Below are positions 1 to 64,000 of a stretch of DNA of 64,000 nt, piece after piece (positions within the stretch are counted from its first letter, which is position 1; each line of letters starts with the position of its first letter). Position numbers and translations under genes: made by a program. The stretch is from Ruditapes philippinarum (lineage: Eukaryota). Location: contig NW_026859993.1 in NCBI RefSeq assembly GCF_026571515.1, forward strand, positions 124,001 through 188,000, read 5' to 3'. The notes under the pieces were generated by a model. It searched no databases. It saw nothing but the letters and a program-made list of their open reading frames with translations, and was not told the DNA's origin.

Positions 1-412
1 GTCTGAAGATTTACCTATTGTTGTTCCTTTTGAAGAAGGACTTGACAAAGTCAGTTCTGGTACCCATACGTCATCGTAAGATACTGTTATTTGCTCGATT
101 CCACCATTTAGCTTTTTGTCCCAACGTAACTTTTCATCCATCCAGTGAAGTTGCAAGGCTGCAACAAAAGCAAATTTTTCATCCACTTCGTCGAATTCTT
201 TTATTGACTTTATAAACATAAATACTTTTACGTCAATGGTCAAGCTTTGATCCGTTATTGGACGCACATTTTTGTTATAGCCAGTGAATAACGACATATG
301 AAGATTCTCCATTTCCGTGATATTAGCTGCGTTTATAAGCGATAATAACAAAATATAATACTTTCAAGTATCTGAAGGCTTGGAAAACACCAGTATATCC
401 TTCAAAAGCCAT
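1..412 (-). CDS. Cys-loop ligand-gated ion channel (nAChR-like) subunit, copy A1; 5' part only, continues beyond the window start
   Basis: Near-identical and co-linear with the 5' part of ORF 40684..41985 (MAFEGYTGVFQAFRYL...WVPELTLSS). ATG at 412-410, no indel seen by eye. Confidence 0.88.
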
Positions 413-2013
413 TCTGGTAATATTTGTAAATAATGTATCTAAACAAAATAAGTTCGTGTTTAAAATCTCTTTTTTCTCACAATAGCGCTACTGTAAGTTG
501 CTGAAGATGGATCTCTATTTAAACGTAAAGGAATTTCATTGTATTTTTATTGATATCTTCAAGTGAGGCTTAATGTATTTATCTATTTAATGATTTATTT
601 TCCCGATGGTGTCGAATGATGAATTGTTTTTAAAAATCTAACTTAACAAATGTCATTCATCCGTATTAATACGTCAATAGCATAAAAAAGTCATTATTGA
701 TTTTAGCTGTTAGAGTAAATGATGAGGTCAAACCCCTTTGTATAGAAACCAACATTTTTATCTTTGAATTGATTTCTCTTTTTGATCTGTATTATGTTTA
801 CTAATTATACCGTTCATAATATATTAATGGCAAATCTATTTTTTTGGTCACGTTTTGGCTTTCATTATGCTCAAAACAAAGCCTTTCATAGCGACTTTAA
901 ACATTAAACAACTAAACATTTGCTTATTCCCCCTTTAAAACCATTAAATTTAAACAAAAATTTTTTATCTTAGAATTTTAACAGCAACAGTAAAACATGT
1001 TAATAGGACTAATTTTAGTTTGGTAAAAAAGGTGTTATAGACTTTTTTGGGGAAAATTTAGAAAGGCTTGTATGCATGGAACCGTCATCGATTTAACATG
1101 AAGGAATATATTCAATACTATACATTAGCCACATCTTCCATGAATCATAGTCTTGTTAATAACATTTAAATTATGTTGTAATTAAATAAACGATTTTGTA
1201 ACTCATTCTGTTGCAACATTTTCAAAGAAAGGTAAATATAGTCATGCTGTTCATAACATTATTCTGTCTTGTCAATTAGTTATGAAAATAATAAAGACTT
1301 CATTAATTAACTCTGTATTTCATGTTTATATAAATAGAGTGTTTTATAAACATAGTTCTCAATTATCCATTGCTGATCGGAAAATATAGCTTAAATGGAT
1401 TTTGGGTATTCTTTAGAAATTCTGTTTTTTCCTCTATCTCTATGTTAAAATAATAATGACAAAAGTGTGATTTGTTTTGTAGTTTAATATTTATCTCTTA
1501 TAAATATTACATTCACATAAAAAAATGATTTTAAAAAAGTTAAACGACATAGGTTTTACTTTATAGCTTATATGTATCATAAACGTCCCATACAAAATGA
1601 GATTATTGATTATAATACAAGATCCAAACAGTGTTCAATGAGTGCATGAAACCCGACTCAAAATGCATTTTTTTTTAATTTCCATCATTTTTTATTTAGT
1701 AGTGAGCCATTGGTTATGATGTGATATTCACCGGAAGAATTGTCAACTGACTGAGGCGATAGCTACCCGCAGTGATTATGCTGAGCAAGCGTTCGCTTAA
1801 CAACCGTTTGGACCATTTACATCATATAATAATGGTCAATTTGTATCAACACTTGACTATAAATGAAACCATATTCTGTTAAATACATGTTTAAAATTGA
1901 TAGTTTTACGAGATAGATGGAATCAAAAACCTTATTATGAGAAAATCAAAATTAGCCAGTTGAACATCTTTGAAAATATGCTAGAATATGCATTCATTGA
2001 CCGTGCTGTTGCT

Positions 2014-3113
2014 TTACGACGCTGCCATTCCTAAAAATAAGATCATATTCATCACTGTCAAAAATATACATGTAAACAGGGCGATCCAGTCAACCATATA
2101 ACTTATTTGTTTCCATGTTATGGGATCGTCTTTTCTCTCTTGTTTATTTTTCAGCTCGCCAGAACAGTCCTTTGTTTTACTATTAGATGCGTTTTCTTGC
2201 ATTACAGTACTATCGGTACCCTTAAATTTGATTTCACGTCTTTGTTTCATTTCTTCTGTGTCGTCTGGATGAGTCTTTCTGCCAGTACAGGTTAAAAACC
2301 TATATATAGACTTCAGCCAATTTGGTACACTATTGTTATCGTCTTTACAATATAGTCGCATGTCTATGATGGTGACAAAAACTATTAGGGCGCTGATAAG
2401 CAAATCAATCATCAACTTGTAGGAAATAAGCGGTACCGGCTGTGAAGTTTGGGGCAGTAAATCATTGACAATGGTCATGTAGACAGCAATAACGAGAAGT
2501 GTCGTAATGCAGTATCCTATACGTTCTCCCGATTCTGGCACAAGAAGAAACACAAGAACATTTAATAAGCTTAGTATTAATATGGGCATTATTATGTTAA
2601 TCACAGCAAATGTTGCATTCCTTTCTAAGTGTATAGTGAACGTTATTTCAGCCTCATTTCCAGATCCTAATATCACCGTTTTAACTTCTGATGCAGTAAT
2701 ATCCCATAAGGCATGAGGAGAGTAAACATTTAACATGACGTTCGGAAATCCGGCTTGAAGATTCACTTCATTACTCTTGTAACCGAGAGAAGTAAAGCTA
2801 GTGTCACAGCTCTGAGAATCAAAGGGACATTTCTTAGCGTTTACGCTGCACGTGCTTTCAATGAGACCCGCTGGCATCCACTCCATTTCACCCCATTCAT
2901 TAACACGGAATCTGTCAGAAGATTTGTCTATGGTTGTCCCTTTTAGGAAGGGCTCGACAAAGTCATTTCTGGTACCCATAAGTCATCGTGGGACACAGTT
3001 ATCTGCTCGATACCTCCATTGACATGTGTTGCGGCGTTTATAACCCCTATTATAAAATATCTATGACACCAAACATAGTAATCTCCTCTAAATTCCATTT
3101 TGGTAGAAGTCAT
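2014..3113 (-). pseudogene. nAChR-like receptor pseudogene, copy B1
   Basis: Paralog of 43616..44941. Relative to it there is a deletion of about 210 bp of extracellular domain near 3025, a smaller deletion near 3058 and a 1-bp loss near 2945. The Cys-loop FPFD reads CPFD. M1-M4 remain open (ORF 2014..2979). Confidence 0.88.
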
Positions 3114-3779
3114 CTGGAGGAAAAAATCGTAAACAAAATTTATAAACTGAAAATATCAGATAAGGTGGTTTGGTTTTTTTTCCAATATATTTCAGGGTCA
3201 CTTATTCATAATAAGACATTACATAGATTTCGATGAATGGTTTAACGCTGCGATACAATGATGCGTATCAGTTTACAAATATAGAGTCTAAAATGCGCTC
3301 AAATATATAATTGATTTAGATCGAAAATATACAAAATGTATATGAAAAGCGAGAAGATTGAAAAGCTACAATAGATAACAAATGATGTAAATTTCTTCCA
3401 ATTTTTTTTATGATACTTTATAGATTATTTTCTATTTTCGTGTTCTTCGTTCGACAAAGTAGTCGAGCTGATACAAAATTATCGGAGAGGGAACCGTGAA
3501 GGTGAAGGCATCAATGCAAACAAGTTACATATTCTTATCTTTTTCGACACGTGATAGTACATTGGGGTTTTAAAATACAGAAATAATAAGCTTCATTCGT
3601 AAGCAATTTCGATGTTTCTACGTTTGATGCAACACTATCGCATTAACTAATTAATGATATCAAACTAATTTCCCTGGTTTGGAAAACTTTTACTCAGGAG
3701 TTGAGTTATAACATAAGGGTAAAGTTGTCTTTCTGGCGTGTAATGCTCAAAAGGTATTCTTTATAAACTGTATTATAAA

Positions 3780-5210
3780 CCATTTTTTCGTTGGCGATAT
3801 GTGATGAAGTTCAATGAGCACTCACATTTCTTTTGTCAGGTCTGGTAATACCTTTTTCAAATAGACAATATGAATTTCTTAAATTATTGTACTAATTGTA
3901 TACCCATTACCGCATAAAAGTTTTTATATTGCTACGAAAGAGATTTCTTGTTGAGCCTCTTTCCAGATACACAATAAGATGTAATAGTAGCATTAAAAAT
4001 CACTTCCAGATACTTTGATGATATTTTTACTTAGATGAAACTTCTCAAATATCTAAAATATTCCCAATTCACTTAACTGAATAAAATTTATTTTACTACA
4101 TCATTTTTTAATCTTCATATTAAAATCGGTAACGATACTATTCACACAAAATCTGTGCTAAGAGAATTGTCTTTGATTTTGGTAAATTGAATTAACCGCA
4201 TTTACATATAGATGTACCGCATGCATCATCTAAGCATGGGCTATATATGTAAATTTATTTTTTTCTACAGGACTTGTAAGCCATTGTAAACTTTTTAAAT
4301 TTGAAATATTTTTACTTAATTTTAAAATGGTAACTTCTAAAAATTCATAGCGATTTGTAAAACTTTTGCGGCAAGGAGTAAAGGACGTCTGATTTTATAG
4401 AGATGTTACCTAGAAACGATGTTCTTGGGTAATGGTAATTTGTCTTCTATCTTTTCTAAAACTTTTATTTAAAAAGGATGTTAAGTTGCGGCATGGCCGA
4501 GTGCTATTAGCGGCATGGTCAAGTGGTTAATGCGTCGGACTAGTAATCCAATGATTGCTAGACACATAGGTTCAAACCCGTCAGGTGCAAGTCGTTGTTT
4601 CCTAAAGCAAGAAACTTTACAACTTTCGAAAACAAATTCTGTATAAAAAGGTTACTACACTACTCTTTAATTTACAGCATATTTTAATGTTCAACCCCTT
4701 TACAGCTGCACACAACGCTTTCTCCTTTTGATTCCATCTGCCAGACTAAGTTAGACAGTTCTTGAAACTTATTGATGTTAAATTTGTCGTAATTTCACTC
4801 TTCCTCCTCCCTTCGTCGGGCCCTTATGTGTGATTTTCTAGCTGCTCTGTCGTTCTTTAAACATTAAATACTTTGGTTATTTCTGTGTTTTGCTTATTTC
4901 ACCTCATAACCATAACATATGCCAAATTTCGCTTGTTGGGGATCCATCTTATTTACACTGTCGCGTTAACCAGGAACATGTTGTGGCTAAGAGGGGCCAA
5001 GAATGGGGTTTGGTGCATCATTACCCTGTTTAAACTCAAAATAATTGCCAGCCTATGTTCCTGAAATGTATTTCTTGTTTATTTCTACACCATTTTTTGA
5101 TAACACTGTTGTGTCCTTTGTGTCATTTCCTATCACCAACGGTTAATATCCCTTTCCTCTAGTTATTTTTTCAAATGTGACTCCTCTCCCCAGTCCTGGT
5201 CCTTGTTCCC
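3780..5210 (+). mobile_element. Old, degenerate Penelope-like (Naiad-like) retroelement remnant
   Basis: TSRYFDDIF RT motif near 4003-4030. 4170-5040 is co-linear with the better-preserved copy at 26163-26985 (ttttggtaaa...gtaccgcatgca...tatttacactgtc). Confidence 0.65.
4488..4625 (+). mobile_element. tRNA-derived SINE with a CORE-like segment
   Basis: A-box-like tggtcaagtgg, B-box ggttcaaaccc, then gttgtttcctaaagcaagaaactttac. The 5' end is partly duplicated. Absent from the paralogous site near 46150. Confidence 0.65.
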
Positions 5211-6861
5211 TACACCCTATCACTGTGTATGCCTTCTTGTGTCTTAATGATTTCCTTTAACATTGTATGATAAATAATAAGGCCCCGTCCGTGATTTGCC
5301 CTTTTGAAATCTTCCGTGTATTGTTTGTACCCTGCTGGTCTACTTGTCGGTTCTCCTCTTGTGTTGCTGGGAATTTTTGGTTGATGCTGACCTTCTTTGT
5401 GGCTCAAAATTTGTGCAACTCGGGATTCACACAAATAATAACATATTTTTTTTACCAAACGCTACCGCATTGCTGTCAATACCTAACATCGCTAAGTCTT
5501 CAATTTCAGTGAGGGTGGATGAGTTTTTATTAGGTTCCAATTATGCTTCTTTTCCGAGGTCAAGTCGAGCGGAAAAATAGTATGTATTTGTAAAGATTGT
5601 CTATTATATTAGTGATAAATATATGGAACAACTGTCTAAAATCGTTATGGATAATGTCCCTAACTGGAAATTTTAGTATCTTTCACAAATAATATTGTGC
5701 GATTTTACATTTTTTCTAAATGAACATTACAAATCAAAGGAATTATCTTTGAATTCAAAAGTCTTTGAAAGGAAAACAAACGGATGACTCTAGACTTCTG
5801 AACGACGGGTGAATCTAAAATTCTGAAGCCTATATTCGATTTCCTATATAATACAGTAGGAAACAATTTTGTTTAAATAATTTTATAGTTTATACATACG
5901 CAATCATGTAATTACAATAGGTTTTATAAAAATGATCCAGACAACAAGTGTTCTAAAGACTTCATGCTGATAATCCTGCAACAAAATCAATTTACAATTA
6001 CCTCCACTGAAATTAGTACATGTAATTATCAAATTTTAATAAGCTAATATAAAAATAAAAACTGTACAACAAAGCACAAATTATAACAAAGTCCATTGCC
6101 TACTATGACAAATTGTTTAAACAATCAGGTTAATTATTAATTTAATTAATAAGAAATTAAAACAATGAGCTACTTAGACATCATTATATTTATTTATTTA
6201 TTTACTATAGTCTCATCTGTGTACAATTACATACATTTCAACATAAAATATAAATGTTACATTGTACATAGCTATTATTACAAGAGACATAGGATACATT
6301 ATGTTTTATATATTTTACAATTAAAAAATCTGTTATGTTATTGGCATATATATGTGTATATATTAAATACATACATATATACATGTACATGCAAATACAT
6401 TACACATATAAAAAAAATGCATATTAAAACAGCACATGATATCAACTGTAAAACCTGCCAACAGCAAAACCTTTAATAAACTTCACTACATGTATTAAAA
6501 GGTAAAAAAATATGGGTTTTCAATAAAACGTCCATCTTGATAATATTATTTGTCTAGCCGCTATCTATGATTAAGTTGTGGACTAATTAGCAGAATGTAC
6601 CTTGTTTATACAGAATTTAACTCCAATATAGTTTACAAGAAAAGCATTGATGCAAAGCATCAAAGGGCGTCCAAGCAAGAAATGCAGAAAGTGAAGATAA
6701 ACTAGTAGACATATGATGACAAGATATTCTTATAAACTTTTCAATGGTTAATTGGTTTTTACCAGAATGAACGGCCGAAAGACATTGTTCATTATGAACT
6801 TTGATTGGCATGCTAGAGATTAGAATATTACTTGTTATTTCTTTATGATCGTGATTATTAA

Positions 6862-7235
6862 TACGGGGAAGTCAAAGACCGGGCCCGCGAAGCGGGTCCG
6901 GGCTTTGGCTTGCCCGGCTATAGACTACACGTGTATATTTAAAAGATAATGAAATAAAAAAAGAATTAAAAAATATATAGAATTCTATACCTACCAATGA
7001 AATTTTCAGTGTCAGTTCTAGTCGGGCGCCGCCATTTACAATGTAACTCAATGATAATAAGCGGGGTATTCCGATAACGGAACAAATCTCAACTTTTCAG
7101 ATAAATAATAAACGCCGAGTGTCCGAGTGAAAACGGAAGCGGTGCATGTAATACCGAATGACACTTTTAAAACGGAAAGAATGAAAGGAATTTTTAACGA
7201 CTTCCCCGTTCATAGGCTTTGCCTAATTTCATATT
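6862..7235. mobile_element. Non-autonomous HINE/Helentron-like element, copy 1
   Basis: Subterminal inverted repeats acggggaagtc / gacttccccgt, GC-rich 5' hairpin (gggcccgc-gaa-gcgggtcc), 3' hairpin aggc-ttt-gcct. Second copy at 7946..8301. Confidence 0.65.
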
Positions 7236-7945
7236 AGCAACGGATATACATGTATACAATCATTTATAATCCATATGTGTAACGCATGGTCAACACCACA
7301 CTTGTGGCAATGTCTCTTATTATGTTATCGCTATTAGCGAAGACCCCCTCTTAAGGTATCTGTTCATATGACACTGGTTATATTACCATGTTGATCATGT
7401 TGAGCATAATTGTTTATTATACAATAATTGTAATATCTATTCTGGGACATAAGATAACTTATCTTAAGTTATCTTATGTCCCAGATCTATTTTAATATAA
7501 AAATTACAGATTATATGAATATTGTTTTTCTCTCTTTTTTGTCTTTTACCGGTATGTGCTATTTTAATACTGAGTTTTTACGTTTACTACTCTTTCTTCA
7601 TTAAAATTGTAAAATAAATTTTAAGAATTCAATTGTCACATTGACCGACGATTATAAGTCAAAACTTAACTGGAAAAAGTCAGTAAATTATGCGTAATCT
7701 TTTAATATATAATATTGTTTATTCTTAAACCATATACATGTACATTTGTATTTTTCTTTATCATTTTTTAAATTATCAATCAATTAAATAATTCATAAAA
7801 TCTAATTTGTAACTTTGAATAATTCCTCGGCACCTTTACTAAACACGAATAACAAATTAAATAAAAATGTTTCAAAGTTGATAGTATCATATTAATACCA
7901 TAAAAATGTACCTTTGTCTCAATTATTGTACATATTTATTGTTTT

Positions 7946-8301
7946 AACGGGGAAGTCAAAGTCTAGGCCCGCAAAGCGGGCCCGGGCTTTGGCTTCTACA
8001 CGTGTATATTTAAAAGAAAATCAAATTTAAAAAAAATATATAGAATTCTATACCTATCAATGAAATTTTCAGTGTCAGTTCTAGTTAGGCGCCGCCATTT
8101 ACAATGTAACTCAATGATAAAAGGCGGTGTATTCCGATAACGGAACAAATCTCAACTTTTCGGATTAATAATAATCGTCGAGTGTTCCGAGTGTAAACGG
8201 AAGCGGGTATATATAATACCGAATGACACATTTAAAACGGAAAAAATGAAAGGATTTTTTTACCGACTTCCCCGTTCATAGGCTTTGCCTAATTTCATAT
8301 T
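7946..8301. mobile_element. Non-autonomous HINE/Helentron-like element, copy 2
   Basis: Highly similar direct copy of 6862..7235 with the same termini and different flanks. Confidence 0.65.
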
Positions 8302-9004
8302 ATCTCATATAGATAAAATGAAACATGCTATTGTTGTTGTTTTTGGTTTTTTTTCGAATTGTATGTTTATTTATAATAAAAATCAATAAATTTGAGAGTT
8401 GATCTATGTTTATTAATTATTGTTACCAAACTAAGTGACAAACATTCATTTTGGAAAAAAAGCTTATTTATCTGTAAAATATTTGTTCTGTTCTGTAACG
8501 ATATCAAACATTTACTCCAAAACCGTGAGAGACCGGACAATAAACGTGTGATACTATTCGCCGGTCACTAGTAAATCCCGGTCAAAATAGACCGGGAGAG
8601 ACCGGGAATTACCGATAGCAGTACATCCCTCTATAAATAGATTTTCGGAATGTTTAGGTCATCAACTCATCGTTCTATTTTAACATACCAAAATAACCCA
8701 CTGTGTACTACAAAATGATAAATTAAAAAAAAAACCGAAGAGACGGAAAAGGTTATTTCATGCATTGCGAAATTCTCCAGTTCGCTATTCATTGTACATA
8801 TCGAGACATTTTTTTAATCAAGCACCCTCATACCGATCGGAATGTTCGGCTTTTATTGTGACCGACCAAAAGGCTCGAGAAGTTGCTGTCGCCCTTTCAC
8901 AAAATCTGATTTTATTTCATAAGAGCGCTGCGCTTCGGCGCGGACGCCAAAAACATGATAGGTCTTATTCAAACTGATATAAAATACAGTCCAATTTTGT
9001 TTAA

Positions 9005-9665
9005 AGATAGAATATGTCATAATAAGTCGATTTGTAAAGACACTTATTTCATGCTTTATAGTGTTTACTATAATATATCAGATGATAATATCTGATTAAC
9101 CACTAGTGAAATTTATAAAATAATTTTTACTGTAGCCGAACTATATCTGAATGCGGATGAAAGGAATATCATAACTAAATGGAATAACAAAAATAAATGC
9201 CGTCATACGCAAACTTTGTTTTTTAAGAAAAGAAAGTCGATGTCATCGATCATACATCATGTGAAAAATGTAACAAAATTAGAGAAATTAATCGAAACTA
9301 TATTTCAAAATTGATGCCGTCATACGCAAATTTTGTTTTTTAAGAAAAAAAAGTCGATGTCATCATACATCATGTTAAAAATGTAACAAATTAGAGAAAT
9401 TAATCGGAACTATATTTCAAAATTGATGTGATGACGTCAGAGAGGAGAATGCACGATGTTACGCGGCAAAAACAGTTAAAAAATACTTAAAATCACTTAA
9501 AAAGCATGAAATAAAAAGGAAACTTATTTATTTTACATATAAGATTGAAATATATTTCATTCGTGAACACCAGCTATTATATATTCACTCGTGGCTATGC
9601 ATCTGGTGTTCACTCAGTGAAATATATTTCAATCTTACATGAAAAACAAACAAATATTCTCTATT
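9005..9665. repeat. MITE-like element with an internal tandem duplication of about 117 bp and a long terminal hairpin
   Basis: Tandem copies at about 9197-9313 and 9314-9428. Inverted arms taagattgaaatatatttca...gtgaacaccag / ctggtgttcac...tgaaatatatttcaatctta at about 9540-9640. Confidence 0.5.
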
Positions 9666-9769
9666 TATTACAATATTTATGTATGCAAACATCAGACTTT
9701 CACTAAAAGTTTTAAAAAATTAAGACTTAATTAAAATATTATTTGAAATTTTACTGAAGACATAACAAT

Positions 9770-11390
9770 AATTTTAAGTCTATATTGGGTTTACATTGCT
9801 ATTATATAGACTGTTATTTCGAAGTTTCAATATATTATAGCAGGTTTTTGCTATTGTACGTATCATTTCTGGGCGGGAAAACAAAAATTGAAACTTATCA
9901 ATATCATTAAGTAATTTGAAATTTGTATTTAATATAACTGCCTTTTCTAAAAGTAAATTCCTATCAACAGAGTAAGTTGGACATTTCAATGACACATGGA
10001 TTTCGTTTTCCACCGAGTCTTTGCAAAATGGGCACACTCTTCCAGATTCAGGTACTCTTTTATAACGCCAAGTTTCTAGTCGAAGTTGCGCTACGCACAT
10101 CTAAACTTTGCTAACGCAGATCTATGTGCATATGGTAATTGTAATTTAGAATACGTTGCAACTTCATAATAAGTTTTTTAAAAGTTTGTGTGTCCTTAAT
10201 TTATTACGACCTGTGCCACTATCACTTGACACTCGATCAATATCGGTTCTCCATTGCAGAATATGAGCATCAATAAGAGCATTTGTCATATTAGACACTA
10301 GATTTTTACGATGAAAAGGTAATTGAATAAATGATGCTATATTATAAGAAACTTATCCTTTACCAAAAATGGCAAAATCTTCACACCAGTACTACTTTTA
10401 GATAAAGCCCAATCAAATATTCTCTTTTTGATTCTACAAGTGTCATAATTATGACAGCGGTACCAGTGATTACAAGTTGCTTTCCACTGGTCAACAATAA
10501 TTGGATTCCAACCCATATCTCCTTGTACAGCTGCATTTGGTGTATTTTTACCAGTGCTAAGGTAGAATCTCTTTGCTCTATGCTGCAATACAAGAGAAAT
10601 ACTTGATCCCCCATATAGCTGCCCCATAAGAAATAACAGGAACAACACATGAATAATAAAATTTGGTATAAATTTCGTAATAGGGTAGACCACCTTGACT
10701 TTTGTATTTAGCAATGAGAAGCCCCAAGGCACGACCAGCACTTTGTGTTACTGTTTTTGCAGTGATATTATAAACAAGATGTTCTGTAAATAAAATACCA
10801 AGATACATATACTTATTAAAATACTATATATAACAGAAGTACCACACTTAAAAACACTTTTGACATCAAATCAGTCTGTAAAATATCCATTTATACGTAC
10901 ACATGATGATATATTTTGATACAAGGATTTTACAGCAGTTAATATTTTTGTAGACAATCGAATATCAATGAGCTTCTGCCAAAGAAAATTTCTGTTAATG
11001 GAATCAAAAGCTTTTCTGAAGTCGATGAAAGCACAAAATGTAGATTGTTTGTTTTTCTTACGAGTATCGATAATATTTGTAAGGCTGGACAAATGGTCTA
11101 TTGTGCTACGTTTTTTTTTCGAAAACCGTTCTGTTCATCAACAATTATTTTTTTTGCATCTGTCCATTTTACAATACGTTCATTCAGAATACTTGTATAC
11201 ATATTATACATTGTTGAAGCTAATGAAATACCTCTATATGACATAGGATCTCTAAGATCATTTGAACTAGATTTTGGTATTGGGTTAATAATACTCTTTG
11301 ACCACAATGACGGAATTCTTCCGGTTTGGAAACAGACATTAAACAAGTTGTGAAAAACAAACAATGAAACTTCATTTTTTAACAAATCTT
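9770..11390 (-). mobile_element. Degenerate, 5'-truncated, internally deleted non-LTR retrotransposon (RTE-X-like)
   Basis: Frameshifted ORF pieces with YRGISL, EQNGFRK, AFIDFRKAFDSINR, YLGI and a C-terminal LETWRY...CPFC...ENEIH...C zinc motif. The YADD region is missing near 10870. Confidence 0.85.
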
Positions 11391-12471
11391 GGTATTGCAG
11401 TTCCAGTACTTTTTGGGGGGAAGTAATTAAGTATCAGTCTCATTGCTTTTAAATATTCATCAATGTTTGATTATATACACAGTGTCAAACAAAATAAACA
11501 TTATTCAGTAAAGAAATCAAATCATTAGTAACTTTAAAGGTAACATTACATTTTTACAACTTTAATGATTTAACATAAAGTTTATAAATAATATTTACAA
11601 CATATATTCATGTCATATCTTATTGTTTAGTAAACCAGTCAACTGTAATACAATGCAATTATCTTTCACTTACTTTTTCCCAAAAATAAAATAATACATG
11701 GAATTTACTGCTTTACTTTTTGAGAAAAATTGATGACATTTTATCAAAACCAAAAGTACTGCCTTGTAATGCAGTAACAGTACCACTTTTTCAGACAGTA
11801 ATGCAGTACCAGTACCAGAAGTAGCAACTTTTTGTAAGAGTTATTCAGTATCAGTACCAGTACTTGCAAAACCACTGCAGTACGTACTGCAGTACTAGTA
11901 CTAGTACAGTAATGCAGCTCTGAATATAATACACTATGAATGTGTGATAAACAGCATTAATACACTTGTTACTATATACAGTAACAAAATCGCCTATGAT
12001 TTCAACTGATTATGAGTATCACGTGACCTATTATGAGTTTGCGGCCCCGGGCCGAGAACTAGTTATCAGCCCGCCGAACATGTACACGTGCACAAACTGA
12101 AACAATGACGTCATATTTTACGTCATCAAACAGTTGACTGTAAAAGTGCATGAATCGCTTGATTTTATTATGAGAGCTTAAGCGTATTTCGTACAAATAC
12201 AGTTTTATTACTATTGAAATTTAAAGAAATAATACGACAAATTCATTCCGGAAAAAATGAAAATAAAACTTGCTTCTAGATCCTAGAAAACACAAAAAGT
12301 AAACAACTCTGTAGAAGTTAATGAACTTTATAGTAGAGCCTACAGTACAGTAGGCCTACAGTAGAAATACAGACATGAATTTTTACGAAAGAAATTTCAA
12401 AGTATTTATTAATAGAAGAAAAATGCTACTATAAATTCTATAAAGTGTATTAAAGACATTAATTTTTTAAA

Positions 12472-12602
12472 TACACGTCATAGTTGTGCCAGAAGGTGAT
12501 AATCGGCCCTGAAATGAATAATGCCCTCGGGCTGAAGCCCTCGGGGCCATTATTCATTTTGCGGGCCGATTATCACCTTCCGGCCCTACTCTGCCGTGTA
12601 TT
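12472..12602. repeat. Imperfect palindrome of about 130 bp, probable MITE end
   Basis: aatacacg...gaaggtgataatcggccc...aatgaataatg...gggctgaagccc...cattattcatt...gggccgattatcaccttc...cgtgtatt. Confidence 0.6.
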
Positions 12603-13250
12603 AATCTCTTATTACATTTAATACAACAAAATGAGGGATGCCACCTAACTAGTTGTGTGCAGAAGGCTATTTCTGTAGAACTAATGTACTAAGATTAGTC
12701 TTTTAAGTCATTAAGGTATCACTTTAGGAAACATCATGGAAACAAGATTGTTCAAAAGTATATGACGCAATATTCATCCTATAAACAGGGGGCAGAATAA
12801 AGCTTCATGCTTTATCCTAAACAAACTCTTTTTTCTCAATTTCAAAAATAAATAATATTCCCAAAAGCAACCACAAAAATCAAACTCTTTGAATTTCTGA
12901 GGAAATTTGAACTGTGAGGCTTTTTGTGGAAAGTGAGAACTTTTGTATACATATCACAATTTAAGTTTTATATTTTAGCGGCAGTAGATATGACATGGAC
13001 AAAGTAAATGCTATGTTCAATGTATTACCTTTTGAAATACTTCCAATTTAATACAATATTTAAAAAAATAAAATGAAACCAATTCTAATTTAATTCATTT
13101 ATGAATGTTGCGGACGATACTAATTTAATGCATATGATTTTCCAAATAAATTGCCTCATACTTGCTTGTCACTACCTTTTATAAACGAATAGTATAGACA
13201 TTTACGCAAAGACCATTGTGAAGACAAACATGTCCTTCTAGATCTTTAAT

Positions 13251-14537
13251 CTAGGATTTTGCAATGCCGATAAATATGATCATATTCATTACTGACATAA
13301 ACAAGAAGGCAAAAAAGGCAATCCAGTCAATCATGTAACTTATCTTCTTCCACGTTATTGGGTTGTTCTCTTCATCTATTTTTCTCAGCTCATCAACACT
13401 TCCCTTTCTCTTATATTTAGCTGCGTTTTCCTCAATTTTCTTACTTTTAGTCGAGCCAATCGCGCCTTTTGGTTTTTCCTCAGCGGTTTTGTCTGGGTGA
13501 ATTCTGCTGCGGGTACATATCAAAAACCGGTAAACTGACTTGAGCCATCCCGGGACGATAACCTTGTCGTCTCTTCTGTATAGACGCATGTTTACGATGG
13601 TGACACACACTATCAATGCACTCATAATCAAGTCAATCATTAACTTGTAGGAAATAAGAGGTACCGGTCGTGAAGTTTTAGGCAACAAATCATTGACAAT
13701 TGTCATGTACACGGCAATAGCAAGAAGTGTCGTAATACAGTATCCAATACGTTCTCCCGATTCTGGCACAAGAAGAAACACAAGAACATTTAATAAGCTT
13801 AGAATGAATATGGGCACCATGATATTTATCACAGCAAACGTTGCGTCCCTTTTCAAATGCATTGTGAACTTTATTTCAGACACACTACCAGTTAATATTA
13901 CCGGTTCAACTTCTGATCCCGTAACATCCCATAAAGAGTCACCAATATATTCAGTTAAATTGATTTTTTGAAATCCAGCATGAAAGGTCACCTCATAGCT
14001 TCTGTAACCTATGGACGTAAAATTTGTGTCGCAACTTTGAGTGTCAAATGGAAATTTCTTAGCGTTAACATTACACGTGCTTTCTATGAGACCCCCTGGT
14101 ATCCATTCCATTGTACCATTTTGGTCAACACGAACTCTGTCAGATGATTTCCTAAATATTGACCCTGTTGAAGAGGGACTTGATAATTCAATTTCCGGTA
14201 CCCATACATCATCGTGGGACACTGTAATCTCTTCGATGCCGCCATTGGTAGTTTTGTCCCAAAGTAACTTTTCATCTGTCCATCGAAGTGTCAACGCTGC
14301 AACAAAAGAAAACTTTCCAGCCGCTTCGTCGAACTCTCGGATTGACTTTACATACATATACACGTATACGTCTATAGTCGAGCTTTGATCAGTTACTGGT
14401 CGAACAGTTTTGTTATAGCCACCGAACAATGACTTATGTAGTTCCTTCATCTGAGCGATTGTTGCAGCGTCTATAAGCTGTATTATTATGAAGAACCTTA
14501 AGGCTCGGAAAACAGAAATATATCTTTTAAACACCAT
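13251..14537 (-). CDS. Cys-loop ligand-gated ion channel (nAChR-like) subunit, copy C1; intact, single coding exon
   Basis: 428-aa ORF with signal peptide, WVPE loop A, Cys-loop CNVNAKKFPFDTQSC, M1-M3 (ESGERIGYCITTLLAIAVY), short intracellular loop and M4. Confidence 0.95.
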   Translation of the reverse strand: MVFKRYISVFRALRFFIIIQLIDAATIAQMKELHKSLFGGYNKTVRPVTDQSSTIDVYVYMYVKSIREFDEAAGKFSFVAALTLRWTDEKLLWDKTTNGGIEEITVSHDDVWVPEIELSSPSSTGSIFRKSSDRVRVDQNGTMEWIPGGLIESTCNVNAKKFPFDTQSCDTNFTSIGYRSYEVTFHAGFQKINLTEYIGDSLWDVTGSEVEPVILTGSVSEIKFTMHLKRDATFAVINIMVPIFILSLLNVLVFLLVPESGERIGYCITTLLAIAVYMTIVNDLLPKTSRPVPLISYKLMIDLIMSALIVCVTIVNMRLYRRDDKVIVPGWLKSVYRFLICTRSRIHPDKTAEEKPKGAIGSTKSKKIEENAAKYKRKGSVDELRKIDEENNPITWKKISYMIDWIAFFAFLFMSVMNMIIFIGIAKS

Positions 14538-17500
14538 TCTCTAAAAGTAAGATTGACGAAATGAAACAGAATATTAAACTTTAAATTTCTTTTGCTCTAT
14601 CACAATAATAGTACCATCACTGATGACAGAGTTCCATTTAAACTACAAAAAAGGTGTATTTCCTTTAATAGGCTAGTATTTTTTAGGGGCGCTCCAATCA
14701 TTAGCACATGTAATGCATTGGTCGAAATTGCAGTGCGGTGTAACGTTTCATATTAGATCTAACCATACAAAAGAAAATATTCATTTTAATACACAATTGC
14801 TTTACAATCAACTGTCCATATTCAATAAATCATTTTGAAGATTAAAATATGGTTACATAATATGCTAATTTATTTGCAAATGATATGTAAATTAGACTAC
14901 ATTTGTATGGCTGCTATTTTTGCCAAAAGTTCATCCTTGTTGATCATAGTTGAGCAGTTTGTTTACGTACAAATTACAGTCGTATTTCTTGGTATGTAAA
15001 CCCCAGTGTTGCAGCCTTGAATTGAGTTTGTCGATTAAACATTGTAAACATGTATTTCAACAAAATACATTTTATTAAACGACAAAATATTAACTAGATT
15101 TCTGAAAGTAGCAATACCAAGTGCTTACCATAACATACGTAATACTAATTGTTCGTGCATACGCCGACAAAACAATATTTACTTTCTTTGGTCTACATTG
15201 TCAAATTAACATGATTCGGATTAGCATAATCCAATTGAACACATTTGCAATAAACGATAAACAAGCTCCGCCAATTTTCCTACCACTACGTCATCGTAAA
15301 TAAACGTATTAATCCGCTCATTTTAGTTTTAGGTATTTACCGTCAACAGCTGGTTCTCTTAATCACAAGGAAGCAAAGAAGCAACAACACGCACCGACGT
15401 AGTTTTCATTTCAGGAGCCTTTAAGGTGTTTGCAAATCATGACAGTTATTCACCAAACATAATTCACTTGCATTCTATGCCTTTATTCAATCAAGTCAAC
15501 ATCTGATAAAGATTTTGCTTCGACCAGATATTAATACAAACCAAATTCTGACTGTTGTCTTTCCCTGTTGTAGCATTTACTATTACATTAGTAACCTATA
15601 TACTATAGCGCATGACTTGACAAGAAAATGATTTTAACAATTATAAAATTGAAATCAAAGTTGTATGTAGCAACTACCTCTTCGTGTTTAACATTTTATT
15701 TTTACCATACTGTATAGATATATATTTTCCTAATTTACATTATTTTTAATAATAATATTTAAATGACTCCCAAGGTAAGTATGTTGATTATCAATTTATG
15801 TATACCTTGGTTATCTTATCTCTAAGAAAGTCATCACTTACAAAAATTAATAAATATTCTATGTAGTATTACTTGTGCATAAAATAATTCAGAAAGTCTA
15901 GGTAACAGCTATTGACAGCATGTATACACAGATCTTAACGCTGTCATTGATTGAGGAAATTGCATAAAAAGGGGTTCGCTGATGAGCTTAAGCTACATCA
16001 GCTTGCATATAATAATTTTTTTTCATAATAAAAGCCATAATCTACGTTGGCACAGAGGCAGTTACTATGTCGTTGCCATAACTTAGTCAAAATTTGATGT
16101 CTGATTAATGGAGCTTGGACAGTGACCTTCTAATACGATCCGTAAGACATGTATCAAGTTTAAAGTGAATATCTCCAGTATTTTTTAAAGACTAATCTTT
16201 CTTGTGAAGCTTTAACAGCGCAGGAATAAGTTTAAACATTCATATTTATATAAAGTGAAATGTTTGGTTAATTAATTCGTGTGCATGACGAAATAGTATT
16301 TTGTGCGCACGAGATAAATAAAAACACATGTCACCTATGTGACACCGTATAAATCAGATCCCTTGACTCAAAATATTTCCTAATGGATGTTAACAGAGAT
16401 GCTAGGATATACTGAATATGTAATTCAAAATCAAACTGTGACAAAAACACAAGTTTTTGGTTATACCACAGGATTATCAATAGTAAACTTTGTGTAATTC
16501 CACGTTATGCACTTTGTCAAAAATTTTGATTTTTTTTCTACAACCTAATATAGTCCTTCAAAGAAAGAAGGCACGGACTTACTGGTCTCATTATTTATGT
16601 TGACAAAAGATAAATCCATGTATTGCATTCTCGTATTGTCTGCTGAATGTAAAACAAAAGAATACGAATATTTCTGTGAACGAATTCAACAATTCCGTTA
16701 TATTTTATCTTAACCACTTTTTTATTACATGAATATCTTTGCTAGAATACGTTTAAACAAAATAAGAAGACTTTTTTAAGGTCAACTATTATGGAGTTGA
16801 TATATGTCTTGAGAAGGAAAAACTATATTTGATGAAACTCACTGAGACGTGACATTATTATCTCACCTAGAAATCCAAAACCTTCAGAATGTACATGGAA
16901 CGCACCATTTTGTTTTATGGACATTTCCATATTGCTATCATGAAGTTTAACTTTTAGTTTAGAGTTAAACACAGTAATTGTGATCATTCATCAAAAGAAA
17001 CAAGGTTTATAAAAAAGGGCAAATATGTTATTTCTCATCACACATTGTATCTGAACTACAATATTAATGTTGTGATGACTGACATTTAGTACACACCCAC
17101 GAGGTGGAGCTATTTAGATAGTTGTTTTTAATATGTTATGTATATCATGTATTGTATAGAGAGTTACAGTGTATGTATGAATGTAAAACAATAAAGCTGT
17201 ATTATAAGCTATGGTGTTGATTTTATCAATCCTCAAATAAACAGAATGTTACAAATGTCATTTTGCGTTTTAAATAATTTCTTCGTTTTCTGGAAATAGG
17301 TAGTGTTCCCCTTTCAAATTGGACGAGTCTACTTGTTTGTTGCATGAGAATCTATTTCAAGGTTTAATTGTCCAGTCAGTTATATAGCCCGTTTCAAGTA
17401 AAACGTATTTACATAGTGATCTAGCGTGAGTGAACGACATAGTTCGTCATTGTTCATGAATTTATCGGTTACGGCAATCAAGTCGGCATCATACATGTAT

Positions 17501-18149
17501 GTACAAGTCACCAGCAGCATTGTTTTCCTACGATTTTGTTTCTGAGAACTATATAAAGCCTTTTTAAATAAACAAATTTTCTAGCTTCTTTATCTGGACT
17601 TTTTACCATTTTTATTAATTTAGTGCTGTCCTTGAAAGAATTCTGGTAAACAAACTTGTTTAATTTGAAATATTTTTTACTCATTAATACTGTAGAGTAA
17701 AAGTTGCCTGCTCTGGTAAAAAAAACCCCTTTTTTTTTTTTTCCCTTAAAATTTTTTTTGGGAAATTGAAAATTTTTTTCTTAAATGTAAAAAAGTTGTG
17801 TTGTCAATGAGAGTTTTATATTCATTTTTAATTCAAGGAAAAACTTAAAGTGTTTTTTTCTAATGATTTTGGGGGTTTTTGAAATTTAATTTTGGGGCGT
17901 AGTTTTTTTGGCCCTTCCCTTTTCCCAAAAACCCCCTTAATCCTGGTTTTCTTGAAAAATTTTAAAATTTTTTTCTTTTTTTTGTGGCCGGTTTTTCGTT
18001 TTTTTCCCATTTTTTGGTGCCCTTTTTTCTCTGGGTAAAAAATTGTTTTTTTTTCTGGTTTTTTTTTTCTCGTTTTTTTGGTTTTTTTTTGGGGTTCCGG
18101 TTTTTTTAAATTTTTGTAAATTCTGTTTTTAAAAATAAACTTTTTTCTT

Positions 18150-19213
18150 TTTTGCCCCACCGTTTGGGGGGGGTTTGGGTTTCCTCCCCCGGGGCTGTCT
18201 GTCTGTCTGTCAGTCTGTCTGTCTGTCTGTCAGTCCGGTCACAAAACCGTCCGATCCACAAAACTATCACCGCGATAACGTAAAAAGTACTGAAAATATT
18301 TTTATGAAACTTGATATATGGATAGATGGCAGTCTTTGGAGATTATGCAATTTTTTTTTTCTTCTTTATGTTTGAAAATTCTGGTTGCTATGGCAACAAA
18401 TAGTCTGAAAATATGGCAAATTTAACACATAAACTGGATCCAGTGATAACTCAAAAAGTACTGAAAATATTTTTATGAAACTTAAAATATGGGTAGATGG
18501 CAGTCTGGAGATTATGCACATCTTTTTTTTCTTTTCTTCCTATGTTTTGAAAATTATGGTTTGCTATGGCAACAAATAGCCTGAAATTTCAAGATTTCTG
18601 ATTAAAATTTTTCAGCTTTATCACTATATTTTCTTTATTTCTTAAGGTGTTTACTTCAAACTTTAAATATAAGTTTCTGGTCATCAACCACATCATATGT
18701 GACAAGGTTTATAACTCTAGCACAAAAATTATCAGTATTACCTCCCTTGTACTTAGATTTTTTAGGGGGAAAAAATGTTGTCTTTTTTAAATAACTTCTT
18801 TATTTCCTAATCTACTTCAAACTTCATATATATGTTTCTTATTATCACTCGACATTTTTGAGAAGGTTAAATACTCTAGCAAGACTATTTCCAGAATTAT
18901 GTCCCCCTTGAACTTAGATTTTTTTCGAGAAATTGGTATTTTCACTCCAACTTCTTCATTCATTATAGGATTTACTTTAAAATCCCACATCGTAATAATA
19001 TGACAAGGTTGTATAAACATAATTTCCTTACTAGGCATGGAAATTTAACACATTACTTTGATATAGACAAACTTAGAACTCAAAAGATTTAAGTTTATTC
19101 ATGTCATTCATTCACTGGTAAAATTGAATGGCAAATGGCCCATCAGAATGTTGCTGGCGTTCTAACCGGTAGGGGACTTATGGATTGCTTGCAATACTAT
19201 GATAATTGCTTGT
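18150..19213 (+). mobile_element. HINE/pearl-like non-autonomous element with a (CTGT)n microsatellite
   Basis: ccccaccg / cggtagggg subterminal IR, (ctgt)n at 18195-18235, internal repeats at 18280-18590 and a cttgttt end. Paralogous flank homology resumes at 19212. Confidence 0.65.
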
Positions 19214-20379
19214 TTCTTATCCTTTTCATTTGTTCTTTTTCTTTTCAACGTACACCATATGTCAGTATAAATGGTTGATCGAGTTATATATTTGTCTTAC
19301 TTCTAGTCAATGGAAAAATTACGTAACGCACCAGTGAAAATCCATCATATTGTGTGTTTTTAATTCTTATAATATTTTTACCTCTAATGATTCGTTTAAT
19401 ATTTTATAAGTGTACCTATTCTTACACTGCATTTTAACATGTGAAGTGCAACCTTAGCATGGCTAAATATTATTCCATACCTTCTTATAATTGAAACCAA
19501 TTATACGTTAATTAAAATTCTGTCCTTGTATCATGAATAAAAAATAAATAATCATAAATAGATTTTAATAAATTGTATATTCGAATTCCACGTACAAAAT
19601 ATTCGACTACGCAATTGGTTATTTTTTATATTAATTTGATATGAATTGTTCAACAACAGTTTAGATGAATTATATTGAATTCATGTAATTGTCAATGATT
19701 TAACTGGGTATCAGTTGTTCAACAATAAAATTAAAATAACTAGTGAGGGTTGTTTACAAAGATTTAAACACGTATATGTTACTTCTCTTGTCAATATTCT
19801 TTATTTAATTCACATTTAAATCTCTAATGATAGCATCGTTCTCGTTCTTTTTAGTTAAAGGGGAATGCTGAGGGACTGTTTTTTTATATAAATTATGACA
19901 TGACGGGATATGACCAAAGACGTGTGAAATTGGCGTAAACAAGAACAAAAATGCACGGGAAGAGCTCATCAACTCGGTATGATAAAAATCTAAAAATTCG
20001 TTTTGTTGAAAGTACTGATAATGAAACTGATAAAACATCAAATAACCACTGATAAAACACCGAATAACCACAAAAAACTATTTTATATAATAATGTAGGA
20101 AATCAATTAAAACATTCCTACCCCCGCAAACACCCATGTCCTGACATAATATCACTTGTTATATTCAAAATGCTTCTAATAAGCTACGGAACAGGTAAAA
20201 GTCAGCCGAACATTTCTGATATTATAACACGCGTTTTTCAATCTATTTAGTCTAGATATAGGACAAAAGTTAATTACTGTCCAATTTTTTTGGAAAAGGA
20301 AGACCCAAGATTCCAACCCGTGCTTTATCATAGAAACATATGGAATATAAATCATAAAATAAACAGCAGATCATCGGTA

Positions 20380-20957
20380 ATAAAATCTGGAAACAAAGTG
20401 ATCCCTCGGAAGCATTAACCACAACAAAATTACAAGAGAATTGCATTGAGTATGTACATGAGGGATTATGAATACGTGCAACATCTCTCACGTCCCCTAG
20501 AACCGGCTTGAATGGTACTCAATTCTCAACACTTAATAGTGCTGGCATCAATGATCCCGAAGGACCAGAAAAATATAACAACACTGAAGTGAAGTACGGG
20601 GCAACTTTTTACAACTGCCACACAGCACTTGACACCTGCTGCTGTGAAGTATAAAATCTGGAAACAAAATGATCCCTCGGAAGCATTAACCACAACAAAA
20701 TTACAAGAGAATTGCAGACTCGGTTTGATTGAGTCTGTACATGAAGGATAATGAATACGTGCAACATCCCTCACGCCCCCTAGCACCGGCTTGAGTGGTA
20801 CTCAATTCTCAACACTTAATAGTGCTGGCATCAATGATCCCGAAGGACCAGAAAAATATAACAACACTGAAGTGAAGTACGGGGCAACTTTTTACAGCTG
20901 CCACACAACACTTGACATCTGCAGTTGTGAAGTTTAAAAATCTGGAAACAAAGTGAT
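20380..20957. repeat. Tandem repeat, unit about 270-285 bp, about 2.1 copies
   Basis: Unit starts aaaatctggaaacaaa at about 20381, 20653 and 20937. A related fragment lies at 37396-37502. Confidence 0.85.
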
Positions 20958-22510
20958 ACAAGTCTTGTAAGTCTTGCTTGTATTGGAATTACTTTCCTTA
21001 CCAGGTAGGCATCAGTGAAAGCATTATTTTTAATTAATATCTGACCCCTCTCTCATAGATAGTGCATATAATAAGTATAATTATGCGAATTTAAACGATC
21101 TACAAAACATCCGGAATGATTTACAATAGTACTTGACCTAAATAGAAAATGACCTGTGCGCAGTCCTGAATATTAGGTAAGGTGTCTGTAAACGAGTTTT
21201 TTTATTGCGCGGAGCTTCTCATTTGATGCATTGCAGCAACATTTATACTTGTAGACAAAAAGTCTTTATTTAGAATAGTTCTGTTCTATTTAATCGATAA
21301 TGTTTGTCAATGTGTGCTTTTTTTAATTACAGTCTAATCTTTGTCCAGAATTGGTCTTTAAAAGAAGTGTATCTGTATTTGAGTTATTCGTTTCATAAAA
21401 TATCTGGCCAGATTCTCTGCATTATCACAGAAAACATGAATCATATAAATAAATGAATTCAGGTACCCCCACTTGATGATATTCAATAAGTGTCTAATAG
21501 ATTATATAATAATCGATGTGATTTCAATTGGTATAATTTTTATATTTTGCATATTTTGCATATTAATCAAGTATTTATAAATATAACAGTCTACCAACTG
21601 CGTAGATGTTCGTGTTAGAATATTGAGTTCACTTACCGAAACGACAGATTCATGTAGGAACACATATATTTCACAATGTTCCATTTTTTTTTGAATTACT
21701 AACCCCATTGTTTACTGTCAAATAAATAAAAAGGTTTCAAAAACTTAGAAATAACATAAATTAGTTAACGAGGTTTATTTCGGCCGAGTATCTTGTTTAA
21801 AAAAAAATTCTGGCAGTCATATGAGATATTTATGGCATCTATGATAAAATGCATTGCTGTCAAGGGTCTGTCGCGGCGTATTGGAACTGTCAGACAGTAT
21901 TCTGATATATTCAGATTTTCATTTTTTTTTTGCGAAATCTGGTAGTTTATTATACTAATGTAGACTAATGATTGTGATTACAAAAGGTTTTGTCGACACT
22001 TGTCCGAAGGAAGAGATTAAGAAAATCCCCTTTTCATCTTGATATTTATAACGTGATTGTAAGTTCTTTGTGAAATTCTCATAAATTTTATTTTACCACA
22101 ATACCTGCTATATAACAACAATATATAATCAATAAGTCTTGTATAAGAATGCCACCTTATCTCATGAATGTTTTGAGAGACATCGGTGTATATATAACCT
22201 TTCTTCCTTATAAGTCCTTAATTTTTGTATTTTAACATATGATCATATTGATTACTGACACAACAGTACAAATACAAAAAGCAATAAAGTCGATCAAATA
22301 ACTTATTTTTTTCCATTTAATAAGACCATCGTCTCTATCTGCTTTTACCAGTTCGTAAGAACTTTTCTTTGCTTATCATTTAGATGAATTTTCTTGATTA
22401 ACATTTCTTTCCTTTATATTGTTTACACGTTCTTGTTTGCTTTCCCCGGTGTCACCTGGTCAGTACAGATTAAAACTCTAAATACAGACTTCAGACAAGT
22501 TGGTACACTA

Positions 22511-22879
22511 TGTGCGTGTGTTTAGATTTGTTTATACTGGGTGCCGGTTCCGATATGTCCCATACTATTACGTCGCTGGTCGTAGAGCCTGCAACGGAAG
22601 ACTTAGTTCGTCTGCAACGTCGCCGATCGTAAGGCCGCAACGGAGGTCTTCTCATGCCGTCTTTCGTCATAGATATTCTCTAGGACCCAGTTCCTCGCTT
22701 CCTAAACGCAGTAGACAATATAGAGGAAAGGCACCTCTTGCGGGAGCAGCAGCTCTCTTTAGGGCCAAACCCTTCGCCGTTGGTTAGGTCACACCAGCTA
22801 AGTGACCTAACTAAGTCACCCATCTGGTGTGACCTATGCCTTGCGAGCGACGTGCACGCCGCGAAGGGAAATCGGAAGA
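22511..22879 (-). mobile_element. 369-bp GC-rich non-coding retroelement with an 11-bp TSD and a 5' HDV-like ribozyme fold
   Basis: Flanked by ttggtacacta (22500-22510) and ttggtacccta (22880-22890), a motif present once in intact paralogs. AC-rich 3' tail on the minus strand. Confidence 0.85.
22770..22878 (-). ncRNA. Candidate HDV-like (CPEB3-type) self-cleaving ribozyme
   Basis: P1 CUUCCGA/UCGCAAG (1 mismatch), P2 CCCUUCGC/GCGAAGGG, P3 GCG/CGC, L3 UGCACGU, P1.1 GC/GC, 13-bp P4 UAGGUCACACCAG/CUGGUGUGACCUA, J4/2 ACCAA. Confidence 0.75.
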
Positions 22880-23717
22880 TTGGTACCCTATTGTTATCGT
22901 CTTTACTATATAGTCGCTTGTTTATGATGGTGACAAAAACTATTAGGGCGCAAATGAGCAAATCTTTAAAAATTTTATAAAAAATAGTCCGTAGCCAATC
23001 AATACAAGACGTTCACAGATTTGTTGACTTTAACGCCCGTGCCGTCTATGATCTTTACAGTTTTCTATTCAGTTAGTAGTTATTTTGAATTCAGTTTTAA
23101 AAATCCCACGGTATTGTCCAGATTGAAAGATATCGTTGACTAGGTTAACATTATGTCTTAACAATGCTGATGTGAAGTCTTAAAGTTGAGTTCTTAAATG
23201 AGAACTAACAATTAAAAAGGCAGTAAACAATAACAATAAGGCTGAAATCTGTTTAGTTATCTAAAGTGTCATATAATTGTAATTATCATTAAACGTTTTG
23301 AATATCTTATTACACAGGATCTCTTTCATAATGCAGTAATATTTCAGAACTTATATTTGTCAATTAATATTACCTTAATATTACTGAAATGCATATTTTA
23401 GTTCTTATTCAAAAGTTTTTTTTTACCAGCTATATACGGAAGTCAATTAAATTATACATAGATATTTTAATCTTTCAAAGAGTTTATTATCAAATTTCCT
23501 ATTTATCGAAAATTCGACTCTCTTTGTAAAGGAATATAAGTATTTAAATAGCAATTAATTTTAATGAAATAAACTCCAAATTCAATCAACGACAATCCCT
23601 AGTAGATATGATTGTTAAATTTTATCCTGTAAAATTGGAAATGACAACCTTTAATTTAGCCACTATTACTCTTCTTAATTTATTGCCTTAAAAGACTGAA
23701 TTGGTTTAATTTTACAC

Positions 23718-23815
23718 TGGAAGTTTTTCTACTCAGGTAGCTGCTTGTGTCTGAAATAATGCACATAAGAGCACCTGATCTCTTCCTCAACCATTTAAGC
23801 TGGAATATTGCCATA
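23718..23815 (+). mobile_element. SINE fragment of the same family as 37830..37990, abutting the mariner
   Basis: ctgaaataatgcac...cacctga.tcttcct.acca.t.aagct.gaa...gccata shared with 37915-37978. Confidence 0.5.
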
Positions 23816-24310
23816 TACGAGGATTGATCAAAAAGTTCTCGGCCCGATGTACTTCCGGTAGTCAGAGAACCTATCTAATGGTCTTATTTCTCAATATAAA
23901 CGCCCTCTATATCAATGCACTTTGCCCACCTATGCTCAAACTTGTTAAATTCTTCAAAGGTCTCTATTTTGGTCATAAAAGAACTCATTGACCTCATCCA
24001 TGACACCTTCATTGCTTCCAAAACATCTACCATGAAGCTTGGTTTGCAGGTTCGGAAACATGTAGAAGTCAGAGGGGGCCAAGTCCGGTAAGTATGGGGG
24101 TCAGGGAGGAAGAATTTTAAAGATGCAGTCAGTTGCAGCAGTTATCGCAACTTGGCATGTGTGAGCTGGCGCATTGTCGTGTAGGAGCAGAACGCCTTGA
24201 CTCAGTTTGCCCCTCGTTTTACGCACGATTTCTTGATGCAGACGTCTCAATTCGTCCGCATAGTACGTGCCGTTTATGGTACGACCTTGCTCAAGATGGT
24301 CAATCATGAT
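23816..24310 (-). mobile_element. Mariner (DD34D) transposon, 3' fragment
   Basis: TINGTYY...LLHDNAPAH followed by PYLPDLAPSDFYMF after a stop codon. TA plus cgaggattgatcaaaaagtt terminal repeat at 23816. Confidence 0.88.
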
Positions 24311-24399
24311 TATTCCCTGACTACCCGAACCAGAAAGCGGTTGAACCGGGTGATGCTCTCCGTATCGGACACAGGAAAGTATACCTTTTGTAGTGTCAA

Positions 24400-24860
24400 A
24401 GTTATGTCACAGACAAAGTTCAAAGTATAAAAATGTACAGGGCCATAACTCCAAAATGAGGCAAGGCAGATTATGGTTCTTTTGGAATGCACATCTTCCC
24501 TATGAGATCTATCTACCTACAAAGTGTCTTTTTCATAACTATTATACTTTTAAAACTATGTCTTGGACAGTGTTCAAAGTGTACAAATGAACAATAGGCA
24601 ATAACTCCAAAATAAAGAAAGGAAGAGTTTAGGCTCTTTTGCACTGCACTTAATTTAATTTTATTTAATTTAGTGAGATCAATCTACGTACAAATTTTCA
24701 TGTTGATACCTCTCATGGTTTCAGAGATATGTCCTGGACATAGTTCAAAGTAAAAAAATGAACAAAGGGCGATAACTCTAAAATTTGGAAAGGCAGAGTT
24801 ATGGTTCTTTTGCACTGAACTTTAATTATATGAGATCTATCTGCCTATAAAGTTCCATGT
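24400..24860. repeat. Degenerate tandem repeat of about 155-170 bp, about 3 copies (HINE-type central repeat)
   Basis: ggc.ataactc.aaaa recurs at about 24441, 24597 and 24768, each followed by gagatc.atct. Confidence 0.7.
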
Positions 24861-25439
24861 TGTCGTGCTACGCCCTCGTGATATAATTCCTCGCATCCAA
24901 ACTCCAAACAGTTATGTTATAAAATCACCGATTTGGATATATTATTTCGATTCTAACACATCAACACATAAATGCTGCCGTACCTGATATTAACCTAAAC
25001 TTCGCCTGATTGTTTCCGTATATATTTTGAAATTTTTGAGCGCGTCACATTCCTAGTAGTTACGTCACGTGTATACTGATTACGTCACAGGTCTAAATAT
25101 AGACCGTCAAACTGTGATTTTGTTGCATAATAACACACACTTCACACTTGGGGAAAAATGCGGATGGTGTTAGAATAACTATTAATAAATCGTGACGTCA
25201 CTATTAATCCGGTTTTTACAGAAACATTACTTTCATTTTGACGTCATGTAAACAAAGGAATCATATAAATAACTCGAATGTAACATTAATAGGAAATGAA
25301 ATATAATGTTAAGAAATATTTATACTGTTTGTACATGTATTTGCTAATTATTTGAGTAAAACCAATTAAAAAGAAATATTTAATGTTGCAAATTTGTTGT
25401 AAATATTTTACAATCCTGACTCGGTACCAGCCTGACAAA

Positions 25440-25451
25440 TGGTGTCAGAAG
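25440..25451 (+). promoter_or_regulatory. Primer-binding site (tRNA-Leu type)
   Basis: tggtgtcagaag begins 2 nt after the LTR-terminal CA. Confidence 0.7.
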
Positions 25452-26646
25452 GAAAGGATATATTTTTAAAGGAATATTGATTGTCATTGGATGTATATTG
25501 ATAAAAAATTGAAAATTGATTCTAACGATTTAAAGTGAAACTTCAAAAAAAATATTTTTATTTTGCTATGAAATAATTTCAGAGATATTTCATAGGAGAG
25601 AGATATATTTTATATAATTGGCATTTAAGAAATGATATAAATATTTTGTTTTATATAATTTTATTTGAAAATTTACAAGACATTTCAAATAATCATTTGC
25701 CACCAGGTAACTGTCAGCTTGGTTTCTGAAAATAGAAAATAAGAAAAGATTTATTACATATAAGGTTTTGATATTGTTATTTGCATATAGTTTTGAATTT
25801 ATCATGGAGGGTAATGATGAAAATAATGATTTTTTAGGTGAAAGTAGCTCTAGTAATTTATTTTTAGAAAGAAAGGTTTCTGCAATGTCAGACATGTTAC
25901 AAACAATGAGTACAACTATGTGTAATTTGAATTCACAATTACAAGAAAAGATTGATACATTAGAAAGACAGGTTTCAGCTATTAATACTAGAGAACATAA
26001 CATGCAAAATGATGATGATGATGATGATGATAATGATGATAGTGATGATGAAAGACATGTCACTTCAAATACAAATAGATTAAATATAGATATGAATACA
26101 AATACAAATCAAAATATTGGTTACATGGCTAGTAGAAATAATCTTAAAATTATGATGGTTTAAAAGAGATGACTATGATTTTGGTAAAGTAAATTACCAA
26201 CATTTGGATGGAGACGTACCGCATGCAACATCTTAAGAGTTTATATATCTCAGCTAATGAGATTCGTTAGAGCTTGTTGCAACGTAAAGGATTTTAGCGA
26301 GCGAAGTATGTTCATTACCGGTAAGCTACTCAAACATGGCTACCGCTATTATAGATTACGTAATATTTTACAAAATTTTACAATCGTAACTTTGATTTAG
26401 TTTCAGAATTCAATAGTGATCTAAAACACTTCTACGACAAGGGATTAGCCAGTCTGATTTTTACGGGGATGTTGTTTACAAACTTCGTAAGATCTTTGGT
26501 CATTGTAATTTTTCTGATGTCTTTACTAAAATTATTAAACGTTTTATTAAAAGGGGTTAAGACCCTACTATTTTAAGACATACCGCATGCCTAGTGTTCA
26601 GCCAATTTACTGTTGGACGCTACGCTTTCCTCTTTTGATTACATCT

Positions 26647-26720
26647 GACGGACCAAGTGGGAGACTCTATGATGGACAGTTCTTAAAGCCCTTTGGGACT
26701 GAATTGCCTTAATGACCGTC
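26647..26720 (+). promoter_or_regulatory. Degenerate SECIS-like hairpin
   Basis: AUGA at 26669, 12-nt arm, AAA at 26685, apical mini-stem CCC/GGG, helix GGACAGUUC/GAAUUGCCU. The 3' quartet reads UAAU rather than UGAU. Confidence 0.4.
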
Positions 26721-26940
26721 TACTGTCTTGCTTCGTCGGGCGCTTGTATGTGATTTTCTTGTTGCTTTTCCTTTAGGACATTGAGTACTTTTGCTATGGT
26801 CATTGGGTTTACTTTTATTTGTTTCTACATAATCATTTTTGTAATATGCTTGTTTAACCTTTTGTAACCATAAAAACTTTAAGAATTTGACTTGGCAGGG
26901 ATTCATTTTATTTACACTGTCCCGTTGATAGGAACATTGT

Positions 26941-27026
26941 GGGCTAAGAGTGAGGTTTGGTGCACCATTAACAGGTTTAAACTCCTCAGCAGTATTTATG
27001 CTGCTGACCGTTCCAAGGCGGCGCCC
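26941..27026 (+). ncRNA. Candidate twister-like ribozyme, type-P5 permutation
   Basis: P5 GGGC/GCCC, P2 GAGU/ACUC, GA, UAA at 26978-80, P3 CAGCAGUA/UGCUGCUG, P4 CCG/CGG with 8-nt loop UUCCAAGG. T1 has only 2 WC pairs and P1 is atypical. Confidence 0.5.
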
Positions 27027-30000
27027 TCTGTGCTTCTCAGATGTATGTCTTTGTTGTTTCATACTGTTTTGGTGACACTTGTGTCCCCTGTTGTTTTCTC
27101 GTCTACGGTAAGTATCTTCCCCTTTGCCCCTAGTTTTTATTTCGTTTATTTACCCCATCCTTTCCCCTGGACTCTTGTCCCCTTCCCCTGTGCCCTTTGA
27201 CTTTATGGACCTTTTATTCAATCATTTATTTGTGTTCCTTAGTTCCTTGTCAGTAACTAATTATTTCTTCTTATGTATGATTTTCGTGATCTATCATTTA
27301 TTTGTTTTCTTTAGTTTCTTGTCAATTACTAATTATTTATTCTTATGTATGATTTTAGTGATCAACCTGCTCATGCTCTGCCCTTTGCCCTGGCCTGTTT
27401 TTGTTTGGGGTCTTCCTTGGCTCCTTGACACTGGCTCTTGTTGCTGGATCGTGTGGGGTTGCGTTCATTAAACGCCGCCTTTCCTTGTTGATCATGTTTA
27501 TCATATTTTATCTGATAAAAGTGAATATTTAACTCTATTCAATATTACAGCAGAAATAAATGGTTGGCCATATCAGATATAAGCTTTATATTTGGCAAGT
27601 AGTATATCTGAAAATGCTAGGTCTGTACTTATTGAGCTAAGTGAAGTCAAGAAAAAAGATTTTGATAGTTAAGTGGAAGTTCTTATGACAAGATATGGCA
27701 GAATAAGGCAGAAATTTTAAGGTCACGGTTAAAATATGTTACAAGACAAAAAGGTTAATCAATTACAGATCTTGCACAACAAATTCTAATTTGAGAGAAA
27801 TTCTAGGTATTGATGCATTTTATTGACATTATTGATGATTCTGATATTAGATTAAGGCATAGAGAATGTTGTTTAAATCCATAGCTGAATCTGAAACAGT
27901 AGCAGTGAGGATTGAAACACATAAATTAGTAGAAAGACAAAGATTACATACAGTAGATATTCACAAAATGTAGAAAGGAAAACAATGGTCCAACTAACAG
28001 TTCTTTAAACAAACAGAGGTCAAGTTGGGGGCCGCAACCAGACCAAATCAGAACTAAGGTCCAATATTATTCAATTAAATAGTTTTGAACATCAAAATGG
28101 ATATTATTGTGATGCTTTGATTATGAATATTTGACATCATTTTTATGTGATTCTTGGGCAAATGTGTCAATAATTAATGGTAAAATCATTCAAAAATTGT
28201 TATCTGAGATTTTACCAGTCTGAAAAATGTTGTGTACAGTACCTGGTGAAAATAAAGCATTTTTGAGCAAAACAATCATACAAATAAGTTTAGGTGGACA
28301 TATTTTTAAGCATGAAATGTTGATAACAGATGTTGTACAAGATTGTATACTTGGCATTGATTTTATGAGGTCTAACAAGTGTGATTTGATAATTAGCAAG
28401 AATTATATGTCAGTAAAGGGAGATAAAATACCTTGTTATATGAAAAATAGTTCTGTATCAAATTGCTGTAGAGTGTCAATTTGTGAAAATACTATTGTAA
28501 ATCCAAATAGTGAGGTTATTGTACAAGCAAAATTATTGGATCATGTGGATAAAGATAAATTGTGTTTGGTTGAAGGATCTGATAATTTTTCTCAGAAAAC
28601 AGGTTTAATGGTAGCAAAAGTTTTAGTTAATCCAAAATTGGGTACTGTTCCCATAAGAATAGCTATTTTTTTTCAGAAAATTCTGTTAAATTATTTAAAG
28701 ATACAATGACCGCCACATTGCAAACTGTCCAGTTAGTTGAAACTGAACAGGTTAATGTAGTAAATGCTGAAAATAGGGCAGGAAAAGGAGAATTACCTGA
28801 TTATTTAGTAGATATGTTTGAAAGTCTTCTAATAATCTTAATTTTGAGCAAATAAAGGAATTAAGGAACTCCTTATTCAACATCAGAATGTATTCAGTAA
28901 AGATTTCACTGATAACTGTCATACTTCTTTAATTTCTCATACCATTAATACAGAAAATGCTAAACCAGTTAAGAAATATCCTTATAAGATACTTTGATCT
29001 AAAAGAAATGCTGTTGAAGAAGAAATTAAGAAAATGAAAAATGATGGCATAATTGAGGAATGTTCCCATAGTCAGTGAAATGCACCAGTGGTAACAGTTA
29101 TGAAATCAGATGGTCTCTACGTTTTTGTTGTGACTATAGAGGTCTTCATGCTGTAACAGTAAAAGATTCACAACCCCTGCCAAGAATTGATGACAGTATT
29201 GAGGCATTTTCTGGTTCTAAATGGTGGTCTTGTCTAGATATGAAATTTGGTTATTTTGCAAGTTGATGTTGATGAAAAAATAGATATAAAACTGCATTTT
29301 CAATACCAGGAGGTCAACAATGGCAATGTAAAAGGTTACCGTTTGGTTTGTGTAATGCTCCTGCCGCTTACCCGCTTAATGCAAATGGCGTTCACAGGTA
29401 TTTGTGGAAAACTGTGATCATATATTTAGATGATATAATCTGTCAATCTTAAAGTTTTGCCACTCAACTTAATTGTTTGGAAGCTGTATTTCAAAGGTTA
29501 ACAATTAAATCCTAAAAAAATGTATACTTTTCCAGAAAGATGTCACAATTCTAGGTCATACTATCAGTGAAAATGGTGTAGGTACTGCTCCAAAGAAAAT
29601 TCAAGCAATTAAAGATTTGCCTACCGCTAGAAATGCCGAAGAAGCTAGAAGCTTTGTTTCTTTAATTAGTTATTATAGGTCTTATGTAAATCAGTTTGTT
29701 AGATTTGCTAAACCATCGCATGAATTAGGTGAAAATGGTAGAAAGTTTATTTGGACACCTGAATGTGATAGGTCATTTCATGATCTTAAAGAGGTTTTGA
29801 CAAATGCTCCTTTATTAGCATTTCCAACAGAAACTGATCAATTCATTCTTGATTGTGACGCATCTCTCTTAGCGCAATGAATGGTTTAATGACAATGATT
29901 GATGGAAAAGAAAAGGTTATTGGTTATTACGGTAAATAAATGTTTAACAATTACTGAGAGGCGTTATTCTGTTACCAGAAGAGAACTTCTTTCTATTATA

Positions 30001-31884
30001 AATGGTAATTAATTTTCTCATCATTATATCTATGGTAGATATGTGATAATTAGAACAGATCACTCAAGCTTAAAATGGTTGTTAAGTTTTAAAAAATGTT
30101 GAGGGTCAATTGGCAAGATGGTTAACTTTTCTAAGTGCATATGATTCACAATTGTACATAGAAGTGGAAGAGTACATGCAAATGCTGATGCATTGTCAAG
30201 ACGCCCTTGTCTAGAGGAAAATTGTAGATATTGTTCTAGGGTAGAAGAGGCACAAAGTAAAATTCTATGGTGTCTAGTGTACAGATTTCAGATAATGATA
30301 AAATAAATTCAAATATGACATTTACTGATGAAATTTATTCTATGGGAGGCAACTCAGTGTTGACTGATTCTGGTACTTGTAGCATATTTATCGCCCTTGC
30401 CTTGGTATTGATATTTGTCCTTGTACATGTAAGTCTCCTATCAAATTCTCGTATATGGATGCTGATGTTAGGTCTTCTTTGCTGGTTTGATTATTTTTAT
30501 CCTGATGAATCTAAATTTCAGAATAAAGATAGTGAAAAATGTTTTAAACAAAATATAAGTGAGGTTAGTCACATTGTAAAGAGGTTTATTTCAGAAAATT
30601 GTTCTGTTAGTCATAATATTGACCAAAGTTAATCATCGACATTTTATTTAAATAGTTTTTCAAATCATAAAGATACATTACAGTCAAAAGTAGATGTTGC
30701 TAGTATATCTGTGGTAAATAATACTTATCAAAAAGATAAAGATAAAATTTTGATAGGATCCATTTATGTACCTATTACAAGTCCGGGAAATGATAAAACT
30801 GATAATCAGTGTATATCTGGTAAAAATGATGTCAGGTCAACATCACAAGATTTTGATTTGGTAGCAATACAAGATGCTGACTAAAATATTAAATTGATAA
30901 AAGATTTCTATAACAAGTGGAATAAAACCAGATTGGCAAGAAGTTTCTAAATATAATACTGAAGTGAAAAATTACTGGGCTAGACTTGATTCAATGATTA
31001 TTAAGAAAAAAAATTGTTAAGAAAATGGAAAAATGATGATGGTTCTACTTTCAAATTACTTCTTGTTATTCCCAGGTCCCATAGAGAATTTATTTTAAAG
31101 CAGTTGCATGATGGGAAATCTGGTGCTCATTTAGATTTTAAGAAAACTTTACATAAAGTAAGAAAAAAATATTTTTCCTTCGCCCTTCGAAAAGATGTAG
31201 AAAATTGGAGTAGGGAATGTGATGTATGTAATAGTCGCAGAGGTACATTGCGAGCATCAAAGGCTCCACTCCAGACATATAATGTTGGCACACCTAATGA
31301 AAGGATTGCAATAAATAATATGGGTCCTTTTGTCAAAACCAATAAAGGGAATAAATACCTTATGGTTGTTGGAGATTTGTTTAGTAAATCTAAGTTATTC
31401 TTAGGCATGTGCAAATTACTAGGTAATCAAAAGACACGCTCATTTGTTTTTCAACAACATGGAAATGGTTTTATAGAGAAACAAAATTCTACTATAATAA
31501 TTATGCTTAAACCTTATGTCTCATCCAATCAAAAAGACTGGGATGAACATGTAGATCTTGTTATGATGGTTTATAGATCTTCTATTCAGTCTTCTACTGG
31601 TTATACTCCATCTATATTACACATCGGAAGAGAAATAAGATTGTATGTAGATATGATATTTGGTTGTCCAGAAATTAATTAAGAAAATATGAAAGAGAAA
31701 TGTCTAATCTTGAGGATGAAGAAATAGAAAAATTTAAAGGTTTAATTGACAGAAGAAACCAAAAAAGAGAAATGATATACCAAGCAATGGAAAAAAAGAG
31801 ATAGAAGATGGTGAATTCATATATGAATTGAAAACAATCGTTAAAAGTATACAACTGAATGAAAATAATGATCCATAAAATGAC

Positions 31885-32033
31885 AACTGATGTAACTGTA
31901 AAATGAAAACTGATGTAACTGTAAAATGAAAATTGATGTAACTGTAAAATGAAAACTTATGTTACTGTAAAATGAAAAATGATATAACTGTAAAATGAAA
32001 AGATGATGTAACTGTGTGAAATGAAAACTGATC
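31885..32033. repeat. 23-bp minisatellite, about 6 copies, in the Gypsy 3' region
   Basis: aactgatgtaactgtaaaatgaa repeated; a (CAA)n tract follows at about 32068-32098. Confidence 0.85.
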
Positions 32034-35000
32034 AACAAAAACTGATGAAACTGAAAACTGATAAAAAACAACAACAACAAAAACAACAACAACAACAATC
32101 AAACTGATACCTGAGGATAACATCTGAAGGTCCATGTAACCTGGAAGAAGAAAACAATAAATAAAGAAAACAATATTATAAATAAATTATGAAATTTTTT
32201 TACAAACTTAAGACAAATTAATGATTATTATATATATTGGTATGTGTTGACATTGACGTTATATTTTAATATGTTTTACCTTACAATATCATATGTTTAA
32301 TTATTTATAGAAAATTCATTATTGTAAGGTATATTTAATATTGTACTTTGTACAGTATCACAAATATATAAAACATATTTATGTTGATTTAAAAAGTAGT
32401 AATTTACAATAATAGTAATATTTATAATCTTACCACAGTTAAGAATTGGGACAATTCTTTTGAAATGTGGGTGTAGTGCTAGGCTGTTCTCCACCCACTC
32501 CGTTTCATTGGCCACGCTGATACGATATTAATTAAGTAAATTCAGCGATAACATTAAACATAACATTATTGTCTCATCTATAAATTAACATCTATATCCT
32601 GTCATGATTGATTGCTTTTATGTTCTTATATATGTCATTTTTCTTCAAAATCAAGTATTATCTGCAATAAGACCGCCATTTTGTCAACTATTAATATATC
32701 ATGACGTCACTATAAGCCAAGTTTTACGGAAAATCTTACTTTTATTTTGACGTCATGTAAACAAAGGAATAATATAAATAGCTCGAATTTTAATTTAACA
32801 GTGTCATAACTGAATTTAAGATTATTGAAAAGATAACTGAAAGTGATAATGAAATGATTGCAGATAAAAATTGAAGAAAGCATGAATAACATTGATAGAA
32901 AATTAGAGATAATGAATTAAAGGTATGTTAAGAAATATTTATACTGTTTGTACATGTATTTGCTAATAATTAGAGTAAAACCAATTAAAAGAAATATTTC
33001 ATGTTACACATTTGTTGAGAATATTTTACAATCCTGACTCGGAAGCGGCCTGACAATATTATGTGGAACAAAGCCTAATATAAGGTCAAAATAACAATAA
33101 ATATTATGGAAATTTGTCCTTGTATGATGCCAGTCTGTCATTATAAGATGTGAAGATATGGAATAATTTTTAATTACAGCCAACAATATGATGTCAATGT
33201 CTCCTTATAACATGTCAATCTATCGATATACGGTGTGCATTTTCAGTATATTATGGGAAACCATCCTTATTTAGAGTTCAAATTTGTATATTATGCCGAA
33301 TCATCGTTATATAGCTAGTCAACTTATTAATGTATAATGTCGATGTGTCATTATATGATGCCAATCTTTCATTATACGATGTGCATTAATGAATATATTA
33401 TTTGTATCCATCTTTATATAGAGTCATGATAACAGTATATTATGTGAGTCTGTCCATATATGATGCCAGTCTTTCGTTATACGATGAGCATTTATGAATA
33501 TTTTATGTGGAAATATTCTTATATATAAATGCACATCGTTACGTATAATGATAGGTCGACATCATACGAGTATAAAGGCACATTGAAATCATATATTGTT
33601 TAGTTTTTAAACAATGATGCTTCCGTGTAATATATTTATAAGTGCACATTGTATAAAGAAAGAGAGACACAAGAACGTTCATTTTTAAAATCTTAAAGCA
33701 GTCAAGGCTTAAAGCTTCCAAGGGATCACTTTGTTTTCAGTTTTTTTTCCATAACAAAATGCGAGTATGCAAAAACATCGCAGTCCTAAGTCGAACAAAA
33801 GGAACACATAATGTAAAGTATAAATATGTTTACCTATTCTTATCATGAAGCGTCTTTTGGTCGCAATTGATTGAAACACATCATATGGTTAAGGTATGAC
33901 CAGCCAAACGGGCACTATAAGGACCTGAACAATCAACACAAGCAGAATAATTGTTTCTGCTCAAAGTTGATGAAATATGTATCAAAATGTTTCCTTACCC
34001 AATCCATTTTAAACACGTGTTTGACAATTCTCCAACTTAGAGAGCATAATCAAGAAAATCCCTAAAATGCACCAAAATAAGGTGCTGTTTTTAAAGTTTC
34101 CCAAAATTTTATTAAAATAGTATATTGCTTGATCTTGTAAAATATTAATTACTTTTACGGTGACGGTTCTTCTTCATTAGACTCTGAAAATATCATGTAC
34201 CATATTTGTTATATACATTTAATTTATAAAGCCAATAAATAACTTTATAAATTATCAAATTAGAAGTAAACACTTTTTCCCAAAAGGAATATGAGAGGTA
34301 CGCGGCCGTAAGCTCAATGCAGTAAACAGTGGTTCTAGCCTATTTAAATATGCTTGAAAGCGGATGTAATACATTACGATTGTCATTTTCAAAAATCCCG
34401 CTTTAGATATGATAGTTATAAAATGATACCTACGTCAGACCCTAATTCGTTAGAAATATTTGCTTACCTACAGTCTAAAACTCAAAATCAAATAAAACCA
34501 ATTGTGAAAAGCTAGAGCGAATGAAATAGATAGAATGAAACATTTTAAAACATTAAGACATTTAGATACTGTAACAACTTATGGAGGGTTCTTTCGTTTT
34601 CTTTTCCTTTCTTGTTATACGCGTCATTGAAAAGGAAAAGAAAAAAATGGATAAAGGTGAATGTATAAAAGCATTTAGAATGGTTGTTGTTAAAATGTTT
34701 GTAAAAACTCATTCCTTGTCAAACGTAAGTCTCGTCTGTTGAAGAAAGTAATGATCTGAACACAATTTAATTAATCAAAGAAGTAACATATTTCACAATT
34801 ATGCACTGTCACTGTCATGCACTTATAATTGGTAAGGGCACAAAGACATTTATGGGAAGTATCTTTACTCCCCTTGTATTGACTTATATTAAAGCAAGCT
34901 AACGTTTATATCAAAACATTTTTAATCCATCCTTACTAAATAGCACGCCATAATATCACTGACAGAATATCCGTTTAAGAAAGAATTAAGTAAATGGAAA

Positions 35001-35090
35001 TTTATGTCTCATTTTATCTAAAATGCTTAAGACATTAGTTTACAGTTAACAGTGGATATGATCATGCATTGTCCGTTTTCTTTGCTTTAA

Positions 35091-36361
35091 TTACGACGTT
35101 GCCATTCCCAAAAAAATAATCACATTCAGAAGTGACAAATTATACTTGTGCAAAGGGCAGTCAAGTCAACCATATAGCTTATTTTCGTCCAAGTAATAAG
35201 ATCGCCTTCGTCCATTTTAAGCTCGTGAATAGTTTCCTTTTCAGTGTATCCAGATTTATTTTCCAGTATTTCCTTACTTTTGTTTGAATTGGTCTCAATT
35301 ACTGGCTCAATTTCACCGTTTTCGACTCGTTGATTTTTGCGGCAGGTACAGGTTAAAACTCGATACACAACCTTGAGCCACGCAGGGACAAGATAACTGT
35401 TGTCCCTGCTATACAAACGCATGTTAAGGATGGTGACAAATACTATCATTGCGCTTATAAAAAAGTCTATCATTAACTTGTAAGAAATAAGCGGTACTGA
35501 CTGGGAAGTTTGGGGCAATAATTTATTGACAATGGTCATGTACACAGCAATAGCGAGAAGTGTTGTGATACAGTATCCAATACGTTCTCCCGATTCTGGC
35601 ACGAGAAGAAACACGAGAACATTTAACATGCTCAGAATTAATATTGGCATTATAATGTTTATCACAGCAAACGTTGCATCTCTTTTCAAATTTATAGTGA
35701 ACGTTATTTCAGACTCATTTCCAGATGATGTTAGCTTCGCGTTAACTTTTGATCCGGTGACAGCCCATAAGGTGTGAGGAGTATAAACATTAAAATAGAC
35801 GTACGGCGATTCAGCTTGAAGATTCACTTCATGGCTCTTGTAACCTAAGGAAGTAAAACTGGTGTCGCAACTCTGAGTGTCGAACGGAAAGTTTTTAGCG
35901 TTAACACTACACGTGCTTTCAATGAGACCCCCAGGCATCCATTCCATTTGACCAAATTGGTCACCACGAATTATGTCAGATGATTTTCCTAATGTTGACC
36001 CTTTTGAAGAAGGACTCGACAATGTCAGTTCAGGTACCCATACATCATTGAACGACACTGTAATCTGTTCGATGCCACCATTGACACTTGGGTCCCATTG
36101 TAACTTTTCATCTGTCCATGAAAGTACCAACGCTGCGACAAAGGAAAACTTTTCATTCACTTCATCAAAATCCCTAATTGACTTAACTGACATATCTATT
36201 TTAACTTCAATTGCCGTGTTTTGGTTCGTTATTGGTCGCACATTTTTGTTATAACCAGTGAATAATGACGTATGTAGAGTTTCCATTTCCGTTATTGTAG
36301 CAGCGTTGATTAGTACTATTACAAAATGTAATATTATCAAGAAACTTAGTGTCCCCAACAT
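35091..36361 (-). CDS. nAChR-like subunit E; 1-bp frameshift inside M4 (real lesion or assembly error)
   Basis: 411-aa ORF 35126..36361 with full extracellular domain, Cys-loop and M1-M3. The paralog-like end SLLNVIIFFGMATS* lies in another frame, stopping at 35091. Confidence 0.85.
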
Positions 36362-37502
36362 AATAGTTTTTCCCTTGACCGCAATTTTTTAGTAACTTTT
36401 TTTAAAATTATTTAATAACTTTGCCAAAAAATAAAAGCTAATTTCAACTTTTAATTTGCCCTGATTTTCATTTAATAACTCCACTGTTACAGAAATGATT
36501 AGACGTAGTATAATTTATGGCTATGGCTAATGGTCATTTATTTGAATAACGGTCAGAGTTCATATAGGTTTAATTCTTCGCGTGATTTAAAGAGACGCAA
36601 TTACTCGTTTTATTTGTTAGATTCAGGTTTAAAGAGATCAGGTTCAAATAAGGGTTAAAATAATTTTTTTGATTTCAATCGAAAGATTTTATTGATCTTT
36701 AGCAGCTTTTTAAACATGCAGTTGCATAATTATAATAAAGGAATCAAATATTTCTGATAGGCAACAACAATTGATTTATCACAGACGGGTTGTAAGAATT
36801 TTAAAATACCATGGAGATTTTTACTGATTAACCTGTATAGTCAAACATCTAAGTAAAGTCCAAAAGGAAGACAAAACATCGTCTTTACTATTAATTGATG
36901 AATGATTGTCAAAGTGTGATCTTTATTTACAGTGTTTATTCGGAAGTCTGTTTTAAGTTATTCGTTTCATAAAACATTTGGTCAGATACGATGAAGTATC
37001 ATAGAAAATTTAAGGTAACGTCATAAATGAATATCGATATTTGTCTATTTATAATACACATCGCATTTTCACGAACTCTTCCGTCGAATATCGGATAATG
37101 ACCTCGGACACCAATCGCATCTTCTCGGCCCTTTCTGGCAAACTTCGCATTATGAAGGATTGTCGATGTGAAAAATACTAACATGATTTGTTTTTGTGTT
37201 ATTTGCGGATAAAATGTAGAAAATAACCAGATGTGTTTTTATTTAGTTTTTTTACAGTGATATGGAATATAAAATCAGGGGTATCTTTATCTGCAATAAA
37301 ATGCATAGCTGTCATGGCTCATTGGCGCGGTTTGGAACTGTTATTTTAAAGTGTAAAAATATAAAAATACTATCAGTGCTCTTATAAACAAAAAAACTGG
37401 AAACAAAGTGATCCCTCGGAAGCATTAGTCAAAACAAAATTACATGGAAAATGCAGACTCGGTTTGATTGAGTCTTTACTTGGGGATAATGAATAGGTGC
37501 AA

Positions 37503-37735
37503 CAATGAATAAGTGAATAAGTTTATCATTAACTTGTAAGACATAAGCGGTACTGGGCAACAATTCGTTGACAATAGTTATGTACAAGGCGATGGCAAAG
37601 AGCGTTATGACCCAAAACCCAATATGTTCTCCCAATTCTAGTACCAGAAGGGACACATGAACATTTCACATAATGACATTACAATATCACATCACAAATT
37701 GCACCCCTTTTCAACTTTATTGTGAACGTTATGTT
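37503..37735 (-). pseudogene. Highly degenerate nAChR-like fragment F (pre-M1 to M3)
   Basis: ITFTIKLKR, LLVLELGEHIGFWVITLFAIALYITIVNELLP and a PLMSYKLMI remnant, with deletions. Confidence 0.8.
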
Positions 37736-37829
37736 ACAGGAACTTAAATCGCTATAGATCAGATAAATAAAATCCTGAAACAGTATGTTGACTTGTATTT
37801 AATTATTTTTCCCTTAAATATTCTACCAC

Positions 37830-37990
37830 TTGCCCCTCACCGCTGTAGGCTCGAATGCCGATATGGCATTTGATTTCTTTCATTAAGGAAGCTATCCAGC
37901 TAGCTTACGGAACCTGAAATGAGCACGGAAGGACACCTGAGGTCTTCCTACACCAGTAAAGCTTGAACGTCGCCATATGACCAATACTGT
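37830..37990 (+). mobile_element. tRNA-derived SINE, partial
   Basis: B-box-like ggctcgaatgcc, then a body shared with 23718..23815. Confidence 0.55.
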
Positions 37991-40683
37991 AGTCTGAACT
38001 ATAATGTATTATGTGTAGGATGCCGTTGCAGGTATATATTTCTAACTAACGCTAAATATTTGACTGTATCGACAAACAGAATCGATGAGACTACCATGTA
38101 ATCATTGAATTGTAAATTAGATTGGAAAATACATTTAAATATTTACAAAATATGTATTGCTTTATAAATATACATTTTCCAGATACTTTTATAGCATCGT
38201 GTTTGATATACATGTTTCAACAATATACGTTTGTACGTTTTTATGAAAATCTTTTTTGTAACTGAAACTTTTGAAGATGTTTTTCCTTTAGTCCTTGTGT
38301 AAACTGCATTCGTCGCCATATTTAATGTTTACATTTCAAATATCGATGAGACAACCATGTGGTCATTGAACTGTATATTTTATTTGGAAATACATTTTAA
38401 AATTAAAATATATATATATTGTTCTTAATATATTTTCCAATAAATGCCCATCGTCAGCCCAGGTTATAACCCTAAATCATCAGCTGACGCACTTATAAAC
38501 CATATTTACAGAATCATATTTATGGAAACCCATACTGTAACAATTGGCGCCCAAATCGCCTCACACATTATGGGCTGTCACAGGATCAAATTTGTGAACA
38601 ACGGCCATCCAAAGAGATCAATTATTGTCTGTTAATCTACAATTGGCCTTTATTTGGATGTTACTTTGTTCTATTTGATCAATCTATTTTGTCGAAATCT
38701 GGGAAAACTTTACTTGAATGTGTTCTTTAATGCAAGTTTGTCGGTAATTTTAGTTAATCGTTTATTAAAATATGTGGTCAGGAACGAGAAAAATATCACA
38801 TGAAAAAATAAAACTTGAGGGAACAAGTTTGCTTCTTTAAAAAGAATAATGCGAGAGGTCTTTTTTGCTGCTGTAGCAGATTTGTTTAATTTGAAAATAT
38901 TTGGGGATATTTTTGCATAAACATAATGAATGGTTATAAATTACAATTATTTAGCAAAATAGAATTTATTATATATATTTATTAAAGTATCATACTGAAA
39001 GTTTGTTTTACACTTCATTTTTTAAAAAAATGTTTTGAATGATTATATGCGGAAGAAATGCGGAATAAACAGTATATAAAGCTGCATGCCTCCAACCACA
39101 TTATTTGAGGAAAATCTTGAGTAAATTTTGTGCCAATGGCGCCAAAAAATCTCCGTTGCATTATTTAGTAATACCGATTCAAAGGCGCATCACTATTTTG
39201 GTTCATAGTTCACTCGGTCATATAATAGTGCATGGTGATATTGTACCTGTAATGTTCACTGTTACTATTCATCGGAACATGAAATAGTAAAACGCTTTTC
39301 AGAAAACAATACGGTAATCGATTTATACAATATAAAAGATTAAAACGGAATTAAACATCCACGAAACGTAAATGATATTTTCCGATTTTTCTATGTACCG
39401 ATTCGTTAATTTCGATGTTAATTTTTCGTTTAAGTTAAGTGGTAATTTGAAACGGAACATGCGCGAATCAATTTTTGTAGACTGCTCCTAATGATTTTAC
39501 GCTTTAAATGAGATTCGTTCACTACAATCGGATACTCAAAAATGGATGCTGCCAGCAATCAGTCTGAATACTGTGGAGAGGTCTGATGACCTCTCCAATT
39601 ATTGAATATCGATATTTGTCTATTGTAATATTATGCAACAAAGGGCAACTAAGGTTGTATTTATCTACAATTTGCGCTTTCTAGAAAATAACCAGATGGT
39701 TTTCTTCTCTATAACGATATCGGATATAAAATGAGAGATATCTATGTCTTCGATAAAATTCATATATCTGTAAAAGATGTGAGTTAGGGCGCTTGACATT
39801 TCTTTTTCAAACAGGAGGCAGAGTGTTGGAACTTTTGGCCTTTATCTCTACAGAAAAAATAGGTTTTTCTAATTTAAAACATAAATGATAAACGTGTCTT
39901 TACCATCAAAAATGGTGCATAATGATAATAAAACAAGTGTAGAACACATTCAAATGTTTCTTTTGTTAAAAAAACATCACTGTAGATCTTATAAGAGGAC
40001 TTCTGCTAGAGTTTATACATTTGTATATGTGGTTATTCGCAATGTGGTTGACATGCTAAAGATGAAACCGTAGATAACTGCATTCTGGGTGTCACATTGT
40101 CAACTTTTGCCGTTTAATGCATTTCTTAAGGGATTCCGTTTCCTCTTTTTATAGCCAGACTAGAACGCATAGCTGGAAGCATGAATTTGAAATAAAAAAA
40201 AAGACTGAATGAGCCCTCAAGAATTCCACATCTAATTGATTGAAAAAAGTCATTGCTACAAAAAGAATGAACTGTACTTAACTACTTAAAAGAATATGAC
40301 AACCATGAACATGTACAAATTATTATTTGCTTTACTATTCGATTTAAACGAAAAATTGCCCGAATCTTTCTGCGATTGAAAATGTTTTCATATACATCGA
40401 TACTGTTGACATCTGTCCAATGCCCTCGGTAACCGAAGCTATTTACCTTATGTCAGAATCAGTTGGTTCCGACGATGCTGGCCGAAGGACTAGAATAAGA
40501 AAAAATCGCTTAATAATTTGATAATCACAAGCTCTCTGTAAAATATTCATCAACGTGAATTTGCTAATGTATATTTCATCACAATACCCGCTGTGCAACA
40601 TAATATTAGCACGTTGCTAAGTATGCTGCGATATTCAGTAAAACTTTAAAACTTAAGGATGATCGTAAAAGATCTGTTTACAT

Positions 40684-41985
40684 CTACGAGGTTGTCATTC
40701 CAATAAATATGATCATATTGATCACTGAGAAAAGCAAACAAGTAAAAAGAGCAATCCAGTCGATCATGTAACTTATTCTTTTCCATGTTATAAGACCATC
40801 GTCCTTCTCTGAATGTTCAAGGTCGTTGGAGATTTTATTTTCTTTATGTTTAGATGGATTTTCCTGCATTGCACTTCTTTCATTTAAATTGTTTTCACTT
40901 TCTGCTTTGATTCCCGCGGTGTCGTCTGGATAAATTTTTCTGCCGGTACAAAATAAAAATCTGTATACGAATTTTAGCAGCTTTGGTACACTATTATTAT
41001 CGTCTTTACTATATAGTCGCATGTTTACGATGGTAACAAAAACTATCATCGCGCTTGTGAGCAAATCAATCATCAACTTGTAGGAAATAAGCGGTACTGG
41101 CTGTGAAGTCTGGGGCAGAAAGTCATTGACAATGGTCATGTAAACAGCAATTGCGAGAAGTGTCGTAATGCAGTACCCTATACGTTCTCCCGCTTCTGGC
41201 ACCAAAATAAATACAAGAACATTTAATAAGCTTAGTACAGATATGGGCATTATTATGTTAATCACCGCGAAAGTTGCATCCCTTTTCAAGTGTAAAGTGA
41301 ATGTTATTTCAACCTCATGATCAGATCCTAAAAGCGTCGTTTTTACTTCTGATCCAGTGACATCCCATAATGCATGAGGAGAATATACATTAAACATAAC
41401 GTATGGAACTCCAGCTACAAGATTTACTTCATTGCTCTTGTACCCAAGGGACACAAATTTAGTATCGCAACTCTGAGTATCAAAGGGAAATTTCTTAGCG
41501 TTAACGTTGCACGTGCTTTCAATGAGACCCGCTGGCATCCACTCAATTTCACCCCAATCATTAACACGGATTCTGTCTGATGGTTTCCCTATTGTTGTTC
41601 CTGTTGAAGAAAGACTAGACAAAGTCAGTTCTGGTACCCATACGTCATCGTAAGATACTGTTATTTGCTCGATTCCACCATTTAGCTTTTTGTCCCAACG
41701 TAACTTTTCATCCATCCAGTGAAGTTGCAAGGCTGCAACAAAAGAAAACTTTTCATGCACTTCGTCGAATTCTTTTATAGACTTTATATACATAAATACT
41801 TTTACGTCTATGGTCAAGCTTTGATCCGTTATTGGACGCACATTTTTGTTATAGCCAGTGAATAACGACATATGAAGATTCTCCATTTCTGTGATATTAG
41901 CTGCGTTTATAAGCGATATAACTAAATATAATACTATCAAGTATCTGAAGGCTTGGAAAACACCAGTATATCCTTCAAAAGCCAT
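40684..41985 (-). CDS. Cys-loop ligand-gated ion channel (nAChR-like) subunit, copy A2; intact, single coding exon
   Basis: 433-aa ORF with signal peptide, Cys-loop CNVNAKKFPFDTQSC, EAGERIGYCITTLL M2 and four TM helices. Confidence 0.95.
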   Translation of the reverse strand: MAFEGYTGVFQAFRYLIVLYLVISLINAANITEMENLHMSLFTGYNKNVRPITDQSLTIDVKVFMYIKSIKEFDEVHEKFSFVAALQLHWMDEKLRWDKKLNGGIEQITVSYDDVWVPELTLSSLSSTGTTIGKPSDRIRVNDWGEIEWMPAGLIESTCNVNAKKFPFDTQSCDTKFVSLGYKSNEVNLVAGVPYVMFNVYSPHALWDVTGSEVKTTLLGSDHEVEITFTLHLKRDATFAVINIIMPISVLSLLNVLVFILVPEAGERIGYCITTLLAIAVYMTIVNDFLPQTSQPVPLISYKLMIDLLTSAMIVFVTIVNMRLYSKDDNNSVPKLLKFVYRFLFCTGRKIYPDDTAGIKAESENNLNERSAMQENPSKHKENKISNDLEHSEKDDGLITWKRISYMIDWIALFTCLLFSVINMIIFIGMTTS

Positions 41986-43615
41986 TCTGGTAATATTTGT
42001 AAATAATGTATCTAAACCAAAATAAGTTCGTGTTTAAAATCTCTTTTTTCTCACAATAGCGCTATAGTTGCTGAAGATGGATCTCTATTTAAACGTAAAG
42101 TAATTTCATTGTATTTTATTGATATCTTCAAGTGAGGCTTAATGATTTATTTCCCGATGGTGTCGAATGATGAATTGTTTTTAAAAATCTAACTTAACAA
42201 ATGTCATTCATCCGTATTAATACGTCAATGGCATAAAAAAGTCGTTATTGATTTTAGCTGTAAGAGTAAACGATGAGGTTAAACCCCATTGTATAGAAAC
42301 CAACATTTTTATCTTTGATTTTTTTTTCTCTTTTTCATCTGTATTATGTTTACTAATTATACCGTTCATAATATATTAATGGCAAATCTATTATTTTTGG
42401 TCATGTTTTGGTTTTCATTATGCTCAATAGACGTAACAGCCTTTCATGTTGGACTTAAACATTAATCAGACTAATCGCACTAATTTAAAACAAAATTTAT
42501 GATCTATAGAATGTCAAATCCGCATACACTGGAGATTGCAATATGTCAATTTGTAGCACAATGTAAACATAGAGTAAAAATACATTAATAGAAAGATGAC
42601 GAATGAAATTTACATACTTTGTCGGAAATATTTTTGACAGGCTTCAAGCATGGAACCGTCAACGATTTAACATAAAGGAATGTAAACAATGCTATACATT
42701 AACCACATCTTCCATGAATCACAGTCTTGTTAATAACATTTAAAATTAGGTTATAATTAAATCAAGAATTTTATAACTCAATCTGTGATTTGCAACATTT
42801 TCAAAGACAGGTACATATAGCCATGCTGTTCATACTATGATTCTGTCTTTTGTCTGTTAGTAATCAGAATAATAAAGACTTCATTAATTTACTCTGTACT
42901 TCATGTTTATATTAAAAAAATACGAATACACGTGTTTTATAAACATGATTCTAAATTACCCAGTGCTAATCAAGAAAAGTAGAGGAAAATAGAATTTAAA
43001 TGGACTTTTAGGTATTCTTTAGGAATTCTTTTGTTCTCTATCACTATGTTAAAATAATAATGACAAAAGTGTGATTTGTTTTGAAGTTTATTATTTATCT
43101 CTTATGAATATTACATTCACACAAAAAAAAAATGATTTGAAAAATGTTAAACGACATAGGTTTAACTTTATAGGTTATATGTATCATAAACGTCCCATAC
43201 AAAATGCGATTATTGATTATAATACAAGATCCAGGCAGTGTTCAATGACTGCATGAAACCCGACTCAAAATGCATTTTTTAAAATTTCCACCATTGTTTA
43301 TTTAGTAGTGAGCCATTGGTTATGATATGATATTCACCGGAAGAATTGTCAACTGACTGAGGCGATAGCTACCCGCAGTGATTATGTTTAACCATGCGTT
43401 CGCTCAACTACAGTTTAGACCAATGAGATTTCAGATATATTTAGATCATATGATAATGGTCAATATTTGTTACAACACTTGACTATAAATAAAACCATAT
43501 TCGGTTAAAGACATATTTGAAATGAATAGTTTTTACGAGATAGATGGCATTAAAAAGCTTATTGAACACATTCGAAAAGATGCTAAAATATTCATTCATT
43601 GACCGTTCTGTTGTT

Positions 43616-44941
43616 TTACGACGTTGCCATTCCCAGAAAAATGATCATATTCATCACTGTCAAAAATATACATGTAAACAGGGCGATCCAGTCAACCATA
43701 TAACTTATTTGTTTCCATGTTATGGGATCGTCTTTTCTCTCTTGTTTATTTTTCAGCTCGCCAGAACAGTCCTTTGTTTTACATTTAGATGCGTTTTCTT
43801 GCATTACAGTAGTACCGGTACCTTTAAATTTGATTTCACTTCTTTGTTTGACTTCTTCGGTTTCGTCTGGATGAGTCTTTCTGCCAGTACAGGTTAAAAA
43901 CCGATATATAGACTTCAGCCAATTTGGTACACTATTGTTATCGTCTTTATTATATAGTCGCATGTTTATGATGGTGACAAAAACTATCAGGGCGCTGATA
44001 AGCAAATCAATCATCAACTTGTAGGAAATGAGCGGTACCGGCTGTGAAGTTTGGGGCAGTAAATCATTGACAATGGTCATGTAAACAGCAATTGCGAGAA
44101 GTGTCGTAATGCAGTACCCTATACGTTCGCCCGATTCTGGAACAAGAAGAAACACGAGAACATTTAATAAGCTTAGTATTAATATAGGCATTATTATGTT
44201 AACCACTGCAAAAACTGCATCCCTTTTCAACTGTATAGTGAATGTTATTTCAGACTCATTTCCAGATCCTAATATCACCGTTTTAACTTCTGATGCAGTT
44301 ATATCCCATAAGGCATGAGGAGAGTATACATTTAACATAACGTTCGGAAATCCAGCTTGAAGATTCACTTCATTACTCTTGTAACCGAGAGAAGTAAAGC
44401 TAGTGTCACAACTCTGAATATCAAATGGAAATTTCTGAGCGTTAACGCTACATGTGCTTTCAATGAGACCCGCTGGCATCCACTCCATTTCACCCTCTTC
44501 ATTAACACGGATTCTGTCAGAAGATTTGCCTATTGTTGATCCTTTTGAGGAAGGACTTGACAAAGTCAGTTCTGGTACCCATACGTCATCGTAGGACACA
44601 GTTATTTGCTCGATACCGCCATTAATACTTTTGTCCCAAAGTAACTTTTCGTCCATCCATATAAACTGCAATGCAGCTACAAAGGAAAACTTTTCATCGA
44701 CTTCGTCGAATTCCCTAATTGACTTTATATACATAAAAATTGTAACATCTATAGCCGAGTTTTGGTCCGTTATTGGTCGGACATTTTTGTTATAACCAGT
44801 GAATAATGACGTATGAAGATTCTCCATTTCCGTGATTGTTGCTGCATTCATAACTCCTATTATAAAATACAAAGTTATCAAATATCTATGTACACCAAAC
44901 ACTGTTATCTCTCCTCTAAATTCCATTTTTGTAAAATTCAT
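43616..44941 (-). CDS. Cys-loop ligand-gated ion channel (nAChR-like) subunit, copy B2; intact, single coding exon
   Basis: 441-aa ORF with Cys-loop CSVNAQKFPFDIQSC and M1-M4. Confidence 0.95.
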   Translation of the reverse strand: MNFTKMEFRGEITVFGVHRYLITLYFIIGVMNAATITEMENLHTSLFTGYNKNVRPITDQNSAIDVTIFMYIKSIREFDEVDEKFSFVAALQFIWMDEKLLWDKSINGGIEQITVSYDDVWVPELTLSSPSSKGSTIGKSSDRIRVNEEGEMEWMPAGLIESTCSVNAQKFPFDIQSCDTSFTSLGYKSNEVNLQAGFPNVMLNVYSPHALWDITASEVKTVILGSGNESEITFTIQLKRDAVFAVVNIIMPILILSLLNVLVFLLVPESGERIGYCITTLLAIAVYMTIVNDLLPQTSQPVPLISYKLMIDLLISALIVFVTIINMRLYNKDDNNSVPNWLKSIYRFLTCTGRKTHPDETEEVKQRSEIKFKGTGTTVMQENASKCKTKDCSGELKNKQERKDDPITWKQISYMVDWIALFTCIFLTVMNMIIFLGMATS

Positions 44942-45734
44942 CTGAAAAAAGTCGTAAACAAAATTTACAATTTAAATATCCCTTTGTTATTTTTACAAAG
45001 ACCCATATAAACTGAAAAGATCAGATAAGGTGTTTTTTACAATATATGTCAGGGTCACTTATTCATAATAAGACATTACACAGATTTCGATGAATGGTTT
45101 AACGCTCCGATACAATGATGCGTATCAGTTTACAAATATAGAGTCAAAAATGAGCTCAAACTTATAATTGATTTAGATCGAAAGTATCAAAATGTATATG
45201 AAAAGCGAGAATCTTTAAAGTCTACCATAGAATAGGTATTTATAGAAGTTTATAAACATGTGTATTGCATTTTTCTGTTTATGTACACGTACTACTGTAA
45301 ATATCATTCTCTTAAAAAGAATTATATAAATTTCTTCCATTCACGGGAATTTTCGATTTTATATGATACTATAAATCATTTTCGGTTCTTCTTTCGAAAA
45401 GGTATTATATCTGATACATAATCTTTGGAAAATGAACCGTGAATAAAACAAGTTAAATATTCTTGTCTTTCCCGACACAGGATAGTAAATTGAGGTTTTA
45501 AATTAGAGAAATATTAAGTTTCAACCGTCAGTAATGAAGATGTTTAACTTTGATACATCACTACCGCATCAGCTTATTAATGATAAACATATTTCCCTTG
45601 TTGATAAACTTTTACACAGGGGTAAAGTTATCTCGAAAAAAAGTTTTACACAACGGTTGTCTTTCTTGCATGTATTGCTCAAAAGGTTTTCTTTACAAAC
45701 TTTATTGTAAAACATAATTCCGTGGGGACCTGCG

Positions 45735-46255
45735 ATGAAGTTTAAAGGGCACTCATGTTCCTTTCGAATAACATTTATGTCAGGTTTGGCAATACCCTTA
45801 TTGTGTACTCATGACAGCCTAAATGATTTTATATTGCTACGAAAAATATTTTTGTTAAGCCTCTCTCCAGATAAACAGCAAGATGTTATAGTAGCATTAA
45901 AAACACTTCCCGATATAATGATGATAGTTTTACTTAATAGATAAAACTGACTTTGATTACAAATATTTTCCCAATGAACCCAACTGAATAAAACTATTTT
46001 TTACTAAATTTTGGATTGAATTTCAAAATTCAATAGCGATTTGAAACCACTTCTGCGACAAGAGGTAAGCAAGATTTTAAAGAAATGTTATGTAAACACT
46101 TTGTAAGATCTTAAGTCATGGTAATTTGTCTGCTGTATTTTATTTAATAATATCATTACCCTACTCTTTAAGGCATACTGCATGCTTAAATGTTTAACCC
46201 CTTTACAGTTCGACGCAACGCTTTCTTCTTTGGTTACATCTGATGGACTAACTGT
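45735..46255 (+). mobile_element. Paralogous remnant of the old Naiad-like element
   Basis: Co-linear with parts of 3800-4750, so it inserted before the duplication. Confidence 0.55.
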
Positions 46256-46259
46256 TATT

Positions 46260-48420
46260 ACCATATCCCCAGCATTCACAACCATATAATAAAATTGGTT
46301 TTACAAGTTTGTCAAACAAATCTATTTGCATATACAAAGGTAATTGAAGATTTTGTTATTTTTAATTAAACAATACATGGCTTTTATTGCTTGGTTAGCT
46401 ATATAAGTCTTTGCTTTTAAGAAACTACCACTTCTACTAAATAATACTCCTAGGTATTTGAATTCCTCGACAACTTCTAGATTTTCATTACCATATGTAA
46501 AACTATACTGCGTTCGCTTACCTTTTGAAAATACAAGAACTTTTGTTGTAGATCTATTCACTGTTAATTTCCATTTGTCACAATAACTATTTATAGCAAT
46601 TTGTAAATCGTTTGCTGACTCAGATAAAATAATAGGGTCGTCAGCATATAGAATAATAAACAGTTCACAAGGCCAAGTACTTCATCATTAAATGTAACAC
46701 CTTCTATACTATAACTATTTGCAAAATAATCATGCAAATCATTCAAATAAAAGGAAAAGAGTAAAGGCGATAGATTTTTGCCTTGTCGAACACCACTGCA
46801 ATGTTACATGGAAAGAAATCAGACTTTTCACCATTTGCACATACGCAAGTTTTCGCCTTATTGTAAATACTTTTGACAACATTTAAAAATTTACAACTTA
46901 TATTATTCTTATTAGATCTAGGCTTTATCAACAGTCTTGACCTATAATGGCATCAATTGCACTTTTTAGGTCTATAAAAACACAAAACAACTTTTTCTTA
47001 GAATTGTGAAGTAGATCAATTAACATTTTTAAAAACAGTTGAAAAACCTTTTTGAAAACCAGCTTGATATTGATTTAATACATCATGTTTATCAGCAAGA
47101 TTTTGTTATCGTATACATGTATTTACAACAGAGATAAATAGTTTTCCGAAACAACTCAGCAGTGTGATCGGTCGATAGTTACTAGGCTCACTAGCATCAC
47201 CCTGATTTTTATATATTGGATTTATAACACCAACTTTCCAGGAATCAGGTATTACACCATAGTTAAAAATAATGTTAAAAAGTCTGTTATAAATATGTTT
47301 CATAACGAGGAAGGAGTGTCTAATATGTTCATTTAAGGTAAAACACCCCTTATGGGCACTATAAGGAATGGTAAAATTGACAACATAGGACAGTTATATG
47401 CCTAAAATGTCACATGTATGCAAAATTTAAACAAATTTTCCCGTGTGGTTTATGAGTTATGGACATTTTTCTGAACTAAAACTTTGCCATTAGAAGGGAT
47501 TTTTTCAGAAATGAGGAAACTCTAAATAATCTATAATATCATCATTATGAAAAATGTTTTCCTATTGCAAATTGTTCAGAAACAAATAATGACATTTAGG
47601 TAACAAATTAAACAAGCAAAATGACTGTTTTTAAACGAAATGTTTTTAATATGTATAAAAATGTAACCCTACCCCACCCAATTTTAACACTTATTTGACC
47701 ATTTCCCTATGTAAAAAGCCTTATTTAAAATATCCCTAAAATTTTCCAAAATGAGGGGCTATTTTTCAAAGTTTGCTTAAATTTTCTTAAATGTATATTG
47801 GTTGGTCTTGCAAAATATAAAATACTTTTACCGTGTAGTTTTTATTTGATTAATTTTTGAAAATATCTGGTATCATATTTGCTATTAAATTTGGCATTAT
47901 TTAGTAAATAAATATCTACAATAATTATATAATTAAAATGAAACACTTTTTTCATCCATTAGGGATCTGAGAGATTGATAAAAAATGTTAAAAAGAAAAA
48001 AAAAGAAAAAAATATTGCCCCTTCTGGGGTTTGAACCCACGCCCGGCCCCTCAGTTTCAATACACTTTACAGTGATTCTAGCCTATTTGAATACTCTTCA
48101 AAGTGGAGATAGTGCATTAGGGGTGTATTACCTTAAAACATTATCTAAACCGCATGCTTTATTGTTCTTAAGTAATTTTAGTGCAAACTCAATCTCTTGC
48201 AAAGATATTTCTTTATTTAACATGTCATCATTGATATCATGTAAATTAGAGATATCGTTGTCAGGGGGTGTATAGTTGTCATTACTACAACTATTAATAT
48301 TTTTGAAAAACATTATACAGATCGTTTAGTTCAGAATTAACAACGTTTTTCTTTCCATTATTTAGGATCTTCCAGTACTCTCTAGGACTTGACTTTTGCA
48401 GACTTCGAGTGTTTTAACAT
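46260..48420 (-). mobile_element. Degenerate non-LTR retrotransposon (RTE-X-like), interrupted by a DNA element
   Basis: KACGLDNVL|NEHIRH, PDSWKVGVINPIYK, NYRPITLLSC, LYADD at about 46638-46652 and FKYLGV. A different family from 9770..11390. Confidence 0.85.
47337..48132. mobile_element. Non-autonomous TTAA-targeting DNA transposon (Kolobok-like)
   Basis: TTAA TSD at 47333-36 and 48133-36. TIRs ggtaaaacacccct / aggggtgtattacc with GG...CC ends. Excision restores the LINE reading frame. Confidence 0.85.
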
Positions 48421-48774
48421 TTGTCGTTTTAAATCACCAAAATAGAAATTAGAAATGACTTATATACTGATTGCAGATCATATCACTATTTAAGTTTTTG
48501 TATTTTAGCGGCAGTAAATATGGCATGAACAAAGTAAATAAATGCTTCGTTCAATGCATTACCTTTGTAATAATTCCAGTTAAATACAATGTTAAAAATC
48601 ATACCGATCCTTACTTAATCCATTTATAAAAAATTTGCGAATAATACTAATTTAATGTATTAATTTCTAAGCAATCGCCCCGTATATGCTTGCAACTACC
48701 TTGTATAAACAAATGGTATATACATCTGCGCAAAGACCATTGAGAAGACAAACATGTCCTTCTAGTTCTTTAAT

Positions 48775-50065
48775 CTAAGACATTGCAATGCCGACAAATA
48801 TGACCATGTTCATTACTGACAAAAACAAGAATGTAAACAAAGCAATCCAGTCAACCATGTAACTTATCTTCTTCCACGTTATGGGGTCGTTTTCTTCATC
48901 TATTTTTCTCAGCTCATCAACACTTCCCTTTCTCTTATATTTAGCTGTGTTGTCCTCATTTGTCTTACTTTTAGTCGAGCCAATCGCGCTTTTTGGTTTT
49001 TCCTCAGTGGTTTTGTCTGGGTGAATTCTGCTTCGGGTGCATGCCATAAACCGGTAAACTGACTTGAGCCACCCAGGAACTATAACGTTGTCGTCTCTAC
49101 TGTACAGACGCATGTTCACGATGGTGACAAAAACTATCAATGCGCTTACAATCAAGTCTATCATTAACTTGTAGGAAATAAGTGGTACCGGTCGTGAAGT
49201 TTGGGGCAGTAAATCATTGACAATTGTCATGTACACGGCAATAGCAAGAAGTGTCGTAATACAGTATCCAATACGTTCTCCAGATTCTGGCACGAGAAGA
49301 AATACAAGAACATTTAATAAGCTTAGAATCAATATTGGGCATCATGATGTTTATCACAGCAAAAGTTGCGTCCCTTTTCAAATTCATTGTGAACGTTATT
49401 TCAGATTCATTACCGGATCCTAATATAACCGTTTTAGCTTCTGATCCAGTAACATCCCATAACGAGTTAGGAATATATACCTCAAAACTGATGTTTGGAA
49501 ATCCGGCTTGAAGATTCACCTCATGGCTTTTGTAACCTAGGGACGTAAAACTTGTGTCGCAACTTTGAGTGTCGAACGGAAATTTTTTAGCGTTTACACT
49601 ACATGTGCTTTCTATGAGACCCCCTGGTATCCAGTTCATTTCTCCACCATCAGTAATACGGATTCTATCAGATGATTTCCCAATTACTGACCCTTTTGAA
49701 GAGGGACTTGATAATGTCATTTCCGGTACCCATACATCATCGTAGGACACTGAAATCTCTTCGATACCGCCATTGGAATTTTTGTCCCAACGTAACTTTT
49801 CATCTGTCCATATAAGTGTCAACGCTGCAACAAAAGAAAACTTTTCATCCACTTCGTCGAATTCTCGGATTGACTTTATATACATATACACTTTTACGTC
49901 TATAGTCAAGCTTTGATCAGTTATTGGTCGAACATTTTTGTTATAGCCAGTGAATAATGACGTATGTAGATTTTCCATCTCTGTGATTGTTGCGGCGTCT
50001 ATAAGCTGTATTATTATCAAGAACCTTAAGGCTCGGAAAACAGAAATATATCCTTTAAACACCAT
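48775..50065 (-). pseudogene. nAChR-like subunit C2 with a +1 frameshift at the start of M1 (pseudogene, ectodomain-only variant or assembly error)
   Basis: ORFs 49214..50065 and 48775..49332 join into a full receptor if one A is removed from atgcccaatattg (about 49336). Confidence 0.8.
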
Positions 50066-53000
50066 TCTCTAAAATTAAGATTAACCGAATGAAACTGAAT
50101 ATCAAGCTTTAAATTTCTTTTGTTCTATCACAATAGTAGTACCAACATTGATAAAAGAGTTATATTTAAACTACAAAGAAACGTGTATTTTCTTTAATAT
50201 GCAAATATAGTTTAAGTGCGGTTCAATAATTAGCACATGTAATGCATTGTTCGAAGTTGTGGTACGGTGTAACGTTTCATTTTAGATCTAACTTAACAAA
50301 AGGAAATATTCGTTTTAATACATAATTGCTTTAAAATCAACTGTACATATTCAATAGATCTGAAGAACAGGACATGGTTACATAATATGCCAAACTTATT
50401 TGCAAATGATATGAAAATTAGACTATATTTGCAGTACTAAGGTGGAGACACCCAACTGTAAAAGTAAATTATCAATTTTCTGAAAATGATTTGGTGTGTT
50501 TTATAAATTAACATCGTATTCGTTGCTGTTTCTTTTTTCTTTCTAAAATAGTTGGTTGGTCATCAGGTACAACAAAATAAGCATATAGTTGTGTTAGATA
50601 CACGAGGCTGACACAAATAAATAATAATCTTCTTATAGTTACTTTTCTTATCCTTTTCATTAGTTCTTTTTCTTTTTAACGTTCACCATATATCCTTATT
50701 GTAGTCAATGGAAATATTAGGTAGCGCACGAGAGGCAATTCAAAATATTGTGTGTTTTTAATTTTTATAATATTTTAACCTCTAATGATTCGTTTAACAA
50801 TTTATAAGTGAATCTATTCTTACACTTCATTTGAATATGTGAAGTACAACCTTAGCCTGGTTTATCACGGGGGAGGAAGTGTTACACGAAGGATGGAGTT
50901 CTTATGATATCTTGTTCAGGAGTTCTTGTGATCACTGTCACGGAGTTCGTCGGAAAACATCTTTATGTACTACAAAAACACTTGTCAAAAATGATTATTT
51001 TTAGCTTTCAAAAATGATTTTTAGGTGCTTAATTAAACTTTAATGATTAAGCTTGTCTTACATCTTGTATTATGTGTCAAAAACTAATTCACAGGTCATT
51101 TTTTAATCGCCTCTTGCTTCAAATCTGGAAGTTCTCAGTAAAAATTCCAAAGTATTTGCCAATCACAAGTATTGACTTGTTTATTTCTAGTCTCCATCCT
51201 TGCCATACATAAAATTTGACATAATAATAATGCAAAATTGCAAACATAAAGCACCGGCTAACAGATATATACCCGATTTGTCAAATGTCCCGGAGTTCTT
51301 GTGATAACTCTGAAGATGTCACTGTGTTCTTATGATAACTTTTGTTACTGCCAGTGTGTTTCTTGCGCTAAATCACGGCACGTTTTAAATAGTGTTTTTT
51401 ATTATTGAATGAGATTGTAAATCATTGTGAAATGCAGTATGATCATCCTTTGCGCAAAAATAGGATATATAATTTGGGTTTGAGTGAATTTTAGTTCAAG
51501 AGTTATTATCTCTTACCCCCGTTTCTATTTCATTGTATTTTTTTGTTTGACGCAGATTTCGTAGACTATAAAAAGGATTTATGTACTGGTTTCCTAGCAG
51601 TTTCCGGCTCCTAGCAATATTCTGGCCCTAGCCTTTAGCATTTTCATCCAGGCATACAGACTATTTTTTCTCAGTTAAGCATCTTTGTTACTGCATCAAT
51701 CAGAGAAACATAAATTTGGGAAGTTATATCTATTTGAAAACCCAGCTTAACATTGCTTATTGGTACTGAATTATATTTAAAATAAAAAAGGCCCAAAAAA
51801 CTGCTATGAAATTTTAAATAAATGTGTGCAAAGGTGTTACATCTCAGGCCTTTATTCCATTAAAATGTGAAAGAAGAGAGCAACATCAAAACAAGGTAAT
51901 GCTGGACATGTACCTAACTTTGTTCTGTCAATGTTTGCACTCTTTGGTAGACAGAATTTAATTAAAACCAAATATACGTAAATTTAAATTCTATCCCTGT
52001 ATCATGAATACGAAATAAATGAGCAAAATTAATATCAAAAATGATTTATTCAAGTTCCACGTACAAAATATTCTATGAATTATAATGTACTACAAAAATA
52101 GTAATTTTGATATAAATTTGATATAAATTGTTCAACTGCGAGACGAATTATATATATATTGAATTTGTGTAAACGTCAATATTTAACTGGGTATCAATTG
52201 TTCAACAATAAAATTAAAATACCTAGTATGAAAAGTGAGGGTTTCTTACAAAGTATAAAACACATAATAAAACTTCTCTTTTCAATATTATTTATTTCAA
52301 TCACTTTTAAATATCTAATGATTGCATCGTTCGAGTTCTTTTTAGATAAAGGGGTATGCTTAGGTACTGACTTTTTATATAAATTATGACATTACAGATA
52401 ACCAAGAGTGTGTAAAATTGGAGTAAAGAAATACAGACAAAACAAAAATGCATTGAAAGAGCTCACCAACTTGGCATGATAAGAATATAAAAAATAAGTT
52501 CTGTTTTAAGAACTGATAATGATACTGATAAAACCACGGATCACCACAAACTAATTTATTTAATAATGTAGGAAATCGATATAAAAAAAATGTCTACCCC
52601 CGCAAACACCCATGTCCTGGCGTGATATTCAAAATGCTTCTTATTAATTAGATGCTGAATGGGTAAAAGTCAGCCGAATATTTCTGATATTTTAACACGG
52701 GGTTTTGTATTTAGAGGCTAAAGTTATTGGACAAAAGTTACTGTCCAGATTTATTTGCAGAGGAAACCCCGTGACTCCGACACGTGCATTATCATAGAAA
52801 CAAATTGCATAAAAAATATAAACTAAACAGCAGATCATCTGCAATAAGACTCAAACTTACAGCGATAAGGGAAACGTTATTGAAAGTAACAAATCTATCG
52901 AAGCAAGACCAATGAATACACGGTAACACATCACATCATTTTAAAGCCAAACTACAGGAAGTGAAAAATAAGGTAGCTTTGAGATATCATATAATATTTA

Positions 53001-56000
53001 CAAAAAATGCAAGTCTTACCGTGTAATCATTAATACTGAGTCTTGTTTATCAGAATACTTGTACTACACAATACTGTTGTCTTAGTTACGACTTTGCCAT
53101 TACCAAAAATATTATCAAATTCACCTTTCTCATTTGTACATCAACTAACTAACAACACAAACTTCTTGCGCAGAAACTTTATACTTGGAAATAAATACAT
53201 ACTTAAACTCAATAACTTATAAGAAAACTACGGACACCATGAACGAGGAATTGCTAGATTATATATTTTTATACTTTATGAAAAATATAAGGGTTGAACT
53301 CGTAAAACATTCGAGAAATCAACAACTTTTTGACTTTTGGTAATTTCACATTTTATTCAATTTCTGTTAAAATATATGTACTATATACATGTATATACTG
53401 TGAGAAAAACATGCGCAATTGAACTCTCCGTTTTTTTCATTATATAGAGTTGGAATAATTGGATATAAAACGCACTGACTTTAATTGTTTGATATTTTAG
53501 GATTGTTACGCACATGTATTTGTTTAAGAGGTCATCTAATGGTTTCAAATTTCATTTTCCTTTTCTTCTACGTAATAGCACGTTTAGATATAATTTGCAA
53601 TAAGTTTTAAGTAAATAATATTGTTATCTTCATTTGTTTGATAATGATTATGACACACGAGAAGTTTAAACTGTTAAAACCTTGGATCGATATACGATAT
53701 CGTATGTCCCAGGTTAAAACACAACGTAGCATACTGTATACATTTGTATATTGATTGATTATTTCAATGATAGGTACGTATCGGTTATTGGCTGTATATG
53801 CTATGGAAATGCAGATCTACTTTTAATATAAAAAAAGATCACAGGTTTTCCCTTCTAGATGAGCTGATCCCAATAATTAAGTCGCGTTAAAATACTGAAC
53901 GGACTTCTAAAAAAATAATCTGGTAGTTAATATGCCATTTTCGAGCTAAAAAGCAAAAAACCAACATGATTTCATTTAATATGATGGGACTATGATGGGA
54001 CCAAAATAAACTTACATATTTTGGTCCAAGCTTGGAGTGGAGCTTGCAAATAAAATGCTTTGGTTATACAGAATAAATGCAGCAATTTAGGCCTATCGAT
54101 TAGACAGCTAGAGGGCCTTTCTTATTTAAATTCTGTTCTATTTGAATGTAATATCACGTTTATCAGTTTATAATAAAACCATGAAGGAAGCTGGGACAGA
54201 AAGATACACGTTATCTTCTGTCCCATGGTGCATGTTGAGCAACTTATTTGCAAAAGTTAGCTCCCCTTTTTCATTTAACGCCATTAATAGATCTTTTGAA
54301 AACAAAGCGCCTTACACATGTGAAAGTGTCAAAGTGAAAAGAAAATACCTTTAGCTCTTGATACAGTGTAAGAAATAAATAAAGATGATAGTTATGTGTT
54401 GCGTTTCTTCTACTTGTAGATTACTAGTATTGAGATAATTTTTTTAATGATCTGATGATCAGGTTATAATTTTCCCGCAAAGGCAGAAACAACTGAGAAA
54501 GGAACCGATATAGGCTATAGTATAAATTATGATCAGATGATAGGGCTACAAAATATATTATAATCAATCATAGGGCATTATTAGGCAATCGTTTCCACAA
54601 CTTACTATGCTTTTTGATTTCTTTAAACAAGGATTTATAGTTTGTATATAAAATACTAATTTTATGTAGATTTCTAAACAAAATTATTTTTTTATTATTC
54701 ACGAATTTTAAAAGATTGTGAGCTTTGAATCCCAGTACCTATGTAATGAATAATTACAATGGATTTTTATGTGATATCGTCCATGTAACAAATAGGTCCC
54801 TGTTGTTTTATATAATCTTCAGTATAGTACGATGAATGTATGATATGGCAGGCAGTCAAGATTTACTGAAAGAAACAGTTTTCCAACTTCTATTACACAA
54901 CCAAAACTTGGATAAGACCCTTTCTGAGGTATGTACACGTTTTTTTTATGTTGTCTTTTCATTGGGTGGGCTCCGGTAATATCGCAGTATTGAGAGTAAG
55001 TAATTAATGCTGATATTAAATCTAATTTAAGTAACAAGGTATACAAGAACGTCGTGATTAAAAGAAAATGGAGAGGTTGATATAAAGTGTTATTAAATTC
55101 ACAATTACGATGACATTTTTACACAGTTTCTTATCAAAAGTGCAACTTAGTTCTAATTAAGAGCGCCTCTGCAACCTCAACAGGTAGTGCTTAATGTAAA
55201 AATGTGAAAAATGTATAAAAAAAAGGAGACTTTTGCGATATTATTTAACCCACAATAAAACCAGAAAGGATTATACTAAAACATTAAACACTCATTTGAA
55301 GCCAGATTTCAGTATTTTAATATCCAACTCACCGGAACATTTATGTTAATATAATGAGACAAGCAAGTTCCATCAATTAATGACTTGTTAGTCAAAATAA
55401 TAAGACATAAAAAAGTTATTTACCATTCAATATTTATCATTGTGACATTTTATATTTTATATTCGCAAGGCTTTTTCAATGTAACATGGAAAATGAAAAA
55501 AAAAATCAGATTAATGAAGGATTAAGATAAAATAAGTAAAACATAGGTCTTATAATAAGGCCAGTGAGTGAGTGAGTGAGTACATTATTGTAAGGCATCC
55601 TATTGATAGCTGCTTATTTGAAATTTTGATAAGCATAATGTTTAAATCATATACTAATATTGATTATGCTATTATTATAAAATACATTAATAAAATTTCG
55701 TATCATCACATTAGACCTGCATGCATTATATACAAAAGGACCAGTTGGATTATATTCCTCTTAATACAACATTTTACACTAGTCTTGTATGGACAAAAAA
55801 CCATTTCACAACATTCAACTGTCAATTACCGGTACCTATAACTTGAAAGGATTTCTTTTTTGAATTATATGTACTTGTGAATGTAAAGGTTCTTCATTAT
55901 TCTTTGTTAAATGTTTTGCATGCATGTAAGCTCAAAAACATCACTATGTATTCTGATTAGATTGTACATGTATCTTTGGGATCATAATTCTAGCTCTTAA

Positions 56001-57969
56001 TAACCTTCATGGTCATATCATGTTTCCTCCATTTTCTTTAAAGCTGGAAAGTTGGCCTTATGACATTATTAATAGTCTGCTGAAAAATATCACAATTTTT
56101 TCTTGGACAGGTATCATCATTTCGACAGGCATGCAAGGATGACAATGTTTTACTGACTGGTTTGGCAGGTGTGTAGTTATGTTCTCATTTAAAGACACGG
56201 ATTAGATATTTTTATTAAAGGAAGGGCAAACATGAGTTTTATAACATTTAAATAAATGCTTTTAGAGCAGGTTAAAGGACAAAGATTAATTCTAAACTCC
56301 TGTAGCAACTAGTACTAAATAGGGGTGTCATGGTAATTAATAAAAGTTAAAACAATTCTTGGGCATAATGAGCCTTAATATTTAATGATATCAAATTAAA
56401 CAATATTCAGAAGACATAATCAATAGACAGTGTTGTAAGATAGGCAGTAAGTGATTTACATGTTGTTGTATTTTTATTAATCCTGCATAAATCACTGTCA
56501 GCAGTATGAAAATCTCTCATACTATCCAACAATTGTATTAAAGGGGGAAGAAATAGCAAAATTGTGTATGCAAACAATCTACATTTATTATCTCATAAGT
56601 TTTTTCTCTTAAAGATAAGTACAACTCAATAAGTGTATCAAAAAAGTTCACACAAGGCTTTAAAAACTGCATGCCTCCATATGAGCCAAAATATTTAGAA
56701 AATCAATATTGAGAAAAATGTACTAAAATTTTAAGAAAGATAAAAACATTCAAGATCCAAGTGATATTTTAAATGTAATATGCAGTTTAATACTGCTTTT
56801 GCAGTATTTTATCACTATATTTCTACTGCGTTTCTAATGCAGTAAGGGCTGTTTTTGCACATGTTGACCATTTTTTTGGAATTTTCTTGCATTGAAAGTG
56901 CCAATTACAATATTTATTTTTGCTTTATTTGTTCATCTCACAGTATTTTACTTTTTGATACATTTCCATAACTTTTATGAAAATTGATAGAATCTGGAGG
57001 TGTGCTGCTTTAATTGAAGCTTTAGTTGATGATATAGATTTAAATCATTTGTTTTATTTTGACAGAACATCTTATTTCATTCCAGAATTTGGCTGTTTGC
57101 CAATATTGAAGTCACATGATCTGCCAGATGGGCAGTTTCATAGTACAGAGATATGTATGGAGAGAGTTGTATCCCTTTATTCTGACAGTGGCAAAATATC
57201 AGAAGATAAAACAGTAAGATTTTGTTTCTATAACCATTTCAACTTCAAGGTTTTCAGACAACATTTGGTTGCTTAATAGATCTTACTTAGTTTTAAAATT
57301 TGTGATATGTGTCCGCAAGATAACTACATATATAAATTTATATTTACGCTATTATCTTACCGCGCTTTTTGACGTCAACAATGTTGTTATTGTTGATATA
57401 TTACTGTAGAGATTTTGTACACATTGAATAGAGAGTCAATACAGATCAAACCTATGCAACGCCTTTGTATTGTTACTTCCAATATCAAAATCACTTTCAC
57501 AATATGTTAAATTCCAGGCTTTTTCTCAATTAACATTTAAGGAATGCCTCCAGCACCATTTTTAATTCAAGGTAAAAAGCATTATGAAAAGTAAAAATTG
57601 GGATTTTTAGAGTAACTAACAGAAACAGCTGAAAACATAATAAATACAAAAACAAACCTTCTACTGATAACTTCTGTATTATTATTTTTGTATAAGTTAT
57701 TTCAGAATAGTCCCTATTTAAGCAAATAAGCAACACCATTTATGCAGACTGTCTATTGGGGAAAATTTGTCTCTCAATTGGAAAGAAAGCTATGTTTTGG
57801 CATTGGGAATGACTTTGTTTACTGGATGAAAAAGAAGCATTAATTCAATGCTTGACTCGGATAAATGATCAAATCATTCGAAGCAAAAGCTAGGCTGAAT
57901 CAATATATAGTCGATATTCTTATTTATAGATATATATTTCTATTTAAAGCCATATGTTTTTATTTATAG

Positions 57970-58136
57970 GCAGAAGTTCAATCATTATTGCTGATGATGA
58001 AACAGTTGAAAGATACAGGCAAGCTGAATGTTTCAAGATTGAATGATAAACTGCATGGATTGCCAAGAATTCCATTACATTTCATGTGGACTCTTCACCA
58101 AGAAGGCATCTTTAGTATTGAGCAATATTTCTGCAT
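57970..58136 (+). CDS. Probable internal exon of a spliced gene; weak resemblance to the FANCA N-terminal region
   Basis: tttatag acceptor, gtaagt donor and open frame AEVQSLLLMMKQLKDTGKLNVSRLNDKLHGLPRIPLHFMWTLHQEGIFSIEQYFC. The WxLHxxGIxS match to vertebrate FANCA is from memory only. Confidence 0.4.
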
Positions 58137-58593
58137 GTAAGTATTTAAATAAGAATACGAGAGTTTAGTTACCCAGCAATTCTTATTGGCTTATTTTTCA
58201 TATGTTTTTATTGTGAAATTTTAAATAATCTGTCTGAAAAGTCAGAAATTGTGCCTGGAAACTAAGGTCAAACTGGATGTATGCCATGTGTCTTGCCATC
58301 TTTGATAAACCAACACCATTTAAGATGAAAAGTGTCAGTGTAAATAAATGAAAACTGAATAATCCAGCTGATTCTAACTTATTAATGGTGTATGTATAAT
58401 TATCTATTCCCCAGTGTTTTAGAGTGAGTACTGCATAATGGAACTCCATGAAGGTTCAAAAACCTGAGAACATAAAATTTGAAATTCTAACATAAATCAA
58501 CGGAGGCATTTTAAACAAAAAATATGCAACAATATTTAGAATTCACTAAAAGTTAAATATAAGTCTTAGTTAAATATAAATTGGAATTTGATT

Positions 58594-59506
58594 TTTAGCT
58601 CGACTATTCGATAAGAATAAGTAGAGCTATTGCAGTCACCCGATCGTCGGCGTAAACACTTATGTTAAAGTTTTTGTAATAGTTCAAATACTTTCAAAGT
58701 CCATTGACATATGGCTTTGAAACTTTGCACACTTGTTCACCATCATGACCCCAACCTGTAGACAGGAGGAGGTAACTCTATCAAGCATTTTGACAGAATT
58801 ATGCCCCTTTTTCGACTTAGAATTTAAGTTAAAGTTTTTGTAATAGTTCAAATATTTTCAAAGTCCATTGACATATGGCTTTGAAACTTGCACACTTGTT
58901 CACCATCATGACCCCAACCTGTAGACAGGAGGAGGTAACTCTATCAAGCATTTTGACAGAATTATGCCCCTTTTTCGACTTAGAATTTATGTTAAAGTTT
59001 TTGTAATAGTTCAAATATTTTCAAAGTCCATTGACTTATTGCTTTGAAACTTTGCACACTTGTTCCTCATCATGACCCCAACATGTAGACATGAGGAGGG
59101 AACTGTATCAAGCATTTTGACAGAATTATGCCCCTTTTTTCGACTTAGAATTTACGTTAAAGTTTTTGTAATAGTTCAAATATTTTCAAAGTCCATAGAA
59201 ATATGGCTTTGAAACTTTGCACACTTGTTCACCATCATGACCCCAACCTGTAGACATGAGGAGGTAACTGTATCAAGCATTTTGACAGAATTGTGCCCCT
59301 TTTTTGACTTAGAATTTATGTTAAAGTTTCTGTTATACCTCAAATATTTTCAAACTCCAAAGACATATGGCTTTGAATCTTTGCACACTTGTTCACCATC
59401 ATGACCCCAACCTGTAAACAGGAGGAGGTAACTGTATGAAGCATTTTTTTTTACTATCAAGCACTCAGAATAGTCAAGCGTTGCTGTCCCTACCGACAGC
59501 TCTTGT
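58594..59506 (+). mobile_element. HINE/Helentron-like element with about 4.7 internal 164-bp repeats
   Basis: Subterminal IR gctcgactattc (58598) / gaatagtcaagc (59468), 3' hairpin gctgtc-gacagc, tcttgtt end. Units start at 58664, 58828, 58991, 59156 and 59320. Confidence 0.85.
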
Positions 59507-60556
59507 TTTTAGCTCACCTGAGCACGAAGTGCTCAAGGGTGAGCTTTTGTCATCAATCTGCGTGCGTCGTGCGTCCTTCAAAAAATGGCGTCAAACTTTT
59601 CAAACAACATCTCCTCCTAAACCACATGGTCAATTGCAACCAAACTTTACAGAAATGATCCTTAGGTGGACCCCTTTCAAAGTTGTTCAAAAATTTAAAT
59701 TCAATTAAAAACTCTGGTTGCCATTGCAACCAATAGGAAAAACTTAAAAAATCTTCTTTTAAAAAACCCTAAGAGCTAGAGCTTAGATATTTGGCATGAA
59801 ACATCTTCTAATGAAAGTCTACCAAGTTTGTTCAAGTCAAAGCCCTGGGGTCAAAATTGGCCCTGCCCCAGGGGGTCATTGATTTTCCCAATATGCATAT
59901 AGTAAAAACTTAAAAAATCTTCTTTAAAGAACTCAAAGAGCTAGAGCTAAGATATTTAGCATGAAACATGTTCTAATGGGTGTCTACCAAGTTTGTTCAA
60001 ATAAAAGCCCTGGGGTCAAAATTGGCCCCGCCCCGGGGGTCATAGATTTTCCTTATATGTGTATAGCAAAAACTTAAAAAATCTTCTTTGAAAAAATCCA
60101 AATAGCTGGAGTTTAGATATTAAGCATGAAACATCTTCTAGTGAGTGTCTACAAAGTTTGTTCAAATAAAAGCCCTAGGGTCAAAATTGGCCCCGCCCCG
60201 GGGGTCATTGATTTTCCTTATATGACTGTGTATAGCAAAAACTTAAAAATCTTCTTTGAAAAAACCCAGATAGCTAGTGTTTAGATATAAAGCATGAAAC
60301 ATCTTCTAGTGAGTGTCTACAGAGTTTGTTCAAATAAAAGCCCTAGGGTCAAAATTGGCCCCGCCCCAGGGTGTCTTTGATTTTCCCTATATGGCATATA
60401 GTTAAAATTAAAAAAATCTTCTTTTAAAGAACCCAAAGAGCTAGAGCTAAGATATTTAGCATGAAACATCTTCTAATGAGTGTCTACAAAGTTTGTTCAA
60501 GTAAAAGCCCTAGGGTAAAAATTGGCCCCGCCCCGGGGGTCATTCATTAGCTTGAC

Positions 60557-61083
60557 NNNNNNNNNNNNNNNNNNNNNNNNNNNNNNNNNNNNNNNNNNNN
60601 NNNNNNNNNNNNNNNNNNNNNNNNNNNNNNNNNNNNNNNNNNNNNNNNNNNNNNNNNNNNNNNNNNNNNNNNNNNNNNNNNNNNNNNNNNNNNNNNNNNN
60701 NNNNNNNNNNNNNNNNNNNNNNNNNNNNNNNNNNNNNNNNNNNNNNNNNNNNNNNNNNNNNNNNNNNNNNNNNNNNNNNNNNNNNNNNNNNNNNNNNNNN
60801 NNNNNNNNNNNNNNNNNNNNNNNNNNNNNNNNNNNNNNNNNNNNNNNNNNNNNNNNNNNNNNNNNNNNNNNNNNNNNNNNNNNNNNNNNNNNNNNNNNNN
60901 NNNNNNNNNNNNNNNNNNNNNNNNNNNNNNNNNNNNNNNNNNNNNNNNNNNNNNNNNNNNNNNNNNNNNNNNNNNNNNNNNNNNNNNNNNNNNNNNNNNN
61001 NNNNNNNNNNNNNNNNNNNNNNNNNNNNNNNNNNNNNNNNNNNNNNNNNNNNNNNNNNNNNNNNNNNNNNNNNNNNNNNNNNN
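60557..61083. other. Assembly gap (N run)
   Basis: Run of n characters. Confidence 1.
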
Positions 61084-61169
61084 GTCAGTACAAACCCTAG
61101 ACAGAGTGCTCGATGGTATCCCAGAGCTGTATGTATGGATTTATATTCAATCAACACATTGAAAAAACA

Positions 61170-61226
61170 CATTTTCCTTTACTAATTAGTTTCATGCGCA
61201 AAACGCAATCTTCAGAAGTGTAAATG
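61170..61226 (-). ncRNA. Minimal type I hammerhead ribozyme (Penelope 3' repeat)
   Basis: Reverse complement of the motif at 63052..63108. Confidence 0.8.
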
Positions 61227-61353
61227 GTAGTTCTCAATAAAGGGACGTAACTATGAAGTGTAAATGGTGGTTTCTCAATAAAGGGGCGTAACTATTAATA
61301 CTGTTATTTTTTAAAGTTGCTTAATAGATATTTCCTGGAATGTCTGCAGGTTG

Positions 61354-62550
61354 TTACAAGTTCGTTTTCTTTTTGTTAAGTTTAGCGTTTTCTTGTTTGC
61401 AGATAATGTAGAATTTCTCCCATAGGCACAAGTTGCATCGGTCGGAGGCTGGGTTGTAGGGTGAGGCTTGTTTTAAGATATTCCATGTTATGTTAAAGTC
61501 GATGTTTTCTTCTTTGAGTTCCCAGATATATTTACTTAATTCAGTGCTGTTTTTAAGCTTAGGATTTCTAAATGATGCTTTGTGGTTTGTAAATCGGGTT
61601 TTAAAGGTATTTTCTGTTAATCCTACATAAGTTTGTTTAGGCTTGTCGTCGTTTGTTTCCACTGTAGCTCTATATACAACCGATTTCACCAAGCATCGTC
61701 CTGACATGGGGCAATCTATTATTTTCCTACAATTGCATGTTTTAGGCTGATTTTTTACTATTTCTTTGGAAAGAATAGCTTTGTTATGTCCGTCGATTAT
61801 GTTTTTTATATTGTTCATGCAACTATAACTTAATTTGACTGTGTTTCTATTGAATATTTTGTGTAGCAAGTGTTCCTTGGGAAATTCTTCGTCTAGTATT
61901 TTCAGAAACGTTTTTCCAATGTTGGTTTCTACATTTTTACTATATGGTGGGTTATACCAGATTATATTTCTGCTTCTGTTTTTGCGATTCTTGGTACCGT
62001 TGTCTGTCTTTTCTTCATTTGAGTATTTAAGTTGGTGTTTATATCCACTATTTGTAATAGACCTTTGGTAGATTGGTGTTGCTATGTCAAAAGATTCTTG
62101 GTCATATGATATTTCGCATAGACGTTTGTTAATGCCTATGGGTATGTTCTTGATGATATTCGGTGGGTGGTTCGATTCGGTATGCACATATAATGGTGTG
62201 TTGTTCGGTTTGTTGTATGGAACATGTTTGCCATTCTTCAGGTTGAGTGTTACGTCCAAAAAGTTCACGATTTTTTTGTTGGATTCAATTGTAATCTTCA
62301 GGCCGTGTTTAGAAAAGATAGAGCACAGGTCTTTTTTAATGTTTTCAATTTCACGTGGTTTCGCATCAGATACACCTAGACCATCATCTCGATATAGCCC
62401 AAAGTTTTTTCCATGTTTCTGTGTTATTTCGTTAAGTAAATATAATCCAACTAACTCACAAGTTTCTGCTCCATCGAAGCTTCCCATAGTTACGTCAAAT
62501 AGATTGGATGTCGCTTTCTTGCCCCATGGTTCACCTGACTTGTGAAATAG
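61354..62550 (-). CDS. Penelope-like RT (C-terminal half) plus GIY-YIG endonuclease, partial
   Basis: FDVTMGSFDGAETCELVG, GLYRDDGL, NFLDV, CNCRKIIDCPMSGRC linker and VVY...YVGLT...FKTRFTNH. The inverted copy gives the likely true end NKRNELVTTCRHSRKYLLSNFKK*. Confidence 0.9.
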   Translation of the reverse strand, partial: LFHKSGEPWGKKATSNLFDVTMGSFDGAETCELVGLYLLNEITQKHGKNFGLYRDDGLGVSDAKPREIENIKKDLCSIFSKHGLKITIESNKKIVNFLDVTLNLKNGKHVPYNKPNNTPLYVHTESNHPPNIIKNIPIGINKRLCEISYDQESFDIATPIYQRSITNSGYKHQLKYSNEEKTDNGTKNRKNRSRNIIWYNPPYSKNVETNIGKTFLKILDEEFPKEHLLHKIFNRNTVKLSYSCMNNIKNIIDGHNKAILSKEIVKNQPKTCNCRKIIDCPMSGRCLVKSVVYRATVETNDDKPKQTYVGLTENTFKTRFTNHKASFRNPKLKNSTELSKYIWELKEENIDFNITWNILKQASPYNPASDRCNLCLWEKFYIICKQENAKLNKKKTNL

Positions 62551-63051
62551 ATTGACTAATAGATTGCCCCATGTCAGGACGATGCTTGGTGAAATCGGTT
62601 GTATATAGAGCTACAGTGGAAACAAAGACGACAAGCCTAAACAAACTTATGTAGGATTAACAGAAAATACCTTTAAAACCCGATTTACAAACCACAAAGC
62701 ATCATTTAGAAATCCTAAGCTTAAAAACAGCACTGAATTAAGTAAATATATCTGGGAACTCAAAGAAGAAAACATCGACTTTAACATAACATGGAATATC
62801 TTAAAACAAGCCTCACCCTACAACCCAGCCTCCGACCGATGCAACTTGTGCCTATGGGAGAAATTCTACATTATCTGCAAACAACAAAACGCTAAACTTA
62901 ACAAAAGAAACGAACTTGTAACAACCTGCAGACATTCCAGGAAATATCTATTAAGCAACTTTAAAAAATGAACAGTATTAATATAGTTACGCCCCTTTAT
63001 TGAGAAACCACCATTTACACTTCATAGTTACGTCCCTTTATTGAGAACTAC

Positions 63052-63108
63052 CATTTACACTTCTGAAGATTGCGTTTTGCGCATGAAACTAATTAGTAAA
63101 GGAAAATG
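63052..63108 (+). ncRNA. Minimal type I hammerhead ribozyme (inverted Penelope repeat)
   Basis: CUGAAGA 63063-69, stem II UGCG/CGCA, GAAAC 63085-89, palindromic stem III ACUAAUUAGU, GUA cleavage triplet 63096-98, stem I CUU/AAG plus CAUUU/AAAUG. Confidence 0.8.
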
Positions 63109-63134
63109 TGTTTTTCAATGTGTTGATTGAATAT

Positions 63135-63224
<90 letters not shown>

Positions 63225-63362
63225 GCATACATATAAACCAAGTTTGTTCAAAATAAAAGCCCTGGGGTTAAAACTGGCCCGCTCCAGGGGCCTATATACA
63301 GGTGAGCGACTTTGGGCCATCATGCCCTCTTGTTTATATTCTTGGACAGATTTCATTTTCAT

Positions 63363-64000
63363 TTTTAGCTTGACTATTCGATAAGAATAAGTAGAGCTAT
63401 TGTAGTCACCCGAGCGTCGGCGTCGGCGTAACCACTTTTGCTAAAGTTTTTGTGATAGTTTAAATATTTTCAAAGTCCATTGACATATGGCTTTGAAACT
63501 TTGCACACTTGTTTACAATCATGACCCCAACATGTAGACAGGAGGAGGTAACTCTATTAAGCATTTTGACAGAATTATGCCCCTTTTTCGACTTAGAATT
63601 TACGTTAAAGTTTTGTAATAGTTCAAATATTTTCAAAGTCCATTGACATATGGCTTTGAAACTTTGCACACTTATTCACCATAATGACTCCAACATGTTG
63701 ACAGGAGGAGGTAACTCTATCAAGTATTTTGACAGAATTATGCCCCTTTTTCGACTTAGAATTTACGTTAAAGTTTTTGTAATAGTTTAAATATTCTCAA
63801 AGTCCATTGACATATGGCTTTGAAACTTTGCACACTTGTTCACCATCATGACCCCAACCTGTAGACAGGAGGAGGTAACTCTATCAAGCATTTTGACAGA
63901 ATTATGCCCCTTTTTCGACTTAGAATTTAAGTTAAAGTTTTTGTAATAGTTCAAATATTTTCAAAGTCCATTGACATATGGCTTTGAAACTTGCACACTT
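63363..64000 (+). mobile_element. Second copy of the 164-bp-repeat HINE-like element, running off the window
   Basis: Same 5' end (ttttagcttgactattcgataagaataagtagagctattg) and repeat unit as 58594..59506. Confidence 0.85.

What the first reader, a model, noticed from the sequence alone, without database searches (positions are those of the whole stretch)
1..50065. Tandem array of intronless nAChR-like cation channels lacking the whole acetylcholine-binding cage: candidate chemosensory receptor family
Seen: nine co-oriented loci. Every readable ectodomain has loop A WVPE(L/I/M)xLSS (no Tyr of WxPDIxLYN), loop B S(L/I)GY (no Trp of SWTY), loop D FVAALxxxW (Ala at the complementary Trp) and loop C such as VILGSGNESEITF (no YxCC...Y). 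The Cys-loop, -1' Glu (GER), 9' Leu and 13' Val are kept. Established: those aromatics and vicinal cysteines form the ACh site, and -1' Glu marks cation selectivity. Cephalopod chemotactile receptors are intronless, clustered nAChR derivatives lacking these residues, and bivalves have large nAChR expansions. Inference: these channels are gated by something other than ACh and may be an independently evolved chemosensory array.
Basis: partly seen in the sequence, partly recalled or inferred. Interest (0 to 1): 0.85.

Follow-up and report, generated by a model that had tools for sequence, protein, structure and literature searches.

The report
Clam nicotinic-like channel genes without acetylcholine site
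A clam (very likely Manila clam) carries a tandem cluster of single-exon nicotinic-receptor-like cation channel genes that cannot bind acetylcholine in the usual way, but this is typical of the published bivalve expansion of the family, and a sensory role is untested.

Summary
Nine co-oriented (minus strand) nAChR-family loci lie at 1-50065. Every readable ectodomain lacks the loop A Tyr, loop B Trp, loop C YxCC..Y and loop D Trp. The Cys-loop, -1' Glu, 9' Leu and 13' Val are kept.

Only three copies are fully intact (13251-14537, 40684-41985, 43616-44941). Two carry one frameshift each, and four are truncated or relics. The array continues left of the window, giving 13 loci on the contig.

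Intact copies are under purifying selection (omega 0.19-0.37; TM1-3 0.09). One looks transcribed. The array is monophyletic and arose after the Ruditapes/Mercenaria split.

The missing ACh cage is not special to this array. None of 45 distinct single-exon paralogues sampled genome-wide, and none of about 100 bivalve homologues, has the loop C Cys pair, loop A Tyr or loop D Trp. Canonical intron-containing alpha-type genes with SWTY and YxCC exist elsewhere in the genome.

Intronless tandem bivalve nAChR expansions with degenerate binding sites are published (PMC6896357, PMC11592408, PMC13174522). This scan reached the same verdict on another array of this genome (s1-811303).

The chemosensory idea is neither supported nor refuted. 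Verdict: new member of a known kind, modest interest.

The parts
1..351 (-). N-terminal part of a broken copy that runs off the left edge of the window (contig C8480:123121-124351). It is the decayed duplicate of the 40684 gene.
   Evidence: stop and frameshift in the signal peptide; 1 TAG and 1 TAA in the match. Its ectodomain still reads FVAALQLHW and WVPELTLSS.
2014..3113 (-). Broken copy, the recent duplicate of the 43616 gene. A 321-aa ORF covers residues 130-441 (91% identical). Residues 36-105 are deleted and there is a frameshift near residue 130.
   Evidence: One search shows block 417-4749 is 85% identical to 41990-46251. dS to 43616 is 0.195.
13251..14537 (-). Intact single-exon gene of 428 aa: signal peptide, LBD, four TM helices.
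   Evidence: Omega 0.19-0.35 against the other copies.
22238..22985 (-). Relic of the C-terminal part (about residues 305-434) in three frames, 41-52% identical.
35062..36361 (-). Nearly intact copy. The 411-aa ORF (35126-36361) ends early because of a frameshift inside TM4. The rest of TM4 reads on in another frame.
   Evidence: The nucleotide match reaches 35062.
37546..37744 (-). Short relic of the TM1-TM2 region (about residues 228-299).
40684..41985 (-). Intact single-exon gene of 433 aa.
   Evidence: Omega 0.23-0.27. No contig cover in the two transcriptome-like runs.
43616..44941 (-). Intact single-exon gene of 441 aa, used as the reference copy. The apparent transcript spans about 43127-45017.
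   Evidence: AF2 model pLDDT 87.9. Contigs of runs X1 and X2 cover 43127-45017 only.
48775..50065 (-). Copy with a single frameshift in TM1. Two overlapping ORFs of 283 and 185 aa together cover the whole protein.

Best explanation
This is a birth-and-death tandem array of nicotinic-receptor-family (Cys-loop) cation-channel subunit genes. Each gene has a single coding exon. The genome is a venerid clam, very likely Ruditapes philippinarum. The array grew by local segmental duplication after the split from Mercenaria. It belongs to the published, genome-wide bivalve expansion of such genes.

Shown: the intact members keep the whole channel and gating apparatus. That includes the Cys-loop with FPFD, pre-M1 Arg, M1 Pro, -1' Glu, 9' Leu, 13' Val, 20' Asp and four TM helices. 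The five aromatic-box residues are replaced by small or aliphatic ones (Ser, Leu/Ile, Ala). Loop C is a little shorter than in alpha6, has no cysteines and has a Gly/Ser-rich tip.

Inferred: they assemble into cation-selective pentamers. These cannot bind acetylcholine in the canonical way on either face. They are most likely opened by some other, still unknown agonist in a remodelled, roomier inter-subunit pocket. Where they act (sensory epithelium, gill, neurons, embryos) is unknown.
For: Identity:
- Pfam LBD plus TM domains.
- Best solved relatives are nAChR beta1, alpha6 and alpha7, E 1e-47 to 1e-41.
- AF2 model pLDDT 87.9, with Z 28-33 to nAChR chains.

Loss of the ACh site:
- The alpha6 alignment and the motif table.
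- The substituted residues are themselves conserved across the wider heterodont clade: Ser at loop A, Leu/Met/Ile at loop B, Ala at loop D.

Functional constraint:
- NG86 omega is 0.19-0.37 for all intact pairs, 0.09 in TM1-3 and 0.25 in the ectodomain, with dS 0.1-1.0.

Transcription:
- Contigs of two transcriptome-sized runs cover only 43127-45017, that is the gene plus UTR-like flanks and not the intergenic DNA.
- 14 such runs from 9 studies hold 20-25% of the words of the stretch.

Origin:
- The array is monophyletic (SH-aLRT 100) and sister to two Mercenaria proteins (99).
- A two-gene block was duplicated at 85% identity.

Context:
- The genome gives 727 first-look LBD candidates. 150 were scored, and most hold a full LBD in one ORF, in many arrays.
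- 0 of 45 distinct paralogues have the loop C Cys pair, loop A Tyr or loop D Trp.
- Canonical intron-containing alpha-type exons with SWTY and YxCC exist elsewhere in the genome.
- Literature: PMC6896357, PMC11592408, PMC13174522.
Against: - No functional data exist.
- The runs that show the transcript are only guessed to be RNA, and their tissues are coded.
- The one informative-looking raw RNA run (X21) gave flat two-strand cover with GATC junctions, so it looks like DNA or proximity ligation. X23 gave no reads.
- Vertebrate beta1, the best sequence match, is a subunit that binds no agonist at all. Loss of both faces is therefore equally what a structural subunit looks like.
- Six of the nine loci in the window are damaged, so the array is partly decaying.
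- The pocket was not modelled as a pentamer.
Confidence: 0.6

Rival explanations
1. These are accessory or structural subunits. They contribute no agonist site and co-assemble with canonical ACh-binding alpha-type subunits encoded elsewhere in the genome. They would tune conductance, trafficking or desensitisation, as vertebrate beta1, beta3 and alpha5 do.
For: - The best PDB sequence match is muscle beta1, which takes part in no binding site.
- Both faces have lost their ACh contacts.
- Canonical alpha-type genes with SWTY and YxCC exist in the same genome.
- Loops C and F are the least constrained parts of the ectodomain, omega 0.7-0.9, as expected if they no longer contact a ligand.
Against: - Structural subunits are normally few and conserved. 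Here there are hundreds of paralogues evolving by birth and death.
- The replaced pocket residues are conserved rather than drifting.
- Octopus CRs with the same losses form ligand-gated homo- and heteropentamers (PMC11526382).
Confidence: 0.25
2. The array is a chemosensory receptor family that detects external chemicals (food, biofilm, predator or settlement cues). It would have evolved independently of, but in parallel with, cephalopod chemotactile receptors.
For: - It shares the gross features of CRs: nAChR-derived, single coding exon, clustered, ACh contacts lost, cation pore kept (PMC11526382).
- It shows lineage-specific birth-and-death turnover typical of chemoreceptor families.
- Variation is concentrated in pocket-wall loops C, F and E.
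- All 120 best homologues that carry a name are bivalve, so any such role arose within bivalves.
Against: - There is no expression evidence for sensory tissue.
- Omega in the loops does not exceed 1.
- The loop C tip is Gly/Ser/Asn/Glu-rich, not obviously hydrophobic like the described CR pocket.
- No CR appears among the 50 closest solved structures.
- In oysters and pearl oysters the expanded genes are expressed mainly in gill, in embryos before a nervous system exists, in gonad, and in stress or immune responses (PMC6896357). That does not single out chemosensation.
- The features cited apply to hundreds of paralogues, so they do not mark this array.
Confidence: 0.15
3. This is a functionless, decaying array of duplicated retrogene descendants.
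For: - Six of nine loci in the window carry frameshifts, deletions or are relics.
- Intron-poor bivalve nAChR genes are more often silent than intron-rich ones (PMC6896357).
Against: - Intact copies have omega 0.19-0.37, and 0.09 in TM1-3, over dS up to 1.0. ORFs of 428-441 codons have stayed open.
- The subfamily has conserved orthologues in Mercenaria and Mactra.
- There are transcript-like contigs for 43616-44941.
Confidence: 0.05

Closest known systems
Bivalve intronless, tandemly arrayed nAChR expansion (Jiao et al. 2019, PMC6896357; noted for R. philippinarum and M. mercenaria by Sun et al. 2024, PMC11592408)
   Same: - Single coding exon, tandem arrays and lineage-specific clustering of paralogues.
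- LBD-NTM architecture and pseudogenised members.
- Most members lack the principal ACh-binding residues. In the oyster only 33 of 132 are alpha-type, and 13 of those keep the full site.
   Different: Nothing in kind. This is a specific 13-locus array of one venerid subfamily that has also lost the loop B Trp. About half of the other sampled clam paralogues retain that Trp.
Cephalopod chemotactile receptors (CRT1, CRB1; van Giesen 2020, Allard 2023, Kang 2023, as summarised in PMC11526382 and PMC13174522)
   Same: nAChR-derived pentameric cation channels. They are intronless and clustered, and they are not expected to bind ACh.
   Different: - CRs are a predominantly cephalopod clade. The nearest relatives here are all bivalve.
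- CR pocket sites are reported to be under strong diversifying selection and hydrophobic. Here omega stays at or below 0.9, and the loop C tip is small and polar.
- Sucker expression and terpenoid or bitter gating have no counterpart tested here.
'CR-like' and divergent molluscan nAChR clades with binding-residue substitutions (MolluscaGenes preprint, PMC13174522)
   Same: Molluscan nAChR clades, including bivalve members, with substitutions at the ACh-coordinating positions. That preprint raises the idea that they add an ionotropic chemosensory component.
Alpo4, the orphan nAChR-like receptor of the annelid Alvinella pompejana (PMC10338036)
   Same: A lophotrochozoan nAChR-like orphan without the loop C Cys pair. 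It is unresponsive to ACh and 5-HT, and its ligand is unknown.
   Different: Alpo4 keeps the aromatic cage (F103, W159, Y199, Y205, W65). The clam proteins have lost all of it.
Vertebrate non-binding nAChR subunits (muscle beta1; beta3, alpha5)
   Same: The best sequence match is beta1, E 6e-47. No functional agonist face.
   Different: Those are single conserved intron-rich genes that work only in heteromers. These are members of a fast-turnover single-exon array.

Membership tests
Cys-loop pentameric ligand-gated ion channel, nAChR branch | Neur_chan_LBD plus Neur_chan_memb domains | tested here: met
   PF02931 E 5e-43 to 5e-42 and PF02932 E 8e-16 to 2e-19 in all four long ORFs.
Cys-loop pentameric ligand-gated ion channel, nAChR branch | C-x13-C Cys-loop with FPFD, pre-M1 Arg, M1 Pro and four TM helices | tested here: met
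   (invariant C178, P172, D174, R240, P252). AF2 helices at 242-265, 272-294, 304-330 and 409-440.
Cys-loop pentameric ligand-gated ion channel, nAChR branch | Cation-selective pore signature: -1' Glu, no PAR motif, 9' Leu | tested here: met
   SGER..., 9' Leu, 13' Val and 20' Asp. Anion-type PAK motifs occur only in other, intron-containing genes of the genome. Selectivity itself was not measured.
Acetylcholine-gated nAChR subunit (alpha-type principal face) | Loop C vicinal Cys pair with flanking Tyr, loop A Tyr and loop B Trp | tested here: not met
   (alignment to alpha6): Ser, Leu/Ile, and no Cys or Tyr in loop C in every copy.
Acetylcholine-gated nAChR subunit (complementary face) | Loop D Trp | tested here: not met
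   Ala at this position in every copy.
Bivalve intronless tandem nAChR expansion (PMC6896357) | Coding sequence in one exon | tested here: met
   complete ORFs from signal peptide to the end of TM4. A 5'UTR intron is not excluded.
Bivalve intronless tandem nAChR expansion (PMC6896357) | Tandem array with lineage-specific clustering of paralogues | tested here: met
   (13 co-oriented loci in about 68 kb). (monophyletic, support 100). (block duplication).
Cephalopod chemotactile receptors | Membership of the CR clade | tested here: inconclusive
   No CR sequence could be obtained for a joint tree. All named hits among the 120 best homologues are bivalve. No CR is among the 50 nearest solved structures.
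Cephalopod chemotactile receptors | Diversifying selection on pocket residues | tested here: inconclusive
   omega is 0.7-0.9 in loops C+F and 0.56-0.73 in loop E, against 0.13-0.25 in the rest of the ectodomain. It is elevated but not above 1. There were few sequences and no site model.
Cephalopod chemotactile receptors | Expression in contact-chemosensory epithelium and gating by poorly soluble environmental molecules | not testable with these tools
   Run and sample names are coded. There is no physiology.

The most novel reading that the evidence does not exclude
This array, and by extension much of the clam's repertoire of hundreds of single-exon nAChR-like channels without an ACh site, is an ionotropic chemoreceptor family for external cues. 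It would have arisen in bivalves independently of cephalopod chemotactile receptors. That would be a second conversion of nicotinic receptors into environmental sensors within molluscs.
Probability: 0.15. Interest if true: 0.7.

Novelty: new member of a known kind. Interest (0 to 1): 0.3.

Why it matters
Bivalves carry one to several hundred nicotinic-like channel genes, and their ligands and roles are essentially unknown. This array is a clean, compact example. It holds five intact paralogues counting the two just left of the window, of graded ages, with every ACh contact replaced and the pore kept. One looks transcribed. That makes it a convenient set for de-orphanisation experiments.

If such channels proved to be environmental sensors, it would extend the octopus finding (neurotransmitter receptor turned chemoreceptor) to sessile filter feeders. 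As a genomic finding, however, it repeats what is published and what this scan already reported for another array of the same genome.

Tried and rejected
1. Joint phylogeny with cephalopod CRs was not possible.
- No CR sequence was reachable by reference.
- The PDB sequence search lists only the best 60 hits.
- Foldseek and VIA-align top-50 lists held only vertebrate and Torpedo nAChRs.
- The van Giesen 2020 paper is not held.

2. Tissue of expression could not be determined.
- The look-up of sequencing runs returned coded names and no run on record as RNA holding the stretch.
- Read laying (single call allowed) showed gene-bounded contigs in X1 and X2.
- Raw 'RNA' run X21 gave flat two-strand cover with GATC-flanked loose ends, which looks like proximity-ligation or DNA. 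X23 gave nothing.

Synteny in Mercenaria and the source of the short contigs P0001, P0002 and P0007 could not be examined. The listing of cluster members added no names.

4. The protein-atlas search only confirmed the family.

5. Considered and rejected:
- Haplotig artefact. The copies differ by dS of at least 0.1.
- Anion selectivity. All copies have GER, not PAR.
- Whole-array pseudogenisation. Omega is well below 1 in the intact copies.

6. A pentamer model and pocket hydrophobicity could not be computed. Only monomer prediction is offered and no coordinates are returned.
Full report
**What is in the window**

The window is G000:C8480:124001-188000 of a 1.41-Gb assembly in 15,874 contigs. 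The window's proteins sit on the same 314,427-bp contig as an NCBI protein named for Ruditapes philippinarum. The closest named homologues are from Mercenaria, Mactra, Dreissena and Mya. The organism is therefore a venerid clam, very likely the Manila clam.

ORF listing and tblastn of the 441-aa ORF against the window find nine loci, all on the minus strand, between 1 and 50074.

- Three are complete ORFs: 13251-14537 (428 aa), 40684-41985 (433 aa) and 43616-44941 (441 aa).
- 35126-36361 (411 aa) stops early because of a frameshift inside TM4. The rest of TM4 reads on in another frame.
- 48775-50065 has one frameshift in TM1.
- 2014-3113 lacks residues 36-105 and has a frameshift.
- 1-351 is the N-terminal part of a copy with a stop and a frameshift in the signal peptide and more stops left of the window.
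- 22238-22985 and 37546-37744 are relics.

On the contig the array continues to the left. There are two more intact genes (C8480:106511-107827 and 112783-114087) and one more broken one (118951-119905). That gives 13 co-oriented loci in about 68 kb.

**What the proteins are**

All four long ORFs carry Neur_chan_LBD and Neur_chan_memb. The best solved relatives by sequence are muscle nAChR beta1 (E 6e-47), alpha6, alpha7 and 5-HT3A. An AlphaFold2 model built on an 89-sequence family alignment has mean pLDDT 87.9. It shows the expected beta-sandwich plus four helices and a disordered M3-M4 loop. It superposes on nAChR chains with Z 28-33.

**The binding site**

The HMMER alignment to human alpha6 (8zrn_A) gives the following substitutions.

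| Site | alpha6 | These proteins |
|---|---|---|
| Loop A | Tyr in WKPDIVLYN | Ser in WVPELTLSS |
| Loop B | Trp in GSWTY | Leu in TSLGY |
| Loop D | Trp in NLWLRHIW | second Ala of FVAALQFIW |
| Loop C | KYNCCEEIY | Gly/Ser/Asn/Glu tip, three residues shorter |

The M1-M2 and M2 segment reads PESGER-IGYCITTLLAIAVYMTIVND. That gives -1' Glu, 9' Leu, 13' Val and 20' Asp, which is the cationic signature and not the PAR or PAK motif of anionic molluscan receptors.

Columns invariant in the 89-sequence family alignment include the second Cys-loop Cys, the Cys-loop Pro and Asp, the pre-M1 Arg, the M1 Pro and the -1' Gly-Glu. The first Cys-loop Cys is nearly invariant. The inference that these proteins cannot bind ACh canonically, on either face, follows from established nAChR structure-function knowledge.

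**Are they working genes?**

Pairwise Nei-Gojobori estimates for the six intact or near-intact array members give omega 0.19-0.37, with dS from 0.10 to 1.04.

| Region | Median omega |
|---|---|
| TM1-3 | 0.09 |
| TM4 | 0.16 |
| Ectodomain | 0.25 |
| Intracellular loop | 0.49 |

Within the ectodomain, variation is concentrated in loops C and F (omega 0.7-0.9) and loop E (0.56-0.73). Loops A, B and D give 0.16-0.40, and the rest gives 0.13-0.25. This pattern fits diversification of ligand specificity. It equally fits relaxed constraint on loops that no longer hold a ligand. Omega does not exceed 1, and no site model could be run.

Contigs of two transcriptome-sized runs (X1, X2) cover 43127-45017 only. 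That is the 43616 gene with about 490 nt downstream and 76 nt upstream, and neither the neighbouring gene nor the intergenic DNA. Fourteen such runs from nine studies hold 20-25% of the words of the 4.6-kb stretch. I read this as transcription of 43616-44941. The caveats are that these runs are only guessed to be RNA and that their tissues are coded. Raw run X21 gave flat cover on both strands with GATC-flanked loose ends and is uninformative. X23 gave no reads.

**Origin**

In a maximum-likelihood tree of 75 family members, the window and upstream copies form one clade (SH-aLRT 100). That clade also holds two short unnamed database contigs. It is sister to two Mercenaria proteins (99), then to Mactra and other heterodont sequences.

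The block 41990-46251 (the 43616 gene plus flanks) matches 417-4749 at 85%. The copy at 1-351 is the counterpart of the 40684 gene. So a two-gene block was duplicated and both new copies have since decayed. Older paralogues align only across the coding sequence. This is tandem segmental duplication with birth-and-death turnover. Transposon debris lies between the genes, for example an integrase zinc-binding domain at 31014-31682.

**Is the array special?**

No. A Pfam LBD search of the whole genome gives 727 first-look candidates. All 150 that were scored pass the curated cut-off. Most hold the complete LBD in one open frame, in many arrays (C4135, C11557, C10856, C11676, C8871 and others).

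Among 45 distinct single-exon ORFs sampled from 60 loci, none has the loop C Cys pair, the loop A Tyr or the loop D Trp. About half keep the loop B Trp, and all keep -1' Glu. The same holds for about 100 homologues from other bivalves.

Canonical receptors exist elsewhere in the genome as intron-containing genes. Five of six exons fetched from partial LBD matches read GSWTY/GSWTH with YxCC in loop C. Some have cationic and some anionic M1-M2 motifs.

**Literature**

- Jiao et al. 2019 (PMC6896357) described 99-217 nAChR genes in bivalves, mostly intronless or intron-poor and in tandem arrays of up to 12. In the oyster only 33 of 132 are alpha-type and 13 of those keep the principal site. They suggested diverse ligands. 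Expression was mainly in gill, early embryos and gonad, and under stress or infection.
- Sun et al. 2024 (PMC11592408) list Neur_chan_LBD and neuronal acetylcholine receptor families among expansions shared by R. philippinarum and M. mercenaria.
- The MolluscaGenes preprint (PMC13174522) reports molluscan clades with binding-residue substitutions and a 'CR-like' clade that includes bivalves. It raises the ionotropic-chemosensor idea.
- Alpo4 (PMC10338036) is a lophotrochozoan orphan that stayed silent to more than 30 ligands.
- This scan had already noted the left continuation of this array (s1-803801). For another array of the same genome, a follow-up verdict was identical to mine (s1-811303).

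**Mechanism and verdict**

- Shown: these are constrained nAChR-family subunit genes with a single coding exon, a cationic pore signature and no canonical ACh site. They were produced by recent local duplication.
- Inferred: they form cation-selective pentamers gated by something other than ACh in a pocket lined by small residues. The conservation of Ser, Leu and Ala at the replaced positions across Veneridae and Mactridae argues for a remodelled site rather than a decayed one.
- The accessory-subunit alternative stays serious. The best match is beta1, and canonical alpha subunits are available.
- The chemosensory reading is possible but has no specific support here, and its supporting features apply to hundreds of paralogues.
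- I file the finding as a new member of a known kind, of modest interest.

**Limits**

- No pentamer model could be made.

Noticed in passing
window 44942-44960, 14538-14550, 41986-41995 (minus strand, just upstream of the ATGs): A polypyrimidine tract followed by CAG or TAG sits directly, or within 1-3 nt, before the start codons of three intact genes. A spliced non-coding 5' exon is therefore possible. One X2 contig nevertheless runs unspliced 76 nt upstream of the 43616 gene's ATG.
   Followed up: partly
window 28227-31682 (+): Remains of an LTR-retrotransposon-like element. The ORF at 31014-31682 has an integrase zinc-binding domain (PF17921, E 7e-15). The region has a strong positive GC skew (0.18-0.21).
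   Followed up: partly
window 61354-62487 (-): A 377-aa ORF without any Pfam hit, next to the assembly gap at 60557-61083. By eye it has a YRDD-like motif and a C-terminal stretch that recalls GIY-YIG nucleases, so it may be part of a Penelope-like retroelement. This was not tested.
   Followed up: no
window 9780-11385 (-): Short ORFs that look like debris of a non-LTR retrotransposon. There is only a weak RVT_1 hit, E 0.038, at 11098-11385.
   Followed up: partly
L009 (C13857:12965-14233) versus L010 (C8392:292259-293527): Two contigs carry nearly identical copies of the same paralogue with the same flank offsets. They are probably haplotigs, so family counts from this assembly are inflated.
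   Followed up: no
L061, L065, L066 (C5389, C12391, C7674): Intron-containing alpha-type nAChR exons with YxCC in loop C and a PPESPAK/PTK M1-M2 motif. These are candidate anion-selective ACh receptors like those described in Lymnaea.
   Followed up: no
run X21 laid on window 40500-45100: This run is labelled RNA-Seq cDNA. It gives even, two-strand cover of genes and intergenic DNA. 104 of 149 reads fit only partly, and loose ends begin or end in GATC, which looks like a proximity-ligation (DpnII/MboI) or DNA library.
   Followed up: no
P0016 (Mactra antiquata homologue): A source names this 52%-identical homologue 'serotonin-gated cation-selective channel'. It has the same Ser, Leu and Ala substitutions and no aromatic cage, so the name is probably an automatic transfer.
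   Followed up: no

Follow-up and report, generated by a model that had tools for sequence, protein, structure and literature searches.

What is a 369-bp insert, with no recognizable tRNA head and no coding capacity, doing inside a receptor gene fragment of Ruditapes philippinarum, and why does its first part look like a self-cutting RNA? The insert occupies positions 22511-22879 (minus strand) of a 64,000-nucleotide stretch of contig NW_026859993.1, hereafter the window. A sequence-only reading had described it as a short retroelement flanked by an 11-bp target-site duplication (TSD), whose first 110 nt satisfy the nested double pseudoknot of the hepatitis-delta virus (HDV) ribozyme, with a predicted cleavage site within 1 nt of the 5' boundary. 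From this, it had inferred a non-autonomous family that self-cleaves out of host transcripts instead of using a Pol III promoter. The observation is confirmed, and the interpretation is supported by the computational evidence, although self-cleavage itself remains an inference.

The first question is whether the sequence is truly an insertion. The flanks belong to the 3' fragment (about residues 315-444; 22238-22985, minus strand) of an intronless Cys-loop receptor paralogue, split by the insert and in the same orientation as the element. The left flank (22238-22509) matches residues 347-444 of the intact 451-aa paralogue at 43619-44971, which carries the Neur_chan_LBD and Neur_chan_memb domains, and the right flank (22881-22985) matches residues 315-349. 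A Pfam search of the short ORFs beside the insert found nothing, so that the receptor identity rests on the comparison with the paralogues; the nearest protein clusters are mostly molluscan. In the DNA alignments, the left flank aligns up to 43934 and the right flank from 43924, an overlap of 11 bases. Two intact paralogues in the window, at 43924-43934 and at about 2322-2332, read straight through a single TAGTGTACCAA, while at the insert this 11-mer stands on both sides: unchanged downstream (22500-22510) and with one T>G change upstream (22880-22890, TAGGGTACCAA). The insert, its borders and the duplication are thus confirmed by paralogous empty sites.

The surroundings hold other features of interest. 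The paralogues belong to an array of intronless ORFs on the minus strand (2017-2982, 13254-14540, 35129-36388, 40687-42033, 43619-44971 and 61357-62610), five of which match the receptor fragment hosting the insert; 61357-62610 gave no tblastn match and is included only for its size and strand. Upstream of the fragment, 20380-20957 holds a local direct duplication of about 300 bp at 91-95% identity. At 24101-24307 (minus strand), 1.2 kb from the insert, a 68-aa ORF has a partial mariner/Tc1-type transposase DDE match (PF01359, E = 4e-5, just under the cut-off), a DNA-transposon remnant, and next to it (24381-24862) units of about 150 bp are repeated in tandem at 70-78% identity.

Is the insert a singleton or a member of a family? 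A BLAST search of the 1.4-Gb assembly with the 369 bases returned at least 259 candidates, and all 40 that were scored are full length at 84-90% identity. A 21-base tail motif occurs 214 times with two or fewer mismatches, against 2 for the reversed control, and a covariance model of the first 122 columns returned at least 150 hits, all with E ≤ 3e-22. The family is dispersed and counts about 214-260 copies, of which 105 loci were retrieved. The window copy is about 10% from the family majority sequence, which is that of a short non-coding cellular retroposon, not of a virus or provirus, and was used only for coordinates and statistics. The family has the hallmarks of a non-autonomous non-LTR retroelement: TSDs of variable sequence, 5'-truncated and internally deleted copies, no ORF, and a simple-repeat tail, which is (AC)n, (AAC)n or, in an older subfamily, (ATC)n. 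A conserved UAUAAAUAAAAC box, which contains AAUAAA, lies just before the variable tail (element nt about 350-364, window about 22525-22540), and it may be a polyadenylation signal or part of the reverse-transcriptase recognition site; in the window copy, the 3' end (22511-22540) is a decayed AAUAAA-like box followed by a short (AC)-rich tail. Two copies (loci L002 and L025) carry long (CA)n/(CG)n microsatellites grown from the element's tail, so the family seeds microsatellites. At another locus, L066:640-1300 (G000:C6759), two copies stand in tandem on the same strand: one ending at element nt 238 is followed after about 46 nt by a full copy, and both are preceded by the same six bases, TAAATA. 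A classical SINE is not supported, because ARAGORN found no tRNA and Rfam found no small-RNA head over the whole element.

What, then, is at the 5' end? The predicted HDV-like fold spans 22770-22878, that is element nt 1-109 counting C22878 as +1, with the predicted cleavage between 22879 and 22878; base 22879 is an extra, non-family base between the TSD and +1. P1 pairs nt 1-7 (22872-22878, CUUCCGA) with nt 33-39 (22840-22846, UCGCAAG), with a C-C mismatch at 22875/22843, and is followed by J1/2 (nt 8-10, 22869-22871). P2 pairs nt 11-19 (22860-22868, CCCUUCGCG) with nt 100 and 102-109 (C22779, and GCGAAGGG at 22777-22770), leaving G101 (G22778) bulged. P3, GCG/CGC, pairs nt 20-22 (22859-22857) with nt 30-32 (22849-22847), and encloses L3, UGCACGU (nt 23-29, 22856-22850), whose G22855 and C22854 pair with 22839-22838 to give the two pairs of P1.1, G-C and C-G (nt 24-25 with 40-41). 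P4 (22785-22836) is a perfect 13-bp stem, nt 43-55 with 82-94 (22836-22824/22797-22785), plus a 10-bp distal hairpin, with an A.A apposition of nt 42 and 95. J4/2 (nt 96-99, 22783-22780) is C-C-A-A, where C22783 is the candidate catalytic cytosine; the C and both A are invariant in 28 copies. The 7-nt L3 has U at position 1 and G at position 6, as expected for this class (the conserved L3 G is described in PMC3774820).

The sequence-only reading had attached three caveats to this fold: C at +1, the C-C mismatch in P1 and the bulge in P2. The first two shrink. In the family majority, P1 is a perfect 7-bp CUUCCGA/UCGGAAG, so that the mismatch is a private G>C change at 22843, and it is the only defect of this copy in the paired or core positions. 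C-C mismatches in P1 have been linked to loss of in vitro activity in other HDV-like ribozymes (PMC3774820), so this copy is probably impaired; in contrast, 20 of 82 sampled copies keep every pair and every core base. C at +1 is the family state, is paired Watson-Crick, and has a precedent in L1Tc. As for the bulge, with it P2 abuts P3 and J4/2 is four bases long, as in HDV. It remains that +1 is C or A in a Watson-Crick pair rather than the usual G of a G.U wobble, a feature which is common but not universal.

Could the resemblance be due to chance, an ordinary retroposon whose GC-rich palindromic 5' end happens to fit the HDV descriptor? A strict descriptor was anchored within the first three bases (7/7 P1; 3-bp P3 with a 6-8-nt loop; 2-bp P1.1; P2 of 6 bp or more next to P3; C-N-R-A before the P2 3' strand), and it was met by 3 of 60,000 mononucleotide shuffles (5e-5), whereas a relaxed version was met by 395 (0.66%). 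Two findings anticipated as potentially fatal, namely 5' ends that do not coincide with P1 and a lack of covariation among copies, were looked for, and both came out in favor of the ribozyme. With regard to the 5' ends, 52 of 68 full-length copies have a recognizable TSD of 8-17 bp, mostly 10-13; in 35 of these it abuts the first base of P1, in 10 there is one extra base, and in 7 there are two to four. The extra bases are not predominantly G, and the upstream flanks share nothing. In the subfamily that begins with A, the duplications show that A is truly the first base.

With regard to covariation, 94-95% of cells are paired, the value being 95.2% in the alignment of 82 copies, against 30-43% when partners are slid. 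P1 occurs as CUUCCGA/UCGGAAG, CCUCCGA/UCGGAGG and ACUCCGA/UCGGAGU. Among the 82 copies, P1 pair 1 is C-G in 68 and A-U in 6, pair 2 is U-A in 53 and C-G in 19, and pair 4 is C-G in 68, U-G in 5 and U-A in 1; the P2 closing pair is C-G in 47, U-A in 22 and U-G in 7. P1 thus survives two independent compensatory double changes, and P2 one. The cells are not independent, however, as they descend from about three events, and one could argue that neutral changes hitch-hiked within subfamilies. A rough Poisson calculation with 12 high-frequency variant sites in 116 positions expects 0.15-0.2 compensated pairs against 3 seen (p of 5e-4 to 1.5e-3), and 0.02-0.035 in P1 against 2 seen (p of 3e-4 to 6e-4). 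P3, L3, P1.1, basal P4 and the C-C-A-A junction do not vary at subfamily level; P3, P1.1 and P4 never covary, and are thus neither supported nor refuted in this way, although the P1.1 pairs are possible in 92-94% of copies. The second CUUCC, at nt 8-12, was considered as an alternative partner for the P1 3' strand and rejected, because the A1/U39 subfamily breaks that pairing and keeps complementarity only with nt 1-7.

A competing fold deserves mention. RNAalifold, which cannot draw pseudoknots, prefers a nested fold with a 6-bp palindromic hairpin, GCGGCG/CGUCGC, which also tolerates the two changes counted as the P2 covariation; its covariation term is about 0, and it does not explain the P1 changes.

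The 5' region is also under selection. The two main subfamilies differ at 26 positions, none of them in nt 1-116 and all beyond nt 119 (Fisher p = 4e-5). Variants shared by four or more copies occupy 24 of 116 ribozyme positions against 106 of 248 elsewhere (p = 4e-5), and the mean departure from the majority sequence is 5.2% in nt 1-116 and 11.2% in the rest. Within the fold, every variant carried by eight or more copies is either compensated or a wobble; the unpaired J1/2 linker also varies, with 7 copies at nt 8, and 6 and 4 at nt 9. Taken with the exact start of the fold at the TSD-defined first base, these data make chance resemblance very unlikely.

Does the structure cleave? The only indirect evidence for site-specific self-scission giving a 5'-OH product is that copy 5' ends fall at +1. 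Covariation shows pairing, not catalysis, and an alternative is that the 5' domain is a selected but non-catalytic RNA structure, a P1/P2 pseudoknot plus a long hairpin. It might be a binding site for the protein of the partner LINE, a stability element or part of an internal promoter, and the exact 5' ends would then come from transcription initiation at +1. There are precedents: the R2 protein binds a pseudoknot in its own 5' UTR, and Pr77 of L1Tc is both promoter and ribozyme (PMC6765202; PMC3185411). RNA-seq of the same species does not help to decide. Reads from four runs were aligned to an intact copy, and no pile-up of molecule ends was seen at +1, nor any depletion of border-crossing reads. 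One run gave a depth of 160-230 over the element and about 0 in the flanks, with 43 reads crossing the 5' border and 47 the 3' border into heterogeneous flanks; since both orientations are equal, and the libraries look unstranded or orientation-balanced, most of the signal looks like passive read-through of many copies and neither supports nor excludes cleavage. In run X2, a further break was seen at L013:1653-1659 (element nt about 212-218; the locus L013 has an intact copy at 1755-1870, minus strand): 69 reads fit only from 1653 upward and 83 only up to 1659, more than at the true borders, and each group runs on into heterogeneous AT-rich sequence. There is no GT/AG at this break, and no truncation hot spot there among the genomic copies sampled.

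Curated models do not recognize the fold either. Rfam searches of 6 kb, 301 nt and 151 nt, the last at E ≤ 10, returned no model of the HDV family but only hairpin-like miRNA noise from the long P4, and genome-wide searches with the CPEB3 and drz-Agam-2-2 models (RF00622 and RF01788) found nothing. These models are lineage-specific and ignore the pseudoknot, so this is weak evidence. Against a non-catalytic structure, the fold matches the HDV-like plan in every element, including parts with no obvious role in a plain binding site: the 3-bp P3 with its 7-nt L3, the 2-bp P1.1, and a C-N-A-A junction exactly between P4 and P2. Moreover, the L3/P3 core differs from that of Cpeb3 by one base, and nothing upstream of +1 is conserved, so that a promoter would have to be wholly internal. 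A non-catalytic structure is therefore considered unlikely, while a real HDV-like ribozyme heading a non-autonomous non-LTR family is the probable reading.

In this view, a source copy would be transcribed as part of a longer host or read-through transcript. The ribozyme would fold from sequence lying entirely downstream of the cut and cleave immediately 5' of C/A+1, releasing an RNA whose first base is the first base of P1. A LINE reverse transcriptase supplied in trans would recognize the 3' stem and microsatellite-type tail and copy the RNA by target-primed reverse transcription (TPRT), leaving a 10-13-bp duplication. Because P1 is inside the element, every new full-length copy would carry a complete ribozyme. 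The analysis itself establishes the family membership, the exact 5' ends, the duplications, and the selection for P1 and P2 pairing and for the ribozyme region, whereas catalysis, the dependence on read-through transcription and the identity of the LINE are inferred.

Which LINE might be the partner? Microsatellite-type tails are typical of RTE-like LINEs (reference 123 in PMC6765202), which suggests, by inference, an RTE-like partner. The element could also be an internally deleted LINE, its ribozyme and tail being simply the two ends of a full-length element still present in the genome; this would refine the above view rather than oppose catalysis, and it is how the R2 SIDEs and NARTc arose (PMC3414825; PMC3185411). 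This possibility is tentative at best. All of about 110 ribozyme-bearing places inspected continue into the short element, the apparent exceptions being internal deletions or broken copies. Fifteen tail-only places are 5'-truncated short copies with no ORF of 120 aa or more upstream, and the count of tails (214) is about the count of short elements. No LINE sharing the ribozyme or the tail was found among these places; a Pfam RVT_1 search indicates at least 17,700 reverse-transcriptase candidates in the genome, many with long open frames, of which 150 hits were scored.

How does this family compare with what is known? HDV-like ribozymes process the 5' ends of R2, L1Tc and other non-LTR elements (PMC6765202; PMC3774820). 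In L1Tc of Trypanosoma cruzi and its non-autonomous derivative NARTc, the ribozyme (L1TcRz/Pr77) occupies the first bases of a dispersed, non-site-specific retroelement, including a non-coding short derivative, with cleavage at +1. There, too, +1 is C (the -10 primers end in CAG|CCCTG; PMC3185411), and the TSDs are about 12 bp (PMC6765202). However, there is no sequence similarity, NARTc shares its first 77 nt with a known LINE whereas no LINE with this ribozyme was found here, and the host is a protist with polycistronic transcription; Pr77 is also a demonstrated promoter. The R2 SIDEs and R2/R1 hybrid SIDEs of Drosophila are likewise short non-coding elements made of a 5' HDV-like ribozyme joined to a LINE 3' end and mobilized in trans by TPRT (PMC3414825), but they insert only in rDNA, are rare, are co-transcribed by Pol I, and their P1 often uses 28S sequence upstream of the element. 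The present family is dispersed, has about 250 copies, and has P1 wholly inside the element.

For the HDV-like ribozymes of autonomous LINEs (2011; reference 114 in PMC6765202), the proposed role is the same, namely 5' processing of co-transcribed non-LTR elements, and RTE-type elements also carry microsatellite tails. That work reportedly associated HDV-like ribozymes with LINEs and hammerheads with SINEs, so that a short element with an HDV-like head runs against that generalization. The CPEB3 ribozyme has a similar P3-L3-P3' core, G-UUCACGU-CGC in mouse against GCG-UGCACGU-CGC here, at a similar distance from the cut (18 against 20 nt; PMC10919898), but it is a single-copy intronic ribozyme of mammals, not a mobile element, and has G at +1. 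Finally, the twister-variant ribozymes at the 5' end of Perere-3 in Schistosoma mansoni follow the same logic, with TSDs adjacent to the cleavage site taken as the footprint of in vivo cleavage (PMC8501958), although the ribozyme class is different and the TSD itself contributes to P1. Full-text searches found no report, within the literature covered, of an HDV-like ribozyme on a short element in molluscs, and two metagenome pattern scans for relatives in other species gave no hits and then one GC-rich, bacterial-looking chance hit.

A bolder reading is possible, although less likely than not: a distinct class of animal short interspersed element whose only head is an HDV-like ribozyme with a Watson-Crick +1 pair. 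It would be maintained independently of any LINE 5' end, would rely on host read-through transcription plus self-cleavage instead of a Pol III promoter, and may be widespread in molluscs.

The family offers a clean, testable metazoan example in which a short non-coding retroelement would solve the 5'-end problem with a ribozyme rather than a Pol III promoter, with about 250 dated copies, three natural P1 variants and 20 or more intact copies. It extends ribozyme-terminated non-autonomous elements, on present evidence, from trypanosomes and fly rDNA to a dispersed family in a probable mollusc, and it adds natural C-G and A-U first pairs to the catalogue of HDV-like P1 helices. For the host, every sense-oriented intact copy inside a gene is also a potential self-cleavage site in the pre-mRNA.
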